Virus record (IMG/VR): IMGVR_UViG_3300037465_000316
Source of the DNA: a virus
Reading direction: 5' to 3' (one strand)
DNA: 64,000 nt
Part shown: positions 1-64,000 of the stretch, piece after piece
How positions within the stretch are numbered: position 1 is the stretch's first letter
Layout of the letters: each line of letters opens with the position of its first letter
Position numbers and translations under genes: made by a program
Notes under the pieces: model-generated
The model's database searches: none
What the model was told of the DNA's origin: nothing
What the model saw: the letters and a program-made list of their open reading frames with translations, nothing else

Positions 1-75
1 ATCCCGAATATCTGCATCATGGTTGATGCCCCCAATCACCTATATGTGACTAAAGATTACATTGTCACCCATAAC
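1..75 (+). other. Intein C-terminal blocks F/G (class 3-like)
   Basis: ICIMVDAPNHLYVTKDYIVTHN|T: HN followed by Thr+1, with the block-F Cys and block-G Thr of the class 3 WCT triplet. Confidence 0.85.
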
Positions 76-2007
76 ACATATATGTTCGTAAAACTGGTTC
101 GCCATCTTTACGCCCATCATAGCCAGACGCTGCGTGTAATTGTCCTGGCTCACCGCCAGGAGCTAATCAACCAGCCTCGTAAAGCCTTTGTCGAAGAGTT
201 CAAGAAAGAGATTCTTGAACGAAGCATAAAGGTGGGGATGGTCGGCGGTTTTGGTGGAAGGACACATACCGACTACAACGCCAATATCATCTGTGCCTCG
301 ATTCAGAGCCTGGTCAGGAATGGCGCGCCGAGTGACCACCTACTCAATATCCTAAAATCCGGCCCAATTCAGTACATCATCTACGATGAAGTTCATCACT
401 GCGAAGCGCCCACCTTTAAGATTCCGGTCGAGACAATGGAGGAGAGGGCAAGAGACGCTGGCATGATTTTGAAGCTGCTTGGTGTCACCGCAACCCCGGA
501 GCGGGGAGACGGTCTATCGCTAGGGCAAACCTTCCCCGCTATAAAAGAACGTGATGAGTTCACCTACTACTATCCCTATAAAAAAGCGCGGGCAGATAAA
601 GTAGTCTGTCCGGTTGATCCCTACGTAATGGAGACGGGTATTGACCTATCGGGCATCCGGCTTAATAAACACGGCGAGGTATCTGAAAAGCGATTTACCG
701 AGCTGTGGGAGGCAGGCAATTGGGCAGACCTGATGATTGAGGGCTGGCGGCAGCGTGGGGGCCAGGAGATTCCTACGGTTGCCTTCATGCCCTCAGTGGA
801 AATCTCGGCCAGCTTCATCAAACACCTGGGCGAGAAGCATGGCATTGAGGGTGGTCATATCTCTGCGCCAGGAGAGGCCAAGACGAAGGGCTGCTGGCGC
901 TGGTCAAACGTCACACAGCAGATGATTCGTGTAGAACGCAGCGAATTGTTGAAGCTCTACGAGCAAGGCAAGATCAATTTCATCTCTAACGTTAATATCC
1001 TGACCGAAGGGTGGGATGCTCCCCGGACCAAACTCCTTCTACTCTGCCGGCCCACAGAATCACCAGGAACATACATCCAGATGGTTGGCCGGGCGACCCG
1101 GCCCTGGCCGGGTCCATACGTCAATGGGGAAAGGGCAATCCTGCTTCATGTGGGATTCGAGGGTCATCACTTTGTTGAGACAAACTCCATCGGTGATGTG
1201 GTTCCACAAGAGGCCAAAGAGGAAGTTGAGGAGCTGCTTGATAAAATCTCAATAGCTCAACCAGCCACCATTGTCTGTAACGAATGTGGCAATCCTCTTC
1301 AACCGGACCCAAATCGAAAGCTACACCTTTGGTGCAGTCACTGCCAAATGAGCTTTGGGCCGAAAGGAACAAATCCTGACGACTTTCTTGACCTAATTGA
1401 CACCTCAAAACCGTCAGGCAAGGGAGTGCATTTCCGCTCCATCGAATTAATGGCCAAGGCCAAGGTTCAATGGATAAAGGAAAAGGGAATCATGTCGGTT
1501 TACCTGGGCGTCGCCGGCGCTGAGGATAAGCTCCCTGGGGAGTTTGGCAAGTTTAGGCTCGACCTTGGCCAGAGACGATTCCTGGCCTGTAAAGCCGAGC
1601 GCAGCCTAGTGATCATCGCACCTGGCCATTGTCCGAAGGTAGGAGATGAGGGCTTCGCCCTCATTGGTGTGTACCGGACGGTCAAGTCCTCGACCTATAT
1701 TAGAACAGGTCAATTCGGGGGATATCACAAATACGAATTTCACCCCTATGACTACGAAGTTCTCAAGATAGGTGAGCTGGATACCGTTCTGGACCGGTCT
1801 GACATGATCATTAATGAGCTGCATGACCCACTCTTGTCCGAAAAAGACAAAGGCTGGCGAGCAGAGCCGGCTACGACAAAACAGATTGAGGCGCTTAGAA
1901 CTGTAGGCTATGAGCCTGTGCCTGGAATCAAGAAAGGAGATGCCTCAAACATACAAAGTTTCAAATACGCTCAATTCTACTTGAGACGCAAAGGGGTCAT
2001 TGATTGA
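1..2007 (+). CDS. SF2 (DEAD/DEAH-type) helicase, 5'-partial, with the C-terminal end of an intein at Walker A and a Zn-ribbon
   Basis: Frame open from base 1. Motifs VLAHRQEL (Ia), YDEVHH (II), VTATPER (III), NVNILTEGWDAP (V), YIQMVGRATR (VI); CNECG...CSHC. Confidence 0.9.
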   Translation: MPNICIMVDAPNHLYVTKDYIVTHNTYMFVKLVRHLYAHHSQTLRVIVLAHRQELINQPRKAFVEEFKKEILERSIKVGMVGGFGGRTHTDYNANIICASIQSLVRNGAPSDHLLNILKSGPIQYIIYDEVHHCEAPTFKIPVETMEERARDAGMILKLLGVTATPERGDGLSLGQTFPAIKERDEFTYYYPYKKARADKVVCPVDPYVMETGIDLSGIRLNKHGEVSEKRFTELWEAGNWADLMIEGWRQRGGQEIPTVAFMPSVEISASFIKHLGEKHGIEGGHISAPGEAKTKGCWRWSNVTQQMIRVERSELLKLYEQGKINFISNVNILTEGWDAPRTKLLLLCRPTESPGTYIQMVGRATRPWPGPYVNGERAILLHVGFEGHHFVETNSIGDVVPQEAKEEVEELLDKISIAQPATIVCNECGNPLQPDPNRKLHLWCSHCQMSFGPKGTNPDDFLDLIDTSKPSGKGVHFRSIELMAKAKVQWIKEKGIMSVYLGVAGAEDKLPGEFGKFRLDLGQRRFLACKAERSLVIIAPGHCPKVGDEGFALIGVYRTVKSSTYIRTGQFGGYHKYEFHPYDYEVLKIGELDTVLDRSDMIINELHDPLLSEKDKGWRAEPATTKQIEALRTVGYEPVPGIKKGDASNIQSFKYAQFYLRRKGVID

Positions 2008-2357
2008 TGTTCCAAAACATTCCCACCTTCGCCATGTTCCATCCCGTAAAAGTCTACAGGTTGGAAACTCCTGTTTGCTTTATTAGCAATAAACCATTTC
2101 CACTTTTCTTGGAGATCCACAATGAGATTGGTCACAAGGAAGTGTGGGAGCTTGATGTACCACTGCTTGAGAAAAGCTCAATTAAAGACTTTCTAGAAGA
2201 ACCGTTCAATGGCCCATACATCAAGGTGTGCTTTTATTGCTCCGAATGGGCTGGAGCAGACAAGGAGGAACTAGAAACCAAGATTATTCAACTCAAAAAT
2301 AGTACCCTGATAACATTACTCCCTATTTGGCACAACAAATCGCCGGGTCGCTCTTGA
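2007..2357 (+). CDS. hypothetical protein
   Basis: ORF coupled to the helicase stop; no motif recognised. Confidence 0.65.
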   Translation: MFQNIPTFAMFHPVKVYRLETPVCFISNKPFPLFLEIHNEIGHKEVWELDVPLLEKSSIKDFLEEPFNGPYIKVCFYCSEWAGADKEELETKIIQLKNSTLITLLPIWHNKSPGRS

Positions 2358-2402
2358 CAAGATTTGGTAAGCTGGTTAAGATAATAGTGATTATTTAATC
2401 AC
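2354..2402 (+). promoter_or_regulatory. sigma70-like promoter followed by a palindromic operator
   Basis: TTGACA(2354-2359)-17 nt-TAAGAT(2377-2382); GTGATTATTTAATCAC at 2387-2402. Confidence 0.8.
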
Positions 2403-2418
2403 TATTGAGGGGGACATT

Positions 2419-2646
2419 ATGGTTAATTTAATCATCTCCATTCTTATCTATCTATCAAAGTTATTTTTAAGCAGTCGGCAATCACCACAGCCAAAAATTA
2501 TTTCTTCAGCTTCATACAGAGTGCTTCCAGATCGTGAAAAAGAAATTGACCACAAACCAGAGCCAGCATACCTCCCCTACATCGCCAAATGGCTCGGAGG
2601 AGTCGTCAGCGGAAACCGGGTCGTCTACGCTCTGTCCACAGTGTAG
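2419..2646 (+). CDS. small hypothetical protein with hydrophobic N-terminus
   Basis: GAGGGGG RBS before ATG, directly after the promoter; overlaps the next ORF. Confidence 0.5.
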   Translation: MVNLIISILIYLSKLFLSSRQSPQPKIISSASYRVLPDREKEIDHKPEPAYLPYIAKWLGGVVSGNRVVYALSTV

Positions 2647-2881
2647 GCGATGTGGTGTTCGAGGCGATCCGGTTCAGTTTAGAGTTCTTTCAGAGAGACT
2701 GTGCGTTACCGTAGGTGGTCAGTTCGTCATCGTCCGTGAGTATGAATGTCTCGATAGACAGGCTTGCACGGACAGGCTTGAGGAACAAGTTGCCTGTCTG
2801 AAAGAATCTGACTTAATCAAACTCTATAAAAAAAACATACGACCTAGAAAGAGGTTATACAACAAACGATGGCCTATATAG
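2534..2881 (+). CDS. hypothetical Cys-rich (possible Zn-binding) protein; start uncertain
   Basis: CPQCRRCG and ECLDRQAC; overlaps 2419-2646. Confidence 0.5.
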   Translation: MKKKLTTNQSQHTSPTSPNGSEESSAETGSSTLCPQCRRCGVRGDPVQFRVLSERLCVTVGGQFVIVREYECLDRQACTDRLEEQVACLKESDLIKLYKKNIRPRKRLYNKRWPI

Positions 2882-3171
2882 ACACATCAATACAACCTAT
2901 CGAAATTACAATCTCACAGGAAAGCCTGTCGGCGGTCACTGAAGATGGTGGGGTTCAGACCGCGAATTGGGTACGAATGTCTATTCCCATTAGGCTCGAA
3001 CCTGGAGATCATGAATCGGGTGAGGACACTGATGAAGTCACCCGGACTGCAATCAAATCGGCGTGCAACTGGTTAAGCTCCTTAATCATTGAGTGCATTG
3101 AGGAACATCGCCAGCGCCTCAACGAGAAGGTGTACGAGATCAACAGTAGTAATAGTGAGGTGGAAATATAA
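2869..3171 (+). CDS. hypothetical protein
   Basis: 100-aa ORF in operon order. Confidence 0.65.
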   Translation: MAYIDTSIQPIEITISQESLSAVTEDGGVQTANWVRMSIPIRLEPGDHESGEDTDEVTRTAIKSACNWLSSLIIECIEEHRQRLNEKVYEINSSNSEVEI

Positions 3172-3172
3172 A

Positions 3173-4291
3173 ATGGCATTCAAATCATTCAAGGAAGTTA
3201 AAAAGGTTAATGCGTTACTTGGTGAGCCACTGCTGGTCTGGTTGTCGGCGCCAGCAGCTACCGGGAAGAGCACTCTCACTCTCGACTTCTTCCGAACCCT
3301 GTGTGTGAACGGGAGCATTGGGATTCTTATCCCGATGGATCACCGGCCTGCCATTTTCGAGGAATTGTTTGAGAAAGAGGGAGTGCCTGTTTATCCTGTA
3401 GACCCGGACCCAACCAAGTGGAACAACGAAGATGCAATCCTTAAGGCGCTGCGAACCAATTTACCCGGCTCCGGGGCAAATGCCGTTGCCTGGGATAGCG
3501 TCACACCACGATTTCGGGAGATCATTGCCGAGGCTCAGACTGTGGCAGAATTGACGCCAGAGGAGCGCAAGGCATTGACCGGCAACTCCAATAAAATCAG
3601 TGCTTATCAACCGAAAGCTCTATTCATGGAGAAGGTTGCTGCTGTGGCAACCTATGGGCTTAATACCATCTGGATCAGCCATGAGCATGAAGGCAAGGAT
3701 AAAGACGCCAAAGACGTAATGAAGACCTCTATTACCAACACGGAGATTAAGAAGTTCCGACGGAACTTGAATCTGCATCTCCGTACCGGGGTTGAGGGTG
3801 GCCGCTACTACGTCGAGATCGTGTGGGCCCGGGACCGGCAAGCACTGGCTGGAAAAAAGCTGTACGACGAACAGGGCTTGTTCAAGGGGATGTGGAATCG
3901 CATCATTGCCGAGTTCTCTGACGCGCCTGTGGTCCTGTGGGACCAAGTAAAATACTGGTCATCACCTGATGATGCCATCACCGCGGCAATGGAGCAATTT
4001 GTTATCGGGCCGAATGGGGAGCAAATTCTGCCGTTCAATGAAATGAACCATGCCGAGAATGCGTACAATAAACTAAAGAAGGAGGTAGTTCTTCCCTTGA
4101 TGACACCCGCGTGGAAGTCCAAGAATGCCAAAAACCCCCACGCAGCTGCCGAACTCATGGCTACCCACTGGAAGGCCGAGGTCGAGAAGCGGCTGCAAGC
4201 CCGGCTGCTTGAGGCCACCGGCGAACAACTTGAGCCAGCCGAACCTCCTGCTGAAGAACCTGCCGAGCAGCAGCCTGAGTTTACCTTTTAA
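3173..4291 (+). CDS. AAA-family ATPase, Sak4/AAA_24-like recombination protein
   Basis: Walker A APAATGKS, Walker B AWDSVT, WISHE; ATG at 3173 follows GAGGTG RBS and the upstream stop. Confidence 0.7.
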   Translation: MAFKSFKEVKKVNALLGEPLLVWLSAPAATGKSTLTLDFFRTLCVNGSIGILIPMDHRPAIFEELFEKEGVPVYPVDPDPTKWNNEDAILKALRTNLPGSGANAVAWDSVTPRFREIIAEAQTVAELTPEERKALTGNSNKISAYQPKALFMEKVAAVATYGLNTIWISHEHEGKDKDAKDVMKTSITNTEIKKFRRNLNLHLRTGVEGGRYYVEIVWARDRQALAGKKLYDEQGLFKGMWNRIIAEFSDAPVVLWDQVKYWSSPDDAITAAMEQFVIGPNGEQILPFNEMNHAENAYNKLKKEVVLPLMTPAWKSKNAKNPHAAAELMATHWKAEVEKRLQARLLEATGEQLEPAEPPAEEPAEQQPEFTF

Positions 4292-4316
4292 TTTACCCTG
4301 GGGTAAATACACCCCT

Positions 4317-4359
4317 AAATAAAAATCGGCCGGGGAAGTTCCCCGGCCGATTTTTATTT
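4317..4359. terminator. bidirectional intrinsic terminator
   Basis: Perfect 21-bp inverted repeat AAATAAAAATCGGCCGGGGAA-G-TTCCCCGGCCGATTTTTATTT between convergent genes. Confidence 0.9.
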
Positions 4360-4892
4360 CATACAGGCCAGCTCAAGCCATCAAGAACAGCTTGTACTTC
4401 CTGAGTGGTTGAAGCTTCATCCACCGCTGTTTTAGCAATGATGTACGTTGCCTCAATAGCGTCCGATCCGGCAAGCCACAGGTTGCCCTGGGCTATGATG
4501 AGATCAGCCATTTGCTCATTTGTGATCTTGCGTGCCTGAGCTTCCAGCACAAAAGGGAATGGCGCATCCGGGTCGTTCAAGTCCCTCCAGCGTTGGGCCT
4601 GCATCATTTTCCCGCTATACACCAGCTCTTGAAATTCGGCCTTCGTTAGACCAAGTCTCACGCGAGCCTGGCCACGCTGATTATTAATCTGCGCTAAGGC
4701 TGCGGCTTTGGCTCGATCAAGCTCGCCAGCCTCGTAAGCTTCGACTATCTGCTCTAGGTTTTGGGAGGGAATATCTGCCGGCCACAAAACAAACATTTTG
4801 CCACCCTTGTTAATTACCTCAATTAAGCCTTTCTCCATCTGTTCTGGATAAAGCTCATACAGTGCTGCACCTAATTTGGTCATATCTGGCAT
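4359..4892 (-). CDS. tail fibre assembly/chaperone-like protein
   Basis: Follows the fibre gene; ..QAQRW...DAPFPFVLEAQARKITNEQMADLII.. pattern typical of fibre-adjacent proteins. Confidence 0.6.
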   Translation of the reverse strand: MPDMTKLGAALYELYPEQMEKGLIEVINKGGKMFVLWPADIPSQNLEQIVEAYEAGELDRAKAAALAQINNQRGQARVRLGLTKAEFQELVYSGKMMQAQRWRDLNDPDAPFPFVLEAQARKITNEQMADLIIAQGNLWLAGSDAIEATYIIAKTAVDEASTTQEVQAVLDGLSWPV

Positions 4893-4902
4893 AAAATATC
4901 TC

Positions 4903-6705
4903 CTATGGATTACCTAGATAATAAACATGGGCATGGGTATAAGTCCCCGAACCATCTACATCCTTGTTTACCTCATTATTATGCTGAACAAAAAATTCAA
5001 TATAGTCCGTAGTTCCATTCATGCTTAAAACATCAAAGGTGGGGACTACGGCTACAGATACAGCAGCATCAAATGTTAAACGAAAGACCGAATTAGAAGT
5101 CGCCCCATTCTTTCCTATCCGGGCTTCAACATAACTCCCGGCTAATTGGCTATTTACTCTGACTTGAAGATATACAGCATACTTCCCGGCTCTGGTCGGA
5201 GTATATCGGTAAGTGCCTGTGTTATAAGCACCCATAGTATCGAAATCTTCGACATCGAATTGAATCTGAGTGATAGTTACTGTAGGAATGTTTGTTTGGT
5301 CCGCCGACCTCCGTACTCGTAGTACGGCTTGCTGATTCAGGACGAATGTTCGGACTGCCTTCTCGGTCGGCACGGCGATATCGCTGTTTCCGGCTAATGT
5401 GCCATCCGAAGAAAATTCATTTATGCTCACGCCTTGTTCAAGCAGCAAACCACCATTATCAATAATTACTCGGTCAGCACCACCAGTATCAAACCTGATG
5501 GTATCGTCGCCCGAAGCAAGAATCCTTGTGTCTGCGTCTTCGTCCAGATAGAGGCTGACAGATACCAGCTGCATATCGCCATTTGTGGCTCTGAAAATAG
5601 TTCCCAGAACCAGTCCACCAATCCCCTCAATAATGTTGATTGGTACTGTTACTATATGAGGTCCTGATAATAGTATTGCACTTCCCAATCCCAGAGCCTG
5701 GAATGAGCCATCCTCGGCATACCGGCCACCAAGGATATAGATGGTGCTGCTATCATTATTGTTGACTATATTACCAATCAAGCCCTCGCAGTAGTTTAGA
5801 TAGGCTTTAGTACCACCTGTGAGAGTGAATAAATCCGAACCAAAACCGAAAGCCTTCCAGGAGCAGAAATCAAATATAATATCTCCGTCAGAGGCCATCA
5901 CGTCACCACCATCGGTACGTTCGATGGTTATTCCCTTGAAGGTAGAATTTGCTGCTCCACTGCCAATTGTTAGTATATTCGTGGAGAATTGAATAAAGGT
6001 GGTTTCTTTGGATGACCCTATCCAGTGGAGCTGCTTGGTGAGAGTTAAGGTTGTAAGTATATGAGCGCCTGCTCCAAGCAGGACTTCCTGACCCGCCGAA
6101 GCCGCTGCGTAGGCAGCCTCGATATCATTATAAATCGTGCCATTCACTGAAGCTTTGCTGGGTGGGGGATAGGCTAGACCACTCCCAAGTGAGATTTGTA
6201 GAGTTTCGTTTCCGCCATCATTCAATTCAGTAATGACGACGGGTGAAACTGCGGCCAGCTTGTTCAAAAGATAGTTGGGAGCAATGTCATTGCTGCTGAC
6301 CTTGACCTTATTTAGCTCCAAAGTCTGCCAGTCAACTCCAACTCCTGGAATAAAGACCAATGCCTTTTCTTCATCCGGGGGCGGCAGTAAAACGGTATTG
6401 CCGGTGTTAGTCCATATTGGAATTTCGCCGGTGGGATAGCCGTAATCCTCATCACAGGGATTGAGATTAGGTGACCACCGGATGCTGGTGATTCGCTCAA
6501 CCCAGGGGTTACTTCTGGCTGACTCCAGGATAGACCAGGTAATTCCATCTCCCGAGCCGAGCACCATCTCTTCGGCCAGATCAGGCTCATCTTTGCCCAG
6601 GGCAAAAATATCACTAACCGGGATGTAGGCGAAAGCGTCCGGGGTAGCCAGGCCGAAGGGGAGTTCACTTAATTCAACACCATCTTCTAGAAATTTAATT
6701 GCCAT
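4903..6705 (-). CDS. tail fibre / receptor-binding protein (beta-helix-like middle, C1q-like C-terminal head)
   Basis: IEAAYAAASAGQEVLLGAG beta-helix start; QFDVEDFDTMGAYNTGTYRYTPTRAGKY C1q-like motif; last large tail gene. Confidence 0.75.
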   Translation of the reverse strand: MAIKFLEDGVELSELPFGLATPDAFAYIPVSDIFALGKDEPDLAEEMVLGSGDGITWSILESARSNPWVERITSIRWSPNLNPCDEDYGYPTGEIPIWTNTGNTVLLPPPDEEKALVFIPGVGVDWQTLELNKVKVSSNDIAPNYLLNKLAAVSPVVITELNDGGNETLQISLGSGLAYPPPSKASVNGTIYNDIEAAYAAASAGQEVLLGAGAHILTTLTLTKQLHWIGSSKETTFIQFSTNILTIGSGAANSTFKGITIERTDGGDVMASDGDIIFDFCSWKAFGFGSDLFTLTGGTKAYLNYCEGLIGNIVNNNDSSTIYILGGRYAEDGSFQALGLGSAILLSGPHIVTVPINIIEGIGGLVLGTIFRATNGDMQLVSVSLYLDEDADTRILASGDDTIRFDTGGADRVIIDNGGLLLEQGVSINEFSSDGTLAGNSDIAVPTEKAVRTFVLNQQAVLRVRRSADQTNIPTVTITQIQFDVEDFDTMGAYNTGTYRYTPTRAGKYAVYLQVRVNSQLAGSYVEARIGKNGATSNSVFRLTFDAAVSVAVVPTFDVLSMNGTTDYIEFFVQHNNEVNKDVDGSGTYTHAHVYYLGNP

Positions 6706-7867
6706 CGTCTAACGCCGCATAAAGTTTGTTTCTGGCCAGGCGCAAGCCAGATATGTGGCCCGGCCCCCAATCATCGGTGGTGGCAACAATCTCCCAGGTG
6801 TCACCATCATCCTCACTCTTAGCCACAAGGATTGGTGGTAATATATCTCCACCACCAGATGGAAAATTTTCTTCTATGGGAGTTGGCTTACCGTACCAGA
6901 TGAGTGCTCCATCTCGACTCGTGCGAACAAAGGTATCGCCATTGTCGAGTCGAATACATTGCCGAATCTGGCCTACTGATGAAATGCCCTGGATAACCAG
7001 ATCGGGATCATCCCACTGGTCTACATCATTGAACCAGTAGTAAATATAGGCTTCAGTCCCAATTTGCTTGTACCCAACCGGATATGGCATGTTGATTTCC
7101 CTGATTGGAACTATGGCCGAATCGGTGGGGGTACTCCAGTTGGTTAGATCGGTTGAGTATTGATAGGTAGAACCATTCAGACGCCAGTGAAAACGGCTAT
7201 CTGAAAAGAGGTACATCTCAGGATTAGAAACCGCCAGGCGTGTCAGGACTCCCCCATGCCAGCGGCCCAAAAAGATATCTGAGCCAAAGTAATCCTCTTC
7301 AAAGCGAGCCACTTCATTCCAGATAGAATCAAGAGAATGGTAGAGCCTGCCTCTACTGGTACGAATCAGCTCCGTATCTTCGTCGCTCTGGTCTGGCGAA
7401 AAAGGGGGATCGACTTCCGACCAGGTGATACCGTCACCAGAAACAAAGAGCCGATTGTTCGAAGGTATAGTACCCCCAAATATGCCCTGAATATAGAAGC
7501 CTATCCCAGTTTGATTAACGAGTAATCCGCTAGCCGTTCGATCAGCACCTTGCGTTACATCAATCACAACTGACCATGTTTCGAGATCAAGATCATATCG
7601 TTCAACCTTGATTTGTGATTCAAAGTCAGGCGCAACTGGCAAGCTTTGAACATACCAGATATAGATGGCATTGTTGAAAAAGACAATATCCTGACTGACC
7701 TGCCATGCTCCTCGATCATTATCAATATCGAGAAGCTCAGTCTGAGTCATAGTGCCTTCTTCGTAACGAATCACCTTCCAGGAAGTGCCATTAAGAATGT
7801 AAAAGTAAGTGCCATCGGTTGTGGCAAAGTCGGAAGGGAAGTCATTTCTAAAGTTCCAAGTAGCCAT
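6695..7867 (-). CDS. minor tail protein (propeller-like, Trp-rich repeats)
   Basis: Tail-module position; SGDGITWS and SEDDGDTWE Asp-box-like motifs. Confidence 0.6.
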   Translation of the reverse strand: MATWNFRNDFPSDFATTDGTYFYILNGTSWKVIRYEEGTMTQTELLDIDNDRGAWQVSQDIVFFNNAIYIWYVQSLPVAPDFESQIKVERYDLDLETWSVVIDVTQGADRTASGLLVNQTGIGFYIQGIFGGTIPSNNRLFVSGDGITWSEVDPPFSPDQSDEDTELIRTSRGRLYHSLDSIWNEVARFEEDYFGSDIFLGRWHGGVLTRLAVSNPEMYLFSDSRFHWRLNGSTYQYSTDLTNWSTPTDSAIVPIREINMPYPVGYKQIGTEAYIYYWFNDVDQWDDPDLVIQGISSVGQIRQCIRLDNGDTFVRTSRDGALIWYGKPTPIEENFPSGGGDILPPILVAKSEDDGDTWEIVATTDDWGPGHISGLRLARNKLYAALDDGN

Positions 7868-7869
7868 TA

Positions 7870-9054
7870 TTAAGGTATCTCCCAAAAATTGCCAGCAACA
7901 TGCCAAACATCAGTGCCTGGATCAGCGACTGGAAAAAGATAGCGTGTTCTATTTTCAACTTGGGTTAAGCTCGCCTCCCCAAAGTCAAATTCAACCAGGA
8001 ATGAGAAGGGGGCAAGTGTCCAACGTTGCAGCTTTAGCCGGTTGATACCACCTTTACGTTGCCATAAAGTCACGAACAAATATGTACTATTCATATCGGC
8101 CCAAATAGGCATAAGCTCATCCTGGCTATCAGATCGGAGAATACACTCCGTCCAGAGGCCGCCATTATCCAGAGTTAGCCACATCGAGCCGCGTTGAAGC
8201 GGCCCAGCCGCTTCCCATTTCCCCAGGGTAACAATAAAGCTGTCATTACCCAAGACCTGGATGAAGCTGACATCATCAATCGTAGGTGGAGTTCCATCAC
8301 CCCAGGTATTGGCGACCGCTCCAGGTGGTATATCAAGCCAATTGGCGCCGTTGCTCAGGGATTTTTGAACTATACCATCACTCACCCTCCAACGGGTGTA
8401 ACTGACCGGCGTAATATGGCCGTGGTGGTAATCATCCCCAAAAGTGATGATAGGCATGCCGAGCAGATACTCTGGATCAGTTACCCAGGCGGACAGTTCC
8501 CCCACCTCGACGCCAGAAATCGCTCGGACCGCAAAGTAGACACGGGGTGGCGTACCAGTATCGAAAGCGATTTGATGCTCGCGGTAACTGGTTTCGGCAA
8601 TTTGGGTTGGCCCAATTCCATCAGGGTTAGTAGCCCAGAATATCTGATAACTGGTAGCTCCGGGGACTTCTGACCAGCGAATTGTCCATTCGCTGTCCGG
8701 ACAGGATGCGTCGGCGCTCGCGTAGCTGGGAGGCTTGGGAATATTAGTTCCCTGGCCAGCCACATCAGTGCAATTGAATTGAGGCAGAATGTCGGTCAGA
8801 ATGAACCGCTGCTTATTCTGGCTGCCATCACGTTCATAACGGCTGCTGATCTTACAGAACAGACCGGGCCGAAGAGTTTTTCTATTTTGCCTGATAAGGT
8901 CGGGTATGAGTACGTCTCTCAGCACTCGCCGAGGCGAGCCGGCCAGCCTGACATGAACGTGATCGTCGAATACGGCTGTAATAACTCCGTCGTAAGCGTG
9001 GTCGCCGGGCGGCCGGGTGAGTTGGTCTACATACTCGAACTTTGTTCTCTTCAT
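7870..9054 (-). CDS. minor tail protein with fibronectin type III-like domain
   Basis: IRWSEVPGATSYQIFW...YFAVRAISG..GELS FN3 pattern; Asp-box-like motifs. Confidence 0.65.
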   Translation of the reverse strand: MKRTKFEYVDQLTRPPGDHAYDGVITAVFDDHVHVRLAGSPRRVLRDVLIPDLIRQNRKTLRPGLFCKISSRYERDGSQNKQRFILTDILPQFNCTDVAGQGTNIPKPPSYASADASCPDSEWTIRWSEVPGATSYQIFWATNPDGIGPTQIAETSYREHQIAFDTGTPPRVYFAVRAISGVEVGELSAWVTDPEYLLGMPIITFGDDYHHGHITPVSYTRWRVSDGIVQKSLSNGANWLDIPPGAVANTWGDGTPPTIDDVSFIQVLGNDSFIVTLGKWEAAGPLQRGSMWLTLDNGGLWTECILRSDSQDELMPIWADMNSTYLFVTLWQRKGGINRLKLQRWTLAPFSFLVEFDFGEASLTQVENRTRYLFPVADPGTDVWHVAGNFWEIP

Positions 9055-9647
9055 CTTACAGGCCAGTTCATTTGATGCACCAGGTCAATATAACCTATCT
9101 TGGCCAAGACATCAGCCAGGTGGTCAATTGAATATGGGTGCAGCTTCTTCTCTATACGAGGCAGATTCTTGGTGAGCCAATCACTCATGTCCCACGAGCC
9201 GGTGTAAGCTCGGCTTGCGCCCCACCAATCCGCAACCATTTCGCGGACATAGATTTCGGGCATGGGAATAATTCCATTGATAACATCCCGACTACCCTGG
9301 GGAGTGTAACCATCTGAGAATATCCAATACTCTGGATGGTGGGGATTATGGCCAATATGATGCTTCCATGCACGTGCAAAGCCATCTGGATCGCCGCCGC
9401 CATGAAAATGCCTGGCGTAGTAAGGAAACTCTTCCGGGCTGAACTTCGATAGGTCGTGAGCAGCGAGCTGGATAACCGGCAAACCACCAATTCTCAAACC
9501 GGCCTCAAACACATAAAATTTATGCCAGTGAAGCGACTCTAAATACTCAATCTCGGCTCGATATCTGGCCAGATCGTCTATTGGCTCTGTCCTTTTCTCG
9601 CTGGAGGCTTCTAGAGATTTTTCGTTTGGGTCTTGCATGGATGTCAA
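9051..9647 (-). CDS. DUF5662-like HD-type protein
   Basis: HKFYV...HDLSKFSPEEF...AWKHH..HNPHHPEYW...MPEIYVREMVADWWGAS. Confidence 0.75.
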   Translation of the reverse strand: MTSMQDPNEKSLEASSEKRTEPIDDLARYRAEIEYLESLHWHKFYVFEAGLRIGGLPVIQLAAHDLSKFSPEEFPYYARHFHGGGDPDGFARAWKHHIGHNPHHPEYWIFSDGYTPQGSRDVINGIIPMPEIYVREMVADWWGASRAYTGSWDMSDWLTKNLPRIEKKLHPYSIDHLADVLAKIGYIDLVHQMNWPVR

Positions 9648-9764
9648 TTCTCCTTCCGAGTATCCACTCAGAGAACCCTATCGCCACATGATGATTTGCC
9701 CAGGCTCTCTTTCGGTAGGCTCGGTACTCAAAATAGATTTTTAATAGATTAATGATTTCAGTAA

Positions 9765-12700
9765 TCATAGGATATACTGCTGCCTCGTTGAAGTCTGCAT
9801 TTCGGCCTGGTGCTTATCCAGGTCGAAACTAATAACTATATCATCTACCATGTAAGTTCCATTGACCTCCTGCTGAGTGATGATAATATTGGTTTGATCT
9901 TCTGGTTCGAGTCGCACATCGGGCGGGCTGGTAAATGTGGCCTGCACCATCTGCTCGGCTATCTCCTGAAGAATGAGCCTGGCCTCGCGGTAACAGGCTT
10001 CCACGGTCATCAAATTTGGATTGTTCACCTGGGTGTAACGCCTGCCCCTGGCCATCAGATTGGAGTTGGCGTAAGTAGCTCTCTGAGATGCTCCTAAAAC
10101 CTCGACTGCCGAATAGAATTGATCCGACTGTTCATATTGGTTCTGAAGCAGATTATTCTCGAAAGAGGGGCCAATATCGTGGTTCTTGAAGTAGCTGATC
10201 AGGAGCTTACCGTAGGGCCGCCACACCCCCTTGATGTGGCGATGGCCGATACCCGCCTTAATAGCCCCCATCATATCCTGGCCGGGATCCAGGGTTGCAT
10301 TCTCGAAAATTTCGTGCAGTTCTGGCAGACGGATATTGGTGAAGGTGGCGTTTTCATTGTTGGCATACAGGCCAAAATACTGGCCAAGCTCTTCATCGAG
10401 GTGGAAGTGGCCGACATAGTTACCCTCTACCCACATTGAGTAAAGGTCATTTCTTAGCGAAACTCTGACCCGATAAGGCGTATTAGGTTTAATCTGAAAG
10501 GGGCAGGGGGAGTAGTCTCGCACGTCGGCAACCTCGTTACCATCCTCATAACGCCGGAAGACTACATAGCAGTTCAGGGTCTTATCACCATTCTTATAAG
10601 TGGAGTTGGCTACAATCCCAAACAAAACGCAGTCGGCGAGCGGATCACCATTAGTAACGGCACGGACAAAGACGCCTGCCTCACCGCCATCGTCGCTAAT
10701 CTCCACGGTAAAATCGAGGCAGGGGTTCTCAACCGGATAGTTGATGCCGGTGTAAAGGGTGTTTGCATTGACCACGACTGGACCGGCCACATTTACGTCT
10801 GACCGAAACTCGGTTTCGGTCAGACCCTGCCATGCGTAATGAGTGGCCAGTTCTTCCAGATTCATATCACGCACACCGTCTGTGGCTTCGATATCCCAAA
10901 AGTCACAAACGTTGTCGGTCTGGTCAATATAGTTTCGGCCAGGCCAAAGAGTGTCCCACTGAATACCAGAGTGGCCTCGCGCAACCAGCCCCACCCGGCC
11001 TGCACCATTATGGCCGGAGTTATGGCTAAAGGCATGTCGCCAGAGAGTTCGCGGATTGTTCCCCTCCCAATACGGCCGGTAAAAGCAGTGGATGACCCCA
11101 CCTAGCACTTGCAGCTTCATTTCAGCTGCCTTACCGGGGGTCAGGCCGGTGGCGTCTGTATGGGCAATTGCCTGGTGAATCCAGCGGTTGTTGCTCTGCC
11201 AGTCTGGGTCGCCGTCATCAAAGTCAGACAGCATCAGGTAGAGTTTGTTACGCCCCACCGGAAACTCACCATAGTCCGGCCTGTCATGTACCAGCGTTCC
11301 CCAATATGCGCCGGCGCGATCTCCCAAGTGTGAACCTCGATTGCTGTCATCTTCACCGAGGCCAAAGTCAGAATTGGCTTCCCAACAAAAGATGTATTTT
11401 TTGCCAGCCACATCGTCGGAGTAATCTCCCTGTACAGCCCGGCAGATGAGGCCAACCATAGTACTCCCTTGAGGGACATAGTTCCAGCAATCGGGATCAG
11501 GACAATCAGCCCCCGGAGGCATACCACAGTCGTCACTAAACCACTTAATGTAGTCAATCAAGCCGTTGGTGCGATGAATCTGTGTTGAGACAGCACAGCC
11601 GCTGTTGGCCCTGAAACTGAAATTGCCATAATTGATGTCATCCCCAAACCGGACTGCCGCCTGAATTGCTGCGTCAATATGTGGCTCAAGTGTGACCCAG
11701 GCAATATCATTAAAAAACGTTCCCCGTTTGTAGTCCTTACGAGGATCAGCCACTTCACCCGGCCCACCGTACTGGCCAGGCTTGAGGTTCACTGACCCAC
11801 CGCCTGTCATGGCCCAGGGAAAAGCTTCCATCCGGTAGACCAGGATAGAAGCAAGGTGGTCATAGACGCCGGTGAAAAACTTCTCTGGCCAGTTGGCTTT
11901 CCTGAGCAGCCACCACCCCTTGTGATACGCAACATTTGCGGGATGCTGAACTGTCGCGCCGCTGACATCGAGAAGGGGGCCAAGTTCGCAGGGTGTCCCT
12001 TCGGGACCGATGGTGATGGTTTTCATGGGCAGAATATCCTCGATCGCTTCTGCCCTGGTATACATCAAGTGAAATTCCGCCCTCGCCGTTAGAGGGCCTT
12101 TATGATATCGCTGTGCCTGATTGATGGTTATTTGGGACAAGTCAATGATGCCCTGACCGATCTGAATTGTTTCCCCAGGGTAGCCATAAAATGCTCGAAC
12201 AAGCTGGCCCTCTCTCAGAAACGTCTCAAATCGGCCAGAGCCTTTAATAAGACCGGTCTTGATCGCCATTGACCAACGATTGCTGCGGCTTACCTGGTAG
12301 TTATTGGTCACAAGCTCCATATTGAGCTTGTAGGTGTCGGGAACATCACAAAGGAGGTTCGCGGGGTCAGATGCGAGAATAGCCGAGTGACCTACAGCAC
12401 AGAGTAATTTGACGCCGGCATGATTGATACTGAGTACCCTGGTCGCTGCCAGCTCGACCGGGTCACCAAGATATTGAAATTGGGTTATGTTTCGGCCATC
12501 AGCCGAAATCAGGGCGTAAACTGTTTCCAGATTGCGGTGGATGTTCTCAAAGCCTGAGACTTGCTCGAAGTCAGCAGGCTCTGCCAACCGTACCCAGGAT
12601 ATGATATGCCGGCCATCACTCTCTGGTGATGATGCTACAAACGTGTTGAGCCAAAGTTGATTCTGGTCGTCATAGTCAGCCTCATCGTTGTAGAATGACC

Positions 12701-13601
12701 GTTCCCAAAGGCCATTGTCTCGGTGGTAAAGAAATCCCGCTACACCCTGAGTATGAGTTTTGTATGCCAGGTGCATATAGAATCGCAGTCCTAGCACAAT
12801 CAGGACGGTGTCATCATCAACATTAATGACACCGATTCCCCCGGTTGGCCGGAAGCCCCACTGTTCGACAATGCCGGCGCTGCCAGAGTCATAATCCTGG
12901 TTATCTCTGACCAGGCCGGCGTCGGCGTGAGTGTGAAAGAGAAAACTATCCTCAATTTGCCAGCCGGCATTATAGAAAGCCCGGTAGACTTTGGAGCCAT
13001 AAACCGCCTTTTGCCAGGGAGCATAGTTGATCTCAACCAGGACACGCCTGACAAAGAATAGTTCATCAGGCCGGCAGGCAGCCAGGATGCAGCTCGTAAG
13101 GTAATTGTCGTCCGTGGTGAATGAAATAATGGTGGCGCTGGCAATTTGCAGGCCATTGTAGTCAAAATCATAATGCTTTATATCACCTGCAGCAGTAAAG
13201 GTGAACAGGCGAAAGAGGGTATTAGCCTCATCCCAGACAGCATCTAAAGCTCCGCCATGCTCTGATCCACTATTATTTGTCCAGTTAGGGCGCATGAAGC
13301 CGGTGATACCTGTGGCATTAAAGAGAGCCTCCCAGGTTGCAGGATTTTCAAGATTGCTCCCTTTGATGACGGCAATCTCCAATTCGCCAGTAGCTGTAAT
13401 TCTGGCCCTGAACAAAATATCGTTGCCAGCCCCATCGCCATCTGTGGCGACACAGGCGGCATGGCCGCAAGCAAAATCTGGTCCGGTATGGGCCTGAGCT
13501 TCGTCCCAATCTGGTAAGAACCGCTCGACTGTCAGACCGGCGCGAGGTTGGCGAACAAGGGAATCCATTTCGCCGGTGAGTCCGGGTGAAACCTGGATCA
13601 T
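9765..13601 (-). CDS. large tail tip/hub protein (1278 aa)
   Basis: Directly after the distal-tail-like gene; C-terminal hub-like segment (..PPDVRLEPED...YMVDDIVISFD); beta-rich insertions. Confidence 0.7.
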   Translation of the reverse strand: MIQVSPGLTGEMDSLVRQPRAGLTVERFLPDWDEAQAHTGPDFACGHAACVATDGDGAGNDILFRARITATGELEIAVIKGSNLENPATWEALFNATGITGFMRPNWTNNSGSEHGGALDAVWDEANTLFRLFTFTAAGDIKHYDFDYNGLQIASATIISFTTDDNYLTSCILAACRPDELFFVRRVLVEINYAPWQKAVYGSKVYRAFYNAGWQIEDSFLFHTHADAGLVRDNQDYDSGSAGIVEQWGFRPTGGIGVINVDDDTVLIVLGLRFYMHLAYKTHTQGVAGFLYHRDNGLWERSFYNDEADYDDQNQLWLNTFVASSPESDGRHIISWVRLAEPADFEQVSGFENIHRNLETVYALISADGRNITQFQYLGDPVELAATRVLSINHAGVKLLCAVGHSAILASDPANLLCDVPDTYKLNMELVTNNYQVSRSNRWSMAIKTGLIKGSGRFETFLREGQLVRAFYGYPGETIQIGQGIIDLSQITINQAQRYHKGPLTARAEFHLMYTRAEAIEDILPMKTITIGPEGTPCELGPLLDVSGATVQHPANVAYHKGWWLLRKANWPEKFFTGVYDHLASILVYRMEAFPWAMTGGGSVNLKPGQYGGPGEVADPRKDYKRGTFFNDIAWVTLEPHIDAAIQAAVRFGDDINYGNFSFRANSGCAVSTQIHRTNGLIDYIKWFSDDCGMPPGADCPDPDCWNYVPQGSTMVGLICRAVQGDYSDDVAGKKYIFCWEANSDFGLGEDDSNRGSHLGDRAGAYWGTLVHDRPDYGEFPVGRNKLYLMLSDFDDGDPDWQSNNRWIHQAIAHTDATGLTPGKAAEMKLQVLGGVIHCFYRPYWEGNNPRTLWRHAFSHNSGHNGAGRVGLVARGHSGIQWDTLWPGRNYIDQTDNVCDFWDIEATDGVRDMNLEELATHYAWQGLTETEFRSDVNVAGPVVVNANTLYTGINYPVENPCLDFTVEISDDGGEAGVFVRAVTNGDPLADCVLFGIVANSTYKNGDKTLNCYVVFRRYEDGNEVADVRDYSPCPFQIKPNTPYRVRVSLRNDLYSMWVEGNYVGHFHLDEELGQYFGLYANNENATFTNIRLPELHEIFENATLDPGQDMMGAIKAGIGHRHIKGVWRPYGKLLISYFKNHDIGPSFENNLLQNQYEQSDQFYSAVEVLGASQRATYANSNLMARGRRYTQVNNPNLMTVEACYREARLILQEIAEQMVQATFTSPPDVRLEPEDQTNIIITQQEVNGTYMVDDIVISFDLDKHQAEMQTSTRQQYIL

Positions 13602-14023
13602 TAGACCTCCTGGAAAATCTTTATAAGGGTCACATCAATGTAATCAACCCCATAGCAGTGGCCCTCGATGTTCGCCCCCGTCCGGGGGATTCTGACTATC
13701 GGCACACCCTCAATCCCTACTACGTGGGTTTGGGTGTCGTCATGCTCGGTGAAGTTGACGTAGGGTAAACGATAAGCCGTAAGCAAGTCCTCAAAAACCC
13801 CGAAGGAGCTATCCGGCCAGGGGGTAGTTTGAAAGACACGAAGGGTCATTCTCCAACTACGGGGGTAACGAGTTTCAACAGTAAAGTCCTGAATGATACT
13901 CAGGCCGGTCAGGCCGACATCATACGTTTTGGGATGCTCAAAGGCGGGTTGAAATGACCCCTCACCGGCGTCCCGAACTTTATATTTTTTGCCGTTTAAC
14001 ACAATGTAATCATGAAAGGCCAT
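13601..14023 (-). CDS. distal tail (Dit)-like protein
   Basis: 140-aa gene between the TMP and the large tail protein. Confidence 0.55.
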   Translation of the reverse strand: MAFHDYIVLNGKKYKVRDAGEGSFQPAFEHPKTYDVGLTGLSIIQDFTVETRYPRSWRMTLRVFQTTPWPDSSFGVFEDLLTAYRLPYVNFTEHDDTQTHVVGIEGVPIVRIPRTGANIEGHCYGVDYIDVTLIKIFQEV

Positions 14024-14032
14024 AGCGTCACC

Positions 14033-14064
14033 ATCCTATCAAAATCCGAGGACAAACTCAATAG
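14033..14064 (-). promoter_or_regulatory. late-class promoter for tail tip genes
   Basis: Minus strand CTATTGAGTTTG (-35 TTGAGT)-17 nt-TAGGAT. Confidence 0.7.
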
Positions 14065-14067
14065 AAA

Positions 14068-14097
14068 TTGACCTTTTCTAAAGAGTCGTGATAGTAT
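14068..14097 (+). promoter_or_regulatory. promoter of the counter-oriented membrane gene
   Basis: TTGACC-18 nt-TAGTAT with extended TGn. Confidence 0.6.
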
Positions 14098-14119
14098 GGA
14101 CTCAGGAGGATGTCATAAT

Positions 14120-14332
14120 ATGTTGATCATGGTCTTTGGAGGAATCATTCTTCTGATATTTTTAGGGTACGTTGTTAGTGAGGCCATTCAACAGATGAAC
14201 CGTGCGCCGAAGGTGGCAGTAAAGCCGTTTGGGAAGGATAGACCAGGAATGGTCATTATCTTGCTTTTGGCAATAATAGGCGCATTACTGTTCATACCCG
14301 TTGTAGGATTTATCTCCTGGTTACTGTCATAG
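14120..14332 (+). CDS. small two-TM membrane protein (moron-like)
   Basis: AGGAGG RBS; two hydrophobic segments; opposite strand inside the tail operon. Confidence 0.7.
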   Translation: MLIMVFGGIILLIFLGYVVSEAIQQMNRAPKVAVKPFGKDRPGMVIILLLAIIGALLFIPVVGFISWLLS

Positions 14333-17300
14333 TTATTTATAACCCTGGTCGAAATCCTCGACGTGAAGAAACCCATCGGCCTTAAGTGCCTCGGTGTCAA
14401 CTACGATCTTTGCTCCAGATTGAAGAGCGTTAGCAATTACACTAAGAAGATTCAACATCTTTTCTTCAGTTTGGCTACCGCCCTCCTTCAGCACCAGTGC
14501 GCCATGAGAGGGAACGACATACTCTTCCTGGCCATGTTCTGACAACATGGCAAACGTTGGTCGGCGAGTTGATCCACCCTCGGCCATCATGTGAGCGCCG
14601 AACTGATTAGGCCGGGAAGACGACGAAGGACGATCAGGCATATTCCTGGAGATAGAGCCTAAGTGCTCGGCCATCTTGGCCAGCTCTCTATTCCACTCTT
14701 TTGTGGTAGCCAGGCCAAGCTGCTGAGTGGCATTATAAAGCTGCTGCGCTTTTTGAAGCTCGCGCTGCCAACCGAGCATTTTCTCATCCTCGACCGCTCG
14801 GGCCTTGGCCAGTTGGAGAGAATCTTTTTGGCGTTGAAGATTGGCCAGGGCCATTTCAAGCTCAAGATTATGGCGGTCTTCGAGCAATGGGGTTTCACGC
14901 TCGTAGTTTTCTAGCCAGGCTTTATGACGGTCAGACATGAGTTGCATCTGTTCTTGAGCGAAAGCTCTCTGCTTTTCCCGGTCTTGTTCCTGAAGCTCCA
15001 TAATCTGTTGCTGATATTCAAATGACCCCTCCATCTGCTCACGCTGCAAGGGTCGAGCGATTCCCCATCGCTCGCGGTCGGTAGCCAAATCTTCTTTTTG
15101 CCACTCGTACTGCTGTTCGGCCCTGCCTTCCTCTCTACTCATCTGGCTGCGTTGGAGGTTAGCCATAATGGTGGCTCGCTCCATTTGCCTTTTGATGTCC
15201 AGGCGCTGCCGGCCAGTGGCGTAGCGCAAAGACCGCTCCATATCTTCCTGCTGCCAGCCTTGCTGCATCTCAAAGGTTTCACGCTTATAGCCAAAGTCCT
15301 CGACCTGCCAGGCGCGAGTAGTTTCCATGCGGGATTCTTGCTTGTCGAAGTCCTGCTCACGCCACTGAGTTTGAAGATCAAAGAGCTTGAGGTTAATTTC
15401 CCAATTGCGCTTGAAATTAGTTTCTTGAAGCCTGGCGTATTCGTCTTGTTTGTCCAGATTCCACTGCATCTGTTGCATGGTCAGGTCATGTTGGCGGTTC
15501 TGGAAGCCGAAGTCTTTTTCTCGCATATCCATGCGGAGGTCCCAGAACTGTTCTTCCAGGTCGAGACGTTGTTCGGCCCAATCAATCTCCTGTTGCTGGT
15601 AGGAGAATGACCTGCTTAAATCCTCGCCTCGGCGCCGATCCTCAATCTGCCTCGTTTCACGCTCGTAACGAGGTCGCCAGGGTTCGGCCTGGTCCATCAG
15701 GGCTAACTCTGGCGTGCCGGCTGCGTAAGCCTGCTGGGAGTAATCATAGGCGTTCCCCAGGGTAATTTGGCTTAGATAGCGCTGGGCTTGGTACTGGCCC
15801 TTGTCACGCATGATCTGGTCGTAGGTCTTGGTAATGCCGGTGACATTTCCAAATAGGCCGGTTGCCTGAACGCTGCCACTGACTGCCTGCATTGAGGACA
15901 TCAGGCTTTCAATTTCGGAGATGCTTCTGACCCCGGAGAACATTTCTAGAATCTGGTTGGTCATCGGGCTGCGAAAGCCCACCCCGGCAGCTTTGGGTGC
16001 TTGACCGATGTACTTAACAAGCTGCTCAGGCTCCATGCCAGCATCGAGAGCCATTTGAGCGATGTTGGTTATATTCCGACGCGCCGGGCCGGAAATGATG
16101 TCTTTAGCCCCTGCTCCAGTAACCTCGGCATATTCCCGGATGATCTCACCGGCCTGTTCAACTGTGACCCGGCCACCCAACTCCCTTTTGAAATCCTCAC
16201 GGATGTTGGTGATCTCTTTAGCAAGGTCAGCCTCTCTTGTACCTCGCCTGGCTTCTAAAACGTCTCTTGATTCCCGATAGCGTTTTTCCTCCGGGGACAG
16301 GGCTTCTTCTATAGGTGGTTGGCCTGACCATCTACGGGCTATCTCTTCATTAGTTCCCTGACCCCACCCAAGCCAGCCCAGGGCAGTGCCGACTGGATTT
16401 CTCATGCCCATGACTTTGGCATTGACCAGTGTATCCAGCCCAAACCCGGCAACATCTTTATACATCCCAAAGGTATCGGCAACCGATTGACCAGAATAGT
16501 CTACCTGGTTGAACTGGCGTGGGTCAATACCCATCATCCGCATTAAGGGAGAGGCTGCGCCCATTGTGGCAAAGTCCATTATACCTCTAAGGGGGACGTT
16601 GTTCATAAAGCCATTCTGCCTGGCCAGCTCATACACTCCAGTCGCTGCTGCGCCGCCAATAAAAGGCGCGGCCAACAAGCCTGCTCCGCCCAGGGCGCTA
16701 CCGCTACCCAAAAGGCCAAGACCTTGTTGAGCGAGGCCAAACATACCGAATTTATTGGCCAGGAAGCCGGCTGTGCCGAGGCCAACGCCATAAGTGCCAA
16801 GTTTCCCCAGGGTAGGCGCAAACTGTTCGCTCTCGGCCATTTTCTGACCGATCCAGTCTACCCAGGGTGAGACAGCTTCGTTTACTCCCTTGCCCACGCC
16901 AATGGTAAAATCTCCCATTGTGGCACGCTGCCGCTGGACAGCGGCAATATCTGGCCCAACTCCACCCATGCCGAGAGCAAATTCCATTCGGCCTCGACTC
17001 ATCTCCGACGACAGGAATCCTTCGCGGGCCCGGGCGAGCGGCTGGCCTAGCATATAGTAACCCTGCGCCAACGCTTGTGATTCGTAAAACAAGCGTTGGG
17101 GATTGAACTGCCTGCCAAACCATCCCTGCATACGGTCCATAATGGTTTGAGGTTGTCTGCCCATCGAACGAGGCGTTCCACCTGCTGACGTGGATAGAAG
17201 CGCCTGAAGCTGGTCTATCTCAGCTTCTCTAGCCCCTAAAGCCTGCTTTCTGCCAGTGATACGCCGGTTATACTCATCCATCTGTTCGCGCACAGGTAAC

Positions 17301-20300
17301 TGCTCAGAGGCTGCAGCAAGCCTGGCCAGGCCAACCTTGCCTTGCTTCTGAGTTTCCAATGTGTCATACCGAGTCTTGAGGTTAGCGTAAATCTTCTCAT
17401 CCTCAGAGATTCGCTCCTTGATGGTTGCTGTCTGGTTCTTGAGAGCTTCGACATGCTCTTGAACCTCTGGCTTGAGCAGGCTGATTTGGTCTTTTAGCTC
17501 GGCCATCCGGGTAACGAGGGGATCAAGTTCCTTATGAATATTTTTGGCTTCACCCATCCGGCCCTGAGCTAGAGCCTCATCATACTGTCTCTTTCGAGGT
17601 ACATACTGCTGGTATAATTCTCGCCGCTGCTGTGCCAGGCCAGCGATTTCTGTGGCGGTAGCCTGTGCATCTACATCAATACCACGACGATCACGCCGGC
17701 CAGCATCCAGAGCCACCTGTCGAGAGATGATATCCATCATCCCACGATCTAACCTGGACAGGGTGAACCGATGCTTCTCGGCCTGTATATCCTCACGCCT
17801 TGCGCCAACCGGCCGGGCGCCGATCTCGGCAGCCATCTGGTAGACGCTGCCCTCGGTAGCACCTACCTTATTCGTCAGTGGATCCCGGAGAGGTTGAAGC
17901 AACCTCTCTGTGGAGCTATAAACACGGCGAGCGATTTGAGCCTCGACCGAAGTAACATCCTGGGGCCGGCCCTCCCTGAACTTCTGTAAAGCAGACTTCT
18001 CTCTTTCCGTGATGGTTTCATCTGCTTCTCTTTGCTGTAGGTTGAACCTGATTTGGGTCTTTCTGGCACGTTCATTTTGCTCAACTACGCTATGATAAGT
18101 GGCCGTGGCTGATTTCAGAACGTCGGTAAATTCGCCCTGAGTATCCTTGAGAGTGCCACCAGACTCATACAGAGTCTTGATCTGGGCAGCGTAATTCTCC
18201 ATTTCGCGGGCCAATATAGCATACTGTTGCTCCAGCTTGGAGGTAAAAGGTTTGGTAAATGATTTAATCTCAGTCTGTTTGTAGACTGTACTCCCAGCTC
18301 GAACCCCACCGCCGTTCACTTCGCCGGTTTCGAGATCAACATACTCTCTGCCACTGGTTTGCAGCTTCCGGCTAAGAGCATCTAACCCGGCTTTCATGGC
18401 CTGCACCTGGGGACTATCGAACTGCTCCATATATTTGCCCCTGGCGCGAGCACCGGCTTCGGTTGGGTCGTCCTTCATCATCCCAAGACGTTCAGCACGG
18501 TAATATTCCTCATCAATAATGTCACCCTCAGCGAAGTAACGCCTGCTCCCTTTATCTCTACCTCTCCCCAGGGTAGAAGGGTCAAATTCGAGAGTGCCCC
18601 GGCCACTAGCTTGGACTTTGCTTTCGGGGACAATGAACTCCTTGCCAGCTTCGCCACCAACCATCTTGCGACCATCGGTGGTGCGACCAAACACTGTTGG
18701 ACGCTCCATAATGCCACCCTCGGCAAATGGCAAAACCTCCTCTTCTTTCTTGGTAGGCTTCTGATAGGGCTTATCAAATTCCTCGACCATCTTGCGCTCT
18801 TCATAAGTGTAAGCAGGTTTGGGAGTTAGGTTTAATTCCTGAAATCTTCGACCCCTGGCCAGCTTCTGACCTGACTGCCGGAGGGGTGAGCCTGACCGGG
18901 CCACAGCGCCCATAATGCCGGAGATGACATCAAACTCGTCTTGAGTTCCTTCCATGACGCCGAGGCGAGGCGCAATCTTTTCAAGAAGATCGGCAATAGA
19001 CTGCTGATTTCTTATATTCAATTGTTGAGCGGCTTGAATCTCTGCTTCAGTCAGGTCTGACCGCTGTTTCCGCATGTTCGCCAGAACCTGAAGCTGTTTG
19101 GGTGATAATGTCCTACCGGCTGCTTCCTGCTGCTGTAGCGAGGCTCTAAAGAGCGCCCAACTATTGTTTCCATGAGAGGCTTGTACTTCGAGGAACTTGG
19201 CCCGGTCCTCGGCTGAAAGCAGGTCTATATTTTGAGTCAGGGCTTCATGGTATGCCTTAATAGCCGGGTCTTTATTAGTCTTGGTAAAGTCCGGGCTTGC
19301 GGCCTTGCTCTTGAAGTCTCGAATATTTTTCAGGACATTGGCATGAGCAAAGCCTTTGAGGATGATCGGCATAGCTCCGGCCCATTCACTATTAGCATCT
19401 CCCATTCTGGCCAGGATGGACTCCAGATATTCCTGGCCCTGTTTGAATGGGTCTTGACCGGGCTGAATCTCCGTGCCACGAGCCTTTGCCGTGAAAGGAT
19501 CAAACGAACTCAAGAAGTTGACCAGGTCGGACATTGGCTCACCCTCTTGATAGGCTTTCTGGTCTATCAGAGGCTGGAAGTATTTAGCTGAGGCTTTACC
19601 AACGGCTCGCTTATCTGCGAAGTGGGGAAGGATACGGCGGAACAGATTATAAACTGTGCCAGTCTGGGCTTTTAGGGCCTGAGATTCAGCCTGCGAGAAT
19701 TGTTCTATAGTCTTTTGGTCGTAAGCTCCCTTGAAGTCTCTGAACTTACTCTCCATAGCCCCCTGGCCCAACTTCTCACGGTAGTCCTGGTACTCACCGG
19801 CAGGGTGGTTTTCAGCCAGTGTACGAATAAGCCCCGGAGTGGATGTTTTGAAGAGGTTAGAAGCGGTCAGATTGCCTCCAACCCGACTAACCATTGTAGA
19901 TGCAGCCAGGCGAGCCCGGTCCGAATCGTTGTCACCTCCCTGGGCCATCGCGAAAAGAGGATTGAAGTAGGGTGTCCTGGATGTGCCAAAGTCAACAGCG
20001 GACCCACGCTCCTTCATTATCCCTGGGGAGACGACATTAAGGACGATTCCATACTGTCGAGTGGGATCAGCGACCGGCGTCCGGCCACCTGTAACACGCA
20101 GCTCACCGGCATTGGCCAGGCGGTCTATCTCGGCCCGGCCCTCATCGGTTCGCCAGTCCACACTAGCTTTGTGGAGGCCAAAGATATCTGAGATGGCCTT
20201 GTAGGAAAAGCCCACCTCGTTGCTTCCCAACTCATCGAGCGAAAGATATACGCTCTCAACACCCCGCTTGGTACGTTGACTGAGCCAGGCTTTACGAGCG

Positions 20301-22936
20301 CCCTCGCCCTCAAGGATGCCAGCCTGCCTTGTAGCCAGCTCCTTAAATTTCTCTTTGGCGGTCGCCATCTTGCCGAGGCCAATCTTGCGTTGTGGCCCAT
20401 CAGGGTTGTGGTAGGCCCTGGATATACCTGAGACAGCCATCCAGAGAGCTTCCTCAGCTTCCTGCTTGAGTGCGCTAATCTGTTTGTTAGTGTCTTTATC
20501 GAGGTAGCCAAATCGCTCCATTAAGGCAGGAGAAGAAATATATTGGTCGCCAAGTTTATAGATGACATCATCACCGAACATATCTTCCAGCGCCTTCGCG
20601 CCGGCAGTCCGGTTGAATTTACTCATCCAGTATTCTTGTTGGCCAAGTTGATCTTTCTTGATATTTTCGGTCAGGGATTCGAGGTTTTCTCTTTTCCTGG
20701 TAAATAGCTCGACGGCCATCTCCCGGTCCTGGAGCAGTTGTTCCAGGTCAACAATACGATTCTCCGGGCGAATGTCTATGCCCTGGTTGAGTAAAGACGC
20801 CTCGGCCAGAGCATTATAGGGCTGCCGGTACTTCTTGCCTTCCCTCGCCATTTTGTCCCAAAGCCGGCCCATACCCATATCACGGAAGATTTCACCTTCC
20901 TCGAAGCTAAAGGCCACTGATTGCTGATTGGATGACTCACGTACCAGCTTCGCCCCAAACGGCAGGAGGTATGCCTCCTGTTCCATGACGGCTCGATGCA
21001 GGTGCTCACCACCCGTTGTCTTGCCAATCGGCCGGTGAGATAGAATCCGGCCAGCTTTAGAGAGTTGGTGAAGCCGCGCCCCGGTCATTGTTTGGGCCAT
21101 CGGCACTCTAACCCTATGGGCGTCCAGGTACTTCTGATAAACCGCATTGGCTTTATCAAAGCCTTCTACGGTTGAAATACGGTCCGGTAATGGTTCGCCA
21201 TGAACGGACATCCAGTAGGATTCTAATTCTTCGCGGGGCATGAAATTGAGAACATTGGCCATAAACTGCCGCGAGCTAGATGGAGCGTTACCCATAAAAG
21301 CCACCGGAAAGCCGGTCTGCTCCCCGGAGAGCAACCCACGCATGTGACCGGCGAGAGCCTTTATGCCACCATATTTGAGCGCAGCGCCGCCACCGACTGA
21401 GGTTTCACGATGGCCTTGAAGCTGCATGTACTGGTCGGAATAACCCTCTTTGTTCATGGCCTCGGTGATGCTGTAGCCGGTGATAATGGCTCTCTGGAAG
21501 TTGTCAATGATGTCATGTCCTCCATGACCTTCGTAAGCGGTCAGTTTCTGACCCGGCCCCACCATCATCTCGGTAGACCGGGCGCCGGCAATAATCTGCT
21601 TCCGGGTATTTTTGAGCATAGCATCCCGCTGCCGGTTGAGTGAGGCCGAGCCAAGATTCATCTTTTTGAGCCGGGCCTCTTCCTGAAGCAAAGCTGGATC
21701 AGCCAGGCCGAGCTTTTTAATAATATGGCGTTCATCCATGCCACGAGGGATTTTGATACGATAATCCTCTGGCTTATCCTCAAAGCGTTCCATGATGTAT
21801 CTGGCGACTTTGGGATCAATAAAGCCCTGGCCTTCGGCCAGTGTATGGTGGGAGAAAAATAGTCCAGGGAGAGGAACGGCAGTATCGCCAAATTGCTGGC
21901 TGCCCCAAAGGAGATTAGCGCGAGCTTCCGGTAGAGGCTTGCCCGACCTCGCGCCAAAGGGGGAATATTCTCGCATGTGCAGCTTGGGGCGTTTGGCCGC
22001 AGCCTTCATGATTTTCTTGAGACCACCTCCCTCACCCAAATGAAGGAGATCGCCCTCCGAAATGTAGCCTGGGATTTGCTTCAGCGCCTCAAATGAGATG
22101 CGAGTGCCTTTAGCCGAAACCCCGGCCATTGCCTCCTCTACATCGCTGGGGACCGTTACACCTGGATCGTAATAGTCCCTGACCGAGCGAACTTCCTTGG
22201 TGCGTCCTGCCTCGCTGCGGTAGGCCAGGCTGGGGTCAATCATGTTCCAGCGTTTGGAGTCGGAGAAATTTAGCTCCTGGATAACAGACCGCTGACCTTG
22301 TGTGTCAAACTGCTTTTGCAGGGCCCCCATGATCATACCCTCAAGGTCAGGCAACTCGCGGTCAGTGTGTTTGGATTTAATGACGTGGGATGACCCAGAG
22401 CCAACCACGCCAACAGTTAGGTTGTTATCAACTACACCAATCTTGAAGGGTGGCCCAACGGGAGATTCCTGGCCATTTATGCGCTGCATGGGCCGGACGA
22501 TGACATGCCCGCCAAAAATATCAGGCTGGAACTCCTGCTTGACAAAGAATTGTTGCTTCAGGTTGGGATGTGGGTCAACCCTCTGTTTATTGTAACCTTT
22601 AGCAACCTTGAGAACCGTGTTGACCACGCGCATCAGGTTTTGGTTCTCAAGGTTGCCTTCCCGTTGAAGTGATTGGGTGGTATAACCACTTCTCTGAGCA
22701 GCAGTATAAGGGTCTTGCCGGTACTGCCTGGCTAAATGGGCTGGATAGCCCATATCTCGCTGGAGCGCCGGCGAGGCCATGAGTTGTTTCTGCTCACGGT
22801 CAATTTTTCTTAAATCCTGGGTAACATCTCCTAAAACACCGGCCATCTCCTGGCCAAGTGATTGGGATGGCGTTGGAACTGTACTCCCTTTGAACTGCTT
22901 ATATAGGTCTTGAAGATCGTCGGGTATGCTTGGCAT
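14333..22936 (-). CDS. tape measure protein with N-terminal RNA-polymerase-like (double-psi barrel) region
   Basis: Follows frameshifted chaperones; long coiled-coil with W/F periodicity; two AEGG..PT..GE.G.E..VP motifs; N-half carries EGQGFID, KYGGIKA, GRTP, GGDNDSD, QPLIDQK. Start placed at MPSIPDD. Confidence 0.85.
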   Translation of the reverse strand: MPSIPDDLQDLYKQFKGSTVPTPSQSLGQEMAGVLGDVTQDLRKIDREQKQLMASPALQRDMGYPAHLARQYRQDPYTAAQRSGYTTQSLQREGNLENQNLMRVVNTVLKVAKGYNKQRVDPHPNLKQQFFVKQEFQPDIFGGHVIVRPMQRINGQESPVGPPFKIGVVDNNLTVGVVGSGSSHVIKSKHTDRELPDLEGMIMGALQKQFDTQGQRSVIQELNFSDSKRWNMIDPSLAYRSEAGRTKEVRSVRDYYDPGVTVPSDVEEAMAGVSAKGTRISFEALKQIPGYISEGDLLHLGEGGGLKKIMKAAAKRPKLHMREYSPFGARSGKPLPEARANLLWGSQQFGDTAVPLPGLFFSHHTLAEGQGFIDPKVARYIMERFEDKPEDYRIKIPRGMDERHIIKKLGLADPALLQEEARLKKMNLGSASLNRQRDAMLKNTRKQIIAGARSTEMMVGPGQKLTAYEGHGGHDIIDNFQRAIITGYSITEAMNKEGYSDQYMQLQGHRETSVGGGAALKYGGIKALAGHMRGLLSGEQTGFPVAFMGNAPSSSRQFMANVLNFMPREELESYWMSVHGEPLPDRISTVEGFDKANAVYQKYLDAHRVRVPMAQTMTGARLHQLSKAGRILSHRPIGKTTGGEHLHRAVMEQEAYLLPFGAKLVRESSNQQSVAFSFEEGEIFRDMGMGRLWDKMAREGKKYRQPYNALAEASLLNQGIDIRPENRIVDLEQLLQDREMAVELFTRKRENLESLTENIKKDQLGQQEYWMSKFNRTAGAKALEDMFGDDVIYKLGDQYISSPALMERFGYLDKDTNKQISALKQEAEEALWMAVSGISRAYHNPDGPQRKIGLGKMATAKEKFKELATRQAGILEGEGARKAWLSQRTKRGVESVYLSLDELGSNEVGFSYKAISDIFGLHKASVDWRTDEGRAEIDRLANAGELRVTGGRTPVADPTRQYGIVLNVVSPGIMKERGSAVDFGTSRTPYFNPLFAMAQGGDNDSDRARLAASTMVSRVGGNLTASNLFKTSTPGLIRTLAENHPAGEYQDYREKLGQGAMESKFRDFKGAYDQKTIEQFSQAESQALKAQTGTVYNLFRRILPHFADKRAVGKASAKYFQPLIDQKAYQEGEPMSDLVNFLSSFDPFTAKARGTEIQPGQDPFKQGQEYLESILARMGDANSEWAGAMPIILKGFAHANVLKNIRDFKSKAASPDFTKTNKDPAIKAYHEALTQNIDLLSAEDRAKFLEVQASHGNNSWALFRASLQQQEAAGRTLSPKQLQVLANMRKQRSDLTEAEIQAAQQLNIRNQQSIADLLEKIAPRLGVMEGTQDEFDVISGIMGAVARSGSPLRQSGQKLARGRRFQELNLTPKPAYTYEERKMVEEFDKPYQKPTKKEEEVLPFAEGGIMERPTVFGRTTDGRKMVGGEAGKEFIVPESKVQASGRGTLEFDPSTLGRGRDKGSRRYFAEGDIIDEEYYRAERLGMMKDDPTEAGARARGKYMEQFDSPQVQAMKAGLDALSRKLQTSGREYVDLETGEVNGGGVRAGSTVYKQTEIKSFTKPFTSKLEQQYAILAREMENYAAQIKTLYESGGTLKDTQGEFTDVLKSATATYHSVVEQNERARKTQIRFNLQQREADETITEREKSALQKFREGRPQDVTSVEAQIARRVYSSTERLLQPLRDPLTNKVGATEGSVYQMAAEIGARPVGARREDIQAEKHRFTLSRLDRGMMDIISRQVALDAGRRDRRGIDVDAQATATEIAGLAQQRRELYQQYVPRKRQYDEALAQGRMGEAKNIHKELDPLVTRMAELKDQISLLKPEVQEHVEALKNQTATIKERISEDEKIYANLKTRYDTLETQKQGKVGLARLAAASEQLPVREQMDEYNRRITGRKQALGAREAEIDQLQALLSTSAGGTPRSMGRQPQTIMDRMQGWFGRQFNPQRLFYESQALAQGYYMLGQPLARAREGFLSSEMSRGRMEFALGMGGVGPDIAAVQRQRATMGDFTIGVGKGVNEAVSPWVDWIGQKMAESEQFAPTLGKLGTYGVGLGTAGFLANKFGMFGLAQQGLGLLGSGSALGGAGLLAAPFIGGAAATGVYELARQNGFMNNVPLRGIMDFATMGAASPLMRMMGIDPRQFNQVDYSGQSVADTFGMYKDVAGFGLDTLVNAKVMGMRNPVGTALGWLGWGQGTNEEIARRWSGQPPIEEALSPEEKRYRESRDVLEARRGTREADLAKEITNIREDFKRELGGRVTVEQAGEIIREYAEVTGAGAKDIISGPARRNITNIAQMALDAGMEPEQLVKYIGQAPKAAGVGFRSPMTNQILEMFSGVRSISEIESLMSSMQAVSGSVQATGLFGNVTGITKTYDQIMRDKGQYQAQRYLSQITLGNAYDYSQQAYAAGTPELALMDQAEPWRPRYERETRQIEDRRRGEDLSRSFSYQQQEIDWAEQRLDLEEQFWDLRMDMREKDFGFQNRQHDLTMQQMQWNLDKQDEYARLQETNFKRNWEINLKLFDLQTQWREQDFDKQESRMETTRAWQVEDFGYKRETFEMQQGWQQEDMERSLRYATGRQRLDIKRQMERATIMANLQRSQMSREEGRAEQQYEWQKEDLATDRERWGIARPLQREQMEGSFEYQQQIMELQEQDREKQRAFAQEQMQLMSDRHKAWLENYERETPLLEDRHNLELEMALANLQRQKDSLQLAKARAVEDEKMLGWQRELQKAQQLYNATQQLGLATTKEWNRELAKMAEHLGSISRNMPDRPSSSSRPNQFGAHMMAEGGSTRRPTFAMLSEHGQEEYVVPSHGALVLKEGGSQTEEKMLNLLSVIANALQSGAKIVVDTEALKADGFLHVEDFDQGYK

Positions 22937-23312
22937 GTTCTTCCTGTAGCCTCTTATTTGCTTCAGCGACCCTATTTTTCTCACGTTGCCACTTTATTCG
23001 CTCATCATCAATGATATCGAAGCAAAGCATGAGAATATGAGGCTGGTCGAGCAGTCCACCCGCGAGCGGGCTGACTCTATATCGCTCAAACTCAGCCTTG
23101 AGGGTCACTTCATAAGGCGCAGGGAGAATCTTTTTCGGCTTAGGCGCTTCCAGAAGGCCGGCGCGTTGTTTGACAATTTGGAGAGGGTCGTAGGGTTGTT
23201 CTTCTTCGTCCGGCGTTCTAAGAAACTCTCTAATTTGTTCAGCGAACTCTTTTAGAGCTTCGTTGAAGAGGGTTGCGATTCGGTAGCCGGCTCGCCGGCA
23301 GCGTCTTCCCCC
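22899..23312 (-). CDS. tail assembly chaperone extension (gpT-like) reached by -1 frameshift
   Basis: -1 frame open 23327 to 22899 with no good start; PLAGGLLDQP motif; G GGG GAA at 23312-23306. Confidence 0.75.
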   Translation of the reverse strand, partial: GGRRCRRAGYRIATLFNEALKEFAEQIREFLRTPDEEEQPYDPLQIVKQRAGLLEAPKPKKILPAPYEVTLKAEFERYRVSPLAGGLLDQPHILMLCFDIIDDERIKWQREKNRVAEANKRLQEEHAKHTRRSSRPI

Positions 23313-23764
23313 TCCGTTAGAGCTTCTTCATCTTCATTTTCATCTGAAACGCCGAACCCCCAAGTGGGGTTGAGTAAGAGGCATTTATTATAGATAGCCT
23401 CTGCCCATTCGGGAGGTAGTTGGCCCCACTTTTCCATGAACTGATCGAAGGTCAGCTGGATTTTTCCATTCTTAAGTGGAAATAAGGGAGTCTTGCCATC
23501 GAACATGGTTATATTACACGAGGTCATAGTTAGCCAGGTGTCTACAGCCATGCGCTTTGCAAATGGTGTAAGTTCTTCAGCGACCGAGAAACCATCCTCC
23601 CCCTCCCACTTCCGGGTGACCGGCCGGGAGAGCATCTCTTGACGTTTCAGCGCATCGCCCTGGGTAGCCTGGCGAATTGTAACGATAAGAGGGTCTTCTT
23701 TGGAAAGGCTGGGACCCTCAATAATCTTGAACTCTCTTTGAAGTGGAACTATTAAACTTGGCAT
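23252..23764 (-). CDS. tail assembly chaperone (gpG-like)
   Basis: Upstream of the TMP; GGAG RBS before ATG 23764. The longer TTG start lies inside the promoter. Confidence 0.8.
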   Translation of the reverse strand: MPSLIVPLQREFKIIEGPSLSKEDPLIVTIRQATQGDALKRQEMLSRPVTRKWEGEDGFSVAEELTPFAKRMAVDTWLTMTSCNITMFDGKTPLFPLKNGKIQLTFDQFMEKWGQLPPEWAEAIYNKCLLLNPTWGFGVSDENEDEEALTEGEDAAGEPATESQPSSTKL

Positions 23765-23807
23765 CAGGGAATCTCCTTGATTAACTAATTTTTGATAGAT
23801 TGGCTCA

Positions 23808-23839
23808 AGGCTATCAAAAAATCGAGGCAAACTCAATAG
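23808..23839 (-). promoter_or_regulatory. late-class promoter for chaperone-TMP
   Basis: CTATTGAGTTTG-...; TTGAGT-17 nt-TAGCCT. Confidence 0.7.
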
Positions 23840-23851
23840 TTTTGAGATTCA

Positions 23852-23879
23852 AAAAGCCCTCTAATCTCAGAGGGCTTTT
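23852..23879. terminator. intrinsic terminator
   Basis: AAAAGCCCTCT-6 nt-AGAGGGCTTTT. Confidence 0.85.
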
Positions 23880-23903
23880 CTACACTTTTTCCCTGGGGTA
23901 AAA

Positions 23904-24554
23904 TTATTTCACCGCGCAGGTGACTGAACCGCTCCCGTGGGCAACAACATAGTAAGTGCCTGGTGGAACGCTTGGCACGGTGCTATCCAGAGAAAAAGAC
24001 CCGACTTTAGTTACAGTCCCGCCTCCTAACGAAGCTGTAACGGTTGCGGTCGTCGCCACACAGGTGGCCTGCAAAGTATCTACCTGGTTGGTGAAAGTAA
24101 CAGTATAAACCTCACCATTTGAGAAGCCATAACCAGAGACATTGAGAGGCGCACCCGCTGTGCCACTGGCGGCGCTTGTCACCAACGCCGGCTTCAAGCT
24201 CGCAGTGTAACTGGAGTTTGCAGAATTGTTATCGTTTTTGGCCTTAACGGTCACATTCCCGAATAAAATGGAGCGAGGTATCTGGATACTCGACGTAAAC
24301 ACCCCACTTCCATTTGCCGGACCTCTGGCCATCCGCACGTTATTAAGTTGAATCTCAACCGTCTCCCCGGCTGCGAAACCAGAGGCGGTAAAAACGTGCG
24401 TCTCAATGGGCTTGATAGTCACCGGGCCGGTGATCGCTGCGGCTGTAACCTCGAACTGCTGCGCCGGCTGCGCCTGGACCTCCGGGAGCATCCATAATGC
24501 ACCCGTAATCATCCCCAGCGCCAGTATAAGTGTGGTTAATAGTTTTTTGAACAT
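23904..24554 (-). CDS. secreted protein with signal peptide and two Ig-like repeats
   Basis: MFKKLLTTLILALGMITGALW..VQA signal; repeats ASGFAAGETV..G.F..SIQIP..G and GYGFSNGEVY..GSF...VP..PGTY. Confidence 0.7.
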   Translation of the reverse strand: MFKKLLTTLILALGMITGALWMLPEVQAQPAQQFEVTAAAITGPVTIKPIETHVFTASGFAAGETVEIQLNNVRMARGPANGSGVFTSSIQIPRSILFGNVTVKAKNDNNSANSSYTASLKPALVTSAASGTAGAPLNVSGYGFSNGEVYTVTFTNQVDTLQATCVATTATVTASLGGGTVTKVGSFSLDSTVPSVPPGTYYVVAHGSGSVTCAVK

Positions 24555-24602
24555 GAAAGTCTCCTTAAACTAATGAATAAATGGCGGCTCAGGTTTCAGA
24601 AC

Positions 24603-25688
24603 TTAGGCTACGGGCATCGGGTAAGATGCTTGAGCATTACTCAGGATAAACTTGAAATAGTCCTCGGCCAGCGTTGAATCTGCCTCGACAGCAACCCCGG
24701 TTACGTTCATCATTAGTAATTCATCTCCACTGAGCTGGATAGGGTCATATCGCCAATCAACCTTTGGAGCTTCGATACGAAACGTCCAGGGGAATGGGAC
24801 TGCATCACTGATATCGCAGGGTGATTCAACCTCAAGCTGTAAATCTGTATATTCACAACATGGTCGGAAGTCCAGAGTGGCCGGATCGCCGCCATTGATG
24901 ATGAACCTATATAAGTCAGGGTTATCCCACTTATAGGTAAACTCGATGGTCAGACTACGCTGCCGAGTAGTGAAATCCTCCGGGAAGTAACTCCCAATTA
25001 CCCGCTCTTCCTGGGGAGTGGACGTGTTGTTATTTAGCGTCACCCTGGCGTTTGTAGCTGGCAGAGGCACACCCCCACCAAAGACCCAATTGGGCAGTAG
25101 TAGACCACTACCCTTCATCACCATAGGCACAGAGTCGTAATTCTCCGTAACATCTGCCCAGGCGAATAGATCGGGGGCGTTATCGAATAAGAACTCCCTG
25201 CCGAGAATTTGAAGATCAGTAGATAGTGGTCCCACTTGGGGGTAGTTAATAACCATCGTCGGGATAATACAGTCTTTTCCCGTTTCGCCGAGGTCCTTAG
25301 TAGTGTCCCGGCCGGGAATCACCCGCCGAAATCCCATGAACGGGATAAAGATAGCATTACCCGGTTTTTGGGTAAATGTGTGGGTGAAGCCAGTAGTCGC
25401 ATTGGCGACACTGGAGCAGTTACCCGCAGCTCCGAGCAAAAGCCAGCCAAAGTCTCCCTCTAGCCGGGGCTGAAGGCTAACCCGGCCTCCGAACCCGGCC
25501 CCGGTCTTATATGCCCCTGTTGGGTTATTAATCCCCGAAATCTCCGGGGGCGCTACTTCTTTCTGAACATCTGGCCCGTATCCGGCAAACAAGGCTTTGT
25601 GGCGATACCAGGTCCCTACCGGCTGGCCCTTCTCACCATTCGCCTGTATCCCGAATCCGAACAGTCCTGCTTGTGCTGTTACAGACAT
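24603..25688 (-). CDS. major tail tube protein
   Basis: 361 aa, beta-rich, between neck genes and chaperones; FTHTFTQ motif. Confidence 0.75.
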   Translation of the reverse strand: MSVTAQAGLFGFGIQANGEKGQPVGTWYRHKALFAGYGPDVQKEVAPPEISGINNPTGAYKTGAGFGGRVSLQPRLEGDFGWLLLGAAGNCSSVANATTGFTHTFTQKPGNAIFIPFMGFRRVIPGRDTTKDLGETGKDCIIPTMVINYPQVGPLSTDLQILGREFLFDNAPDLFAWADVTENYDSVPMVMKGSGLLLPNWVFGGGVPLPATNARVTLNNNTSTPQEERVIGSYFPEDFTTRQRSLTIEFTYKWDNPDLYRFIINGGDPATLDFRPCCEYTDLQLEVESPCDISDAVPFPWTFRIEAPKVDWRYDPIQLSGDELLMMNVTGVAVEADSTLAEDYFKFILSNAQASYPMPVA

Positions 25689-25694
25689 GTTTAG

Positions 25695-25725
25695 ATCTCC
25701 CTTTAATTATGAGGCTCAGGGAGAT
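25695..25725 (-). promoter_or_regulatory. SD-sequestering hairpin in the tail tube leader
   Basis: mRNA AUCUCCC-UGAGCCUCAUAAUUAAA-GGGAGAU, then 6 nt to AUG. Confidence 0.7.
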
Positions 25726-25732
25726 TTTTTTG

Positions 25733-26509
25733 TCAGACAGTAACCCTTGAGAATCTGACCTCAAGTTTTCTGATTTTGACCATGCTTTCTTCAGATACAC
25801 GCCGGGCGAATTTGGCGTTAAACTGTTTGAGCTGGTCGAGTCGGCGCCCGTCTCGTTGAAGATAAGCCACCGCGTCAGCCCAGGTTTTGGGTGATGCTTT
25901 GGCATCCACGAGTTGGACGCCAGACGCCGGACTCAGAGAATAATAACCGCCAATGTTAGTGGCCAGCACCGCAGCGCCGGCATACATCACAGAAAGCGGA
26001 TATGCGACAGAGTTGATCGAGTTTGGTATGCTCGGCAAAAGAAGAATGTCGCACCTGGCCGCAAAGTCGTCAAAGTCGAGAGCAATTTCACACTCAAGAC
26101 CGTCAATTGGCTCACCATAGATCAAGAAGATTTCCTTAAGGCGCTTGAGCATTTGCCTATTGCCAAAGTTGTTTAGATTCATGTCGGCTGTGTGATTAAG
26201 CAGACCGACCCGGATCGACTCATTTTGAACAGATAACTTTCGGCTGTGCCCAAACGGAGCCGAAAAAGCCAATGTGCCGCTGTAACGGCGAACAATAGAC
26301 ACCATCTGCTCAGTGTCACAGACTACCGCGTCAGCAGTACGAATCAGTTGACGCATAGCATCTGTGTTTGGATGGTAGGCTCTGGTATGATTCATGATGT
26401 CAAGCGTCAAGTCTACCACCAATGGTTGAGGCAAACTACCACTTACCTCGATGGGGTCGAATAGGGGATTTATACTTGTGCCCTCGTAAAGCATGCTTCT
26501 GACATTCAT
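25733..26509 (-). CDS. GT-B (family 4-like) glycosyltransferase
   Basis: LIRTADAVVCDT; CDILLLPS...LSVMYAGAAVLATNIGG nucleotide-sugar-binding signature. Confidence 0.65.
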   Translation of the reverse strand: MNVRSMLYEGTSINPLFDPIEVSGSLPQPLVVDLTLDIMNHTRAYHPNTDAMRQLIRTADAVVCDTEQMVSIVRRYSGTLAFSAPFGHSRKLSVQNESIRVGLLNHTADMNLNNFGNRQMLKRLKEIFLIYGEPIDGLECEIALDFDDFAARCDILLLPSIPNSINSVAYPLSVMYAGAAVLATNIGGYYSLSPASGVQLVDAKASPKTWADAVAYLQRDGRRLDQLKQFNAKFARRVSEESMVKIRKLEVRFSRVTV

Positions 26510-26527
26510 AATGATTTTCTCCTTGAG

Positions 26528-27103
26528 CTAAACTTCCAAAAAGGCTTCAAATTGAAGCCACATTTTACCCCGGTAAAGAGTTTCATCCCTAGACCCCCTG
26601 GGCAACATCCGCGTTGCCTTAACTGCATTAGACCCACGAACCAGGTGAAAACCTAGATCGTCTTTTTGTCGCAACTTGGCCAGCTTCCCTTTTCGCACAT
26701 CGGATTCTCGGACAATAGCTGCATGAATCCGTCTCAGAATAAGTTGTGATGTAACAAGCGACTGATCCCTATTAGCCCCCCGCTGCTTAAAGAAGAACGT
26801 GAAATCAACCGTATATCTGAGATTGAAATATTGGCCAAGACCCATCTCGATGTACTTGGCGCTATCATATTGGTTGTACTGTGCGCCAGGACTGGCAATT
26901 TCGGCATCGCGCCAACCATCCTCATCAGCCGGATCGTTGGGAGAAACAGAGGCGCTCAACGGAACGTCTGCAAACTCCTCCGATTTTGGCCGAATCTCAA
27001 CCAGGTCAAGCCGCGAAGAGTCTTCCCTGGGGAGGCCTGTATAAGTCTCATGGATAATATCCAGAACTGTATACATGAGATTGACGCTTAAAAGATTGGT
27101 CAC
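26528..27103 (-). CDS. neck / tail terminator-like protein
   Basis: Synteny between the adaptor and the tail tube. Confidence 0.55.
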   Translation of the reverse strand: MTNLLSVNLMYTVLDIIHETYTGLPREDSSRLDLVEIRPKSEEFADVPLSASVSPNDPADEDGWRDAEIASPGAQYNQYDSAKYIEMGLGQYFNLRYTVDFTFFFKQRGANRDQSLVTSQLILRRIHAAIVRESDVRKGKLAKLRQKDDLGFHLVRGSNAVKATRMLPRGSRDETLYRGKMWLQFEAFLEV

Positions 27104-27720
27104 TGAAAATCACCATCATCATTGCTATGAGTATTCACAATCTCGTAAAACCTGTCCCTTATCAACTCAGCGACTGCCGTAAAGGGGTTATGGGTTGGGT
27201 TGCCTGGCGCATCCTCCGGGGAAACAAACTTTCGATATCTCGCGTCAGTAATTGCTTCCCTGGTGATCGCTTGCAAACAGACATATAAGGCGCAGGCTTC
27301 ATGCGCCCACATTGGTACATGGACCGGGCTATCTTCGGCCCGGATGGATGGAAAATAGGCATCATAGATAAGATACCATTCAGCCGGAATAGGGCCGGCG
27401 ATGATAATCTTTTCCTCGATGACATAAAAGCCCTGTGCCCCACATGCAGCCATTTCCATATTGATGCGGGGCATAGCCTGGCTATTGTGAAAAATCCCCC
27501 TGACTCTGTAAAAGCAGTCAGGAGCATCAATTTCGCAGCCATCATCATACTTATAAATCCGGTGACGTTGCTGAGGTTTCATTGTGGCCAGGCGGATCTG
27601 GCCATTGTTCCACCAATTAACAACGTCACCGGGATCATATCTAGGTGTAGAGCCTTCTGGCACTTCATCATTGAGCAGAGTCAGCACCATAGGCTCTATC
27701 TCTTTCCACTTCGGAAGCAT
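27100..27720 (-). CDS. head-tail adaptor-like protein
   Basis: Directly after the capsid gene; VVNWWNNGQIRLA and HVPMWAHEACALYVC adaptor-like pattern. Confidence 0.6.
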   Translation of the reverse strand: MLPKWKEIEPMVLTLLNDEVPEGSTPRYDPGDVVNWWNNGQIRLATMKPQQRHRIYKYDDGCEIDAPDCFYRVRGIFHNSQAMPRINMEMAACGAQGFYVIEEKIIIAGPIPAEWYLIYDAYFPSIRAEDSPVHVPMWAHEACALYVCLQAITREAITDARYRKFVSPEDAPGNPTHNPFTAVAELIRDRFYEIVNTHSNDDGDFQ

Positions 27721-27732
27721 GATTGCTCCTAA

Positions 27733-29199
27733 TTACATTGCTGTGCCAGTACCCCAAGTGGGCGGCGTGCCACCGTGAAAGATAATGTGATGAAATTCGG
27801 GCATGAAGAGCTGGTATTTGAACCGGCCCTTCCAGATAAATCTGTAGATCGCCCTGGCATCATCAATTGGTGGCATCGGATAGGCCATGATTGGATCGGC
27901 CACACCATTGACCACGCTTGGACCACCAATGTAGAGCGTTACGTGAATGTGGACACCTTTTGTCACAAAGTCGCCGGCGTTAAACTCACTAAACAGCGGT
28001 TTGTCGAAGGTTATCTTGTTGCCATCCTTACCCACGATACGTCGAACGCGAGCAGTAGCCTCACGATAGTCCACCCCGTCAGGAGTAGAAACGCCAAACT
28101 CGTCGGTCGTGGTCTGGTGAATGGTGACCAAATCATTGACCGCGAACCCACTAGCGTCATCTACCTCAATCCAATGCTCAACGTTATTCTGCTGGCCGAC
28201 TTTGTAAACCTTATCAACTAAGTCAGGCGACCCACCATCACCTGGGCCATAATCCATCTGCAGGACGCCCCGGTGAATTACATCGCCACAGTTCCAGAGA
28301 ACATTGCGCCGGCTATTGATGAACCGGGTATTGGCCCACATGCCCACTTCGTACCGCATCAAGAGCTGCGGGTTGCCGTACAGGTTCGCCTCACGCCATT
28401 GGGTGTTGGCCGCTGCAATTACGGCGTTGATAGCCGATGGAGTTGTGATAGAGAACAGAGTCCCCTGCACCCCATTGGGGTTCGCAGCAAAGGGGATGTC
28501 CTCATAGGACAAATCCATCCAGACATCTCGGCCAAGATTTACATTGAACACGTCAGTGTTCAGAATGCCGGTGAACTGTGGTTTGCCGGAAGCATGGCCA
28601 TGACTAACATTGCCACCGGCGATTGTATGGAATCGCGGTCCCTCAAGAAAAGCATTTCGCGCAAGAATGTCGAGAGCAATCGTCATACTCTCTCCGAGCA
28701 TCGTTCGGGCCAGATTGACCAGTCCGGGTGTTCCCCGAAACAAGTATGCTTGTACCTGGTCGTCGTACTCGTGTAGAGCGACCTTATCTGCATAATCAGC
28801 AAACACGATGGTCTTTTCAAACGTATCCGTGTAATTGCTAGAAAACCAGATCTGTCGCCGACCGACTTCCCCATAATTCGGCTCCATCGCAAAGACACCC
28901 TTGAAGGTCATACTTTCGCCTATACTGCCGTTAGGGTTACGCATGGCGATTTGGGTGGGCACAAGAGCGCGGTAAACGCTGTCTAGCCGAAACTTCTCCA
29001 ATAGAGCCAACTGAACGGGAATATCGCGCAGACTTTCGATCTGATACCACATATTGTCCGAGTATAAACCCGGACCCTGAGCCGCATTCAACGGGTTGAC
29101 CAGGGTCAGCGGCTCCTGAGAGCCATGTTCTAGCCTGGTCGAGTATGCGTGCGAGGACGCTGCCGTCCCCGTACCTGGATAAACAAAATTTACTGGCAT
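27733..29199 (-). CDS. major capsid protein (N4-gp56-like)
   Basis: 488 aa after the scaffold; LGESMTIALDILARNAF, ITTP..I..V, YEVGMWANTRFI, YIGG motifs. Confidence 0.85.
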   Translation of the reverse strand: MPVNFVYPGTGTAASSHAYSTRLEHGSQEPLTLVNPLNAAQGPGLYSDNMWYQIESLRDIPVQLALLEKFRLDSVYRALVPTQIAMRNPNGSIGESMTFKGVFAMEPNYGEVGRRQIWFSSNYTDTFEKTIVFADYADKVALHEYDDQVQAYLFRGTPGLVNLARTMLGESMTIALDILARNAFLEGPRFHTIAGGNVSHGHASGKPQFTGILNTDVFNVNLGRDVWMDLSYEDIPFAANPNGVQGTLFSITTPSAINAVIAAANTQWREANLYGNPQLLMRYEVGMWANTRFINSRRNVLWNCGDVIHRGVLQMDYGPGDGGSPDLVDKVYKVGQQNNVEHWIEVDDASGFAVNDLVTIHQTTTDEFGVSTPDGVDYREATARVRRIVGKDGNKITFDKPLFSEFNAGDFVTKGVHIHVTLYIGGPSVVNGVADPIMAYPMPPIDDARAIYRFIWKGRFKYQLFMPEFHHIIFHGGTPPTWGTGTAM

Positions 29200-29202
29200 T
29201 TT

Positions 29203-29241
29203 ATATTTACTCCTTATGAATTAGGCTCAGGGAGTAAATAT
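29203..29241 (-). promoter_or_regulatory. SD-sequestering hairpin in the capsid leader
   Basis: mRNA AUAUUUACUCC-CUGAGCCUAAUUCAUAA-GGAGUAAAUAU, then 3 nt to AUG. Confidence 0.75.
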
Positions 29242-29251
29242 TTTCCCAAAG

Positions 29252-29941
29252 TTAGGCCGGCTGGTTCGCAGCTCCTTGTTGCTGCATGATGTAGTCCATC
29301 AATTGATTAGCTTCCTGCTGAAACTGAGGTATACCGGCGATCTGTTGAAGCCTGGCATGGGCCTCCTGGATAGATTTTGGGCCAACTGAAGCAGGAGAGC
29401 CACCAGAACCGGCCGGAGGTTGGCCGCCGCCACGAAGCAGGTTAATCATTTGGTCAGAGTGACCCTTTAACCCCTTTGCCATCGCATCGAGGATGGTTTT
29501 TTGCTCATCCGGTGTATTAGCAACTCGGATACCATTGACCATACCAATTAAACCGTGATAATCCGGGTTTCCGGCAATGGCCCTGTAAAGCTCAAGTTCG
29601 CGCTGGGTCTGCCCAAAATCGGTAGTGAGCTTGCCGTGCTGTTCATTAAGCTGCTGGTACTGAGTTGACCAGTTGGTCGCTTCTCCATTTTTGGCTTCAA
29701 GAGCTTTCTGAGCATCGGCGAGCTGCTTCTCAAAAGTGGTCAGCTTTTCATTAGCCTGCTTGTTCGCGGTGGTTAATCCACCGGCCTGGCCTTCCAACTC
29801 CTTGATTCGATTTCGAGCAGTTTCAAGTTCCTGGCCGGCTTTGGTAAGCTGCTCGGTCAAAGTGGTCACTTTGTTAGTCAGGGCAGATAAGCCTGCACCC
29901 TGTTGTTCTCCCTGGGGAGAAGAATCGGTTTGAGTAGTCAT
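29252..29941 (-). CDS. capsid scaffolding protein
   Basis: Coiled-coil with Gly/Pro-rich linker, between portal and capsid; GGAGG RBS before ATG 29941. Confidence 0.75.
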   Translation of the reverse strand: MTTQTDSSPQGEQQGAGLSALTNKVTTLTEQLTKAGQELETARNRIKELEGQAGGLTTANKQANEKLTTFEKQLADAQKALEAKNGEATNWSTQYQQLNEQHGKLTTDFGQTQRELELYRAIAGNPDYHGLIGMVNGIRVANTPDEQKTILDAMAKGLKGHSDQMINLLRGGGQPPAGSGGSPASVGPKSIQEAHARLQQIAGIPQFQQEANQLMDYIMQQQGAANQPA

Positions 29942-29951
29942 AATAAACCTC

Positions 29952-30176
29952 CTAAGTTTGATTACGGGCAATACTGGCATTTGCCCAAAACATGGCTTCT
30001 TCTAATTTGGTTATAGCCAAAGATTTCTCTCGGCTACTTGGACACACAATATTAAGTAACTCGGCCAACTGTTTGCAGCCAGCCATGACTGCTTCCATAT
30101 CATTTACCTGATCCCGAGAGACAGGCCGGTATTTGAAATTGGCCTCGATCTCAAATTCATAACTGCGCTGCGTCAT
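29952..30176 (-). CDS. acb2: Acb2/Tad1-like cyclic-nucleotide sponge (anti-defence)
   Basis: NFKY...CPSSREKSLAITKLEEAMFWANASIAR matches the Acb2/Vs.4 family signature. Confidence 0.8.
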   Translation of the reverse strand: MTQRSYEFEIEANFKYRPVSRDQVNDMEAVMAGCKQLAELLNIVCPSSREKSLAITKLEEAMFWANASIARNQT

Positions 30177-31873
30177 TGATCCTCCCCTTTTGCCCGGCCA
30201 CCAGCAGCTTGCGCCCTATTTGTCCGATCAGATGGCGGCTTGTTTTTTGCCTTCTCCTCTTCTTTAACGGCGATAGTTCGCTCATTAAGGGGTGCTTGTT
30301 CCTCCATTCGTTTGGTAGCCTCTTCGGCCAGCTTCTGGCGATGTTTGTCAATTCGATTAAGTTCCTCTTCCAATTCGTCAGAACCATCCAGCCTGCGGAT
30401 TGCTGTCTCTGGCGAGATAAGCTCAACCGAAATTCTCTGAACAATCTCATTGACTAAATCGGCCCGGTCGTCGGGAAGCATCGGCGGCCAGTGGGTTTTT
30501 TGGCCTACCAGAACGGTTTCAATCATCTCCGGGTTAACTGCGTCTATCCCAAGAGAGGCTACCCCGTTGATATTTGAACCAAGCTGGCGTTTGCTGTAAG
30601 CAATCACGAAGGCAATATAGTTCAAATACTTGAGGCCGGTGCTAAAGCTCTTGCGGTAACGTATACCAACGTTTGTGGCCGGCCACATCATATATTTGAG
30701 GGTAAGGGCGCTGCGGATACTGGCATCAGTTCGGCCAAAGGCAACATCCGGCATGTTGGAATGTTCTCTCGTCATACGTATCATCTCCTCTGTTACGAGG
30801 TCAATCATAGGGTCAGTCAGTTCAGCGCCCTCCAGTCTGCCAACCTCCGGGGTGTCCTGGCCATGCTGGTTCATCCCTAAGTCTATAAATTCTGATCTAC
30901 TCTTCTTATCAAGGCCCTGGATACCTTTCATGCGGTTTCTGACCCAGGGCTGCTGATGCATGGCATCAGCAAGCCCCTCACCCAAATCAGCCAAGCCATT
31001 ATTGATTTCATTTTGGGGTCCGATTAGACCGGGCACCAGGCTGTCGCCATAAAAGTCACCGGCGCGAAGCCTCGGAATGTAAATGTATGGTATGACCTTA
31101 TGGCCCAAAACAGGATCAAGAAATGGGTTCTCTCCTGCCATTTCTGTCCCATCGGGCCACCGCCCAATCTGTTGGTCAATCTTGATAAAATATTCAGATT
31201 CGTCCCAATGCTCATGTACCGAGACGTAATCCGGTTGACCAGGGACTTCTGCTGTAATGCCAGAATTACCAAATAGATCAATCCTGTATCTGGCTACCGC
31301 TGTAGGTTTGGGGATTTGGTGGTAAACATCCATGCTTACCAGTCTGTTGTAGTCATTGCCATCCCAGACCGGGAAACATGCGCGGGGGTCAATAGAGAAG
31401 TAGCGAATCGGCCACTTCTTTCTGAGAGGAGTCCAGGCTACGTGCCAATAGCACCCGCCGAAAACTTGTTGAAAGAGACTTTGTTCAAGCAAAGTCTCAT
31501 CTCCATTGTTAATAGACCAAAGCATATTCGATGCTTTGGTAACTTTATTGGCTGTGTCTTTATCTATTGCTGGATTATTTCTGACGCCGAATTGGATAAT
31601 GCTATTGTCGTCAGAAAACTGCCCAAGAAGAACAGCGGCGTGGTTGATGACGGTTGAGCGAACAATGTTCAGTTTAACCGGATATAGCTCAACACCGTTT
31701 TTCTTCTTGTTCAGAACATAGCCCTTGTAATACGACCACATCTGGTCATAATGAGCAGTCTGTTCAGACCAGGCTATGTTGGGATAATCTTCCGGTGTAA
31801 GCCGAAGAGGATTATCTGCAAAAACGGATAAAGGAACCGCCAGATTTGATGGTGAAGACAGTAGTCCAGCCAT
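30173..31873 (-). CDS. portal protein (SPP1 gp6-like)
   Basis: 566 aa after terminase; IPYIYIP, QNEINNGLAD, IRSALTLKYM motifs. Confidence 0.85.
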   Translation of the reverse strand: MAGLLSSPSNLAVPLSVFADNPLRLTPEDYPNIAWSEQTAHYDQMWSYYKGYVLNKKKNGVELYPVKLNIVRSTVINHAAVLLGQFSDDNSIIQFGVRNNPAIDKDTANKVTKASNMLWSINNGDETLLEQSLFQQVFGGCYWHVAWTPLRKKWPIRYFSIDPRACFPVWDGNDYNRLVSMDVYHQIPKPTAVARYRIDLFGNSGITAEVPGQPDYVSVHEHWDESEYFIKIDQQIGRWPDGTEMAGENPFLDPVLGHKVIPYIYIPRLRAGDFYGDSLVPGLIGPQNEINNGLADLGEGLADAMHQQPWVRNRMKGIQGLDKKSRSEFIDLGMNQHGQDTPEVGRLEGAELTDPMIDLVTEEMIRMTREHSNMPDVAFGRTDASIRSALTLKYMMWPATNVGIRYRKSFSTGLKYLNYIAFVIAYSKRQLGSNINGVASLGIDAVNPEMIETVLVGQKTHWPPMLPDDRADLVNEIVQRISVELISPETAIRRLDGSDELEEELNRIDKHRQKLAEEATKRMEEQAPLNERTIAVKEEEKAKNKPPSDRTNRAQAAGGRAKGEDQ

Positions 31874-31882
31874 AGTGTGGCT

Positions 31883-31911
31883 AGACTATCAAATTTTGCA
31901 ATCAAACTCAA
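31883..31911 (-). promoter_or_regulatory. late-class promoter for portal
   Basis: TTGAGTTTG (-35)-17 nt-TAGTCT. Confidence 0.65.
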
Positions 31912-31988
31912 GGACTTGAGTAAAAAATTTTGCAAAACCAGCCGGAATTATAGCAGAAAACCTCAATTTAGTACCAGGTACTTTTGCC

Positions 31989-33596
31989 TTATTCTTGTTG
32001 CATAAGTTGCATTAGTTCCTGAATTTGCCAGAACCCGTCATCAGTTGGGTTGCGGCGCTCAGTAACAACTGAGCCTCGTGTCTCACGCGCAGAAACCAGG
32101 TGGACAGGGTCCTCCGGCTCATGTTGTTTTGAATAATTTTCCCAAAGAGGGCCACGCAGATACCATGATGACATCATGATGACTGCGACAATATCCTGTG
32201 GCAGCTTTCCCTGGGGAGTATCTTCAGCAAGATTGTAGCGAATAAGTTGGCTGCGGATTCCGAGAATGTAGGGCCACTTAAATTGCCGGCGCTGCACCTG
32301 CTGCACCGCAGCAACCAGCATGCCCTTCTTCTGACCACTAAAGTCCATTCCAGTGGCCCAAATTCCCATATTCAGCAGAATCTGCTCATCCCAAAGTTTT
32401 TGAGTGCCGGTTGAATCAATTAGGGAGTCAATTGGCCTATAAGTCTCCCAGGCATACTTGTAAGCCAACTTGAAGGGGTCATAGCTGCCGTTGCCATAAA
32501 TCCATTTGAAATAAACCAGTGTGGCCGGCTTATCGGGAAATTCAGTGATGTCCCAGACTATCACCACGCCGGCATTTCGGTGAGGCGGATTACCCTGGCC
32601 GGGGTCGCCAACTAAGAGGTATTGGCGACCGCCACGGGCCTCTGAGGGCATCTCGAAGTGAACGCAGCCTGCTCCAGATGCTTCCTCAACACGCCAATCA
32701 GGGGTAGGGATTTCCTTTTCAAGCAGGTGGTACTGCGCCCATCGCAGCATCTCAAAGTCCTCGCAGCCGGATACAGCGTCTATATTGAAAACTTCTCCTC
32801 GACCTTCCGGCTTATCCCCATCGAGCATTTGCCCCCACTGATCTTCAGGGATAACGAGCTTGTAATTCTCGATATCCTCGGTGCTGAGATTATCGCTGGA
32901 CTTTACCTGCATGGACAGAAAGTTCTTCTGGTCACGAATCATTCGATCCATGCGTTCCCATAACCAGGGTGGGGCAAAGTCATAGTTGGCTGTGATGACC
33001 GACTGGCGCTTGAGACGATTCCTGAACCCTCCCTGGGGAACAGGGACATTCCCGCGCATCCGGGTGACCATCATGGTCATAAGCCACTGGCCGTCAAGCA
33101 AAACGCCGGCTTCGTCCAGGTTCATGGCGTCGCCCTCCCACCCCTGGATTCTTTCGGCGCTGTCGGCTGCCGACATGAAGTGGAGTTGGCTTTCGCCAAT
33201 GTAGTCTGATTTCAGAACTATGAGAGGATATGGACGCTCGATATATTTGGAGATGAATCGCTCAAATGGCCGGTCCGCAGCTTCTCGGAGGATTGCCTCA
33301 TACATCAATTTACTTTGCCACCCGGTCGGCGCAAGGTTCATAAATGAGAATCGGGGTGTTGTGGCAGCCCAGGTCGCGTAAGAGATCCCCGCGCCCACCG
33401 TCTTTCCACTCCCCGTCCCACCAATAACCGTAATCTGTCTCTGGCTAGCGTGGTGTAAATACCATTGCCAGGGGCGCAGCTCACGGCCACCGAAGTAATA
33501 AGATGTGAACCAATTGACTCCAACGCCATCGCCAGGATTCTTAGCCCGGCGAAATATCTCTTTATCGCCGGCAGTTAGACGATAAATCTTGGCCAT
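31989..33596 (-). CDS. terL: terminase large subunit
   Basis: Walker A GGTGSGKT, Walker B NLDEAG, TAN motif III, nuclease VGDPG and DSTG...D. Confidence 0.9.
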   Translation of the reverse strand: MAKIYRLTAGDKEIFRRAKNPGDGVGVNWFTSYYFGGRELRPWQWYLHHASQRQITVIGGTGSGKTVGAGISYATWAATTPRFSFMNLAPTGWQSKLMYEAILREAADRPFERFISKYIERPYPLIVLKSDYIGESQLHFMSAADSAERIQGWEGDAMNLDEAGVLLDGQWLMTMMVTRMRGNVPVPQGGFRNRLKRQSVITANYDFAPPWLWERMDRMIRDQKNFLSMQVKSSDNLSTEDIENYKLVIPEDQWGQMLDGDKPEGRGEVFNIDAVSGCEDFEMLRWAQYHLLEKEIPTPDWRVEEASGAGCVHFEMPSEARGGRQYLLVGDPGQGNPPHRNAGVVIVWDITEFPDKPATLVYFKWIYGNGSYDPFKLAYKYAWETYRPIDSLIDSTGTQKLWDEQILLNMGIWATGMDFSGQKKGMLVAAVQQVQRRQFKWPYILGIRSQLIRYNLAEDTPQGKLPQDIVAVIMMSSWYLRGPLWENYSKQHEPEDPVHLVSARETRGSVVTERRNPTDDGFWQIQELMQLMQQE

Positions 33597-33597
33597 T

Positions 33598-34026
33598 CTA
33601 CAACCAAATGCGGCGCATATTATGCTGGGAACCAGCCATTTCCCCTTTAGGAAGCAGGTAAAAGATAGGGGAAATGAGGTTAGAGACTTGAGAACGAATT
33701 GAGGCTACCAGAGGATAGGAGATAGCCTCAATATGGACCGGCCAATTCGCCTTATCAAAAACCTGTTGGCAGGTAAAATGCGACTTTGCACGAACAATAC
33801 CAACTACAGCCTTTTGTTCCTCAGTCTCATGACCAACGCGAGCAACCAGGTGAAGTTGATATTGTTCGCCAGATCGCCAGATAAGCGGGACAATATGATC
33901 TATTGCCAGGTGGTTATCCGCCTTAAGCGGAACTCCGTTAAACAATTCCACTACGGCTATTTGCTTACATCGAACTCCCACCTGACTAACAAAATTATTT
34001 GCCAGAGTCTGGACGCTCACGGGCAA
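33598..34026 (-). CDS. hypothetical protein
   Basis: Coupled ORF upstream of terL; no motif recognised. Confidence 0.55.
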   Translation of the reverse strand: MPVSVQTLANNFVSQVGVRCKQIAVVELFNGVPLKADNHLAIDHIVPLIWRSGEQYQLHLVARVGHETEEQKAVVGIVRAKSHFTCQQVFDKANWPVHIEAISYPLVASIRSQVSNLISPIFYLLPKGEMAGSQHNMRRIWL

Positions 34027-34402
34027 TCTGCTTTCGTTTTTGTTTAGGAGCTACAACATGCACGTTTGGCTCCACAGCCTCAACCTCAAGCCCGGCCGGA
34101 GTATGTTCCTCGATATAAGCGCCAACAGCATCTTCAATGGCTTTTTGGTCATTACCCTGGGGAGGTTCTTCAACCAGGCCAAGCTCTAAATCTATTGCGG
34201 TCAGTTCTGTTTGAATCCTATCCAGCTCCGCGATAAGCTTATTGCGTTTGGCGGTCAGGGTCGTCGTTCGTGCATCTCCAGCCCAGATAGTGCCATCGGC
34301 AAGCCTGTCGCCAGGTTGTAGCCGACGACGCTCAACTCTGCCCCGTGTGGTCATTGTAGAGGCGTATGCCTCCATACCATGTTCTCTGCGACGATTAGCC
34401 AT
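33995..34402 (-). CDS. hypothetical protein (position compatible with small terminase)
   Basis: ATG overlaps the upstream stop; basic N-terminus and a coiled coil. Confidence 0.55.
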   Translation of the reverse strand: MANRRREHGMEAYASTMTTRGRVERRRLQPGDRLADGTIWAGDARTTTLTAKRNKLIAELDRIQTELTAIDLELGLVEEPPQGNDQKAIEDAVGAYIEEHTPAGLEVEAVEPNVHVVAPKQKRKQIARERPDSGK

Positions 34403-34815
34403 TAGCGGTCCCCCCAAATAACAAATTTAACTGAGCCGGTTCTGGTATCATCGCGGGTAATCTCGATGATATTCAAGTCACATTGGGCCAGAGAGAAATT
34501 ACCCTCGGCCACCTTGATTACATCATCCTGACTGTCGAACCGCAGCTCAACGTTGATGTCGTTTTCTAGAGCCAGGCCGCGAATGCTAGATAGGCCGATC
34601 ACCATTGGATCTAAGATGGGAGTATTCCCCGGCCCACCCGTACCCAGGTTAGTTCCCTTGACACAGATCGTCACCTTCTGCGTCGTATTATCCAGCCAAT
34701 AGCTGCCCTCAACCTTATCATCAACTTCATATTCCGCATTAAAAGTACGATCAACAATGGTGTTACCCCCCTCGGTAATATTAATAGAGGTTTCCACCGT
34801 CACAATAGTCGCCAT
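34402..34815 (-). CDS. hypothetical protein, first gene of the late operon
   Basis: GGAG RBS; downstream of the minus-strand promoter. Confidence 0.7.
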   Translation of the reverse strand: MATIVTVETSINITEGGNTIVDRTFNAEYEVDDKVEGSYWLDNTTQKVTICVKGTNLGTGGPGNTPILDPMVIGLSSIRGLALENDINVELRFDSQDDVIKVAEGNFSLAQCDLNIIEITRDDTRTGSVKFVIWGDR

Positions 34816-34846
34816 TAAGCAAACTCCTTTCGTACAGCTAACCCAG

Positions 34847-34951
34847 GGGATTAAATAATCACCCAGAGACTACCAAACTAGCATATCAAAGTCAAGGGAT
34901 TGACACAAATTCAATTCAATGTTACAATTTGTATAGTGATTAAATAATCAC
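34847..34951. promoter_or_regulatory. divergent promoters, each followed by a GTGATT-N4-AATCAC-type operator
   Basis: Minus: TTGACT-17-TAGTCT, operator 34847-34862. Plus: TTGACA(34900)-17-TACAAT(34923), operator 34936-34951. Confidence 0.8.
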
Positions 34952-35061
34952 TCTTAAGGAGAATGAGGATTGCTACTTTCGGATGTTATCGCCGTAGGCA
35001 ATGCTGTTTATCCCGGCCATGCTGAATATTTAGTTAGAGAAGCTATGGAGGCACTAGGATA

Positions 35062-35505
35062 ATGTTCTGGAAGGTTGTCTACTCACCCGATGGTGAGAAA
35101 CTGACCAGCTTCCTCCACATAATGGGGGCCGGCCTCGGCCTCCATTATCTCCCTGGGGAAATCGTAAGGCCATCTATTGGCCCAATTTACGCATGGTCGG
35201 ACCTTTCGGCAGCAGCAGAGTTTGTAGCCCAGATAGCCGCCGATGCTCGACCCTTCTATCAGCTTTGGGAAGCCGAGGGCCGGCTGCATCAGGGCTACCT
35301 GGGCGTCAGTTATAACATTGCTCTTAAGCATCTCTCACGAGAATCTGCTCAAAAATTCTGGAGCAAGCTCGATGAACTGGGTAACGGCACAGAGGCTAAC
35401 CCTGACCTCGATGCTTATCTCAAAGAAAAATCGCAGGGTCTGGTCATGACAGAATATTTCACAAAGGCGCTGGAATGGATAAAACTCACCAGAAAGCTTC
35501 AATAA
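35062..35505 (+). CDS. hypothetical protein
   Basis: GGAGG RBS; 147 aa. Confidence 0.65.
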   Translation: MFWKVVYSPDGEKLTSFLHIMGAGLGLHYLPGEIVRPSIGPIYAWSDLSAAAEFVAQIAADARPFYQLWEAEGRLHQGYLGVSYNIALKHLSRESAQKFWSKLDELGNGTEANPDLDAYLKEKSQGLVMTEYFTKALEWIKLTRKLQ

Positions 35506-36446
35506 AACCAAAACGAAAAAACCTACTCCGTTACTATGGGTCAAAGTACAACATTGCCCCCTGGATTCTCTCTTTTGTTACCCAGCACATTTGCTATGTC
35601 GAAACTCATTTCGGTGGCGGAAGCGTGTTCTTTCGCAAAAAACCCTCTAAACTGGAAATTATCAACGATATTTCCAGGGATGTGGTCAACTTTTTTTATG
35701 TGGTACGTGACCATCTGGACGAATTTATCAGAGTGGTTGAACTCACACCTTATGCTCGTGATGAGATGGAATTGACCAACTTAACGGTCAAGAATCCACC
35801 CAAATGGGTCTGGAACTCAGATACCTTCCGATTTGAACCGGAAGGGATATCCCCGATAGAACTGGCCAGGCGTTTCTATGTTCGCAGCCGGCAGGGTAGA
35901 ACCGGCAATACATCAGCCTGGCGCACCACCTGGCGACCGGACCATAATGGCAAGCGAACAAAATCCTTGCTTCAGGAGTTTAACGAGGTTGACCACATAT
36001 ATGCCTGCTGCAACATGCTCAAGATGGCTCAAATAGAGAACACTGACGCCCTGGACGTTATCAGGCGTTATGATGAGCCGGAAACGTTCTTCTACCTTGA
36101 CCCACCTTACCTGCATGAAACTCGTGGCTCCAACTGGACTTACGCCTACCAGCATGAAATGAGCCGCGATGATCATGCGGCGCTGGCCGAGCGCCTGAAT
36201 AGAATCAACGGAATGGCAATTATTTCAGGTTATCCTTCAGCGTTCTATAAAGAGCTTTACGAGGACCGGGCATGGCATCTTGAAACAACTACGACCCGTG
36301 ACAATCTTGGCCAAGAGAAAACGGAGGCTGTCTGGATCAACCCCAAAACCTGGGACAGATACCAGGTTGAAAAGAGCAAAAAAAGAAAGGCCAAACAAAT
36401 TAGCTTATTAGGAGATGACGATGAAGAATTACTTATTCGTGGTTGA
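35475..36446 (+). CDS. DNA adenine methyltransferase (D12/Dam class)
   Basis: RYYGSK, YVETHFGGGSV, INDIS, FYLDPPY. Confidence 0.9.
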   Translation: MDKTHQKASIKPKRKNLLRYYGSKYNIAPWILSFVTQHICYVETHFGGGSVFFRKKPSKLEIINDISRDVVNFFYVVRDHLDEFIRVVELTPYARDEMELTNLTVKNPPKWVWNSDTFRFEPEGISPIELARRFYVRSRQGRTGNTSAWRTTWRPDHNGKRTKSLLQEFNEVDHIYACCNMLKMAQIENTDALDVIRRYDEPETFFYLDPPYLHETRGSNWTYAYQHEMSRDDHAALAERLNRINGMAIISGYPSAFYKELYEDRAWHLETTTTRDNLGQEKTEAVWINPKTWDRYQVEKSKKRKAKQISLLGDDDEELLIRG

Positions 36447-36633
36447 AGTTGAGGTCACCAGGACATACAAAATACCTGTCAATGTGACCGCCGAGCAGGA
36501 CTTGGTGGCAGCTGAGGCGCTGGCCGAGGAGTTTGCTCTACAGAAGGTCGGTGAAATCAATGATCCTTCACTCTTTAGCCTTGAAGTAACCGAGACCACC
36601 CTTCAATCAATTAAGGAGGCCCAATTAGACTAA
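36415..36633 (+). CDS. hypothetical protein
   Basis: 72-aa acidic ORF with RBS. Confidence 0.6.
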   Translation: MTMKNYLFVVEVEVTRTYKIPVNVTAEQDLVAAEALAEEFALQKVGEINDPSLFSLEVTETTLQSIKEAQLD

Positions 36634-36669
36634 AGGACTCTTTAGTCTAATTGGGTCAAAGGAGGCAAA

Positions 36670-36894
36670 ATGACTGATATAACCGATCCAGTGACCACGA
36701 CTAGCTTGGTTGATTTGATTACTAGGCAGGTGGTGGCCAAAACCGGAAAACCAATAGAGTCGCCAGAATCTCAGGAACTTCTAAAAAAGATTTACCTTAC
36801 TATGACCCGCGCCATTTTACGGCAGGTAATTGCTAATTATATATCCGTGAGAACCGACCCCAATACACAAATATTATGGCGAAGAATAAAATAG
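36670..36894 (+). CDS. hypothetical protein
   Basis: GGAGG RBS; 74 aa. Confidence 0.6.
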   Translation: MTDITDPVTTTSLVDLITRQVVAKTGKPIESPESQELLKKIYLTMTRAILRQVIANYISVRTDPNTQILWRRIK

Positions 36895-36933
36895 CCGGTT
36901 TTTCTACACGAAATAACTATACGAAGGTGAATT

Positions 36934-37297
36934 ATGGTTAGCAGAAAGACAAGAATGCCACTGGCCGAGGCCATGAGGGTCATCGAGCACTGCATGCGAG
37001 TTCTCGAACCGGCCTGTGAACGCATAGAATATACTGGCAGCGCCAGGCGCAAACGGCCGGAGGTCGGAGACGCGGAGATAATCTGCATCTCCAAGACGCA
37101 ACCCAATTTGTTTGGGGAGGAGGGTTACTCTTGCACAATACGCGCGTGGCCGAAACCCAAATATAACCGAAGAAATAGCCGATGTCATTATAATGATGTT
37201 CCAACTACGCCCTATCTTTGGTGCAGAAGCAGTAGATACAGTGATTCAGCAGAAACTGAACCGCCTGGAAGGAAGGTTGAATGAAGAACATCATTGA
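36934..37297 (+). pseudogene. out-of-frame fusion of a PolX-like N-terminus and a MazG-like C-terminus
   Basis: Frame A: IEYTGSARRKRPEVGDAEIIC..QPNLFG, then nonsense-like sequence. Frame B: YARGRNPNITEEIADVIIMMFQL..F....V...I.QKLNRL with no proper start. Confidence 0.65.
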
Positions 37298-38201
37298 CCA
37301 ATACAAAGCTGCCCTGAACGGCTCACCTACCAATGAGACTTACAAGGCGAGTCTGGTCGCCTTAGAACAATTCTATCAAGACCGGGATGGCTTTCAGGTT
37401 GAGGATATCTCAGAGTATCATCAGTATCTGCTTGAACAAGAGTACTCAGATAATACAGCCCGGCTCTATACCTCGGTCATGAGAAAATTGCTGAAATGGT
37501 CTGTGGTGAAAGAGTTACTAAACGCTAACGATGTGGTCAGGGCTGAAGCATACTATGATACCATTGGCCAGCAGCGAAGCGGCTTTAAGCGCCGGCAGAT
37601 CAATGAAGACGACATCAAAAAACTGTCCGGATTCTTTGAACCCTCTAATCCCGACGACCTTATCTATATGAGGAACCGGGCGCTAGTCAGACTTTTACTT
37701 GGGACCGGGCTGCGAATTACCGAGGCATTGAACCTCGACCGGCAACCATTTGATGAATTCTTCGGCAATTGGAATGGACGTAGAGAGTTAGTTTTGCCCA
37801 TTCTGGGCAAGGGTAAGAAGATCAGGGACATGATCATACTCCCTGAATATCTTAAACCTATTCAAGAATACCTCTCTCTGCGAACCGACCGCTATCCGGC
37901 CCTATTTTGCTCACACGCGAACCGCGCTGGGGAAGATGGCAGAATTAGCCGGAAAACCGCCTATAAGGTTTTTCAGGATGTAGCCGAGCTTCTTAACCTA
38001 AAGAGCTTCATCTCGCCACATGCATTGCGACATTTCTTCTCTGAAACCTTAATGGAGCGGGGAATGGCCTTAGAAGATTTGCAAGACTTATTAGGCCATG
38101 CCAACCCTGCCACAACCAAGCGCTCCTACGCGGGAGTGGCCAAAACTAAACGATTAGCCAGAATCCGCAGACAATTCGAGGAGGGCCATGAAGAAGATTA
38201 G
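37281..38201 (+). CDS. tyrosine recombinase (XerC/D-like)
   Basis: RNRAL..LLLGTGLRITEAL, GKGKKIR, HALRH, LGHANPATTKRSY catalytic residues. Confidence 0.9.
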   Translation: MKNIIDQYKAALNGSPTNETYKASLVALEQFYQDRDGFQVEDISEYHQYLLEQEYSDNTARLYTSVMRKLLKWSVVKELLNANDVVRAEAYYDTIGQQRSGFKRRQINEDDIKKLSGFFEPSNPDDLIYMRNRALVRLLLGTGLRITEALNLDRQPFDEFFGNWNGRRELVLPILGKGKKIRDMIILPEYLKPIQEYLSLRTDRYPALFCSHANRAGEDGRISRKTAYKVFQDVAELLNLKSFISPHALRHFFSETLMERGMALEDLQDLLGHANPATTKRSYAGVAKTKRLARIRRQFEEGHEED

Positions 38202-38391
38202 TGGGTTTATAATGCTCTGTCGTCTCGATACTGAAGCAAATTGGAGGGAAGTCGCCAACCCACTTGATAGCGATCTTAGAGCTGCCTATTCGATACTCGG
38301 CAATAGATTCAATGAATATGTTGAGTGGCTAAACTGTGGTGTAGTTTACCGGGTTATAAGAAATAAAGACCTGGGCAAATATTCTTTATAA
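38188..38391 (+). CDS. hypothetical protein
   Basis: Coupled small ORF. Confidence 0.55.
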   Translation: MKKISGFIMLCRLDTEANWREVANPLDSDLRAAYSILGNRFNEYVEWLNCGVVYRVIRNKDLGKYSL

Positions 38392-38403
38392 GGAGCATGA
38401 TGA

Positions 38404-38835
38404 ATGACCGACAAACTACAAGGGCCTTGCCCTCACAAACTTAATGATACTTGCAACTGTTGGGGGCAGAGTGCTCGCGGCCCGATGGTTTGCAATTGGC
38501 TCGATTTGGATCAAATCAAGCACTCTTGTAACCGTTTCTACATCATGTCTGCCCTCCGAGATATTGCCCCCAACTTATGGGAGCCTAATGGCGTTTGCTG
38601 TGAAGCGTGGCGCTATCTAGCTCTAAAGTGCATGGAAAATTCTGGTTTTGTGATGGGCGCATTTGATATTTGTATCAGGCCAAATGATGGCAAGACCGTG
38701 TGGAGAAACTTCGAGCGAGTGCGTTTCGAGTTTTGCCCCTTCTGCGGCCACCATGCTATCCCATCGCCGGAAAAGCTGAGGAAAATGTGGGATCTCGAAA
38801 GGAATCGTAAACTTTTATTTTACACAGAAAGGTGA
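38404..38835 (+). CDS. Cys-rich hypothetical protein
   Basis: Multiple Cys, including CCEAW and FCPFCG. Confidence 0.6.
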   Translation: MTDKLQGPCPHKLNDTCNCWGQSARGPMVCNWLDLDQIKHSCNRFYIMSALRDIAPNLWEPNGVCCEAWRYLALKCMENSGFVMGAFDICIRPNDGKTVWRNFERVRFEFCPFCGHHAIPSPEKLRKMWDLERNRKLLFYTER

Positions 38836-38847
38836 TTATTTAATCAG
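38832..38847. promoter_or_regulatory. operator copy ahead of the DUF6884-TGT genes
   Basis: GTGATTATTTAATCAG, 15/16 match to the palindrome, 2 nt before ATG 38850. Confidence 0.6.
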
Positions 38848-38849
38848 TT

Positions 38850-39308
38850 ATGGATAAAGCACTTATCATTTCATGCTCCGGCAAAAAATGCCTCGATAGA
38901 GGAGCGGCCATTAATCTCTATGATGGCAACATGTTCCACATTCTGAGACGCTGGAAGCCACGTGTGGATGTGTTCATTCTCTCAGCCAAATATGGGTTGA
39001 TTCCAGCCCATAAGGAGATTGAGGCTTACGACCTGACCATAGATCGCAGCACCTTGACTATTGCTGACATTAGCCGGCAGTGGAAAGAGTTGGAACTGTC
39101 AAACTATAAGAAAATCTATATCTGCATGAGTGAGTCTTATACCTCAGTCTTGGTCCCAACAATCCATGACTACCTGGGAGGCTTAAAGGCAGTATGCCTT
39201 ATAGGAGACGGTAAGGGTATCGGTGTCAAAATGGCGTTTCTCAAGAAGTTCTGCCTCAGAAACCAGAATACCCTGACAGTTCCAGCCTGGCATAAGGTAG
39301 TTAAATGA
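38850..39308 (+). CDS. DUF6884-like protein
   Basis: LIISCSGKK...A..LYDG......DVFILSAKYGLI.....IEAYDLT. Confidence 0.75.
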   Translation: MDKALIISCSGKKCLDRGAAINLYDGNMFHILRRWKPRVDVFILSAKYGLIPAHKEIEAYDLTIDRSTLTIADISRQWKELELSNYKKIYICMSESYTSVLVPTIHDYLGGLKAVCLIGDGKGIGVKMAFLKKFCLRNQNTLTVPAWHKVVK

Positions 39309-40663
39309 GTTATTTGGGCATTGCTGGAACGGATGAGAATCGCCGGATCGAGCAGGCCATGATCGGCATCGCCGGAGATACCAAACGAGGCAATATCAAG
39401 GCGGCCCATCTGGGAATTGCTGGAAATGGCAGCGTTCCTCACTCAGCCGTTGGAATTGCCGGTGAGGTCAAAGGCCAAACCGAAACAGGTGTGAATGGCG
39501 CCTTCGGGATAAGTGGCATTAATTGTCACAGCACCATCGGCCACCAGCTCAGGTTACGAGATGATGAACTTAGCCTGGTTTCCAGGCAAAGTTACCGCTT
39601 GGGCGACCGGGCTGTAAGAGAGTCATGGCGCCGAGGGATTTGGTTTGCGGACTTCACCTACCTGGTTAGCCCATTTGCCGGCAGTAACGGCCGGGGAAAC
39701 CTGGCCTGGCGCGAGGGCCGGGAACAGATTTTTAGTGTTGATAACCGTATCATGCCCGTTTACCTCGATTCCTGTGGGTTCAGACGGGTGATTACAGAAA
39801 CAGCGCCCGAATGGGCCAAGCCTTTCGAAGTGTACCCGCGAGCCATCGAGATCATTAATCCTGATGGCTATGCTACCTGGGATAATCCCAAAGACCGCGC
39901 AGAAACCATGAAATACACTCAGGAAATGATGCGGCTTTACCCTGGGGATACACGAATGTGGCCGGTTTACTCGGTCCGGTGGGCCTGGGATGACAAGGCC
40001 CATCTCAAATACAGCCAATTACCAGGTTGGCGCAGCGATTCACTTAGCTACCTGATTCCAGAAACACGTACCCAAAAACTATTCTCTGCTGACACAAAGG
40101 AACTGTGGGCCCGGCAGGCTATTGCTAACGCCCTGGAAATGGCCAAGGATCCCCATCTTCGATGGATGGTAGATGAGTTTGGGAAAGTCATGATCGGGGG
40201 TATGGTCAAAGGCCCATGTCCCCGCGATGCTCGACACCTCTTTGTGGCTGCTCTTTGCAAAATCTTCCCTGAAGCAAATTTCTGGCTGCTTGGCCAGGCT
40301 AATTTCAAGGTCATCAATGGCCTGGGCAAGCTCGGACTCCTGGATAGAGTGTGGTGCGACGGTACATGGTGGATCAAGGACGCCACCTGTGAGAGGTTCG
40401 CATACGTAGAAAACGGGCTGATAACCATGCTCTCATTCGAGATGCCGAGGTTTCGGGGGAAGCGAGATAAGAGTAAGAAACGGCAAACCTTCTTCACTTT
40501 GACGGAAATGATGGCGGCCAACATCCGTAGTTTGCTGGCCGCCTATGAGGGTCTGTGGGAATGGCCGCCACCTGAGCCGTTACCTGTTGACCTGATAGAT
40601 ATAAATCAAGTGATTGAGCTTAAAGACAGATACAGGCATGCTCAACTGGAATTAGGATTGTAA
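39305..40663 (+). CDS. TGT-fold (DpdA/queuine tRNA-ribosyltransferase-like) base-exchange protein with N-terminal GIAG repeats
   Basis: YLDSCGF, ATWDNP, MWPVY, MIGGMV, FWLLG, CDGTWW in TGT motif order. Confidence 0.7.
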   Translation: MSYLGIAGTDENRRIEQAMIGIAGDTKRGNIKAAHLGIAGNGSVPHSAVGIAGEVKGQTETGVNGAFGISGINCHSTIGHQLRLRDDELSLVSRQSYRLGDRAVRESWRRGIWFADFTYLVSPFAGSNGRGNLAWREGREQIFSVDNRIMPVYLDSCGFRRVITETAPEWAKPFEVYPRAIEIINPDGYATWDNPKDRAETMKYTQEMMRLYPGDTRMWPVYSVRWAWDDKAHLKYSQLPGWRSDSLSYLIPETRTQKLFSADTKELWARQAIANALEMAKDPHLRWMVDEFGKVMIGGMVKGPCPRDARHLFVAALCKIFPEANFWLLGQANFKVINGLGKLGLLDRVWCDGTWWIKDATCERFAYVENGLITMLSFEMPRFRGKRDKSKKRQTFFTLTEMMAANIRSLLAAYEGLWEWPPPEPLPVDLIDINQVIELKDRYRHAQLELGL

Positions 40664-40681
40664 CTTTAGAAAGGACAAATT

Positions 40682-41122
40682 ATGCCGCCGAATGAGTTAA
40701 AAGTTCTCTCGATGTGGGAGCCGTGGGCCAGCCTGGTCGCCGGGGGCTATAAGAGATTCGAGACTCGATCATGGGCTACGAGTTATCGTGGGCCTGTGGT
40801 CATCCACGCCACGAAGATGGTTGATGAAGCCTTCTTTGCGAATGTGTTTACCTGGATGGCCTTGATGGACTATTGCTCCCCCAAACAGTTGCCCCTGGGC
40901 TGCGCCATTGCCATTGTTGACCTGATGTGCATCCACGAAGCCGATGCGGTTCGAGATAAGATCAGTTGGCGGGAACTACACTTCGGCAACTATGAATCTG
41001 GCCGAAAGATTTGGGAGTTTCAGAACGTGCGACGGCTACCTGAGCCGGTCCCAATGCGTGGTCATCAGTGGTTGTTTAGTATCAGTCGAAATCAGTATCC
41101 TCAGATTTGGGAGTCTCTGTAA
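40682..41122 (+). CDS. ASCH domain protein
   Basis: LSMWEPWASLVAGGYKRFETRSW...RGPVVIHA...GCAIAIVDL...P.PMRG.QWLF. Confidence 0.9.
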   Translation: MPPNELKVLSMWEPWASLVAGGYKRFETRSWATSYRGPVVIHATKMVDEAFFANVFTWMALMDYCSPKQLPLGCAIAIVDLMCIHEADAVRDKISWRELHFGNYESGRKIWEFQNVRRLPEPVPMRGHQWLFSISRNQYPQIWESL

Positions 41123-41718
41123 TGCCGGCTAACTGGCTTGGTATGAAGGAGGTGCCAAGGCCAGCGGAGGAGGGTGATTTCTACCCTACTCCGCCTGGTG
41201 CGACTCTCGCTCTACTACAAAAAGAGGATTTTCCCGGTCCAATTTGGGAGCCGGCCTGCGGCGCCGGTGATATCAGTAAGGTTGTAGAAGAGGCTGGGTA
41301 TAGAGTTGTTAGTAGTGACTTCTTTGACCGTGGTTACGGTATGCCAGGCATTGACTATTTCTCAGTGACTGCGCTTCCGCTCGGCTGCCGGTCAATCAAC
41401 TCGGCCGGGACCAAAATGACAACCACAGACTGGATCAGGCACACCACCTACCTTGCTGGCCTAAAGAAAATGGCCTTGTTCATGAAAACAACTGCTCTGG
41501 CCGGAAAAAGTCGCAGCCTGGCCCTGGCAAAAACAGGGTTCTGCCGCCTGCTTCAGTTTAGGGGCAGGATTAAATGCAAGCAGGGGGAATTGGCCGGTAA
41601 AGAGGATAACTCGGCCATGATGGAGTTCGCCTGGTTCATCTTCGAGCCGGGCTTTACCGGCGAACCCACCATCAGGTGGATTGATGAAATCAACTATGCT
41701 CAACCGGAGTTACTATGA
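41122..41718 (+). CDS. SAM-dependent DNA methyltransferase-like protein with degenerate catalytic motif
   Basis: DFYPTP, IWEPACGAGDI, V.SSD...GYG; no NPPY/F. Confidence 0.7.
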   Translation: MPANWLGMKEVPRPAEEGDFYPTPPGATLALLQKEDFPGPIWEPACGAGDISKVVEEAGYRVVSSDFFDRGYGMPGIDYFSVTALPLGCRSINSAGTKMTTTDWIRHTTYLAGLKKMALFMKTTALAGKSRSLALAKTGFCRLLQFRGRIKCKQGELAGKEDNSAMMEFAWFIFEPGFTGEPTIRWIDEINYAQPELL

Positions 41719-42143
41719 GAACGCCAAAGTACAAGATCGGTGACTTTATCTACTTCACCTATTTCCCCAGGGAGGAAGCAAACAAGGAAACAGGTGAGGT
41801 CACACTTACTTCCCCAGAGTATCCGGGTCGTATCTATGGGATTGCCCACAGCTTTCCATCTTATGGCCCCTCGGTTTGCAGGGATGGAGATGGCAATATC
41901 GTTGAATACAACGCCAATGAACTCCGCTTCGAGGATGGCTCGATTATACCCCGAATTTTTACCAAGAGTGAGCATGGCTATTTCTTTTACGCGGTTGAGT
42001 TTGACCTGGAAGCCATAGCCATACTTGAGCTTCCCCAATTGGTAAGAACTATTAAGACAGCGGATGGTCGGAAAATTGAGGTGATTTCCAGAAACGACAT
42101 CATCAGAGAGGAGCAGATCACTGGAGAAGGGGTAGAGTTTTAA
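41715..42143 (+). CDS. hypothetical protein
   Basis: ATGA-coupled ORF. Confidence 0.6.
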   Translation: MRTPKYKIGDFIYFTYFPREEANKETGEVTLTSPEYPGRIYGIAHSFPSYGPSVCRDGDGNIVEYNANELRFEDGSIIPRIFTKSEHGYFFYAVEFDLEAIAILELPQLVRTIKTADGRKIEVISRNDIIREEQITGEGVEF

Positions 42144-42571
42144 TGAATCCCCTTGAACTTGAACTGCTAGAAACCGCATACGGTGACTACCGTTTCAGAA
42201 CCGCAAAACAGATTCGGGATTGGGTTCTGATGCACCTGCAATATGAATACCAGAACGGCGCCCTTTCTGAAACCGCGCACCTGTACTATCACACCATCTC
42301 CCACGAAAAGCTGCGTAAGATTGCTCCTAAAGTAGAGGCGGCAGCCCTGCGACTTGGCCATGACTTAGATGTTGGTGATATGAAAGAGGAGTGGGTAGCA
42401 GCCAGTGCCCTGGCAGTTCTGAGATTCTTCCATCACCCCCAGGTTCTGCATGTCAACGAAAAAACCTTCACTCTGGCCGCTGTTGAGAAGTGGCTGGAGC
42501 AAAGAGAGACTCGCGTGGATAAGAAACCCTCTGCGAGTGATGTAATCATTCAACAAATCAAGATGTTTTAA
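42143..42571 (+). CDS. hypothetical protein
   Basis: TAATG-coupled ORF. Confidence 0.6.
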   Translation: MNPLELELLETAYGDYRFRTAKQIRDWVLMHLQYEYQNGALSETAHLYYHTISHEKLRKIAPKVEAAALRLGHDLDVGDMKEEWVAASALAVLRFFHHPQVLHVNEKTFTLAAVEKWLEQRETRVDKKPSASDVIIQQIKMF

Positions 42572-42587
42572 GAAAGGAATTTTTATC

Positions 42588-43061
42588 ATGTCAGAAGTAG
42601 TAAAAATCTTAATGGGCCATGACAGCCCGGAAACAGCCCTCATTATCTCTGACTACCCAACCGGGCGCATGGAGCGTTGCGTCAAACGTGTTTGGGTCGA
42701 TCAAAATCCCAAACACGGCCAGCGCTGCGTCTATCAGACCAGCCAGCCAAAAAGCTGGATGATGATGAATGGTTGGAAAGAAGGCGACGCCATTCCTGAG
42801 CACTGGTGGCGAGCGCGGAAGGCTTCAACCTACAGCGGCCTTATTGTCATGTACCTGGATGAAAATGGCTATCAGCAGTTTGCCGCTCTCCACTGGTACG
42901 AGACGCGAGAGAAAATAGAGGCCTTCGAAGCCCGGTTCAAAGAATACTTTGAGGCCAACGAGTATGCGCGGAAGTTTGCAGAAGAGGCCAAGAAGTTTGC
43001 TGACAAACGCAAGGCATATTGGAGCAAGGCCACCTTTACCACGGTGACTCATGACGCCTAA
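42588..43061 (+). CDS. hypothetical phage protein
   Basis: AGGA RBS; DYP.GR..RC.KR.W...G.R..YQT..PK pattern. Confidence 0.65.
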   Translation: MSEVVKILMGHDSPETALIISDYPTGRMERCVKRVWVDQNPKHGQRCVYQTSQPKSWMMMNGWKEGDAIPEHWWRARKASTYSGLIVMYLDENGYQQFAALHWYETREKIEAFEARFKEYFEANEYARKFAEEAKKFADKRKAYWSKATFTTVTHDA

Positions 43062-43449
43062 GTTCACCATCCTTGAGGCCACGAAAGGCAGCAAGGTTCT
43101 TTACCTTATCGGCGCCGATCCTGGTGAAAGTGTCAGGGCCCTGGATGATTTCCAGATCGCTTTAGGAGCACTGGCCAAGCGCAAACAGGCTCTGAGAGAA
43201 CACCGGCTCGACCAGATTCGCGCTGCGCGAGTTTACCAGTTGGTCGAGGCTGCGGGTGAGCTTCAGCCAATATGCCGGCGTTTTGGTTACGATTCTCACG
43301 TGCAGCTTTTCTTCAGGATGGCTTACCTGGGCCTTGCGCGCTCTTTCGATTACATCAGTGAGGCTCTGGATATCCCTGAAGAGAAGCTCATGGAGCTAAT
43401 GCTCTGGCTTGAACGCGAGCTGGGTATTGCCGATGAGGACGGAAATTAA
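43051..43449 (+). CDS. hypothetical protein
   Basis: Coupled ORF, 132 aa. Confidence 0.6.
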   Translation: MTPKFTILEATKGSKVLYLIGADPGESVRALDDFQIALGALAKRKQALREHRLDQIRAARVYQLVEAAGELQPICRRFGYDSHVQLFFRMAYLGLARSFDYISEALDIPEEKLMELMLWLERELGIADEDGN

Positions 43450-44176
43450 ATTCTTTGAGGCAACTGAGGAGGGTGAGAAGGAGGCCATTGACCTCTTTCT
43501 CACCCGTTATCATACCCGGCAGCGGGGTAGCACGGTTGGTTATCGTGCTTACTTTGCCGCAGTGACTGACGACGACCGGCCGCTTTTAGAGCGTCTTGTC
43601 GCTGTGGCCAAGTTCTGCCCGCTCCACACGCCGGCAGCGGCTAACTTTTTCTATGGCAAACCCGGAGGCGAGAAGCATGTCTACACCCTCCAGCGACTGT
43701 GCGCCTATCATCCCCCGACAAACCTCCTTAGCAAGTTCCTGGGGTGGTGTCTGAAGCAGATAGATAAGGACAAGCAGATTCACTATATCGCCACCTACGC
43801 GGCGACCGACAGCTTCCGGCCCGATGGCCGGCCACATGATGGCGGTATTTACCGGGCCTGTAACTTCATCTACTGCGGGATGACTAATCCCAAGAAGAAG
43901 GTTGAGGCATTTGTTCTGAATGGTGAGCGTCATAGCGTCCGCAAAGGAGGTAAGACTCTCCGAATAAAGGACATCCCTCCGGGGGCAAGGCTCATCCGAT
44001 CCAGCCCGATGCACCGATACTGCATTGCAATCGGCAGCCCGTTCGAGAAGGCTTTTCGCCAGGCAGACCTGCGGCGCAGAATGGCTAAATATCAATTCAA
44101 GGCTGTTTATCAGCCTAGACTACTGTTTAAGAAAGGATTTATTCTATGCCTATTGAGATTTTGGCGGCTAAAGTAG
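43433..44176 (+). CDS. Mom-like (GNAT-fold) DNA base-modification protein
   Basis: YTLQRLC...NLLSKFLGWCLK....IATYA......HDGGIYRACNFIYCG matches Mu Mom-family motifs. Confidence 0.75.
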   Translation: MRTEIKFFEATEEGEKEAIDLFLTRYHTRQRGSTVGYRAYFAAVTDDDRPLLERLVAVAKFCPLHTPAAANFFYGKPGGEKHVYTLQRLCAYHPPTNLLSKFLGWCLKQIDKDKQIHYIATYAATDSFRPDGRPHDGGIYRACNFIYCGMTNPKKKVEAFVLNGERHSVRKGGKTLRIKDIPPGARLIRSSPMHRYCIAIGSPFEKAFRQADLRRRMAKYQFKAVYQPRLLFKKGFILCLLRFWRLK

Positions 44177-44715
44177 ATTGGGGCTGCGGCCATGATGGTT
44201 GGCCAGAGTTACAAGTGCTGGTTTCCGGTCTGCCCAGCCACCATGAACTGGTCTACACCCGCCACCCTAATCACTCATTTTACTATGCTGAGGTTGGCGG
44301 CTATGTTAGCTTTTTCGCTGCCGGTGAAGGTCCCAATGGCGAGGGTTATGGTGGTCGGCGCTTCACCTTGAAGCTGAAGGAGCATCCACCCGCATATGTT
44401 GTTGACTACATGGCAACGAACCGCCGAGATCCCGCTACACACTATAACCCTGAAACCAGGACTGTAACTCTCATTGGCCTCTGGTCGGGTTCAACTCACG
44501 ATGTCCATGAACTTGGGTTTGGTCCGTGTTTTAGCTGCGATATCACAGACGATGCCATGGTCAAGCTGGTCAAGGTCAATGGTTACGATCATGGCCGAGA
44601 AAGGGGAGTATATTCCTGGCACGTCGCCCATCTGCGCTTCCCTCACGATGAGGTCACTCAGAAACAGCCGATGGACTGGTACAACGAGCTAAAGATGGGC
44701 AGGAGGGAGAGATGA
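44146..44715 (+). CDS. hypothetical protein
   Basis: 189-aa coupled ORF. Confidence 0.6.
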   Translation: MPIEILAAKVDWGCGHDGWPELQVLVSGLPSHHELVYTRHPNHSFYYAEVGGYVSFFAAGEGPNGEGYGGRRFTLKLKEHPPAYVVDYMATNRRDPATHYNPETRTVTLIGLWSGSTHDVHELGFGPCFSCDITDDAMVKLVKVNGYDHGRERGVYSWHVAHLRFPHDEVTQKQPMDWYNELKMGRRER

Positions 44716-44812
44716 AGTCTGAAATCAGCCTGCTGCAGATTGAATTACACCGCTTTTCGCCGGGAGTTTACCAGAGAAAATACCTGCCTTACCATATTCA
44801 GTCAATCTTAAA

Positions 44813-45661
44813 ATGAAACGCGCACTCTCAGATAAAGAAACACGCCGGCGCGCCCTGGGCCATTCCCTTCGTCGCGCCGGCTGCTCACCACTACAAATCC
44901 TGGCCTATCTCCTGGCCGACACCCTGGATATCCCTGGGGAGGAAGCCCTCATCAAGATAATGACGATCATCTCAGCCTGGCAAGACCACCCCGACTACGA
45001 TTACTTTTATCAGGCTCACTATGGGAGGCACAAGGTCAAAGAGGAGCCTCTTTCGGCGCTGGCCCTGGGAGTTTTTGAACATGAACCCAATCAGAAGGGG
45101 CAGGCCGAGAGCTATGTCATTACCTCGGTAAGAGAGATACTAAACCACGTGGAGTGGGGTGAGCGTTCCCTGGGGAAATTCATTGATATTCGTCCCTTCC
45201 CCCACGATCTCCATGTTGAGCCGGGCATGACCATCCGGGTATCTTACCTCTCCTTCTCGCTTAAAGGAAGCGGTAGAGCTTTTCAGGCCCGAATGAGGCT
45301 AAAGAAACTACTGCCGGATGAGCTTAAACACCTGGTAAAACTTGCTCGCAGCTTCAACCGCAAGTCACTTGGAAAATTAAAGACCATTAAAGGCTACACA
45401 CGTAAGAAGGCGGCCTTCTTTGGTGAACATGTATCTCAAGAAGAAATTGACCACCTGAAAGAGATTCTGGTGGACTACACGCAATTTTGGGATGCAGCCA
45501 CCGGCAAGATGCACCCTAATGATGCCCCCTCAATCTTCAAGGTACATCAGATGGATTTCTTCAACCAAGTGGGGGAAAATGCCACTATCCACTTCGGCCA
45601 GAGAGAAGCCGATGAGTATAGCAAACCCTACCGAATATCAAGCCCCTCTTTGAGCCTCTGA
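44813..45661 (+). CDS. hypothetical protein
   Basis: 282 aa; no motif recognised. Confidence 0.65.
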   Translation: MKRALSDKETRRRALGHSLRRAGCSPLQILAYLLADTLDIPGEEALIKIMTIISAWQDHPDYDYFYQAHYGRHKVKEEPLSALALGVFEHEPNQKGQAESYVITSVREILNHVEWGERSLGKFIDIRPFPHDLHVEPGMTIRVSYLSFSLKGSGRAFQARMRLKKLLPDELKHLVKLARSFNRKSLGKLKTIKGYTRKKAAFFGEHVSQEEIDHLKEILVDYTQFWDAATGKMHPNDAPSIFKVHQMDFFNQVGENATIHFGQREADEYSKPYRISSPSLSL

Positions 45662-45724
45662 GGCCCTACTCTTAATCACCACTCTAACACTACAACCCAA
45701 AAATTCTACAAAAAGGACTCCGTC

Positions 45725-45826
45725 ATGATCACCACCTTCGTTATTGGCGTTGTTGCCTGCGCCGCCATTGGGGTAATTACATACCTGGCTATCTCTGCCG
45801 GAAGCGATTACCTTAATCGTAAATAG
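45725..45826 (+). CDS. 33-aa single-TM peptide
   Basis: AAAGGA RBS; MITTFVIGVVACAAIGVITYLAISAGSDYLNRK. Confidence 0.5.
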   Translation: MITTFVIGVVACAAIGVITYLAISAGSDYLNRK

Positions 45827-45938
45827 GGCGATTTAATCACCTTCCCTGGGGAGAACCTGGGGTGTGTGGAGAGGGGTATCGTTCGCACTAAAGTGCTCAC
45901 TGTGAACTACCCCCCTGCCACGTTGATTTCAAAAACCA

Positions 45939-46230
45939 CCCCCCTATCCCCCCTCCCCCCCTGCCATCCCGCTCGGCTGCGCCCCGCTCGGCGCTGGCTT
46001 CGCTTCGCTCGCCAGTTAGCCATCGCGGGCGGCCTCGCTTTCACCAGAAAGAAAATACTCACTAAAAGCCGGGTTTTGGCAAGCCCTTATCCAAAAACAT
46101 GTTTCAAGAGACAACTCTATCGGCTGCCATTCGGCCCTTCGCTTCGCTTCGGGCCAACGCTGCCGCGCCTGGCTTGTTGACGCCTCCTGCTGCCTGCCCT
46201 TTGGGGTGGGCTTTCTCTTTTTTAGTGAGA
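45939..46230. repeat. low-complexity non-coding region: C-tracts, GCTTCGC hairpins, CTCACTAAAA/TTTTAGTGAG inverted pair
   Basis: C6-TAT-C6-T-C7 at 45939-45961; CTTCGCTTCGCT twice (about 45998 and 46137). Confidence 0.6.
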
Positions 46231-46281
46231 TTTTTTTTATTTTTTATCTTTATTTCTGGTGCTTAAAGGAGGCACGTCATC

Positions 46282-46371
46282 ATGAAAGCTATCGTTGCTC
46301 TGTTAATCTGCGTTGTTGTTATGGTTGGCGCTCATCTCGGTGGTTGGGTCAACCTGGCTAATCTGTTCTAG
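46282..46371 (+). CDS. 29-aa hydrophobic peptide
   Basis: AAAGGAGG RBS; MKAIVALLICVVVMVGAHLGGWVNLANLF. Confidence 0.55.
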   Translation: MKAIVALLICVVVMVGAHLGGWVNLANLF

Positions 46372-46385
46372 GGGAGTACTACACA

Positions 46386-46706
46386 ATGAAGATCACTTAT
46401 GTAGTTGCCCATAAGCAGAATGGTCGTATTACCTCAGTGCAGTACGGGGAGCAGGCCGAGGCCAAACCCTTTGATAGCAGCATTGAACTCGCCACTATCA
46501 AAGGGCTGGATATGGTCAGTACTGGCCCTAAGCACGCCATCTTCAAGTCTCCAGACCAAACCCCTGGCAAATACGCCAGGGTCAAGGAATGGGTCAAGAC
46601 CAACGAGGTCTACAAGGGCCAGCCAGTCTATGTGAATGAGCGTGGCATTAAGGCCATCCGGCATCCATTACCCCAGGGTAAAGCCTGGTGGGAGGCGGTG
46701 CGCTAA
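46386..46706 (+). CDS. hypothetical protein
   Basis: GGGGAG RBS; 106 aa. Confidence 0.65.
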   Translation: MKITYVVAHKQNGRITSVQYGEQAEAKPFDSSIELATIKGLDMVSTGPKHAIFKSPDQTPGKYARVKEWVKTNEVYKGQPVYVNERGIKAIRHPLPQGKAWWEAVR

Positions 46707-47062
46707 TGGTACAACCCCAATGGGACTTGGTTATCTGCTGCCGGGTGATGCTCACGAGTACCGGCAATGACCCAATCCTCTGGGTAAAGGACGGGGATAA
46801 GCCAATAGAGCATTTCCCGCCCGGCCCTGACAGGCCACACCTACAGGATAAGCACATCCAGGAGATGGTGGCCGAGATGCAGCCAAGCCCACACACAGAG
46901 AAGCGTCAGGGGATGATTGTGTACCGCTATAAGCGGATTGGCCGAGAGCCTGACTACCACAGGGCTAACTACGAGGGAGACTGCCCTGAGAGTGGTATGA
47001 GGGTGGCTAACCCTGACAAAGAGGCCGTAAGGCGCAATATGGAACGGTGGGCAAATGCGTGA
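46706..47062 (+). CDS. hypothetical protein
   Basis: TAATG-coupled ORF. Confidence 0.55.
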   Translation: MVQPQWDLVICCRVMLTSTGNDPILWVKDGDKPIEHFPPGPDRPHLQDKHIQEMVAEMQPSPHTEKRQGMIVYRYKRIGREPDYHRANYEGDCPESGMRVANPDKEAVRRNMERWANA

Positions 47063-47097
47063 CCGCATAAAGAAGGCCCACACCCCCTATAGAGGAC

Positions 47098-47164
47098 AGC
47101 CCTCTTCCTACATCTTTGAGTGATTAAAGGTGTAAGAAGGGGGCTTTTTTGATGAGGTTTTTTC
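47098..47164 (+). terminator. intrinsic terminator (long hairpin)
   Basis: AGCCC-TCTTCCTACATCTTT...AAAGGTGTAAGAAG-GGGCT followed by a T run. Confidence 0.7.
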
Positions 47165-47191
47165 TAATTATCTATATATCGAGGAGGAATT

Positions 47192-47404
47192 GTGATACAC
47201 AAACACACAATCACAGTGGTTAGTGGTAATGGCCAGGTCAACACCATACAGGAGAATAGCCTTATGGTAGAGGACAGGGTCGGCCAGGTGATGGTGAATA
47301 GCCAGGCTCAGATGGTCACGGTCAAAGGGCCTGACCAGAAGGTAGAGGCTATCTACTTCCGTAGGGGCAGCACCTGGGGCAAGGTAGATTGTGGCAGATG
47401 CTAG
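47192..47404 (+). CDS. hypothetical protein
   Basis: GAGGAGG RBS before GTG. Confidence 0.55.
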   Translation: MIHKHTITVVSGNGQVNTIQENSLMVEDRVGQVMVNSQAQMVTVKGPDQKVEAIYFRRGSTWGKVDCGRC

Positions 47405-47472
47405 GGACAATCCCGTGAAAGCCGGGATCAGGCGAGAGCCTGCTCCGCTCAAATCTGAAAGGAGACTGCGCG

Positions 47473-47838
47473 ATGGTTCGTAGGGATGATGGTTCTGTAG
47501 ATGTCGGTCGAGGGACAATCTACGGCAATCCGGTCAAGATAGGCCGAGTGTGTCCGGTCTGTGGTGACACACACAACAGTCCAGGCTCGACACTGGACTG
47601 TTACAAAAAGTATTTGTTCGCTCGTATCTGTGGCGATCCGGCGAAGGCAAAGTGGGGTGAGCAGATTGCCCTGAGAGGCAGTGTAAGGCTTCGGCCCGGC
47701 AACTTCGCTGACCAACTGATGAAACTCCTGGACGAAGAGCTGTTTTGTCCAGGATGTGGCATCGGCTTACCCACCTGCCATGCCCGGATCATCGAGCGAG
47801 CAATAGACTGGTTAAAACAGGTGCAGTCACAGCCTTAG
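47473..47838 (+). CDS. DUF4326-like protein
   Basis: VDVGRGTIYGNPVKIG...YKKYL...LFCPGCG...CHA.II. Confidence 0.75.
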   Translation: MVRRDDGSVDVGRGTIYGNPVKIGRVCPVCGDTHNSPGSTLDCYKKYLFARICGDPAKAKWGEQIALRGSVRLRPGNFADQLMKLLDEELFCPGCGIGLPTCHARIIERAIDWLKQVQSQP

Positions 47839-47860
47839 AGTGTGGCTCTATCAATTCATC

Positions 47861-47891
47861 AAGCCCCAGGGAAGTCCCTTGGGGCTTTTTT
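47861..47891 (+). terminator. intrinsic terminator
   Basis: AAGCCCCAGGGA-AG-TCCCTTGGGGC followed by T6. Confidence 0.75.
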
Positions 47892-47917
47892 ATTTCACCT
47901 TGAAAGGACGGACTCAA

Positions 47918-48034
47918 ATGTTATTCATTCTCAAATCTCTCTTAAACAATGTTCGCAGTTGGACCTGTCGCTGTGGGGCGACCAATAGCGATATCGCTCA
48001 TGACCGTTGCCAATTCTGTGGGGAGAGCCGCTAA
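47918..48034 (+). CDS. small Zn-ribbon peptide
   Basis: WTCRCGATN...RCQFCG. Confidence 0.5.
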   Translation: MLFILKSLLNNVRSWTCRCGATNSDIAHDRCQFCGESR

Positions 48035-48225
48035 TGCTAGAGGATTTATTCACCCCGGAATTGATGGCGAAGTTAAGCCAGGTAGAGCAGAAGCTAGTGG
48101 CCGATGTAATTAGCCACGAGAAGGAGTTCCAACGACCACTGCCGGCCAAATCCTTCTTCAAATCCCTCTGTCTCAAGCTCTACCGCAAGGCTTTACCCCA
48201 GGGAAAGGAGGAAGTCCGACGATGA
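48034..48225 (+). CDS. hypothetical protein
   Basis: TAATG-coupled ORF. Confidence 0.5.
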   Translation: MLEDLFTPELMAKLSQVEQKLVADVISHEKEFQRPLPAKSFFKSLCLKLYRKALPQGKEEVRR

Positions 48226-48329
48226 GTGGCAAAGCCTGGTTCTGGGCACTCGTTCTGTCAGTGATAGCTTGGGTAATCATCACCTTAGTTATCTTTGGAA
48301 TCATCCTCTTAATAAGTGGTTGTTGTTAA
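48222..48329 (+). CDS. 35-aa single-TM peptide
   Basis: GGAGG RBS; hydrophobic segment. Confidence 0.5.
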   Translation: MSGKAWFWALVLSVIAWVIITLVIFGIILLISGCC

Positions 48330-48401
48330 ACCAATTGGGGGCCGTTTGACCCCCAATTGGTCAAAATTAGCCAGAATCGGACATTGAAAGGAGCGTAACC
48401 T

Positions 48402-51206
48402 ATGAGAAAGACAACAATCTTCCGCTACGTACTTCAAGCAGCCGGACTAGCCCCGGAGATGCGCGGCCACCGGCACATGAGCGAAGACGCCGCCAATTTC
48501 ACCACGAAGAATCAACCTGGCCTGACCTTTCTGAAGGTTGATGTGAAAAGCAATTTCAAGAGCCTCGACGCTGAGAATATGCTTACAACCTGGCCGGTGC
48601 TGGACAAAGAAGGCAAGAATACCGGCGCCGAGGCGATCTACTGCGGGCACGGAAGTTCGGTTAAGCACGGCTATGTTTATTTCCTGGTCGTTCGGAGAGA
48701 CGGTCAGGAGATAGTTGAGGCCACAGACTACCTGGTGAAAGCCTGGGAGATGTTAGGTATCAGCGAGAACCTCTACCGTTTCGGTGCTCACCTGATGCCC
48801 AAGACAATGGCTTCTCTAACCATGAACGGAGCTAAGGTGATGGGTGTGCCTGATGGCTCAATCCTGTACTGCTCGGATGGTAAGAAGTCCTTGTTCCGAG
48901 ATGGGCACGGCGTCATCAATAAGAGCCTGAAAGCCCCCCTGATGAAGCAGAAGCCGCGAGTGTTTCAGTTCAAGGATGGCAGTCTATTGACCCCGACAGT
49001 CTTTAGCCAACTTGACTTCAGTCAGGCGGTTGCCGATGAACTTCTAGAGGGCTTCGAGAAGCGCAGCAAGGCGCTGACTTCTGAATCCTACTTCAAGTTC
49101 GTGCAGGCCAGCCGCTTTGGAAACGAGCGGGGTGAAAACCTGATAGGTAAATCCATCTTTGCTGATGTGGCGATGATGGAAGAAGTTATGGCCGAGATTG
49201 CCCGAAGGGGAATCAACGGCGAGGTTCAGAACTTACTCGCCCGACACCCAGCCTTCTCACCACGCCTGGCCAAAGGGTTGGCGAGAGATATGTATAAGGT
49301 GGCGACCACCGGAGGACTGAAAGGTACGTACTACAAGATAGCCCCCTGCCCAAGTCTCCCTGGGGAAACCGAGCCGGTTATCATTCGCAAATCCAACAAA
49401 ACCGGCAAGGCCCTGGTCATTCGCTACCCGGTGAGCGACAGCAAATCAGTGCTGGCCGCAACCTCGAAAGAGGACCGACTAGACTTCAAGGGCGAGATGG
49501 TGCAGCTCCGGGTTACGACGAAGAATCTAACCTGGTCGGCCAAAGGCACAGCCACCTTCCGAAACCTCGAAAGCGCGTACATCATCACCCCGGACGGAGA
49601 GCGAATCGAAGTACCATCTGACGCAGCCTACATTTGGGGCAGCGAGGATCAGAAAATGCCCTGCAAACCCAACCTGATGGAAGTCATCACCGAGGATATT
49701 GAGGTGATGATAACCGAATGGTATCGGCCGGCAGATGTGGCTCTAATGCCCTGTGGCTATGTGGATGGCGTTTATCACGAAGAGCTTGACCACGCCCACA
49801 GCCAGAACGCCGATTTTGATGGCGATGGGGTTGTAGTCAGTTGGGTAGGCAATCGGCCAAATCTCTGGCAAGCCTTCAAAGCCCTCAACGGGACCGAGTT
49901 GGCTGTGGCCAAGATGAAGAAGTCAAAGACGCCTTTGGTCAAGTTCAGCAACCTCAACGAGTTCCAGGCCAACAGCACGACCGTCTATCAAATGATCGGG
50001 CGCTCGATTGCGGATTACGTTGGCCAGGTCACAAACCTGATGCAGCGTTATCTGCTCTACAGCCCTGCCCAGCGCGAAAAACTGGCACAGGCCAGGTTCA
50101 ATATGAGCCGGCTCGAACTTGAGGCTGAGTTTGCTTTCTACCTACAACTGGCCGTTGACCTGTTCAAGTTCAACGATAGCGAGCTGGTGGAAAAGCTGGC
50201 CCGGTTCATTGCTCACGTCGAGGCCGTTTTCAGGCTGGAAGCCTCGTTGTTCAATGAGGGCGATGGCCTGGGCAAAATCAAAATGGGACACGTCGGCAAA
50301 GACAAGAACCAGGCTAACCTGGGGAAAGGTTATATGTGGTTCACAAACCACATTCCAGAGGTAGATGAGTTTGCCGGTTGCGATGGATTCATTCCCTCTC
50401 TGATGCGCCAGACGCTGGCCAGGGACGAAAGCGGCAATTTCGTCCTATGGGGTGCTGAGATTGCCAACAAGGGAATCTTGCCCAATGCCACGTACCAGGT
50501 GTGGGTAGCACCGACAAACCAGCGCGCCCTGAAGCTAGCCGGTGAGATCAAAGAACGCTACGGCAAGGAGGCTTACGGCCTCGCTGTTGGCTACGAGGTC
50601 GAATCAGGCAACGGTGAAGATGTGCTAAAGAGTGAGTGGCTGGACTTCATCACCGAGTTTCGGGCTGAGATAGTCGAGCAGGCCAGGCGTGAGCGTATCA
50701 GCCTGCAAGACCTGTTCGACGCTCTATGGTTTAGCTATACGAATAAACCTGACCAGCAAGGCGACCAATCAATGCCGATCCTGCTCCTACCGGAACAGTT
50801 CTTCGGGATGGTCGAGCGACTGATCAAGGACGAGTTCGGCCAGTGGGTTCATCCTGACCTGAAAGGCAAACTCATTGATAAAACCCAGTGGCTGCCGCTG
50901 CTAAATATCTCGCAGCAGTGGGTCAACTATCCAGAGTCGCCATTGGTCAAGGGGTTGGACGGTAAGGCCATCGTGGTTGAAGCCCAATGCCACGAAGTGG
51001 TTCGTTCAGGCCAGAAGAGAGTAGTCAGTGTGGTAATTCCAGAGGATGATGCTTACGAGGCTCATCTGAGAGAAGCCAAAGGGTTGCCGCTGGGCAGCCT
51101 GGGCTACACATTAACCACCTACGAGGGTAAGTTCAAGGCTATGTTCAGATGGACGCCGGGAAAAACCAACGGCGGCACAATGAATGTGGCTCTAATTCCA
51201 GCTTAA
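48402..51206 (+). CDS. single-subunit double-psi beta-barrel RNA polymerase (YonO / cellular RdRP-like)
   Basis: DGHGVI (48900), IRYP (49422), QLR..KG (49503-49547), NADFDGD (49806-49826), VGQVTN, QLAVDLFK. Confidence 0.9.
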   Translation: MRKTTIFRYVLQAAGLAPEMRGHRHMSEDAANFTTKNQPGLTFLKVDVKSNFKSLDAENMLTTWPVLDKEGKNTGAEAIYCGHGSSVKHGYVYFLVVRRDGQEIVEATDYLVKAWEMLGISENLYRFGAHLMPKTMASLTMNGAKVMGVPDGSILYCSDGKKSLFRDGHGVINKSLKAPLMKQKPRVFQFKDGSLLTPTVFSQLDFSQAVADELLEGFEKRSKALTSESYFKFVQASRFGNERGENLIGKSIFADVAMMEEVMAEIARRGINGEVQNLLARHPAFSPRLAKGLARDMYKVATTGGLKGTYYKIAPCPSLPGETEPVIIRKSNKTGKALVIRYPVSDSKSVLAATSKEDRLDFKGEMVQLRVTTKNLTWSAKGTATFRNLESAYIITPDGERIEVPSDAAYIWGSEDQKMPCKPNLMEVITEDIEVMITEWYRPADVALMPCGYVDGVYHEELDHAHSQNADFDGDGVVVSWVGNRPNLWQAFKALNGTELAVAKMKKSKTPLVKFSNLNEFQANSTTVYQMIGRSIADYVGQVTNLMQRYLLYSPAQREKLAQARFNMSRLELEAEFAFYLQLAVDLFKFNDSELVEKLARFIAHVEAVFRLEASLFNEGDGLGKIKMGHVGKDKNQANLGKGYMWFTNHIPEVDEFAGCDGFIPSLMRQTLARDESGNFVLWGAEIANKGILPNATYQVWVAPTNQRALKLAGEIKERYGKEAYGLAVGYEVESGNGEDVLKSEWLDFITEFRAEIVEQARRERISLQDLFDALWFSYTNKPDQQGDQSMPILLLPEQFFGMVERLIKDEFGQWVHPDLKGKLIDKTQWLPLLNISQQWVNYPESPLVKGLDGKAIVVEAQCHEVVRSGQKRVVSVVIPEDDAYEAHLREAKGLPLGSLGYTLTTYEGKFKAMFRWTPGKTNGGTMNVALIPA

Positions 51207-51271
51207 TTAACCAAGTCTCCCTGGGGTAATTTACCCTGGGGAGACAATTTACTTTGAAAGGACAAAGCACG

Positions 51272-51640
51272 ATGAAAATCTACGTTGATGGGGGTTGCGC
51301 CCCCAATCCAGGTCCGGGTGGATGGGGATGGGTCACTGAGGACTCAACCAGGATGGCCTACGGCGGCCTGGAACACAGCACGAACAACTATATGGAACTG
51401 GTTGCCATCAAGGAAGCCCTGGACACCAATACCGGCAACGTGACGCTGCTGTGCGATAGCCAGTATGCAATAGCTGTCTGCACTCGTACTTGCCGCCCAG
51501 CTCCCGACCACGTTGACATTAAGTTTGAAATCATCAACTTGATGCAGGGCCGAGAAGTTATCTTCGAGAAGATTGAGTCGAAGAAGAACGAGGCTCACCC
51601 CCTGGTAGTGGCTGGCCGCCAGAAAGCAGCAAAGCGTTGA
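51272..51640 (+). CDS. rnhA: ribonuclease HI-like protein
   Basis: IYVDGGCAPNPGPGGWG, TNNYMEL.AI.EAL, CDSQY. Confidence 0.9.
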   Translation: MKIYVDGGCAPNPGPGGWGWVTEDSTRMAYGGLEHSTNNYMELVAIKEALDTNTGNVTLLCDSQYAIAVCTRTCRPAPDHVDIKFEIINLMQGREVIFEKIESKKNEAHPLVVAGRQKAAKR

Positions 51641-51646
51641 CCCTTA

Positions 51647-51688
51647 CTTACCTATCGTGCAGGTTGTACGATAGGTAAGCCCTTTTTC
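51647..51688 (+). terminator. intrinsic terminator
   Basis: CTTACCTATCGTGCA-GGT-TGTACGATAGGTAAG followed by CCCTTTTT. Confidence 0.75.
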
Positions 51689-51842
51689 TCGCCGCTTCGC
51701 GGCACATGATACGGCCTTCGGCCTGTGTAATTTTCTGGACTGAATCAGTCTACCGTTTTTCGTTTCAGGCAATCGGAGCTTGATTTCGAGGCAGCGGAGC
51801 TTAAATCAAAAGTCAAAATTCTTATAGGAAAGGAAACCTCTC

Positions 51843-52160
51843 ATGATCGCAACGACCGTTTTCAACACCGAAGCCAAGGCCATTTGGGATGGAGTCTCCG
51901 GGCGCGTCAGCAACAAGGGCCTGGAAAACCTGGCCACTCTCTTAGCCCCCCAAATCGAAGCCGGTGACGTGGCCAAGATCGAGGACCCCAACAAGACGGG
52001 TGTCTTTGAGGGCCTGGGCTGGCGGTTGGAAGTGCATGCGTTGGGTGGCAAATCTGCCCTCTTCCGCAGCTATGTCCTGACCTGCCCTGCCAACTTCGCC
52101 GCGCAGATGGAAACCGAGATCGGCAAGATCGAGGGTGTGCTGGTCAACGACCGCAGCTAA
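51843..52160 (+). CDS. hypothetical protein
   Basis: AAAGGA RBS; 105 aa. Confidence 0.65.
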   Translation: MIATTVFNTEAKAIWDGVSGRVSNKGLENLATLLAPQIEAGDVAKIEDPNKTGVFEGLGWRLEVHALGGKSALFRSYVLTCPANFAAQMETEIGKIEGVLVNDRS

Positions 52161-52212
52161 CCCCCTCGCCAGTTTTCACCCTGGGGAAAAATTTTTCCCC
52201 AGGGTAAAAGAC

Positions 52213-52258
52213 TTGACCCAAAAACCAAATAGCGTTATAATAGTGATTAAGTAATCAC
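52213..52258 (+). promoter_or_regulatory. strong sigma70-like promoter with operator
   Basis: TTGACC(52213)-17-TATAAT(52236); GTGATTAAGTAATCAC at 52243-52258. Confidence 0.85.
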
Positions 52259-52266
52259 CTTTTTAC

Positions 52267-52333
52267 GCCGCAGATAGTCCAAAGGTAGGGCGGCCCGTCG
52301 GGCAGGTTTGGGTTCAACCCCCAATCAGCGGCA
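52267..52333 (+). ncRNA. tRNA-like RNA with truncated anticodon arm
   Basis: Acceptor CCGCAGA/TCAGCGG; TA; D arm GTCC-AAAGGTA-GGGC; arm GCCC-GTC-GGGC; T arm TTGGG-TTCAACC-CCCAA. Confidence 0.7.
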
Positions 52334-52699
52334 TAGCTCAGGTAAGCCCCTGAGTGAATGTCCTCCTTTCAAACCCTCGCATGCCTTCACCGGCATGCGA
52401 GGACTTTTGGTAAGCCTCATCGTTTCAAAGAAGACGATCCGGTCGAGGATGCTGAAAGAAAGAAAAGGTACGATGAGCAAGACGTGGGGTATCCACGCCA
52501 GCAAGTAAGGGAGTCTCTGCCTGCGGGTGGGGGCGATGGAAGGCGGAACGCTGGCCCGGTATTGGCCGATATTGGGCGCAGTCAGAACGCATGGTGCCAA
52601 TGGGCAGGTGGGTGGCCCGGCCCCGAACCGTCAGCAGCACTAAGCAACTGTCGGAGCTTATAAAATCAAATCTCTTAGTGTGAAAGGAAAAAAACCAAC

Positions 52700-53101
52700 A
52701 TGTTCCAACAAACTCAAATCATTGGGAACCTGGGCGGCGACCCGGAGCTGCGTTATACGCCCTCCGGCCAGGCAGTTTGCAATTTCAGCGTTGCCACTAG
52801 CCGCAAATGGACCGACTCCAACACCGGCGAAGTCAACGAGAAAACTACTTGGTTTCGTGTAACCGCCTGGGGCAAGCTAGGTGAGGTCTGCAATACCTAC
52901 CTTACCAAAGGCCGGCAGGTCTTTGTCTCTGGCGAAGTCGAGGCCCAAGCCTGGTCAGACCGCGAAGGCAATCCCCGCGCAACTCTGGCCCTCACAGCTC
53001 GTGAGATCAAGTTCCTGGGCGGCAAGCGTGAGAATGGCAACGGTGGTGGTTACGAGGCAGCCGAAGAGTCGTCTGTGACCGAAGACGAAATCCCCTTCTA
53101 A
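52700..53101 (+). CDS. ssb: single-stranded DNA-binding protein
   Basis: IIGNLGGDPELRYTPSG.AVCNFSVA...TTWFRVTAWGK..KGRQV; acidic tail EDEIPF. Confidence 0.95.
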   Translation: MFQQTQIIGNLGGDPELRYTPSGQAVCNFSVATSRKWTDSNTGEVNEKTTWFRVTAWGKLGEVCNTYLTKGRQVFVSGEVEAQAWSDREGNPRATLALTAREIKFLGGKRENGNGGGYEAAEESSVTEDEIPF

Positions 53102-53130
53102 ACAAAACCAACCAATCAGCCAACTGAAAA

Positions 53131-53163
53131 GTGAACTCCCCCTATTCTCCTGGGGGAGTTCAC
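53131..53163. terminator. hairpin after ssb
   Basis: GTGAACTCCCCC-9 nt-GGGGGAGTTCAC; no clear U-tract. Confidence 0.5.
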
Positions 53164-53177
53164 CAGGAAATACCTTT

Positions 53178-53363
53178 ATGAAAATCAACAACTTAATCAC
53201 CGGAGCTTTAGCCAGCATGATCGGCTATTTGCCCCACCTACTGCGCCCGGAGCACACCAGCAAACACAGGAAAGGTCGTCGCCGCCCCAAGAATTGGGCA
53301 GCCAATCGCAAGATACGCCGGCAGATGGCCAAGGCCAGCCGTAAAATCAACCGTCAAAAATAG
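53178..53363 (+). CDS. small basic protein
   Basis: Arg/Lys-rich 61 aa. Confidence 0.55.
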   Translation: MKINNLITGALASMIGYLPHLLRPEHTSKHRKGRRRPKNWAANRKIRRQMAKASRKINRQK

Positions 53364-53414
53364 GCCGGAGCCTAAACTCCGGCCACTCTGAAGAAATAGA
53401 GAAAGGATTTTTTT

Positions 53415-53789
53415 ATGGACCACGAATATGAATGGGTCATCTTTGAAGCATTAGGCAAAAAGGTTTTTGCAGGCCGGTACTTCTTTGAAAATGGTCTGCA
53501 TAGGCTGGATGTGCCGATTCCTGGTGAAGAAAACAAGTTCAGAACGCACCGCTTTGGTGAGGGTGCGGTCTACTGCATCACCTCAGTGACTGAGGAATCA
53601 GCCAGAGCGGTGGCCGCGAGATGTTACGTCCCTGATCCGGTTCCCTGGGATGTAGTTAGGGATATTGAGAAGCAGGTGAAAGCGAATTTGATGTTGCAAT
53701 TACCTGCTCCAGATGACGACGGCGATTACGAAGAAGATTATGACGACGACTACGACGACTCAGACGAAACCGCAAATCCACAGGACTAA
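53415..53789 (+). CDS. hypothetical protein with acidic tail
   Basis: AAAGGA RBS; D/E-rich C-terminus. Confidence 0.65.
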   Translation: MDHEYEWVIFEALGKKVFAGRYFFENGLHRLDVPIPGEENKFRTHRFGEGAVYCITSVTEESARAVAARCYVPDPVPWDVVRDIEKQVKANLMLQLPAPDDDGDYEEDYDDDYDDSDETANPQD

Positions 53790-54062
53790 ATACTACCTGG
53801 TCAGGCTCCCCACCGATCATAAACCCGGAACAATGACTATTCTGATGTGGTGGGGAGAACACGATACTGCGACCAAGTGCGAGAAAAATACCTACTACGT
53901 CGCTGAGCGAAGTGAAACAAGGCTGCTCATGGAAAGGCGCAAATTCTTTCGTCACTGTTTAGCAGTCAAAGGCAAAAGGATTCTCAAGTACATGAACCGT
54001 TATGGTTTTGAACTCGCCCCACCTGCAAATATGTACGATGATTGGGAGCAGAGCGCCTTATA

Positions 54063-55109
54063 ATGACTGATAAAATCTATATCACTGCGACATTAGATAC
54101 GGTCTTGAAAGACGGAGCTACCCTCATTGCTTCTATTTCTGGTGGTAAAGATGGTCAGGCGATGGTTAACCAACTTGTGATTGAATACTATCACCGCCAC
54201 TGGACCGGGCCATTTTACTGCCTACACATGGACTTAGGCCGGTCGGAATGGTTGGAGACTCCTAACCAAGTAGCCAGAATCGCAGCTAATGCTGGACTCG
54301 AACTGGTCGTGCGTAAACGACCGCAGGGTGATTTAGTGCAGGAGATTGAGGATAGGATGCTTAAACTTACGGGCATCCCACCCTGGCCAAGACCCGACTT
54401 AAGGTTTTGTACCTCAGATCAAAAGCGCGATCAGGCTCAAAAAGAGCAGCGTAGCCCCAAGCCATTCTGGCCTTCCTCAGAAACACGATACTGCACCTCA
54501 GACCAAAAGCGCGATCAGGGAGCGAAAGAGATACGAGAGCCTAAGCCGTTCTGGCCTAGTCCTGATGCGCGATATTGCACTGCCCATCAGAAAACTAACC
54601 AGGGTGACAAAGAGACACGGCGACACCAAAATGTAGTCATCTCGGCTCAGGGCATTCGCGCTGAAGAATCGCGCAAGCGAGAAAAGAAAAAACCCCTCTC
54701 CATAAACCATCGAGTATGCTCCCAGGAGCGTATGGCCCTGGAATGGTATCCCATCTTCTATTGGAGCGAGGCCGAGGTCTACAGACGTTGTGGTCACTCC
54801 ATCGAGGAAAGGGACTATCGCCGGCAACTTTATCGAGAAGGCCAAATCGAGGAAGCCTTAGCCGACTGGAACATGCATCCTTGCTATATTTATGGCATGT
54901 CGAGGTGTTCTTGTGGCATCTGCATACTTAATAACCCCCATGATCGTATTATCGGCGTTCGATACAATAGATGGCTGGCCAAGCATTATAGCCAAATGGA
55001 GATTGAGTCAGGCTTTAGCTTCTGGCCAGACCAATCAATCACGGAAATTTTAACCGGCGAGCCACTCAAAAGAAAAAGTGACCAGCCAATTCAACTTTAT
55101 CTAATATGA
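54063..55109 (+). CDS. PAPS-reductase-family (DndC-like PP-loop) protein with a triplicated Cys motif
   Basis: SISGGKDG PP-loop, HMDLGRSEW, GIRAEESRKR, RCSCGIC; three WP...R(F/Y)CT repeats. Confidence 0.8.
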   Translation: MTDKIYITATLDTVLKDGATLIASISGGKDGQAMVNQLVIEYYHRHWTGPFYCLHMDLGRSEWLETPNQVARIAANAGLELVVRKRPQGDLVQEIEDRMLKLTGIPPWPRPDLRFCTSDQKRDQAQKEQRSPKPFWPSSETRYCTSDQKRDQGAKEIREPKPFWPSPDARYCTAHQKTNQGDKETRRHQNVVISAQGIRAEESRKREKKKPLSINHRVCSQERMALEWYPIFYWSEAEVYRRCGHSIEERDYRRQLYREGQIEEALADWNMHPCYIYGMSRCSCGICILNNPHDRIIGVRYNRWLAKHYSQMEIESGFSFWPDQSITEILTGEPLKRKSDQPIQLYLI

Positions 55110-55393
55110 AAAGGAGAAATAAGTTTATGGATGAAATAGTGACTGCCCGTTATACCAATTGCGGAAACGGTGACTTCGGTGGATTCTCACTGGTCGTCGT
55201 ATTGGTCATCAACAAAAGACCTGACGGTGGCCTACGCGACTGGACAGCCTATTGGGGAGCTACGCCTTCAATGGGTTGGACTGAGGCCGAAACGGTCAAG
55301 TGGGTGGCCGAAAATGGTAACAAGCTCTCCACCAGAGATGCAAAGCACTTCTCTCAAGGTGAAGACCTGCCAATGAGCCACTACCGGGAGTAG
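55106..55393 (+). CDS. hypothetical protein
   Basis: Coupled ORF. Confidence 0.55.
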   Translation: MKRRNKFMDEIVTARYTNCGNGDFGGFSLVVVLVINKRPDGGLRDWTAYWGATPSMGWTEAETVKWVAENGNKLSTRDAKHFSQGEDLPMSHYRE

Positions 55394-55396
55394 ATC

Positions 55397-55867
55397 ATGC
55401 AGCTCTATGTACTGGACTGGTTTGCAAACTACTTACAGGACAGCCTGCTCGAAAGCGAGATAAATCACCTAGTTGAAAATGTAACACCTGAGACAGTTAT
55501 TGAAGTCCAGGTCAAAGTGGATGAACTCTACCAACTCATAGCTGATATTCGTAGCAATATGAATTTCCGACATAAAAATAACGGGTTTGAAACTCCACTA
55601 TTTGACATGGACTCTCTGAAAACCGAGCGACGGGAGATGTTCAACCAGATCATGTCGCTCAAGAAAACCTGGACCACACCAGAGTTATGGGAACTCTGTA
55701 GGGCTAATACTGGCCGGACTGTTACAGTCAAAACCCTCGATGACCAAGCTACTCACAACTTCGTTCATGGCGGTTCGGGGTTTTATGAGAATGGATACCA
55801 CCTATACCAATACCAGTTTATAGTGTTCTACGAAAAGCGTCTTTGGGAAGTGGAGAAAATCACATGA
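55397..55867 (+). CDS. hypothetical protein
   Basis: 156 aa. Confidence 0.6.
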   Translation: MQLYVLDWFANYLQDSLLESEINHLVENVTPETVIEVQVKVDELYQLIADIRSNMNFRHKNNGFETPLFDMDSLKTERREMFNQIMSLKKTWTTPELWELCRANTGRTVTVKTLDDQATHNFVHGGSGFYENGYHLYQYQFIVFYEKRLWEVEKIT

Positions 55868-56055
55868 CACTCAAAGTCTCGCTAATCTACCAGATCACCG
55901 AGGAAGATATAAAAGGTTCTCTTATCCTCAATAAAGGTGATATCGGCAAGTGGTGTTACCTGCTCAATGGTCACTACCGTATCTGTAACAGTAAGGAGGA
56001 GGCAGAGCAGGAAGAGCAGAAACTGCAAGCCAAAATTCCAGCCAGTGGACGATAA
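55864..56055 (+). CDS. hypothetical protein
   Basis: ATGA-coupled ORF. Confidence 0.5.
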   Translation: MTLKVSLIYQITEEDIKGSLILNKGDIGKWCYLLNGHYRICNSKEEAEQEEQKLQAKIPASGR

Positions 56056-56216
56056 AGAACCGAAGAATATCGAATCTTATATCTACGAATTAAAGCTGGC
56101 CCAGCCAACCATTGAGGCGTTCCTGGCTCGAATTTTCAAGATAGTCAGGAACGCAGAAAAGCTCGCCGGCTATTACCGGCATTTCTACAAATGCGGAATA
56201 TGGGAGGATAGCCCCT

Positions 56217-56429
56217 ATGAGTCAAACAGACCCAATAAGGAAATGGAATGAATTTGGCCAGGTCCTAAAAGCAAAGCGAGACACGGCATATTATCGCTGG
56301 CGCTTCTTGCAGGAGCACGGATTTGAAATGGAGGCCATAATCGTCCGGAGAATCTATGATATTTACGAGGACCTCCTGGTCACAATGAACGACTTTGAAA
56401 TAAAGCCCTCAGAAGAACCGCCCTTCTAA
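56217..56429 (+). CDS. hypothetical protein
   Basis: GGAGG RBS; 70 aa. Confidence 0.55.
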   Translation: MSQTDPIRKWNEFGQVLKAKRDTAYYRWRFLQEHGFEMEAIIVRRIYDIYEDLLVTMNDFEIKPSEEPPF

Positions 56430-56583
56430 CTGCCTTAAGGCAGCCTCGCCAGGGTGAGAAACCTGGCTTATACCTCTCGGTGTCTAACCGACAGTGCCAA
56501 CGGGAGGCGAAACCGGGGGCAAAACCGGAAGGCTAATGAAACCACCAAAAGAGTGACTACTACCCACAGAAAAGGACTTACCG

Positions 56584-56841
56584 ATGAGCAAGCACAAACG
56601 ATTTCTAGAAATCCTATATACTGACGCTGTACAGCCGACCGATCTGGAAATTATCACTCCGGCAAACTTCAAGACCCCCGGCCTGGCCAAGCTCAATAAA
56701 GCTACAGTGGGCCAGCCACATCCACTAGCGCCTAACTCTAATCCTCTGATTTCCATAACCGGAGCACAAATAGGCTTTGTGGCAGCCTCAAATTTGATTG
56801 AATCACCTTATAACATGACCTACTGGATCGAGGAGCAATGA
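56584..56841 (+). CDS. hypothetical protein
   Basis: AAAGGA RBS; coupled to the MTase. Confidence 0.55.
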   Translation: MSKHKRFLEILYTDAVQPTDLEIITPANFKTPGLAKLNKATVGQPHPLAPNSNPLISITGAQIGFVAASNLIESPYNMTYWIEEQ

Positions 56842-57377
56842 AGCAGGAACTCCAAGTCTTACTCAGCCATGAGTCGGTTGAGTGGTATACACCATCTGAA
56901 TACGTGGAACTCTGCCGGCAGGTAATGGGGGGAATTGACCTTGACCCGGCCAGCAGCGATATAGCTCAAACCATCGTCAGGGCCACCAGATACTACACCG
57001 TTGAGGATAACGGCCTGGCGCTGCCCTGGTGGGGGCGAGTATTCTTGAACCCACCATATTCTAAGATCGGAAAAGATAGTGCTCAAGAGGTTTGGGCTAA
57101 TAAGCTCATCAAAGAATATATCTTTGGTGGGGTTGACCAGGGTATTATGCTGGCCAAGGCTGCGCTTGGCTATGATTGGTTCAAGCGCGTCTGGATGCAA
57201 GCGGACTCAGTCTGCCTGGCTCATGATCTCATTGCCTTCAAGAAGCCAAGGGAAGTTACCGGCCTAAGTAACGGTCGGAAAAGCAGCAAAGCTAAACTTG
57301 GCTCGGCATTTTTCTACTTTGGAGAGAACAAAGAGAGGTTTAGAGAGGTTTTTGAGACGATAGGGTGGATTTACTGA
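56838..57377 (+). CDS. phage N6-adenine DNA methyltransferase
   Basis: EWYTP, IDLDPAS, NGL...WWGRVFLNPPYS. Confidence 0.9.
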   Translation: MKQELQVLLSHESVEWYTPSEYVELCRQVMGGIDLDPASSDIAQTIVRATRYYTVEDNGLALPWWGRVFLNPPYSKIGKDSAQEVWANKLIKEYIFGGVDQGIMLAKAALGYDWFKRVWMQADSVCLAHDLIAFKKPREVTGLSNGRKSSKAKLGSAFFYFGENKERFREVFETIGWIY

Positions 57378-57814
57378 CGGTCGCCACCGCGGCCGGATTT
57401 ACCACCAGAAGCCACAATCGTCGCATTAAGAAATCTCTCAAGAGCTTCCTCATAAGCGGCTCTCTGAGACTCGCTCACGGCGGTCAGAATCTTCTCATGA
57501 GCTTCGCGCTGCTCCTTCATCATCGTCATAATGAAGGTTTCGGCGCGAAGCCGCTCCTCACGAACAAACTGCCGCCACTTCTCCTCATTGGATACCCAAA
57601 ACCGCATAAGAACGCCGGCAAGAACGGCGCCGATGGCCACCAGAGGATACTGCGCCCAGGCGCTGGCAGGAATCAGTTCCTCGATTTGCAGAAACACTGT
57701 TCCGGCCAGGACCGAAAGTGAAGCCACGTCAACAAGGAGAATTTTCTTCGCGGCATGAGGGACCAGCAATCCCCACAGCACTGTAGGGATTGCTGAAATA
57801 GACAGAAGAAGCAT
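57371..57814 (-). CDS. membrane protein (holin/antiholin-like)
   Basis: Three hydrophobic segments and a charged C-terminus; coupled to the holin. Confidence 0.55.
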   Translation of the reverse strand: MLLLSISAIPTVLWGLLVPHAAKKILLVDVASLSVLAGTVFLQIEELIPASAWAQYPLVAIGAVLAGVLMRFWVSNEEKWRQFVREERLRAETFIMTMMKEQREAHEKILTAVSESQRAAYEEALERFLNATIVASGGKSGRGGDRQ

Positions 57815-58041
57815 TATTCAGGCTTGTGCAGCTCGGTGATAACCACAGGCTGCTTGGCATGGACCTTTGCAGCCTCCTTACCCCAATCGGCTGCGCCTTG
57901 GGCTATGATGTAGCCGGCCAACGGGCCAACGATAACCCCGACCGTAGCAGCATCAAGGCCATTCATGAAAGCAACCAGGGCAATAATGGACGATAGAATA
58001 GCGGCCAGCAGCTTCTTATAACCTTCAAGTTTTTCAATCAT
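57814..58041 (-). CDS. holin
   Basis: 75 aa, two TM segments, YIIAQGAADWGK. Confidence 0.65.
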   Translation of the reverse strand: MIEKLEGYKKLLAAILSSIIALVAFMNGLDAATVGVIVGPLAGYIIAQGAADWGKEAAKVHAKQPVVITELHKPE

Positions 58042-58077
58042 GAGAAATCTCCTTTGCTAAATAAATTTAATAAAAAC

Positions 58078-58725
58078 TTAGGCGAAAACGCCTAAGATCA
58101 TATTCCCCAGGGTAACATGTGCTTTCTCAAGCTCGACCGGACCAGATGAGCCATTGATGTCGAGCCACTGGACGCCCTTATTGAGCTGCTTCGCCGGGTC
58201 ACTTAGAGCGAAGTCATGCAGGGTGTAAACCACTGCATTGCCGGTGGTATGAATCTGGTAGGCATAGGCCAGCGATTCTAAGACAGTGCCTTTGTAAAGG
58301 CTCTTATTAGTAGGTACGGCCTTTTGTTGAATGATAATATTCTTCACGTCAGACCAACCAAACCGGAAATTATTGGTCAGGTGAGCCATAAAGGTGAGGT
58401 CGTTATCCAAGACTATGCCCTGACCGTCAGCGGGGTCGAGGCTGATGACATCAACAATATCAACGGCGCCTAAATTTTCCACATTTAGAAATTCCCGCTC
58501 TGGAACAATAGTAAACAATTCATTTACGGCCACCTGAGCCACATCAAAGGCCATGAGCGCAAAGACGAGGATATGCTTTAGTTTCCCCCTAAAAATCACC
58601 TCTGCATCCTGCACCCAGGCGGTAAGTGAAGTCCGGCCATTTGTTGGATCTCCTATCTCATCACTGGCGAAACTGATATTTTCCACGATGAGATAGTAAA
58701 GCTGTTCGAGTTTGCGACGATCCAT
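58078..58725 (-). CDS. hypothetical protein heading the lysis-like cassette
   Basis: AAAGGAG RBS before ATG 58725; no catalytic motif recognised. Confidence 0.6.
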   Translation of the reverse strand: MDRRKLEQLYYLIVENISFASDEIGDPTNGRTSLTAWVQDAEVIFRGKLKHILVFALMAFDVAQVAVNELFTIVPEREFLNVENLGAVDIVDVISLDPADGQGIVLDNDLTFMAHLTNNFRFGWSDVKNIIIQQKAVPTNKSLYKGTVLESLAYAYQIHTTGNAVVYTLHDFALSDPAKQLNKGVQWLDINGSSGPVELEKAHVTLGNMILGVFA

Positions 58726-58753
58726 AATTCTCCTTTGGCTCAAAGTTTTTCCT

Positions 58754-58822
58754 ACTTTAACGAATTTTAGACGCAAACTCAATAGAAAATCTATTGAGTT
58801 TGCTCCTGGAATTTGCTAACGT
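58754..58822. promoter_or_regulatory. back-to-back late-class promoters
   Basis: Inverted repeat GCAAACTCAATAG-AAAAT-CTATTGAGTTTGC (58773-58803); minus TTGAGT-17-TAAAGT; plus TTGAGT-17-TAACGT. Confidence 0.75.
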
Positions 58823-58828
58823 AGTTCC

Positions 58829-58948
58829 AGGCTCAGGGTGAATGGCTCGGCCAAGAAAACACCCGGCATGGATGACCGGGCTGGCCGAGCCTAAATTACT
58901 AAGGCGCTTCGCGCCTCTCAAAAGCGACCTCACCAGGTCGCTTTTTTT
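58829..58948 (+). ncRNA. candidate structured small RNA (~120 nt)
   Basis: Bounded by a promoter and terminator, no ORF. Stems GGCTCGGCCA/TGGCCGAGCC, CCCGG/CCGGG, AGGCGC/GCGCCT. Confidence 0.7.
58920..58948 (+). terminator. intrinsic terminator
   Basis: AAAAGCGACCT-CACC-AGGTCGC followed by T7. Confidence 0.85.
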
Positions 58949-58957
58949 GTTAAACTA

Positions 58958-58983
58958 TGATAAAATGGTGATTAAATAATCAC
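58958..58983 (+). promoter_or_regulatory. extended -10 promoter with operator
   Basis: TG-A-TAAAAT(58961); GTGATTAAATAATCAC at 58968-58983. Confidence 0.7.
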
Positions 58984-59004
58984 CTTTCTAACGGAAAGGA
59001 TACT

Positions 59005-59328
59005 ATGGCAGACCCTCGTTACAAAAATGGCGTATTCACCAATACAGCCAGAGCCAAAAAGGACGCGCAGCGTCAGCAGGCCAATGCACTTGAACAAGCT
59101 CATCCTCTGTGCCACGGCTGGACCGTAGCTTACACCCACCCAGAGCTTAAGAAAGTAGTGTACGAACAGGCCGGATATAAGCTCATGGCCTGGAATGAGT
59201 CCGATTGGATGCTCCAACCCCCTGGAGCAGAAGACCCCCTAATCCTCGAAGGTTACAACATCACAGAAATCACGGAGCTTATAAAAAATGGCACAACAAC
59301 AGAAGAAATTATCAGAAGAACAAATTGA
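59005..59328 (+). CDS. hypothetical protein
   Basis: AAAGGA RBS; 107 aa. Confidence 0.65.
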   Translation: MADPRYKNGVFTNTARAKKDAQRQQANALEQAHPLCHGWTVAYTHPELKKVVYEQAGYKLMAWNESDWMLQPPGAEDPLILEGYNITEITELIKNGTTTEEIIRRTN

Positions 59329-59587
59329 ACACCTACGAAAGATAGCCCCCCTCGGCGGCCAGGCGGTTTATAAGAAATACGGCTCGGATTATATGAGCGA
59401 AATCGGGGCGCGAGGCTACGAGACAACCGTTCAACGACACTTTGGCGGTGATTATGAGGCCGCCAATAGATGGCTTCATAAAACGGGAACTGCGGTGGTA
59501 GACGAATCACCCAACCCCCTCCACCGGCAAAAATTCTTTAGACCAGGACCACATCCAGCACACCAAGATGAGCAAGCACCTCTATAG
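59288..59587 (+). CDS. small protein with KGG/stress-induced-like motif
   Basis: GGQAVYKKYGSDYMSEIGARG. Confidence 0.55.
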   Translation: MAQQQKKLSEEQIEHLRKIAPLGGQAVYKKYGSDYMSEIGARGYETTVQRHFGGDYEAANRWLHKTGTAVVDESPNPLHRQKFFRPGPHPAHQDEQAPL

Positions 59588-60137
59588 TGTTTTATACGAC
59601 AAAAACAAAAAGCCGCGTTACATCCTACCCTGCGCGGCCTACGCCAAGAACAGGGCAGGAGATACTGTCTACTTCGAGATAGTCTCGAACGCAGTCCAGC
59701 CGGTCAATGCGTTTTGGGCTAACATTCGCTGTAACTGGCGAACGACCCAACTCACACCTACCTATATCGCCATCTACGACCAGGACCATAATAAGGAAGT
59801 TCTCTCCATTGTACCCAGGGAGAAACGCCATTACGGCGCTAAGAATGGTCACCACTTCATGATGCATGAAGGGTTCGACAAGCTGCACCTGGAATATCTT
59901 CTGGGGGGCAGCCCCACCGAACCGGCGCCGATGTTTGAAACGGCGCTGCGCCAGTATGTTGAAGCCCCATTTCTCTCAGCCTGGACACAAACACTATGGG
60001 AGGCTGGCATTAACCAGAAACTAATCACAGAACTCTCAGCAGTAGGTATGACCGGCTGGAGATTAAGCAAAATCGCTAAAGGTTGGCAGGAACTCATCAT
60101 CAATCTTAGAAATCAAGGAGAATTACAACATGGCTAG
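59568..60137 (+). CDS. hypothetical protein
   Basis: 189-aa coupled ORF. Confidence 0.65.
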   Translation: MSKHLYSVLYDKNKKPRYILPCAAYAKNRAGDTVYFEIVSNAVQPVNAFWANIRCNWRTTQLTPTYIAIYDQDHNKEVLSIVPREKRHYGAKNGHHFMMHEGFDKLHLEYLLGGSPTEPAPMFETALRQYVEAPFLSAWTQTLWEAGINQKLITELSAVGMTGWRLSKIAKGWQELIINLRNQGELQHG

Positions 60138-63100
60138 ACTGGCCAGCCAGGAGAAGGCGCTTCATGTGCCCACTCCACTAACCATCATTCAAAAGATTCG
60201 CAATCATCTGCGTGGATATGGATCAAGGGGAATCATCTTTGACCCCTGCCTCGGCACAGGCGCTGCGGCAATTACCCTGGGGAAACTCCTGGGGGAAAAC
60301 TGGCAGGTGTATGGGGTCGAGCTGGATATCCAGCGAGCCGAAGAAGCTCAGAATCTACTCGGTAAGGACCATGTCATCAACGACTCGTTTCAAAATGTCC
60401 ATGTCACCGGCAATTGTGACCTCTTGTTCCTAAATCCACCCTACGATGATGACAGGGGAGAGCGGATGGAGCTTCAATTCTTGCGCTGGAGCCACAAAAC
60501 TCTCAGGAATAAAGGTGTTCTGGTCTACATTGTCAAGGATAAATTTGTTGACCAGGGCCAATACTCCGAGAAAACTCTAAAGCTTCTCAGGTCATGTGGC
60601 TTCTCCGGCGTCAAGGTGTTCAAATTCACCGAACCTGAGTACAGCGACTATCAGCAAATTGTGCTACTGGCCAAGAAGCTGGAGCATGGATATATCTCTA
60701 ACGGTGACATGGCCATAAAGGGTGAGATTGGCTGGGTCCCGAGCGGATATAGCGACTACCAGTATGTGCAGTATCTCGACCTCCGGCCGGAGAGCCAAAA
60801 CGACAATGACATGCATCTGGCCAGAAAACCAGGGAAAGAGCAGATAGTCTCTTTGGTCGCCCAACAGAATTGGTCGGCCTTTGAAACCCTGATCGGCAGC
60901 CCGGAAGATGCAGCCCGGCTCAAGCCATTGACCAGGCTCAAGGATACTAACGCAGTCCTGGTAGCCTGCTCCGGTCTGCTCAATAACGCGGTGATTGATA
61001 ACCGGGTTATCAAGGGCAGCACCTTTATCTATAAGGCAGTTAAGGGGAAAGTGGACCGCGAGGACGGGGGTACGGAGTGGAAGGTAGTTGAGGAAACGCC
61101 TACACGGTTCACTATCCTGGACTTGGCCACCAATACGATTTCATCCATAGATGAAATAAATAACAGCGATGAATACACCAGCTTTCTGGTAGCTAATGCT
61201 CGCCAGTTTGTTGAAGCCTGCGTGACGAATTACCCCCCACTTTACCGGCCGGAGCGCCACCGGCTTAATTTCAATCATCTCAACCCACCCAAAAAGCTGC
61301 CTGGCCGCGAAGATGCTCGTGGAGCTTTGCCAGAGCAGGAAGAATTGATGTCCGCTGTTATAAGAGGTCTTAATGGCCATAAAATCATAAACATCATTGC
61401 CCAGATGGGGGTAGGAAAAGCACAACCTTTAAATGCCAAAATTCTAACTCCAAAGGGGTGGAAGTTGATGGGAGAAATCAAAGTGGGTGACAAAGTATGT
61501 ACTCCCGATGGAGAAAACTCCATCGTTATCGGTGTATTCCCTCAAGGAGAAAAGGACATCTATCGAGTGACATTCAATGATGGCAGTTCTACAGAATGCT
61601 GTGAGGATCACCTGTGGGCGGTCAATTCTCCCTGGCGCAACTGGATGAATATGCCTTATCAAGTAAAGCCACTAAAGAAGTTCATGAACAACTTGGCTCA
61701 CAAAAATGGAAACCGACAAGTATTCATCCCAATGACCAAACCGGTCGAGTTCGAGGAGGAACATGATTTACCATTAGACCCATATCTTTTGGGAGTCTTA
61801 CTTGGTGATGGTGGGTTAACAGCTAATATTCCTTATCTTTCTACAGCAGATCAAGAGATTCTTGATTCTGTAAAAGCGCTACTTCCCGAAGGAGTTGAAC
61901 CAAAGTATGCAGGAAAGTATGATTATCGTCTATCCAAATCAAATGGGAAAATAGGTCATGGTCATACAAATCCACTAACCGAAATACTGCGAGATTTAGA
62001 GTTGATGGGCAAAAGCTCATGTCGAAAATTTATACCTAATATCTATATATATTCTTCAGTTAAAGATCGAATAGCCCTGCTTCAAGGTCTAATGGATACT
62101 GACGGTCATGTGGGACATAATCCAAGAGGTAGCTCATCAATTCCCGAATTTTCTACATGTTCCAGTGAACTGGCAAAAAATGTTCAGGAATTGATACAAT
62201 CTTTGGGTGGAAAAGCTGTCATAGCTACCAAAAAAACTGCCAGACAACTATCCTATAGATTACATATCAGCCTACCTTATGGAATCAACCCATTCAGACT
62301 GAAACGTAAATCCGAGACCTTTATACCCAAAACCAAATATCAACCTGTTAGGTGTGTTGAGAAAGTTGAATATATTGGGCGCAAAGAAGCGCAATGTATC
62401 TTAATTGATCACCCTGACCACCTATACATCACGGATGATTACATCGTAACTCATAATACTCTTCAATCCATCGGCATTGCCTACACCTACCTGGTGCAAA
62501 AGAAGTGGTTCAACAAGAAAATAGTGGTTCTCATCCCCTCCACGCCGGCAGACCTGGCGAACAAATGGATAGGTGAAATCAAGACAGTTCTCAAAGATCA
62601 GTTCAAGGCCGGTCAAGTGTGGGCTGCTCAAGCCGAGACGATCACCGATATTCAAAAAGCCTTTACCCGGCCGGGTATTGGCTTCATCGTCATCCGAGAA
62701 TACTACGCGAAGGCTGATAGTCCTTGGCTAACCGTAAACGCGCCGGCGCGCCGGGAGAAGATCGAAACAGGTGTGAAGGTCAGAAACCCAGAGACAGGCC
62801 AATTCGAGGATGAAAGTATAATCGTCAAGATTCGCTACTGCCCTTCTTGTCTCCAGCCCCTGACAGAGCAAGAAAAGGATATCCTCGATACCAACTTTCT
62901 CAAAGAGAAAGAGGCTGAGAACGAGGGCAAGAATCGCTACTCGGCCACCGGCCGAAAAATGCTCACCTGTCAGGATGTATACGACGATGGCAATCTTATC
63001 AAGAAAGGTTGTGGTAATGCTTTCTACACAAAGCTAAGAGCCGACTCCCTGGGGAAATATCCCCTGGCCAGGTACATCCGAAACCACTATGCCAGGCAGT

Positions 63101-64000
63101 ATTTTCTCATCGAGGATGAGTGTTTTCCTGGAAACACTCTAGTAGAAACCATTAATGGCCCTATCCCGATCAAAGATGTAAAGGTAGGGGACTTGATTCT
63201 AACCGAGAAAGACGGGGAATTAACCTACCGAAAAGTAACCCGTACTTATATCCAACCAAAGCTCAAACCAATGGTTAAGGTTACTCACTCGCATGGGAGC
63301 TTCATCTGCACATGTGACCATAAGGTTTTTGTAAGTGACAAAAAAATCGAAGCTCGACATCTTAATACAGGAGATATACTGACCCATGCACAACCGACCG
63401 TGCAAAGTTTGCGGTTGGATAGTGCTGAGATTCTGGAACAGCGAAATCGAACGGGATCTCCCTGGGGTAATCTCAAAAATTCAAGAGTGTGTAAAGTCGA
63501 GAAAATCTCAATCACCGACGAACTAATTTATGACCTTGAAGTTGAAGATACCCATAGGTACTTTGCTAATGGTATCCTGGTTTCTAATTGCCATGAGTTC
63601 AAGGCCGGTAGCTCCAATCGCGGCTATGCAGCCCAAGACCTCATTTCGGCCTGCATCTGTGGCATCCAGATGACAGGAACTTTCTTTAACGGTAAAGCCT
63701 CCGGGGTTTTCTACATGCTTTACCGTTCCTCACCAACCTTTCGTCAGATGTATGCCCACAATGAGTTGGGCAAATTCGTGGATGTCTATGGCGTCAAGGA
63801 GCAGGTGTTTAAGGAAGTTCCAGTGCGAGATGGCGGCAGCGGCTACTCTGGCTACCGCCGAATCGAAGGAGCGCCTCGTGAGGCTCCCGGTCTGCACCCC
63901 AGCCTGGCCAGCCTGATTCTCCCAAACACTGTTTTCATGTCCAAGTATGATCTCGACTTTGACCTGGCTCCCTACTCAGAGCACACTCTGTACGTCAAGC
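60130..64000 (+). CDS. N6-MTase (DUF6094-like)-SF2 helicase fusion, 3'-partial, with two inteins
   Basis: MARLASQEK; FDPCLGTG; FLNPPY; QMGVGK|T; EDE|CH. In-frame at the positions I translated; no stop seen to base 64000. Confidence 0.85.
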   Translation, partial: MARLASQEKALHVPTPLTIIQKIRNHLRGYGSRGIIFDPCLGTGAAAITLGKLLGENWQVYGVELDIQRAEEAQNLLGKDHVINDSFQNVHVTGNCDLLFLNPPYDDDRGERMELQFLRWSHKTLRNKGVLVYIVKDKFVDQGQYSEKTLKLLRSCGFSGVKVFKFTEPEYSDYQQIVLLAKKLEHGYISNGDMAIKGEIGWVPSGYSDYQYVQYLDLRPESQNDNDMHLARKPGKEQIVSLVAQQNWSAFETLIGSPEDAARLKPLTRLKDTNAVLVACSGLLNNAVIDNRVIKGSTFIYKAVKGKVDREDGGTEWKVVEETPTRFTILDLATNTISSIDEINNSDEYTSFLVANARQFVEACVTNYPPLYRPERHRLNFNHLNPPKKLPGREDARGALPEQEELMSAVIRGLNGHKIINIIAQMGVGKAQPLNAKILTPKGWKLMGEIKVGDKVCTPDGENSIVIGVFPQGEKDIYRVTFNDGSSTECCEDHLWAVNSPWRNWMNMPYQVKPLKKFMNNLAHKNGNRQVFIPMTKPVEFEEEHDLPLDPYLLGVLLGDGGLTANIPYLSTADQEILDSVKALLPEGVEPKYAGKYDYRLSKSNGKIGHGHTNPLTEILRDLELMGKSSCRKFIPNIYIYSSVKDRIALLQGLMDTDGHVGHNPRGSSSIPEFSTCSSELAKNVQELIQSLGGKAVIATKKTARQLSYRLHISLPYGINPFRLKRKSETFIPKTKYQPVRCVEKVEYIGRKEAQCILIDHPDHLYITDDYIVTHNTLQSIGIAYTYLVQKKWFNKKIVVLIPSTPADLANKWIGEIKTVLKDQFKAGQVWAAQAETITDIQKAFTRPGIGFIVIREYYAKADSPWLTVNAPARREKIETGVKVRNPETGQFEDESIIVKIRYCPSCLQPLTEQEKDILDTNFLKEKEAENEGKNRYSATGRKMLTCQDVYDDGNLIKKGCGNAFYTKLRADSLGKYPLARYIRNHYARQYFLIEDECFPGNTLVETINGPIPIKDVKVGDLILTEKDGELTYRKVTRTYIQPKLKPMVKVTHSHGSFICTCDHKVFVSDKKIEARHLNTGDILTHAQPTVQSLRLDSAEILEQRNRTGSPWGNLKNSRVCKVEKISITDELIYDLEVEDTHRYFANGILVSNCHEFKAGSSNRGYAAQDLISACICGIQMTGTFFNGKASGVFYMLYRSSPTFRQMYAHNELGKFVDVYGVKEQVFKEVPVRDGGSGYSGYRRIEGAPREAPGLHPSLASLILPNTVFMSKYDLDFDLAPYSEHTLYVK
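61420..62457 (+). mobile_element. class 3-type intein with LAGLIDADG homing endonuclease
   Basis: Ala1 (AQPLNAKILTP); block B CCEDHLW; LLGVLLGDG and LQGLMDTDG; QCI...IVTHN|T. Confidence 0.9.
63121..63588 (+). mobile_element. mini-intein in Walker B
   Basis: CFPGNTLV...CTCDHKV...YDLEVEDTHRYFANGILVSN|C; 156 aa, no endonuclease motifs. Confidence 0.85.

Follow-up and report, generated by a model that had tools for sequence, protein, structure and literature searches.

The window, by which we mean the whole 64,000-nucleotide stretch analysed here, derives from an uncultured freshwater phage with an integrase-like ORF (37281-38201), which indicates that the phage is temperate. It encodes an SSB, a 934-aa ORF (48402-51206) carrying an exact NADFDGD motif, and modification-type genes clustered at 38.8-44.2 kb and 54.0-55.1 kb (DUF6884, ASCH, Mom-like; PAPS-reductase-like). 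In addition to the Mom-like protein there are three methyltransferase-like proteins (D12-class, Dam-family and phrog_799), of which the D12 and Dam enzymes, the two that could be typed, belong to N6-adenine classes. The promoter-proximal operators of the phage are copies of one palindrome, GTGATTAANTAATCAC, present six times. A different, 14-base and nearly mirror-symmetric word, TYW-CCC-TG-GGG-ARA, recurs about once per 2 kb and mostly inside genes. Its copies are listed below; all 33 start positions given by the first-pass annotation, and their mix of strands, proved exact.

1530..1543, plus: motif copy, coding, sense, helicase-like ORF 19-2007
4291..4308, plus: motif copy with 8-bp arms, intergenic, abutting the stop of ORF 3089-4291, convergent genes either side
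8218..8231, minus: motif copy, coding, sense, minus-strand ORF 7870-9054
9292..9305, plus: motif copy, coding, antisense, minus-strand ORF 9051-9647
12170..12183, minus: motif copy, coding, sense, 1278-aa tail protein ORF
15752..15765, minus: motif copy, coding, sense, 2883-aa tape-measure-like ORF, read T-L-G
16802..16815, minus: motif copy, coding, sense, tape-measure-like ORF
18563..18576, minus: motif copy, coding, sense, tape-measure-like ORF
20018..20031, plus: motif copy, coding, antisense, tape-measure-like ORF
23888..23901, plus: motif copy, intergenic, lying a few bases past the stop of minus-strand ORF 23904-24554
27022..27035, plus: motif copy, coding, antisense, minus-strand ORF 26528-27103, peptide LPRE
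29907..29920, plus: motif copy, coding, antisense, minus-strand ORF 29252-29980
32206..32219, plus: motif copy, antisense, large terminase subunit (TerL), variable stretch with other residues in relatives
33028..33041, plus: motif copy, antisense, TerL, peptide P-Q-G
34152..34165, plus: motif copy, coding, antisense, minus-strand ORF 33995-34417
35148..35161, plus: motif copy, coding, sense, ORF 35062-35505
39937..39950, plus: motif copy, coding, sense, ORF 39305-40663
41762..41775, minus: motif copy, coding, antisense, ORF 41715-42143
44929..44942, plus: motif copy, coding, sense, ORF 44813-45661
45165..45178, plus: motif copy, coding, sense, ORF 44813-45661
45841..45854, plus: motif copy, intergenic, just upstream of ORF 45866-46180, able to pair with a downstream CCTGGGG (-15 kcal/mol)
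46668..46681, minus: motif copy, coding, antisense, ORF 46386-46706
47861..47887, plus: terminator-like hairpin, 11-bp stem and T-run (-20.3 kcal/mol), copy at 47864 in its 5' arm
48193..48206, minus: motif copy, antisense, small ORF 48007-48225
49355..49368, plus: motif copy, coding, sense, the 934-aa NADFDGD ORF
51215..51245, plus: two direct copies (51219, 51234) just after the stop of ORF 48402-51206, pairing with each other through G.T wobbles (14-bp stem, -25.3 kcal/mol)
52179..52204, no strand assigned: inverted pair of copies that together make a perfect 26-bp palindrome (-25.5 kcal/mol), located past the stop of ORF 51843-52160 and directly upstream of a consensus promoter, TTGACC-17-TATAAT (52213-52241)
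58102..58115, minus: motif copy, sense, near the 3' end of minus-strand ORF 58078-58725
60272..60285, plus: motif copy, coding, sense, primase/helicase-like ORF beginning at 60130
63044..63057, plus: motif copy, coding, sense, same ORF
63457..63470, plus: motif copy, coding, sense, same ORF

Across the 64-kb window the 33 copies compare with 3.5 ± 1.9 (maximum 9) in dinucleotide-preserving shuffles and with 3.3 expected under a third-order Markov model, while the same-composition control word CCCCTGGG, for which the first-pass annotation had estimated about four copies, indeed occurs four times, the chance level. The first-pass annotation had named loss of the excess under a codon-preserving null as a refutation; no such loss was seen. 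When synonymous codons were shuffled within genes, keeping both proteins and codon usage, the 26 coding copies stood against 3.5 ± 1.7 (maximum 10 in 500 shuffles), and the flanked form YW-core-WR, with 22 coding copies, stood against 0.52 (maximum 4).

The original description of the repeat as an interrupted palindrome, WCCC-TG-GGGW, is right as far as it goes, but the unit is longer, Y-Y-W-CCC-TG-GGG-W-R-A, and beyond CCC/GGG individual copies are often asymmetric and not self-complementary. The YW…WR flanks are present in 29 of the 33 copies (P~4e-31), and the T/C counts at positions -2 and -3 mirror those of the complementary A/G at +2 and +3 almost count for count. The core is sharp: one-mismatch variants carrying the flanks occur at most once each, which is the chance level, against the 29 cognate copies. 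The TG centre breaks the perfect symmetry of an otherwise GC-rich palindrome; an invariant asymmetric central dinucleotide is unusual for a site bound by a symmetric dimer. In neither pairing register is there covariation between the flanks (Fisher P 0.4-0.66), from which it follows that the dispersed copies are not hairpins; the pattern fits two half-sites read independently rather than base pairing.

As the first-pass annotation had stated, copies lie in all reading frames and on both strands. Coding copies make up 79% of the total (26/33), 15 of them sense and 11 antisense; 22 copies are on the plus and 11 on the minus strand, forming 11 runs along the window, and among the 33 we found neither a consistent strand switch nor an orientation bias of the Chi/KOPS type. 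Mean spacing is about 2 kb and slightly regular (CV 0.75, P=0.05). The remaining seven copies fall within 4.8 kb of intergenic DNA, an approximately 3-fold enrichment, and are located at gene ends. At 4291-4308, 51215-51245 and 52179-52204, the long-armed copies that had been noticed directly behind stop codons were confirmed.

One explanation of such sites is an RNA or single-stranded DNA hairpin, acting as a promoter, pause or terminator for a phage RNA polymerase or as a lagging-strand priming signal. Four intergenic sets do fold strongly right after genes (-15 to -25 kcal/mol), the NADFDGD ORF and the SSB would suit such a role, as would the slight regularity of spacing, and the word of a related phage, G658, has the geometry of an N4-type hairpin promoter (a 5-bp stem and 3-base loop). 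However, a lone copy, with 3-bp arms and a 2-base centre, is unable to fold, and the flanks lack covariation. Copy orientation is unrelated to transcription, so the copies are not promoters; antisense promoters within late genes would make no sense, and G658 is likewise mixed in orientation. The proposal of hairpin promoters thus found no support, and we regard the hairpin explanation in general as quite unlikely.

Comparison with relatives, defined by TerL identities of 34-76%, bears on the level at which the word is maintained. The P-Q-G peptide of TerL (33028..33041) is conserved in four relatives, with CCC CAG GGA found only in the window, and LPRE (27022..27035) corresponds to LPRD in two relatives, where it is encoded by other codons. 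This use of other synonymous codons at conserved peptides points to selection or drive on the DNA itself and, together with the codon-preserving shuffle, supports the DNA-level selection first proposed from the window.

These relatives carry hyper-abundant palindromes of their own in a similar style: TTCCCGCGGGAA in L006 (8 copies in 21 kb), TTCCCCCGGGGGAA in L030, TTCCG-NGA-CGGAA in G658 (26 copies in 52.6 kb against 0.06 expected, with the 3-base loop NGA in 24 of the 26), and TTCCTA-N-TAGGAA in G659 (12 copies against 0.0). G001 has CCCTGGGG in common with the window, with TT..AAG flanks. The outer TTCC-to-GGAA spacing varies from 4 to 6 bp among the relatives, making a single conserved reader unlikely. 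The genes detectably common to the window, G658 and G659 are limited to structural genes and SSB, and across the compared relatives no structural protein tracked motif type.

We searched about 700 bacterial genomes for the word. The first-pass annotation had allowed that a host chromosome might show the same frequency, but none approached the phage density of the flanked word, and the word did not emerge as a host trait from 401 Chloroflexota, 251 Cyanobacteriota or 56 genomes of a relative's host order. Flanked copies, at 0.45 per kb in the window, stayed at or below 0.015 per kb even in the densest Chloroflexota genome of the 401, and at or below 0.01 per kb in the Cyanobacteriota (34 or fewer copies per genome; Chloroflexota were similar), and there were no more than 3 copies per genome in the order hosting a related prophage. 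Core flanks in the searched bacterial genomes were random. These results argue against a host 'self' word adopted by a temperate phage, whether for DNA uptake, for Chi-like recombination or as an iterated palindrome of the host, as do the differing words of related phages with the same architecture and the lack of the orientation bias seen in Chi and KOPS. In its favour are the temperate lifestyle and the inverted pairs that form terminator-like hairpins after genes, which resemble DUS/USS pairs; on balance we consider it improbable.

A HIP-like word would be an exact 8-mer both created and maintained by a methyltransferase acting together with biased mismatch repair, or else by selection favouring methyl-directed repair, a mechanism that has been proposed for HIP1 and the alternate HIPs of cyanobacteria. 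It would account for the sharp 8-bp, GC-rich, near-palindromic core, for copies in every frame and also in non-coding DNA at a density of about 0.5 per kb (near HIP densities), and for the alternative palindromes of related genomes, which recall Elhai's alternate HIPs (PMC4390886). The methyltransferase-like and Mom-like proteins of the phage, and the large C5 methyltransferases encoded by L005 and L006, also fit. However, the window, which covers all but about 16 kb of the source contig, revealed neither a C5 or N4 cytosine methyltransferase nor a Vsr-type protein, and the typed enzymes are N6-adenine ones. The axis of symmetry runs between T and G and not through CCWGG, the informative flanks extend the unit to 14 bp, which exceeds usual methyltransferase sites, and having TG rather than CG corresponds to the deaminated and not the repaired form. 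Together with the failure to see the word in the searched bacterial genomes, this weakens the idea of a HIP1-like motif tied to a CCWGG methyltransferase, and we hold it to be unlikely.

The word might instead be the target of a phage DNA base-modification enzyme from the DUF6884/ASCH/Mom-like island or of the PAPS-reductase-like protein, with regularly placed modified sites protecting the genome. The modification-type gene clusters and the enzyme-like sharpness of the core favour this, as does L006, which combines a sister motif with a counterpart of the D12 methyltransferase and a homologue (57% identity) of ORF 39305-40663. Assignment of that ORF as a TGT/DpdA enzyme gained no support from Pfam, PHROGs or PDB sequences. 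Target status alone leaves the 7-fold intragenic excess unexplained, and G658 and G659 have dispersed palindromes without detectable homologues of these genes. Moreover, restriction sites are still purged, CCCGGG occurring twice against 17.4 expected and CCTAGG, CCATGG and CCGCGG being depleted likewise, and thus the genome does not look globally protected. Modification as the reason for the word seems improbable to us. The same purging leaves TG/CA as the only pyrimidine-purine centre, and strong avoidance of restriction-type palindromes has probably left the central TG as the sole flexible step.

The word is independent of coding, orientation and hairpin pairing, and it has a two-fold symmetric extended consensus and lineage-specific versions in relatives. 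The reading that we favour, tentatively, is that a symmetric DNA-binding protein of the phage uses the word as its docking site throughout the genome. This phage-encoded protein, whose existence, origin and function we infer from these features, would be sequence-specific and dimeric with two-fold symmetry, would dock on the word in double-stranded DNA and would be distinct from the reader of the promoter operators. Each half-site would be GGG-W-R-A, read outward from the central TG/CA step. This step would need to be flexible, and since CG or TA centres create the purged CCCGGG or CCTAGG, TG probably remains. A site would be kept every ~2 kb, the word being written into genes through synonymous and some non-synonymous changes and further copies, single or paired, being placed right after stop codons. 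Such a protein would act genome-wide and not gene by gene; it might silence read-through transcription or act as a roadblock to it, compact or segregate the genome, or shield it. A binding array for a phage DNA-binding protein was among the four options first proposed and is the best fit of them, but the reader itself did not appear: no repressor, helix-turn-helix or ParB-type protein was recognised among the window ORFs, few of which could be named by Pfam and PHROGs (about 16 kb of the contig lying outside), and no ParB_N match was found among those scanned. The relative L007 has a ParB_N protein.

More speculatively, and with a rather low probability in our view, a TerL-defined clade of uncultured freshwater siphoviruses linked to Chloroflexota may possess an undescribed 'genome word' system, in which each phage carries its own pyrimidine-CC...GG-purine palindrome every 2-5 kb, in genes and gaps alike. 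A fast-evolving phage reader would use it to mark or organise the chromosome (self-identity, nuclease shielding, compaction), separately from the promoter operators, and restriction-site avoidance would shape its centre.

Selected DNA words dispersed within genes constitute a second information layer in a phage genome, one that is read from the DNA itself. Few such cases are known, and those that are, stoperators among them, lack symmetry and are linked to an immunity repressor. The present word, by contrast, is nearly symmetric, lies mainly inside genes and differs from the promoter operators. Its spelling varies by lineage across a clade whose range of TerL identities offers a natural comparative series in which to look for the reader and the code behind its specificity. 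The word also illustrates how restriction avoidance can limit the way a functional site is spelled. For uncultured phages, words of this kind are strong lineage markers, and they call for caution in codon-based analyses of phage genes.

Among known systems, N4-type hairpin promoters have stems of 5-7 bp and a 3-base loop, maintained by pairing; they are few in number and lie upstream of early genes in the same orientation. Here the arms of a lone copy measure 3 bp, covariation between the flanks is absent, and the 33 copies, 26 of them intragenic, face both ways. Chi and KOPS have a strong strand bias tied to the direction of replication or entry, unlike the 22 plus and 11 minus copies with symmetric flanks seen here. 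Neisseria DUS and Haemophilus USS, host chromosome traits read by competence proteins at about 1 per kb, share the sharp core with weaker flanks, the presence on both strands and in all frames, and the inverted pairs that form hairpins after genes, but no searched bacterial genome has our word at comparable density. The OB sites of KorB, a ParB-family global regulator of the IncP plasmid RK2, are also short palindromes spread over a ~60-kb replicon, some far from promoters, with one symmetric genome-wide reader; they number 12 against 33 here and lie mostly outside coding sequence, and no ParB_N protein was found in the window.

HIP1 and the alternate HIPs are chromosomal traits of cyanobacteria tied to cognate methyltransferases (PMC4390886, PMC5861425). 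They are likewise sharp 8-bp GC-rich (near-)palindromes, at least 10-fold in excess, in all frames and non-coding DNA, with lineage-specific words. The present word differs in being phage-borne, in its informative flanks and asymmetric centre, in having no cognate cytosine methyltransferase in view and in not being seen as a trait in the 251 cyanobacterial genomes. Like the word, the SPBRE of Bacillus prophage SPbeta is a repeated element (15 bp) of a temperate phage with a YonO-type polymerase; it is read by the master repressor MrpR, and its ~10 copies lie in promoter regions (PMC10516654), whereas ours are mostly intragenic. Finally, the stoperators of Cluster A mycobacteriophages (L5 gp71, Bxb1 gp69; PMC6550527, PMC9283540) resemble the word in being tens of 13-14-bp copies in a temperate phage, far from promoters, and their motifs vary between relatives and track the repressor (PMC6550527). 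Stoperators are identical to the promoter operators, while the word is a different palindrome, which speaks against a plain copy of the stoperator system; they are asymmetric, oriented with transcription and mostly confined to short intergenic gaps, whereas the word is near-symmetric, unoriented and predominantly intragenic.

The first-pass annotation had listed 33 copies of CCCTGGGG/CCCCAGGG, the eight-base core (CCC-TG-GGG) of a dispersed near-palindrome that we call the word, together with about four copies of a control word. All 33 coordinates are exact (22 plus-strand and 11 minus-strand copies), and the control CCCCTGGG does occur four times, which is the chance level. Dinucleotide shuffles yield 3.5 ± 1.9 copies of the core (maximum 9), and CCCTGGGG is both the top 8-mer in the window and the most significant one under a third-order Markov model (33 versus 3.3 expected). 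We also applied the codon-preserving null that had been proposed at the outset, in which synonymous codons were permuted within each gene, leaving the proteins and per-gene codon usage unchanged; the excess persists, with 26 coding copies observed versus 3.5 ± 1.7 expected (maximum 10 in 500 shuffles), and for the core with YW…WR flanks (the flanked word) the genes hold 22 copies versus 0.52. Since the enrichment survives both the dinucleotide and the codon-preserving nulls, it is not due to composition, codon usage or protein sequence. Seven of the 33 copies lie in the 7.5% of the window that is intergenic. The copies are spaced only marginally more regularly than by chance (CV 0.75, P = 0.05). 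A full-text literature search with the 8-mer returned unrelated eukaryotic papers only.

Alignment of the 33 copies shows preferences at three positions on either side of the core: T (21) or C (9) at −3, T (21) or C (10) at −2, T (18) or A (15) at −1, A (26) or T (6) at +1, A (20) or G (11) at +2 and A (23) at +3. Positions beyond ±3 carry no information. The consensus unit is thus T-Y-W-CCC-TG-GGG-W-R-A, and YW…WR flanks are present in 29 of the 33 copies, against a chance rate of 1 in 16 (P ~ 4e-31). Because the left-flank counts approximate the complement of the right-flank counts, the symmetry axis falls between the T and the G, and the earlier description of an interrupted palindrome holds in a 6-2-6 form with mirrored flanks. 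The core is sharp: no well-flanked variant with a single substitution in the core is found more than once, versus 29 cognate copies, and the remaining CCC-NN-GGG centres total six copies, with none of CCCCGGGG.

Hairpin promoters for a phage RNA polymerase had been among the functions first proposed, and a minority of copies do join genuine structures directly after stop codons; the paired copies that had been pointed out after stops (the second and third below) both fold.

Structures that include copies of the word
47861-47887, terminator-shaped hairpin, -20.3 kcal/mol
51215-51245, two direct copies pairing via G·T wobbles, -25.3 kcal/mol
52179-52204, perfect 26-bp palindrome made by two inverted copies, -25.5 kcal/mol

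The 26-bp palindrome lies immediately upstream of a TTGACC-17-TATAAT promoter. The window also encodes a 934-aa ORF (48402-51206) with, at residue 469 (nt 49806), an exact copy of NADFDGD, which two-barrel RNA polymerases carry as their catalytic motif; judged by this motif the ORF, which has no match in Pfam, PHROG or PDB sequences, may be a YonO-like single-subunit polymerase. A lone copy of the word, however, has arms of just 3 bp around a two-base centre, and flank covariation is absent in both the 6-2-6 and the shifted 5-3-5 registers (Fisher P 0.4-0.66), so base pairing is not the maintained property. Orientation is also mixed, with 15 coding copies sense and 11 antisense and no strand pattern along the genome. 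On these grounds we read the word as neither a hairpin nor a promoter or polar signal, and we consider it quite unlikely that the word is a hairpin signal for a phage polymerase or primase.

The window, 64,000 nt of a 79,908-bp source contig, is from a novel tailed phage of a freshwater metagenome. A sequencing-run search found the stretch in Logan contigs of two freshwater metagenomes only and listed no RNA data set containing it, the GenBank phage collection has no match by nucleotide or portal protein, and the relatives with 55-76% identity in the large terminase subunit (TerL) are metagenomic, the sole exception being a prophage in an Anaerolineales MAG.

Gene layout
1-4291, plus strand, gene block 1
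4359-34815, minus strand, gene block 2, structural module
30173-31873, minus block, portal
31989-33596, minus block, TerL
35062-64000, plus strand, gene block 3

The minus block also encodes a tail-tube family protein and a 2883-aa tape-measure-like ORF. The plus block has an integrase-like ORF, RNase H, SSB, an intein-bearing primase/helicase, adenine methyltransferases of the D12 class and the Dam family, and one more ORF resembling a methyltransferase. Also in this block are DUF6884, ASCH, Mom-like and PAPS-reductase-like proteins. In the gene table of an identical contig, the primase/helicase-like ORF (60130-63999) runs past the window to 1597 aa and has Hint/LAGLIDADG intein domains. Three minus-strand ORFs (147, 75 and 215 aa) at 57371-58725 lie within the plus-strand block, the 75-aa ORF matching a holin PHROG; the trio is probably a lysis cassette, not a repressor module. 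In the ESM Atlas the closest structural neighbour of the model of ORF 35062-35505 is a cluster of Chloroflexota hypothetical proteins, in keeping with the link to Chloroflexota that the prophage relative suggests.

With several methyltransferase genes on board, the word might be a product of HIP-like methylation and repair, or else a target of modification. The tie to a methyltransferase that had been drawn through CCWGG is weakened, as the word and CCWGG have different symmetry axes; we regard the first of these explanations as unlikely and the second as improbable.

Selection at the DNA level, as claimed at the outset, is supported by the excess over the synonymous shuffle and also by the relatives, which keep peptides with other codons. 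At site 33031, in TerL, the peptide P-Q-G is kept in four relatives as CCA CAG GGG, CCG CAA GGC or CCT CAA GGA, and only the window spells it CCC CAG GGA. At site 27025 the L-P-R-E of the window corresponds to L-P-R-D, through other codons, in the TerL-related phages L005 and L001, and the copy at site 32209 falls in a variable region whose residues differ in relatives. The absence of the sites from relatives at these positions indicates that they arose in this lineage, through synonymous substitutions together with some non-synonymous ones.

Several TerL-related phages have words of their own.

Words of related phages, with TerL identity to the window
G001, 75%: CCCTGGGG, mostly with TT…AAG flanks, 5 in 25 kb
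L006, 68%: TTCCCGCGGGAA, 8 in 21 kb (P ~ 1e-19)
L005, 75%: TCTCGCGGGAA variant, overlapping 8-mers 5-6 versus 0.4
L030, 36%: perfect palindrome TTCCCCCGGGGGAA, 3 copies
G658, 43%: TTCCG-N3-CGGAA, 26 in 52.6 kb versus 0.06 expected, 18 intragenic
G659, 34%, complete at 84.6 kb: TTCCTA-N-TAGGAA, 12 versus 0.0 expected, 9 intragenic

In the common style a pyrimidine-rich arm with CC at its end is followed by a short centre and then by GG and a purine-rich arm; it recurs over a deep phage clade at 0.15-0.5 per kb, mostly intragenic, with lineage-specific spelling. Many other relatives have no such word within the ~20 kb available for each. Of the 26 copies in G658, 24 have the centre NGA on one strand.

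Some further repeats were seen in these genomes. The 52.6-kb G658 record has centres TGA (12) and AGA (11), asymmetric despite the symmetric arms, and two close inverted pairs at 34239/34263 and 35337/35358. No word of the TTCC..GGAA type is present in the Anaerolineales prophage relative, which has tandem AGGATGA heptamer arrays as inverted blocks (intergenic 1365-1416, 8538-8605 and 16157-16241) and 11 sites of GGCCGGCC in 21 kb. In G659, GAGTTCGA occurs nine times in 2.6 kb (L036, 1865-4465), and these repeats are apparently the T-arms of clustered tRNA genes.

Such spelling differences between lineages of the clade favour a reader intrinsic to the phage over a host feature. A host 'self' word should be frequent in host genomes. 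In the Anaerolineales genome with the related prophage the core occurs 578 times in 9 Mb, roughly double the uniform expectation, and among 401 Chloroflexota the densest genome reaches 0.39 core copies per kb. Flanks accompany only 24 of the 629 core copies in the latter (4%, chance), the flanked word being at 0.45 per kb in the window. All 56 genomes of the prophage host's order have at most three copies of the 14-mer pattern versus 14 in the window, and 251 Cyanobacteriota have at most 34 copies of the flanked word per genome. An apparent plus-only run of matches in G002, where at least 30 minus-strand matches were listed, was left out of account. A scan of IMG/VR for TTACCCTGGGGAAA gave 67 single chance matches and no phage rich in the word, a TerL search of genome contigs for a host gave no match, and inverted motif pairs in genome contigs were, among the matches listed, every one in a different organism and thus uninformative. 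Within the genomes searched the word is not a host trait, the outcome that had been named as refuting the initial claim, and we give a host 'self' word little credence.

The TG centre may be linked to restriction avoidance. Six-bp palindromes are purged from the window (496 observed versus 962 expected), among them CTCGAG (0 versus 28.8), GAGCTC (0 versus 19.4), GAATTC (1 versus 16.3), CCATGG (1 versus 14.9), CCCGGG (2 versus 17.4) and CCGCGG (2 versus 8.8). Since CCGG is over-represented, the purge is site-specific avoidance, not CpG decay. CCC-NN-GGG centres CG, GC, TA, AT, CC/GG and GA/TC each generate purged sites, and TG/CA is the sole pyrimidine-purine step permitted as centre; in L030, where CCCGGG is not avoided (6 versus 5.0 expected), a CG centre is used. 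Restriction avoidance would thus constrain the centre, as a partial explanation only because the argument failed for L005: we rejected SacII avoidance as the source of its CTC variant, CCGCGG not being depleted there (6 versus 6.9 expected). Zero copies were also recorded for ATCGAT, TGCGCA, GGTACC, GTCGAC, CGTACG, GTGCAC and GACGTC, as for CTCGAG and GAGCTC; CTAG stands at 0.23 of expectation, the non-palindromic GAGCCC/GGGCTC (BanII-type GRGCYC) at 1 versus 25, and TGGCCA and GCCGGC escape avoidance.

Over-represented words with no informative flanks (e.g. at 6732, 8752, 9565, 11772, 16620, 17322, 60139 and 63064) form a second tier: CTGGCCAG (16 sites, all coding, versus 3.6 in the synonymous shuffle), TGGCCAAG (28 versus 9), CTCCGGGG (14 versus 1.8, Markov-3) and ATCGAGGA (13 versus 1.9, Markov-3). 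Codon-pair effects might account for them, or they may be additional words at the DNA level.

A different 16-bp palindrome, GTGATTAANTAATCAC, adjoins both of the strongest sigma-70-like promoters (34900-34928 and 52213-52241); it has six copies, all intergenic, versus 1.35 matches expected on both strands.

Copies of GTGATTAANTAATCAC, each with 0-2 mismatches
2387-2402
34847-34862
34936-34951
38832-38847
52243-52258
58968-58983

The TTGACA-17-TACAAT promoter at 34900-34928 has a copy on either side, and another copy comes after the TATAAT at 52236-52241. These are likely the classical operators of early promoters and, being a different palindrome, they place the CCCTGGGG word in a separate system.

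Our preferred reading, held tentatively and at somewhat less than even confidence, is that the word is a docking site on duplex DNA, repeated genome-wide, for a phage protein that is symmetric and sequence-specific. Such a reader would be distinct from the operator-binding regulator, and might block read-through at gene ends and inside operons, compact or segregate the chromosome, or shield it. The analysis demonstrates the excess of copies, their symmetry and sharp core, the absence of pairing, the indifference to orientation and the variation through the clade; that a reader protein exists, where it comes from and what it does are inferred. Pfam and PHROGs, with sparse annotation of about 60 window ORFs, gave no helix-turn-helix or ParB-type protein; Atlas look-ups offered no pointer to DNA binding for ORF 35062-35505 or ORF 36934-37284, and PDB sequence searches with ORFs 39305-40663, 48402-51206 and 41107-41718 gave no match. 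Detectably common to the window and its distant relatives are the structural genes and SSB only, and no structural protein is nearer in G001, which has the same word, than in L005 and L006, which have others.

The nearest analogues of the word are the Cluster A stoperators, KorB OB sites, SPbeta SPBRE and the cyanobacterial HIPs, and it does not show all the defining features of any of the four. Within Cluster A, stoperator motifs vary from one phage to a related one in step with the repressor (PMC6550527), the same pattern of lineage variation as in the words of this clade. In contrast, mycobacteriophage stoperators have the same sequence as the operators, and the word differs from the promoter operators of its own phage. 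We file it with the dispersed-operator kind, as a member of no known family; what the window adds is a clade-level series of spellings, a separation from promoter operators, and a link between the centre and restriction avoidance.

Follow-up and report, generated by a model that had tools for sequence, protein, structure and literature searches.

A probable N-terminal two-barrel RNA polymerase module in a giant tail tape measure protein from a temperate phage linked to Chloroflexota

Does a giant tail tape measure protein (TMP) carry an RNA polymerase (RNAP) in its N-terminal half? The question is raised by virus record IMGVR_UViG_3300037465_000316, of which a stretch of 64,000 nucleotides (the window) was analysed. 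A preliminary description had pointed to short motifs resembling those of double-psi beta-barrel (DPBB) RNAPs in a very long open reading frame (ORF). The assignment of this ORF as a TMP is backed by synteny, in that a tail tube gene, two small ORFs and a -1 frame extension precede the giant ORF, and relatives keep the same gene order around it. The features of a tail length TMP were all found, namely position, great length, a Gly-rich hydrophobic segment and a conserved C-terminal motif; no whole-protein TMP family match to the 2883-aa ORF was obtained in Pfam or PHROG. ATG 22936 is a likelier start than GTG 22984, and the database gene call begins at ATG 22846. The genes and regions concerned are as follows.

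24603-25688, minus strand: tail tube protein (Pfam Phage_tube_2, E 1.2e-10)
22899-23836, minus strand: chaperone-like ORF (23252-23836) and overlapping -1 open frame (22899-23327), a G/GT-type arrangement upstream of the TMP
14333-22984, minus strand: giant TMP ORF, 2883 aa counted from GTG 22984
19385-22597, minus strand: conserved N-terminal module, aa ~130-1200, colinear with relatives at ~26% identity; candidate two-barrel RNAP
14336-18604, minus strand: TMP proper, aa 1461-2883, with Gly-rich hydrophobic segment, repeat region and C-terminal motif
16640-16867, minus strand: Gly-rich hydrophobic segment inside TMP proper, aa ~2040-2115
aa ~2400-2750, minus strand: W/Q/E/R-rich repeat region inside TMP proper

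All six RNAP-like motifs were located by script in this one ORF, exactly where the preliminary description had placed them.

21815-21835, minus strand: EGQGFID, aa 384-390
21356-21376, minus strand: KYGGIKA, aa 537-543
20075-20083, minus strand: R968-T-P970, within GRTP (aa 967-970; R968 codon 20081-20083)
19919-19933, minus strand: DNDSD (D1018-N-D-S-D1022), within NPLFAMAQGGDNDSD (aa 1008-1022)
19646-19666, minus strand: QTGTVYN, aa 1107-1113, bridge-helix-like motif (TGTVYN, aa 1108-1113, 19646-19663)
19556-19579, minus strand: FQPLIDQK, aa 1136-1143, trigger-loop-like motif

There are 47 residues between R968-T-P970 and D1018-N-D-S-D1022. When the published filter [RK]xPx{20,100}DxDxD was used as a chance test on shuffled sequences, the full pattern occurred in 7-12% of shuffles and DxDxD alone in 18-32%. 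In a single sequence the motifs are weak and do not stand out from chance. It is their conservation among the family members that sets them above chance.

The family consists of a small number of giant tail proteins of 2618-3566 aa, ~26% identical and colinear over their whole length, which occur as prophages in Anaerolineales/Caldilineaceae MAGs. Since the window itself carries an integrase and the relatives are prophages, the phage is temperate. Every motif listed above sits in a conserved block, and QGGDNDSD is the sole invariant run of more than three residues among six full-length relatives. In four full-length members, E384/G385/Q386/D390, K537/G540/K542, G966/R968/P970, Q1107/G1109/Y1112/N1113, and Q1137/D1141 are invariant. 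The window protein deviates from the family consensus in having FNP for FHP, GT for GQ, and EGQGF for EGQMW; at the bridge-helix-like motif the relatives read QIGQxYN, the window having Thr for the Q of 'GQ', and at the trigger-loop-like motif they read YQNPLDKK. The N-termini of the relatives begin with HTH_23 / Sigma70_r4 DNA-binding domains, and no HTH was detected in the N-terminus of the window's own TMP. No relatives were found among 50,697 phage records (megablast and tblastn with N half and C half) or in IMG/VR scans, and a word-index search with the TMP returned the protein itself only. Two candidates from the representative search, P0007 and P0009, were rejected as translated tandem repeats.

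These patterns bear on whether the module still polymerizes. A module derived from an RNAP could now add to the length of the tape, act as a plug, or bind DNA or RNA as an ejection protein, and this would agree with the departures of the window from the consensus at the motifs, with the lack of a structurally visible second barrel (see below), and with the whole 5002-aa protein of Thermus phage P23-45, which reportedly scales with tail length (PMC10770324). However, in about 2900 aa at 26% identity, no 8 residues are better conserved than the Asp triad with its flanks, and R-x-P, K..G.K, GQ, and D..K show little or no variation. Because such conservation is expected of an active site, a working active site is favoured over a spacer, and we regard a module that no longer polymerizes as unlikely.

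At the sequence level, neither the whole TMP nor its fragments gave an RNAP match in Pfam or PHROGs, Pfam being empty even at E = 10, and the PDB sequence search (phmmer with the protein, and with the family profile) returned nothing. The TMP was not recovered as a member of PF00623 by Pfam/HMM sequence comparison. By hhalign, the family profiles gave E 0.1-0.4, not significant, against gp96 residues 1-1200 of P23-45 and against Anaerolineales beta' and beta; in the comparison with Anaerolineales beta', HPLVCSAFNADFDGDQMAV was paired with the DNDSD block (E 0.37).

The fold of the candidate catalytic barrel, DPBB-A, was then compared with known structures.

19835-20272, minus strand: candidate DPBB-A catalytic barrel, aa ~905-1050 (AlphaFold model m351b2196747e)

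The AlphaFold model of aa 890-1200, made from an alignment of 9 rows only, had pLDDT 60.4 and pTM 0.51, with pLDDT 74-94 in the barrel core and <50 in the DNDSD loop. The best 50 Foldseek matches in the PDB consisted entirely of RNAP beta' and phage RNAP chains; the lowest E-value was 1.8e-3, and the probabilities ranged over 0.54-1.00, mostly at least 0.9. With VIA-align over 48,161 chains, RNAP largest subunits took the top nine places (Z 6.1-7.9), generic DPBB domains lay at about Z 4.5-6, and the gp96 structures 8H2N and 8H2M scored Z 4.7 and 4.6. In a second VIA comparison, model residues 16-176 matched E. coli beta' 346-502 with 120-150 residues aligned (Z 7.4-8.1), and D1018-D1022 fell at about beta' D460-D464, a placement interpolated from the aligned ranges and not directly aligned. 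H/N-P and the first Asp are 10 residues apart, the same distance as in beta', and the position of beta' N458 is Gly in the window's TMP, likewise in gp96 and QDE-1. All named matches in AFDB clusters were RNAPs, as were all 9 named rows in the ESM Atlas, which also gave one unnamed cluster with RNAP Pfam families, and the named BFVD matches with probability >0.3. Across five structure libraries and two aligners, the RNAP largest-subunit active-site domain thus ranked first throughout, the individual scores being middling (E about 1e-3 to 1e-2, Z at most 8.1). The AlphaFold and Foldseek check proposed beforehand accordingly gave a double-psi barrel whose best matches are RNAP largest-subunit active-site domains, and RTP and DNDSD, expected to converge, lie within one modelled barrel domain. 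The combination that marks the P23-45 gp96 type, a DPBB-A barrel bearing [RK]xP and a metal-binding DxDxD loop, is thus present in the window's TMP.

A DPBB could also belong to a cell-wall enzyme of the RlpA, MltA, 3D-domain or expansin-like type, or to an AAA+ N-domain, and act in breaching peptidoglycan. TMPs often carry wall-degrading domains, which speaks for such an assignment, as does the presence of the generic DPBB domains in the VIA list. By contrast, no RlpA, MltA or expansin is among the matches listed for the five libraries; the RNAP alignments, first-ranked everywhere, are longer than those of generic barrels (120-150 vs 80-90 residues); and the DxDxD loop stands at the RNAP position and is followed by the bridge-helix- and trigger-loop-like motifs. 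We therefore consider a non-polymerase barrel very unlikely. Another account would see a chance set of short motifs in a protein of great length, and a modelling artefact in the match of folds, in keeping with the frequency of the pattern in shuffles, the shallow alignment and the middling E-values. It is highly improbable given the family-wide conservation and the agreement of libraries and aligners. Moreover, the AlphaFold model of aa 130-1320 (1191 aa, 6 rows) was unusable at pLDDT 45, and Foldseek, VIA and Atlas searches with it yielded helical noise only; as a negative control, it indicates that RNAP matches are no default outcome. It is thus likely that the first ~1200 residues of the TMP are a single-chain two-barrel RNAP fused to a complete TMP, a reading carried by family conservation, the DPBB-A fold and agreement with published alignments, not by motifs alone.

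The N half had been described as holding RNAP-like double-psi barrels; for DPBB-A this stood up as a fold with RNAP-type best matches, and the second barrel is seen at the level of motifs.

21185-21877, minus strand: candidate DPBB-B, aa ~370-600, with motifs EGQGFID, KYGGIKA and VAFMGNAPSS
21275-21304, minus strand: VAFMGNAPSS, aa 561-570 block, with invariant P568 and S569; relatives read LNKPSD
20087-21184, minus strand: mostly helical connector between the barrel regions, aa ~601-966; helices at pLDDT 60-79 in the 1191-aa model

N566 was invariant in the first full-length set and lost this status once three prophage-derived sequences were added. The motifs resemble EGGNYED, GNKG, and ILNPLGVPARMN of beta, and also the published alignments of gp96, gp64, and QDE-1, from which we infer the DPBB-B assignment. 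An hhalign comparison of the DPBB-B family profile with Anaerolineales beta was not significant, and a complex prediction of aa 339-619 with aa 890-1200 scored 0.00, with partner pLDDT <50, which tells in neither direction. Downstream of DPBB-A, the part of the aa 890-1200 model with the bridge-helix and trigger-loop motifs has pLDDT 30-69, and the Atlas shape match reaches model residue 294. In the published structure-based alignment, QTGTVYN can be likened to AAGQLTTSF of gp96 and WAGQVHAH of gp64, and FQPLIDQK to NAPVDNAK of gp66, LVDQSK of QDE-1, and DRKRD of gp96/gp64; TGTVYN and FQPLIDQK would then correspond to the bridge-helix 'AGQ' and the trigger-loop 'hDxxK'. In the proposed architecture, DPBB-B would contribute the EGQ..D loop and the lysines K537/K542, a ~360-aa helical stretch would act as connector, and DPBB-A would supply R968-x-P970 and a Mg-binding triad of D1018/D1020/D1022, followed by the putative bridge helix and then the putative trigger loop.

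An active two-barrel enzyme might have another job, as an RNA-dependent, primer-making or PolD-like DNA polymerase and not as a promoter-specific early transcriptase. GGDxDxD and K-x-G-x-x-K are closest to RNA-dependent RNA polymerases (RdRPs) of the QDE-1 type (PF05183; GGDYDGD and RFGSAKG in QDE-1 itself, a eukaryotic RdRP), and a homologous fragment, P0006, matches PF05183 RdRP clusters in its Atlas language-model features (score 0.92, 179/256 features common); feature searches with the window's own aa 890-1200 and with the 1400-aa N half gave no usable match. The ribose-reading Asn of beta' (N458) is also replaced by Gly. Yet gp96, a proven DNA-dependent RNAP, has Gly there too; the top-ranked structures belong to DNA-dependent RNAPs, with no PolD among the 50 VIA matches listed; and the sigma-r4-like HTH domains of the relatives suit promoter DNA. 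Such a function is accordingly judged quite unlikely, and a DNA-dependent RNAP remains our preferred reading of the module.

The preliminary description knew of no TMP-RNAP fusion, which was an oversight. In Thermus phage P23-45, gp96 is a TMP-fused virion RNAP with crystal structures 8H2M and 8H2N, partnered by the non-virion RNAP gp64, and the arrangement was demonstrated experimentally (Chaban et al. 2024, Nat Commun 15:317, PMC10770324). The window's protein shares with gp96 an N-terminal two-barrel-type polymerase module, a candidate here, on the giant TMP of a long-tailed siphophage. Both have R-N/T-P followed by G-x-D-x-D-x-D, in which Gly takes the place of beta' N458, RTP/RNP of the TMP family resembling FRNP and GGDNDSD resembling GVDFDGD; the 'GQ' bridge-helix and 'D-x-K' trigger-loop motifs of gp96 have putative counterparts here (GQ in the relatives, GT in the window); and each genome encodes a second, free-standing DxDxD protein. 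The DPBB-A model aligns with gp96 606-794 (Z 4.6-4.7), this fold match being the only link, as tblastn against the phage records, BLASTP, and hhalign gave nothing significant for gp96 homology. The two differ in the triad (DNDSD vs DFDGD), in total length (2883 vs 5002 aa), and in the internal TMP-end motif at the junction in the window's TMP. They also differ between the barrels, where ~360 aa here compare with roughly 70-75 aa (605-679), mostly disordered (613-679), in gp96, so that the 'flat, clampless' shape of gp96 may not apply. Furthermore, the window phage is temperate, whereas P23-45 is a Thermus phage with no integrase annotated in the part of its record consulted, and gp96 is proven in function whereas the window's module is known from sequence and model.

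To our knowledge, P23-45 and its close Thermus-phage relatives hold the single TMP-RNAP fusion described so far. Phage N4 likewise injects a giant virion protein, its RNAP gp50, for the transcription of early genes; this enzyme is a right-hand polymerase of the T7 type, neither a double-psi barrel nor a TMP. Among cellular enzymes, beta' (PF00623, RNA_pol_Rpb1_2), both bacterial and plastid, provides the best structural matches (Z 7.2-8.1), and ESVYLS..NEVGFSYKAISDIF resembles RSVIV..QCGLPKGMALELF. For beta (PF00562), EGQ(M/G)(W/F)xD resembles EGGNYED, and GxK and D..(I/V/M)(L/M/V)(N/A)KPSD resemble GNKG and IQIILNPLGVPAR, P0003 reading DFILNKPSD and the window VAFMGNAPSS. Unlike beta' and beta, the TMP module would hold both barrels in one chain, B ahead of A; it has neither N458 nor the canonical NADFDGD, and clamp, lid and other beta' domains were not recognized. 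Single-chain two-barrel enzymes, as proposed here, are known from the phage/plasmid/RdRP clade that includes QDE-1, gp66, and YonO-type RNAPs. [quoted passage not shown] Neither QDE-1 nor gp66 is among the top structural rows, in which maize RDR2 (Z 4.2) is the only enzyme of this kind.

The boundary with the TMP proper may be marked by a motif that occurs twice in the protein, both copies lying where they had been noted before.

18623-18724, minus strand: internal TMP-end-type motif AEGG..PT..GE.G.E..VP, aa 1421-1454 (AEGG letters from aa 1421, 18713-18724), at the junction of polymerase module and TMP proper
14483-14584, minus strand: C-terminal copy, second TMP-end-type motif, aa 2801-2834 (AEGG letters from aa 2801, 14573-14584)

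The internal copy matched phrog_38258 (function unknown; E 5e-5) and two families of tape measure proteins, phrog_991 at E 0.003 and phrog_1535 at E 0.08. At the C-terminal copy, PHROG tape-measure families matched the relative P0005 clearly (E 9e-7) and the window's own copy weakly (E 0.04-0.1). The internal region is 39-47% identical in relatives, and the duplicated motif is conserved at both sites; BLASTP of the N half against the protein's own C half found nothing meaningful except this common motif. That a polymerase was added to a complete TMP is therefore plausible, the internal copy being the probable junction; every known relative already has the fusion.

The TMP-RNAP arrangement itself is known from P23-45; what is new is a sequence-unrelated family, linked to Chloroflexota and of different architecture. 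As a tentative extension, less probable than the polymerase reading itself, temperate Chloroflexota phages may hold a second lineage of TMP-borne RNAPs, independently fused or extremely diverged, in which the sigma-region-4-like HTH domains of the relatives would be promoter readers and the duplicated motif the joint of a once separate ejection protein. If so, phages would have come repeatedly to inject a polymerase by way of the tail, the habit would be no Thermus-phage oddity, and it would extend to phages that have to choose between lysis and lysogeny. If the polymerase is confirmed, the coupling of DNA ejection to self-sufficient early transcription via the tape measure would be more widespread than thought, and two-barrel polymerase evolution would gain a new, very divergent branch with a beta'-like DPBB-A, a QDE-1-like GGDxDxD, and HTH fusions in relatives. 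QGGDNDSD in giant TMPs could serve as an annotation signature for proteins blank in current Pfam and PHROG profiles. The question also arises how so large a polymerase module, ~1200 residues or ~1400 when counted up to the junction motif, passes the tail tube with the long connector between its barrels.

By analogy with gp96, the whole protein would be assembled in the tail tube and would pass by ejection into the cell envelope when a cell is infected, where the module would transcribe the first-entering genes without need of host RNAP. This model predicts that the module is catalytic, is specific for a template and a promoter, resides in virions and is ejected. A candidate second, non-virion polymerase is encoded on the opposite strand.

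48402-51206, plus strand: 934-aa free-standing ORF, candidate non-virion RNAP, with literal NADFDGD (49806-49826), VGQVTN, and LAVDLFK

VGQVTN and YLQLAVDLFK were found in this ORF, as previously described, and NADFDGD lies there too. It had no match among Pfam, PHROG or PDB sequences, was not significantly similar to gp64 (hhalign, BLASTP), and had no counterpart found in the three Anaerolineales genomes holding TMP relatives; BLASTP between it and the TMP N half gave nothing meaningful. A quick repeat search of 33.6-64 kb for a virion RNAP promoter motif returned nothing assignable to the TMP-borne enzyme. In the same region, an operator-like palindrome and a CCCTGGGG element were observed.

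A script check placed every motif of the preliminary description at the coordinates given for it. The polymerase-like motifs and both tape measure protein (TMP) motifs lie in a single 2883-aa open reading frame:

14333-22984, minus strand, TMP ORF
aa 384-390, minus strand, EGQGFID
aa 537-543, minus strand, KYGGIKA
aa 967-970, minus strand, GRTP
aa 1018-1022 (19919-19933), minus strand, DNDSD
aa 1108-1113, minus strand, TGTVYN
aa 1136-1143, minus strand, FQPLIDQK
aa 1421 (18623-18724), minus strand, internal AEGG motif
aa 2801 (14483-14584), minus strand, C-terminal AEGG motif

The whole 2883-aa protein matched no family in Pfam or PHROG; genomic context supports its assignment as a TMP. Upstream, terminase-like and SPP1-type portal genes are followed by a tail tube gene (Phage_tube_2, 24603-25688) and two small ORFs, the second at 23252-23836. 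An open frame at 22899-23327 overlaps the end of this second ORF in the -1 frame, and the whole (22899-23836, minus strand) looks like the frameshifted chaperone arrangement that classically precedes TMP genes, with a G/GT-type programmed frameshift. The -1 frame also runs into the 5' end of the TMP ORF, so that translation probably begins at ATG 22936 rather than at GTG 22984; AGGAAG is found 4 bases upstream of this ATG, and the database gene call begins at M47. Downstream of the TMP are a 140-aa ORF and a 1278-aa tail protein. The same gene order surrounds two homologues, P0003 and P0004. Several PHROG tape-measure families match AEGG..PT..GE.G.E..VP near their own C-termini, with E values of 9e-7 for the C-terminal copy in the relative P0005, 0.003-0.08 for the internal copy in the window and 0.04-0.1 for its C-terminal copy. 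The internal copy was aligned by BLASTP to all five relatives compared (32-47% identity, in short alignments centred on the motif) and might serve for processing or for docking at the tail tip. The second, C-terminal copy is clear in P0005 (motifs at aa 1759 and 3346). The C-terminal half also contains a Gly-rich hydrophobic stretch (~aa 2040-2115) and a W/Q/E/R-rich repeat region.

When 1.84 billion representative proteins were scanned exhaustively with HMMER, only a handful proved to be true relatives: P0003 (2618 aa), P0004 (3008 aa), P0005 (3433 aa) and the fragments P0006 and P0008. Two more matches proved to be translated tandem repeats and were set aside. Scanning genomes revealed further copies in prophages of Anaerolineales and Caldilineaceae MAGs: two ORFs of 3566 and 3495 aa, one truncated copy and one decayed copy. 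Neither 400 more genomes sampled from the phylum nor the others among the order's 56 genomes gave a further match, and IMG/VR and the phage GenBank set contained no TMP relatives. The relatives are colinear with the window protein through the N module (~26% identity), the internal AEGG junction and the C half.

When six full-length members were aligned, QGGDNDSD was the sole invariant run of more than 3 residues. In a separate comparison of four full-length members, the invariant residues were E384, G385, Q386, D390, K537, G540 and K542 in the region of one candidate double-psi beta-barrel (DPBB-B), G966, R968 and P970 in a strand of the other barrel (DPBB-A), and Q1107, G1109, Y1112, N1113, Q1137 and D1141 after DPBB-A. 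All six polymerase-like motifs therefore sit in conserved blocks. Without this conservation the motifs would carry little weight: shuffled sequences contained DxDxD in 18-32% of cases and satisfied the published filter [RK]xPx{20,100}DxDxD in 7-12%.

Two side observations concern the loci of relatives. In the locus encoding P0003 (L002), a TIR and pentapeptide-repeat gene (7853-9040, minus strand) stands between tail tube and TMP on the opposite strand, a defence-like insertion inside the tail module. The decayed N-terminal module, with many in-frame stops, is located at 807.7-811.2 kb of contig C4 in an Anaerolineales MAG (G002; L015-L021) that also carries the intact 3495-aa copy, and is probably a prophage remnant.

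The motifs were compared with the supplementary alignments of Chaban et al. 2024 (gp96 and gp64 of Thermus phage P23-45, QDE-1, crAss gp66 and Thermus RNAP) and with beta' and beta of host type taken from Anaerolineales genomes. The matches fall in canonical order.

Motif correspondence between the window family and solved or host-type enzymes
Candidate DPBB-B loop: window EGQGFID, relatives EGQMWxD; beta EGGNYED, QDE-1 DGVGRMS, gp96/gp64 GDGATG/GDGIVG
Candidate DPBB-B lysine strand: window K537-Y-G-G-I-K542; QDE-1 RFGSAKG, beta GRHGNKG, gp96 GLKG
Candidate DPBB-B second half: window VAFMGNAPSS, relatives DADFILNKPSD, DADMVLNRPSD, DADLVLNKPSD or DYDLIMNKPSD; beta IQIILNPLGVPARMN
DPBB-A first half: window ESVYLS..NEVGFSYKAISDIF; beta' RSVIV..QCGLPKGMALELF
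DPBB-A strand: window LRVTGGRTP, relatives GGRNP; gp96 FTFRNP, beta' LLNRAPTLH
Catalytic loop: window FNPLFAMAQGGDNDSD; beta' HPLVCSAFNADFDGD, gp96 VNQEYAKSTGVDFDGD; H/N to first Asp, 10 residues in all three
Bridge-helix-like motif: window QTGTVYN, relatives QIGQxYN; gp96 AAGQLTTSF, gp64 WAGQVHAH
Trigger-loop-like motif: window PLIDQK, relatives NPLDKK; gp66 NAPVDNAK, QDE-1 LVDQSK, gp96/gp64 DRKRD

GGDxDxD is also the form found in QDE-1, and a Gly at the position of beta' N458 is common to the window family and gp96. None of these motif matches was significant by hhalign, and the P23-45 authors likewise obtained no significant match for their enzymes (PMC10770324). The correspondences were found after looking and are therefore consistent with an RNAP rather than proof of one. 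Language-model features of P0006 led to PF05183 RdRP clusters (score 0.92, 179 of 256 features common); the same search with the window's own fragment gave no match. Furthermore, HTH_23 and Sigma-70 region 4-like (Sigma70_r4) helix-turn-helix domains were detected at 31-35 bits, above or at Pfam cut-offs, near the N-termini of relatives (P0003 aa 42-72; P0005 aa 140-186; loci L006 and L007), and none in the first 140 residues of the window TMP. For a promoter-specific polymerase, it makes sense that a "tape measure" should begin with a DNA-reading domain.

A first structure model (aa 130-1320, six sequences) was unusable at pLDDT 45, and its searches gave helical noise only. The second (aa 890-1200, nine sequences, alignment A3) reached pLDDT 60.4 and pTM 0.51, with pLDDT 88-94 at residues 30-77, 74-89 at 90-120, ~80 at 140-170 and <50 in the DNDSD loop. 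Five libraries were queried with it, using two aligners. By Foldseek against the PDB, all of the top 50 matches were RNAP beta' chains or the phage AR9 non-virion RNAP (best E 1.8e-3; probability 0.54-1.00, mostly at least 0.9; 138-165 columns in barrel-only rows). VIA-align against 48,161 representative chains, run without the Foldseek pre-filter, placed RNAP largest subunits in all of the first nine positions; in a second look, 566 chains scored Z of at least 5, and the best 50 of these (Z 7.4-8.1) were all beta' or phage RNAP. Named BFVD matches with probability >0.3 were RNAPs, lower-probability rows including unrelated proteins, and named AFDB fold-cluster matches were all RNAP. In the ESM Atlas shape search, all 10 rows carried RNAP Pfam families (PF00623 RNA_pol_Rpb1_2 in 8; one row unnamed), with up to 202 residues aligned.

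VIA Z scores of the second model
Plastid PEP beta': 7.9
Phage AR9 RNAP: 7.8
M. tuberculosis beta' 420-576: 7.2
Pol I, Pol V, phiKZ non-virion RNAP, Pol IV, archaeal RNAP: 6.1-6.5
Generic double-psi barrels (p97 N domain, designed DPBBs, formate dehydrogenase): 4.7-6.0
P23-45 gp96: 4.7 (8H2N), 4.6 (8H2M residues 606-794)

Individual scores are middling, Z <8 being common according to the tool's own warning; what carries the weight is that the libraries agree unanimously, that RNAPs align over a longer stretch than generic barrels do, and that the unusable first model, by contrast, gave noise. Model residues 16-176 covered E. coli beta' 346-502 in the second look. D1018, placed by linear interpolation rather than from a residue-level alignment, may correspond to about beta' D460. 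According to the preliminary description, its reading would be refuted if the model had no double-psi barrels or if DNDSD and RTP did not come together in space; for DPBB-A this refutation fails, both motifs falling in one modelled barrel domain.

We consider it highly probable that the N half of the TMP has an RNAP-type catalytic barrel, and that part of the original interpretation holds. Its statement that no TMP-RNAP fusion was known is out of date, because gp96 of P23-45, a 5002-aa TMP, is an exact precedent: its N-terminal ~1200 residues form a two-barrel RNAP, with DFDGD at 779-783 and 327-1124 as the minimal active fragment (PDB 8H2M, 8H2N). This RNAP is present in virions within the full-length protein and transcribes pre-early genes, among them the gene for gp64, a second RNAP of the non-virion type (PDB 8F72) (PMC10770324). 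No other TMP-RNAP fusion was found in the literature searched, and no sequence relationship was found between gp96 and the window TMP family. The family has DNDSD, whereas gp96 has DFDGD, and ~360 residues between its proposed barrels, whereas the gp96 connector, which makes that enzyme "flat and clampless" (PMC10770324), has ~70-75, mostly disordered (613-679). Unlike gp96, the family has a conserved TMP-end motif at the polymerase/TMP junction, and HTH domains in the relatives; it is also set apart by its occurrence in Chloroflexota prophages and by the integrase encoded in the window. We class the family as one that would work like gp96 from outside its sequence family. That the N module is a working, TMP-delivered two-barrel RNAP is likely; its activity, template choice, promoters, virion presence and ejection would follow the P23-45 precedent. 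The principle itself is not new, but a very recent discovery would reach an unrelated family in another phylum, and the predictions can be tested.

A free-standing 934-aa ORF (48402-51206, plus strand) contains a literal NADFDGD (49806-49826), the bridge-helix-like VGQVTN and YLQLAVDLFK with its trigger-loop-like LAVDLFK; compare AGQV and AVDRKRD in gp64. It showed no similarity to Pfam, PHROG, PDB or gp64, has a single relative at 60% (P0011, locus L005) and was not found in the Anaerolineales genomes with TMP relatives. It is a candidate non-virion RNAP partner. Elsewhere in the window, four copies of the palindrome GGTGATTAAATAATCACC (34846, 34935, 52242 and 58967), two of them adjoining TATAAT-like sequence, look like operators of one repressor. 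A DUF6094 methyltransferase-like ORF (60130-63999, plus strand) is split by Hint/intein splicing and LAGLIDADG homing-endonuclease domains and continues past the window end.

Follow-up and report, generated by a model that had tools for sequence, protein, structure and literature searches.

The window analyzed here, a 64,000-nt stretch of DNA, derives from an uncultivated freshwater phage. The phage host is probably a member of the Chloroflexota. Genes for a major capsid protein, a tail tube protein, and a 216-aa protein (the 'Ig gene') are encoded on the minus strand, and a candidate small RNA gene is located on the plus strand (Table 1). Homologues of the capsid protein span 100% of the query, with distant members carrying PF13252, named N4-gp56 family, and a scaffold gene precedes the capsid gene. 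Capsid and tail tube proteins are the most abundant virion proteins. A sequence-only reading of this DNA had proposed a hairpin switch, in which the SD is masked, in the leaders of all three genes; the positions and sequences that it gave match the window as written.

Table 1. Positions of virion genes, leader elements, and the candidate small RNA in the window.
Feature	Position	Strand	Remarks
Major capsid protein gene, 488 aa	27733..29199	-	Distant N4 gp56 type; capsid AUG at 29199
Capsid-leader hairpin	29203..29241	-	11-bp stem sequestering GGAG, 17-nt loop; from sequence, MFE and centroid fold, relatives
Predicted small RNA pairing site CCCUGAGCCU, capsid leader	29223..29232	-	Last two C of the anti-SD arm and 5' part of the loop
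Tail tube protein gene, 361 aa	24603..25688	-	PF18906 Phage_tube_2, E = 1.2e-10; phrog_290
Tube-leader hairpin	25695..25725	-	7-8 bp stem sequestering GGGAG, 17-nt loop; from sequence, fold, relatives
Predicted small RNA pairing site CCCUGAGCCU, tube leader	25712..25721	-	Three C of the anti-SD arm and loop
216-aa 'Ig gene'	23904..24554	-	Signal-peptide-like N-terminus; Ig-like matches sub-threshold only
CCUGAGCC in leader of 216-aa gene	24586..24593	-	8-nt match to small RNA seed, without SD-masking hairpin
Predicted small RNA, ~120 nt	58829..58952	+	Unpaired 5' seed (A)GGCUCAGGGUGA, long stem-loop, small hairpin, terminator hairpin
Small RNA promoter, predicted	58794..58822	+	TTGAGT, 17 nt, TAACGT
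Small RNA terminator hairpin, predicted	58920-58945	+	Followed by U7; intrinsic terminator

In the capsid leader, the 5' arm AUAUUUACUCC (29241-29231) and the 3' arm GGAGUAAAUAU (29213-29203) enclose the 17-nt loop CUGAGCCUAAUUCAUAA (29230-29214, all minus strand), and AAA and the start codon follow. The 11-bp stem proposed to hide GGAG was present in both the MFE and centroid structures (-16.2 kcal/mol, z = -2.1). The 7-bp stem proposed to hide GGGAG in the tube leader was likewise recovered, with AUCUCCC (25725-25719) and GGGAGAU (25701-25695) flanking a 17-nt loop and an eighth pair added by RNAfold (-13.9 kcal/mol, z = -1.8). Capsid and tube leaders thus each supply an upstream arm that pairs with their own SD, which the Ig leader does not. 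There, the leader fold contained no pairing of the SD to an upstream arm, the centroid structure was empty, and z was +1.55, i.e. the leader folds worse than its shuffles. The weaker hairpin ascribed to the Ig leader was therefore not recovered, although CCUGAGCC is present as described and is found in L009 as well; the proposed switch holds for two of the three leaders. In the window, upstream stop codons are located just 7-10 nt 5' of the hairpins.

Leaders were compared across related metagenomic phages and Anaerolineales prophages, giving 19 non-redundant capsid and tube leaders. Relatives at 46-81% capsid identity have SD-masking hairpins with covarying stems 5' of the capsid and tube genes, and in nearly all of their capsid and tube leaders the SD is paired to an upstream arm; the tube-leader hairpin is kept in L003, L009, L011, L013, L014, and L016. 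At seven positions beyond the SD core, the 19 leaders had a mean of 5.26 pairs compared to 2.88 with permuted arms, and the observed pairing was matched by 0 of 100,000 permutations. The four positions adjoining the SD core each displayed 2 to 6 standard pair types. Folding and covariation in relatives, suggested earlier as a check, consequently favor the hairpins, as stem sequences differ while pairing is kept.

A single motif, CCCUGAGCCU, was indeed common to the capsid and tube leaders and extends across the anti-SD arm and loop. The shared unit had been described as a UGAGCC loop, a description that is better replaced by CCCUGAGCC(U), the significant unit, which straddles the anti-SD arm and the loop. 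The window contains nine copies of CCTGAGCC (2.6 expected; nine reached in 0 of 100 shuffles). Conservation of the loop motif, on which the sequence-only reading had staked its proposal, extends to the relatives, in which the motif is either kept or changed jointly in both leaders of one genome. L011, L012, and L014 contain CCCUGAACC in both leaders (G>A), and L013 contains CCCCGGGUGCC in both leaders (a multi-base change); these are the changes that are not wobble-compatible. Changes confined to single leaders are all wobble-compatible, namely A>G opposite U in the L010 capsid leader, CC>UU opposite GG in L015, and C>U in L005. This pattern of variation is consistent with RNA pairing. The conserved, covarying SD-masking hairpins and the co-changing motif support a common translational switch for the capsid and tube genes.

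A potential pairing partner is encoded elsewhere in the window. The predicted small RNA has a fold z of -5.4 with the seed unpaired. Its predicted promoter belongs to the TTGAGTTTG class, as do three late-operon promoters (7 matches to the class compared to 1.28 expected), and ends 7 nt 5' of GGCUCAGGG; across four lineages a promoter ends 6-8 nt before the motif. Positions 58829-58838 are perfectly complementary to CCCUGAGCCU over 10 nt, with a chance expectation for the 10-mer of ~0.1 (whole window, both strands). The small RNA is kept at the same place, divergent from a 215-aa gene, in L022/L023 and L024/L025, in which the first 12 nt of the RNA are invariant, the body has diverged yet still folds, and the terminators change compensatorily. 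The seed GGCUCAGGGUGA is invariant in the L022, L023, L024, L025, and L034 homologues, and in L034 the same seed is located 3' of a promoter. CCCUGAGCCU was also considered as a protein-type loop signal, which was rejected, as the motif is perfectly complementary to the small RNA at its predicted 5' end.

Anaerolineales prophages contain an RNA at the same position beginning with GGGUUUUGUGGGAGC, and their capsid leaders contain GCUCCCACAAACCC where the anti-SD arm meets the loop. The prophage seed forms 11 bp with the capsid leader, followed by a 1-nt bulge and a further 3 bp. In each of two 9-Mb genomes, the exact seed occurs exactly twice and there are two capsid genes of this kind, and seed and site were found on the same contig in G002:C4, G002:C5, and G001:C4. 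Seed A matched the clade-A leaders (shuffle p <= 0.002) and not the prophage leaders, while seed P matched prophage leaders L018-L020 (p <= 0.012) and not the clade-A leaders. Regulator and target therefore appear to change together in evolution, with unrelated seed/site pairs in the two clades and negative cross-controls. The site overlaps the anti-SD arm by 2-3 nt, or by 5 nt with one mismatch, in clade A and includes all of GCUCC in the prophages.

Taken together, the small RNA probably unlocks capsid and tube translation by anti-antisense activation. The lock would be formed by the upstream anti-SD arm pairing with the SD of the capsid or tube leader, such that ribosomes are not loaded. 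The key would be the phage-encoded ~120-nt RNA, expressed from a promoter of the late-operon class, whose unpaired 5' end (A)GGCUCAGGG may pair with CCCUGAGCC(U), a stretch that runs from the uppermost G-C pairs of the anti-SD arm into the exposed 5' side of the loop. A single-stranded toehold would be provided by the loop bases, and growth of the duplex into the arm would displace the SD and allow translation to begin. From the hairpins and their conservation, the RNA-gene signals, the complementarity, and the two-clade co-variation, we infer that the small RNA is produced, that it pairs in vivo, and that the outcome is activation rather than repression. In the Ig leader the SD is not masked, so the site there cannot serve to activate by unmasking.

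In a thermodynamic model, the seed-site duplex contributes about -20 kcal/mol while opening of the site costs 9-13 kcal/mol. Occupation of the site raised the unpaired probability of most SD bases from 0.00 to 0.26-0.91, and residual structure weakened from about -17 kcal/mol to a value of -3 to -7 kcal/mol; with the 10-nt site alone occupied, the third and fourth SD bases of the capsid leader stayed at 0.09 and 0.01. Counting against unlocking, a 9-bp A-U-rich stem is left in the capsid leader after pairing, with only the GG of GGAG clearly freed, and equal sequence at the sites would also be expected from a common promoter or protein site. RNAcofold left the capsid hairpin intact, which is weak evidence since RNAcofold cannot model in-loop pairing. 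A genome-wide hybridisation-energy scan was not specific for the leaders.

The pairing evidence would serve equally well if the small RNA did not simply unmask the SD but led to cleavage of the duplex (e.g. by RNase III, separating the arms or stabilising the downstream mRNA) or to repression or tuning of the capsid, tube, and Ig mRNAs. The residual 9-bp capsid stem and the Ig site would fit such an outcome, yet repression of an already locked SD would be redundant and the site always overlaps the anti-SD arm, as unmasking requires; we consider this unlikely. It is highly improbable that the motif is instead a protein site, for a translational repressor or an activator like Mu Com, or no site at all, with a coincidental RNA match and hairpins acting alone, e.g. 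through translational coupling, in which ribosomes that terminate on the upstream gene open them. Protein-run leader hairpins are known, such as Com-mom, RegA, and the MS2 and PP7 coat proteins, and the stop codons of the window are close enough to the hairpins to suit coupling. In relatives such as L009 and L010, however, the upstream stop is ~20 nt or more 5' of the hairpin, a distance at which a terminating ribosome could not melt the stem. Furthermore, chance is very unlikely to have placed a 10-nt match at the predicted start of an RNA gene that was defined independently, and in the prophage clade the match is found again with another sequence.

A T4-style internal promoter, the chief alternative, was also weighed. 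Here CCCTGAGCC, between the 5' arm and the SD, would be a promoter element recognised by a transcription factor or RNA polymerase specific to the phage; transcripts begun there would lack the 5' arm and be translated while upstream read-through transcripts stay locked, and the copy at 58829-58837 would be the minus-strand promoter of the 215-aa gene. There is precedent in T4, in which a hairpin masks the SD of genes e, soc, 49, and I-TevI and a late promoter lies in the sequence that encodes its 5' strand (PMC3014915). The motif is always at or 3' of the 5' arm, has additional tandem copies in L001 and L010, occurs without a hairpin in the Ig leader, and at the RNA locus precedes the 215-aa gene by 105-170 nt on the same strand (window, L022, L024, prophages). 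Nevertheless, this explanation is rather improbable. It gives no reason for the structured body and terminator that follow the motif, nor for the opposite-strand promoter 6-8 nt before it in four lineages, and the minus-strand copy in L034 would drive antisense transcription across a 317-aa gene. In the prophages, an indel separates the motif at the RNA locus from that in the leader, a difference that a helix tolerates and a promoter less so, and the wobble compatibility of all single-leader variants likewise argues for a helix. For the late operons a separate promoter class, TTGAGTTTG...TAnnnT, already exists. A conserved motif does lie between the 5' arm and the SD, and it resembles neither that class nor a sigma-70 promoter; no promoter-like site was predicted in the hairpin loops on the minus strand and none of the phage's own class lies within them. 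[quoted passage not shown]

Unlocking by a small RNA has counterparts in several known systems. Anti-antisense activation is performed by the bacterial small RNAs DsrA, RprA, and ArcZ on rpoS, GlmZ on glmS, and RNAIII on hla. As predicted here, an upstream arm masks the SD and a trans RNA pairs with the arm to free it, with the seed in a single-stranded part of a terminator-ended ~100-nt RNA. In contrast, here the phage encodes both regulator and targets, the latter being the most abundant virion proteins, one site is found in two or three leaders, loop bases would act as the toehold, and the host is probably a member of the Chloroflexota. Translational activation of a phage late gene is exemplified by Com-mom of Mu, in which a hairpin over the initiation region locks the gene and a trans factor binds beside the stem and opens it; Com is a zinc-finger protein, whereas an RNA is predicted here. 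In synthetic toehold switches, a single-stranded toehold adjoins an initiation-occluding stem that is invaded by a trigger RNA, while the present element is natural, its toehold would sit within the loop instead of preceding the stem on the 5' side, and its SD belongs to the stem and not to the loop.

The T4 leaders similarly sequester the SD or start codon in an mRNA hairpin until a later event, but T4 unlocks by starting transcription inside the hairpin, while the conserved element here matches a trans RNA (PMC3014915). Base-pairing RNAs of phage origin include IsrK of Gifsy-1, StxS, STnc6030 of BTP1, sar/sas of P22, and OOP/aQ of lambda, and StxS-rpoS is mentioned in the same review (PMC12197685). 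IsrK activates translation of a phage mRNA, but its target is a regulatory cassette, and STnc6030 targets a tailspike mRNA but is a cis-antisense repressor (PMC12197685). None of these phage small RNAs is reported to unlock major capsid or tail-tube genes, and the word 'capsid' is absent from the review (PMC12197685). An RNA key for virion protein synthesis has not been described for phages so far.

Accounts of late-gene control in phages usually centre on transcription (sigma factors, antiterminators, phage polymerases). If true, a phage RNA licensing translation of the top virion proteins would subject morphogenesis to a further checkpoint, a post-transcriptional one. Speculatively, such a checkpoint might set the timing or threshold of capsid and tube relative to portal, scaffold, and terminase of the same transcript, silence leaky late transcripts in lysogens, or delay exposure of capsid protein to host sensors. 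With somewhat better than even confidence, we suggest that in a Chloroflexota-associated phage/prophage clade a self-encoded small RNA is the obligatory key for major capsid translation, in one subclade also for the tail tube and a third virion-region gene, and that seed/lock pairs diversify between lineages like immunity specificities. If so, a trans-acting phage small RNA would for the first time be seen to gate virion morphogenesis, here in a poorly studied phylum, and the element would be a natural counterpart to the toehold switch with the toehold inside the hairpin loop. The element is compact (~40-nt lock, ~12-nt seed), and its natural variants, having unrelated seed/lock sequences, might work independently of one another; it therefore lends itself directly to reporter or cell-free assays and may be of use as a riboregulator set.

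At the gathering score of Rfam 15, the leaders and the small RNA were assigned to no family, and the RNA locus gave sub-threshold matches only. The sole Rfam 15 match in the whole window was a twister-sister at 47393-47461.

Hairpins that mask the Shine-Dalgarno (SD) sequence and share a loop motif had been described by the sequence-only reading in the leaders of the capsid, tail-tube and 'Ig' genes, and were taken there as a common translational switch. The capsid and tube hairpins were recovered exactly as that reading gave them, and they dominate the predicted ensembles of both leaders. The weaker hairpin claimed for the 'Ig' leader was not borne out, as CCUGAGCC is present but shows no fold (z = +1.55). 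The stem covariation put forward as a check was found in relatives. An SD-pairing arm occurs in the capsid leader of almost every relative, and likewise in the tube leader wherever one exists, and the 5' arms are highly varied (AUAUUUACUCC, UGUUUACUCC, GUUUAAUCUCC, CUUCACUCC, GUCUGCUUC, GAAGUUCGCUCC and others), each fitting its own 3' arm. Across 19 non-redundant leaders, a mean of 5.26 pairs formed at seven positions outside the SD core, compared with 2.88 when arms were permuted, a value equalled in 0 of 100,000 permutations. Each of the four positions adjacent to the SD core showed two to six pair types in these leaders. Pairing beyond that of permuted arms, together with the varied pair types, thus indicates that the hairpin is a selected RNA structure.

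Features of the window with their positions and strands
Feature	Position	Strand	Description
Capsid-leader hairpin	29203-29241	-	AUAUUUACUCC pairs with GGAGUAAAUAU; 17-nt loop; before capsid AUG
Tube-leader hairpin	25695-25725	-	AUCUCCC pairs with GGGAGAU; 17-nt loop; before tube AUG
Late genes	4359-34815	-	
Capsid gene	27733-29199	-	488 aa
'Ig' gene	23904-24554	-	216 aa
Portal promoter	31873-31911	-	TTGAGT-17-TAGTCT
Capsid-internal GGCUCAGGG	29076-29084		within coding region
Extra motif copy	58829-58838		10-mer; strand opposite to leaders
Predicted small RNA	58829-58952	+	~120 nt
Palindrome	58775-58805		GCAAACTCAATAGAAAATCTATTGAGTTTGC; 31 bp
Inverted repeat	58804-58832	+	CCTGGAA/TTCCAGG
DUF6094 methyltransferase-helicase gene	60130-63999	+	split by intein-type modules (Hint, LAGLIDADG)
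Twister-sister ribozyme match	47393-47461	+	early region

The late genes of this phage contig are ordered as large terminase, portal, scaffold, 488-aa capsid, three small genes, 361-aa tail tube, 216-aa gene and terminator. The major capsid protein is of a distant N4 gp56 type, and the tail-tube protein matches PF18906. The database copy of the capsid protein has only 439 aa (90% coverage) while homologues favour the 488-aa start at 29199, which was probably missed by the gene caller because the capsid SD is buried. The 216-aa 'Ig' protein has a signal-peptide-like N-terminus (MFKKLLTTLILALGMITGALWMLPEVQAQ), an unusual feature for a gene that separates the tail tube from the tape-measure region. 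The portal promoter stops 9 nt short of the portal AUG and is followed by no SD, as in the related locus L010; with this arrangement, the portal mRNA may have little or no leader. A DNA similarity search of 50,697 deposited phage genomes gave no match to the region, and an IMG/VR exact-peptide scan with the capsid protein alone returned none; an IMG/VR scan with the capsid alignment returned only two loci. Protein searches recovered a family of relatives, both metagenomic sequences and Anaerolineales prophages, that share this gene order. Among 401 genomes in the class of the Anaerolineales genome G001, searching with the capsid protein found only G001 and one distant match.

Within clade A, the phage group of the window, CCCUGAGCC lies directly 3' of the anti-SD arm (the upstream stem strand) in the window, L001, L003, L009 and the tube leader of L010, and close variants of it occur in L004, L005 and L015. 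In the window, CCTGAGCC was counted 9 times versus 2.6 expected. Other genomes carry a different motif word that is identical in both leaders, namely CCCUGAACC in L011, L012 and L014 and CCCCGGGUGCC in L013. Every variant restricted to a single leader keeps wobble pairing with the standard seed described below (A>G opposite U; C>U opposite G), whereas changes lacking such compatibility occur in both leaders of a genome. The same-genome agreement of both leader motifs points to a genome-specific trans factor. GGCUCAG comprises universally conserved 16S rRNA bases; the motif was considered as a 16S rRNA complement and this was dropped, since CCCUGAACC and CCCCGGGUGCC would break the match. The copy of GGCUCAGGG in the capsid coding region, able to pair with the leader, was taken as chance, having no counterpart in most relatives checked.

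At the extra motif copy, the plus strand forms an orphan transcription unit running from a predicted promoter to a terminator. The promoter reads TTGAGT-17-TAACGT, and (A)GGCUCAGGGUGA begins 7 nt downstream, followed by a long stem-loop, a small hairpin, a terminator hairpin and U7. The predicted RNA folds with z = -5.4 relative to shuffles and leaves its 5' seed, complementary to the leader motif, unpaired; it matched no Rfam family. Its promoter belongs to a TTGAGTTTG...TAnnnT class also found upstream of three late operons, which would make the RNA appear at the same time as the late mRNAs.

The RNA locus was compared through homologues of the divergently transcribed 215-aa neighbour gene, in four contexts among L022-L025 and L034 and in the Anaerolineales prophages. 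L022 and L023 come from the same sample as L009 or from a companion run, and L024 and L025 represent a separate context; all four have a promoter, an invariant GGCUCAGGGUGA, a diverged but still-folding body and a compensatorily changed terminator. An RNAalifold consensus of three diverged RNAs was poor and paired the seed, and was not counted as evidence. In L034 the same seed lies 3' of a promoter, but there is no terminator and the RNA runs into a 133-aa ORF (8393-8880, minus strand), which places the seed at the start of a putative mRNA instead of a free small RNA. In the leader of the RNA-adjacent 219-aa gene of L024 (L024:3840-3897, plus strand), CCUGAGCC is fused to an anti-SD (CCUCC...GGAGG), so the RNA may act on its divergent neighbour too. 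Contigs with variant-motif leaders yielded no homologues of the 215-aa or DUF6094-helicase neighbours; for these genomes, a small RNA would be predicted to carry the seed GGUUCAGGG in L011, L012 and L014 and GGCACCCGGGG in L013.

Two Anaerolineales genomes (G001 and G002) encode a predicted RNA starting GGGUUUUGUGGGAGC at the same position beside the homologous gene, and the prophage capsid leaders read ...GAAGUUCGCUCCCACAAACCC...GGAGCAAACUUCAAUG. From these sequences the RNA is predicted to pair with GCUCCCACAAA and CCC (11 bp, a bulge, 3 bp), again where the anti-SD arm meets the loop, and spanning the whole anti-SD. Both genomes have two capsid genes of this kind and two perfect copies of the seed. 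In cross-tests, the clade-A seed matched clade-A leaders (shuffle p <= 0.002) and the prophage seed matched the prophage leaders L018-L020 (p <= 0.012), and neither matched leaders of the other clade. The pattern GGTTTGTGGG was found in the prophage genomes only in leaders and in one chance match within a coding region; the predicted prophage RNA, located through its neighbouring gene, has one extra U relative to GGTTTGTGGG.

The duplex of seed and site was estimated at about -20 kcal/mol, with site opening costing 9-13 kcal/mol. RNAcofold cannot represent pairing within a closed loop, so the occupied site was modelled by constraint folding. In this model, occupancy of the site took most SD bases from fully paired to 26-91% unpaired and weakened leader structure from about -17 kcal/mol to a residual -3 to -7 kcal/mol. 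When only the 10-nt site of the capsid leader was occupied, the third and fourth SD bases stayed largely paired; the capsid stem opens only partly in the model. Given the duplex energy and the modeled SD exposure, anti-antisense activation is proposed, in which the small RNA would pair at the site, with loop bases as toehold, and free the SD. The 'Ig' leader has the pairing site and no SD-masking hairpin. A ranking of every position in the window by hybridisation energy did not single out the leaders, as many G-C-rich sites score equally, and the statistics were therefore restricted to leaders. Anti-antisense activation is known from DsrA-rpoS and related bacterial cases, and the proposed switch follows the same logic. 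A full-text literature search found no small RNA acting on phage capsid or tail-tube genes, and none is among those covered by a 2025 review of phage small RNAs (PMC12197685).

The main rival is the arrangement of T4, in which an SD-masking hairpin contains a late promoter (PMC3014915), and by analogy the motif would be promoter sequence. The case for such a promoter is weakened by the L034 context, by an indel between the prophage 'motif' copies and by the precise placement of an opposite-strand promoter and terminator at the RNA locus. Furthermore, this phage has a separate late promoter class, and the late genes of phage P23-45 are transcribed by the host enzyme (PMC10770324). The motif may also be a protein binding site, although this leaves the small RNA unexplained. 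Coupling to the upstream stop codon was ruled out as sole mechanism because the distance from stop to hairpin varies widely in relatives.

Several further features were observed around the RNA locus and elsewhere. The palindrome holds two back-to-back TTGAGT -35 elements, one for the small RNA (plus strand) and one for the 215-aa gene (minus strand). The inverted repeat extends across the -10 element of the promoter of the small RNA as far as the seed. Its arms differ in L022 (TGCAATTT/AAATTGCA) and L024 (CCAAA/TTTGG), and it could be an operator of lineage-specific specificity or a hairpin. The L022 homologue of the split DUF6094 methyltransferase-helicase has 1095 aa and no Hint or LAGLIDADG domains. 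An imperfect long palindrome (runs of GGGAGTAGGTAGTAGG and complement) precedes the capsid leader at L018:5820-5900, and such runs also lie close to the RNA locus in one prophage (L028, upstream of a 212-aa gene). The twister-sister match scored 39.3 bits against an Rfam gathering score of 34 (E = 3.8e-05).
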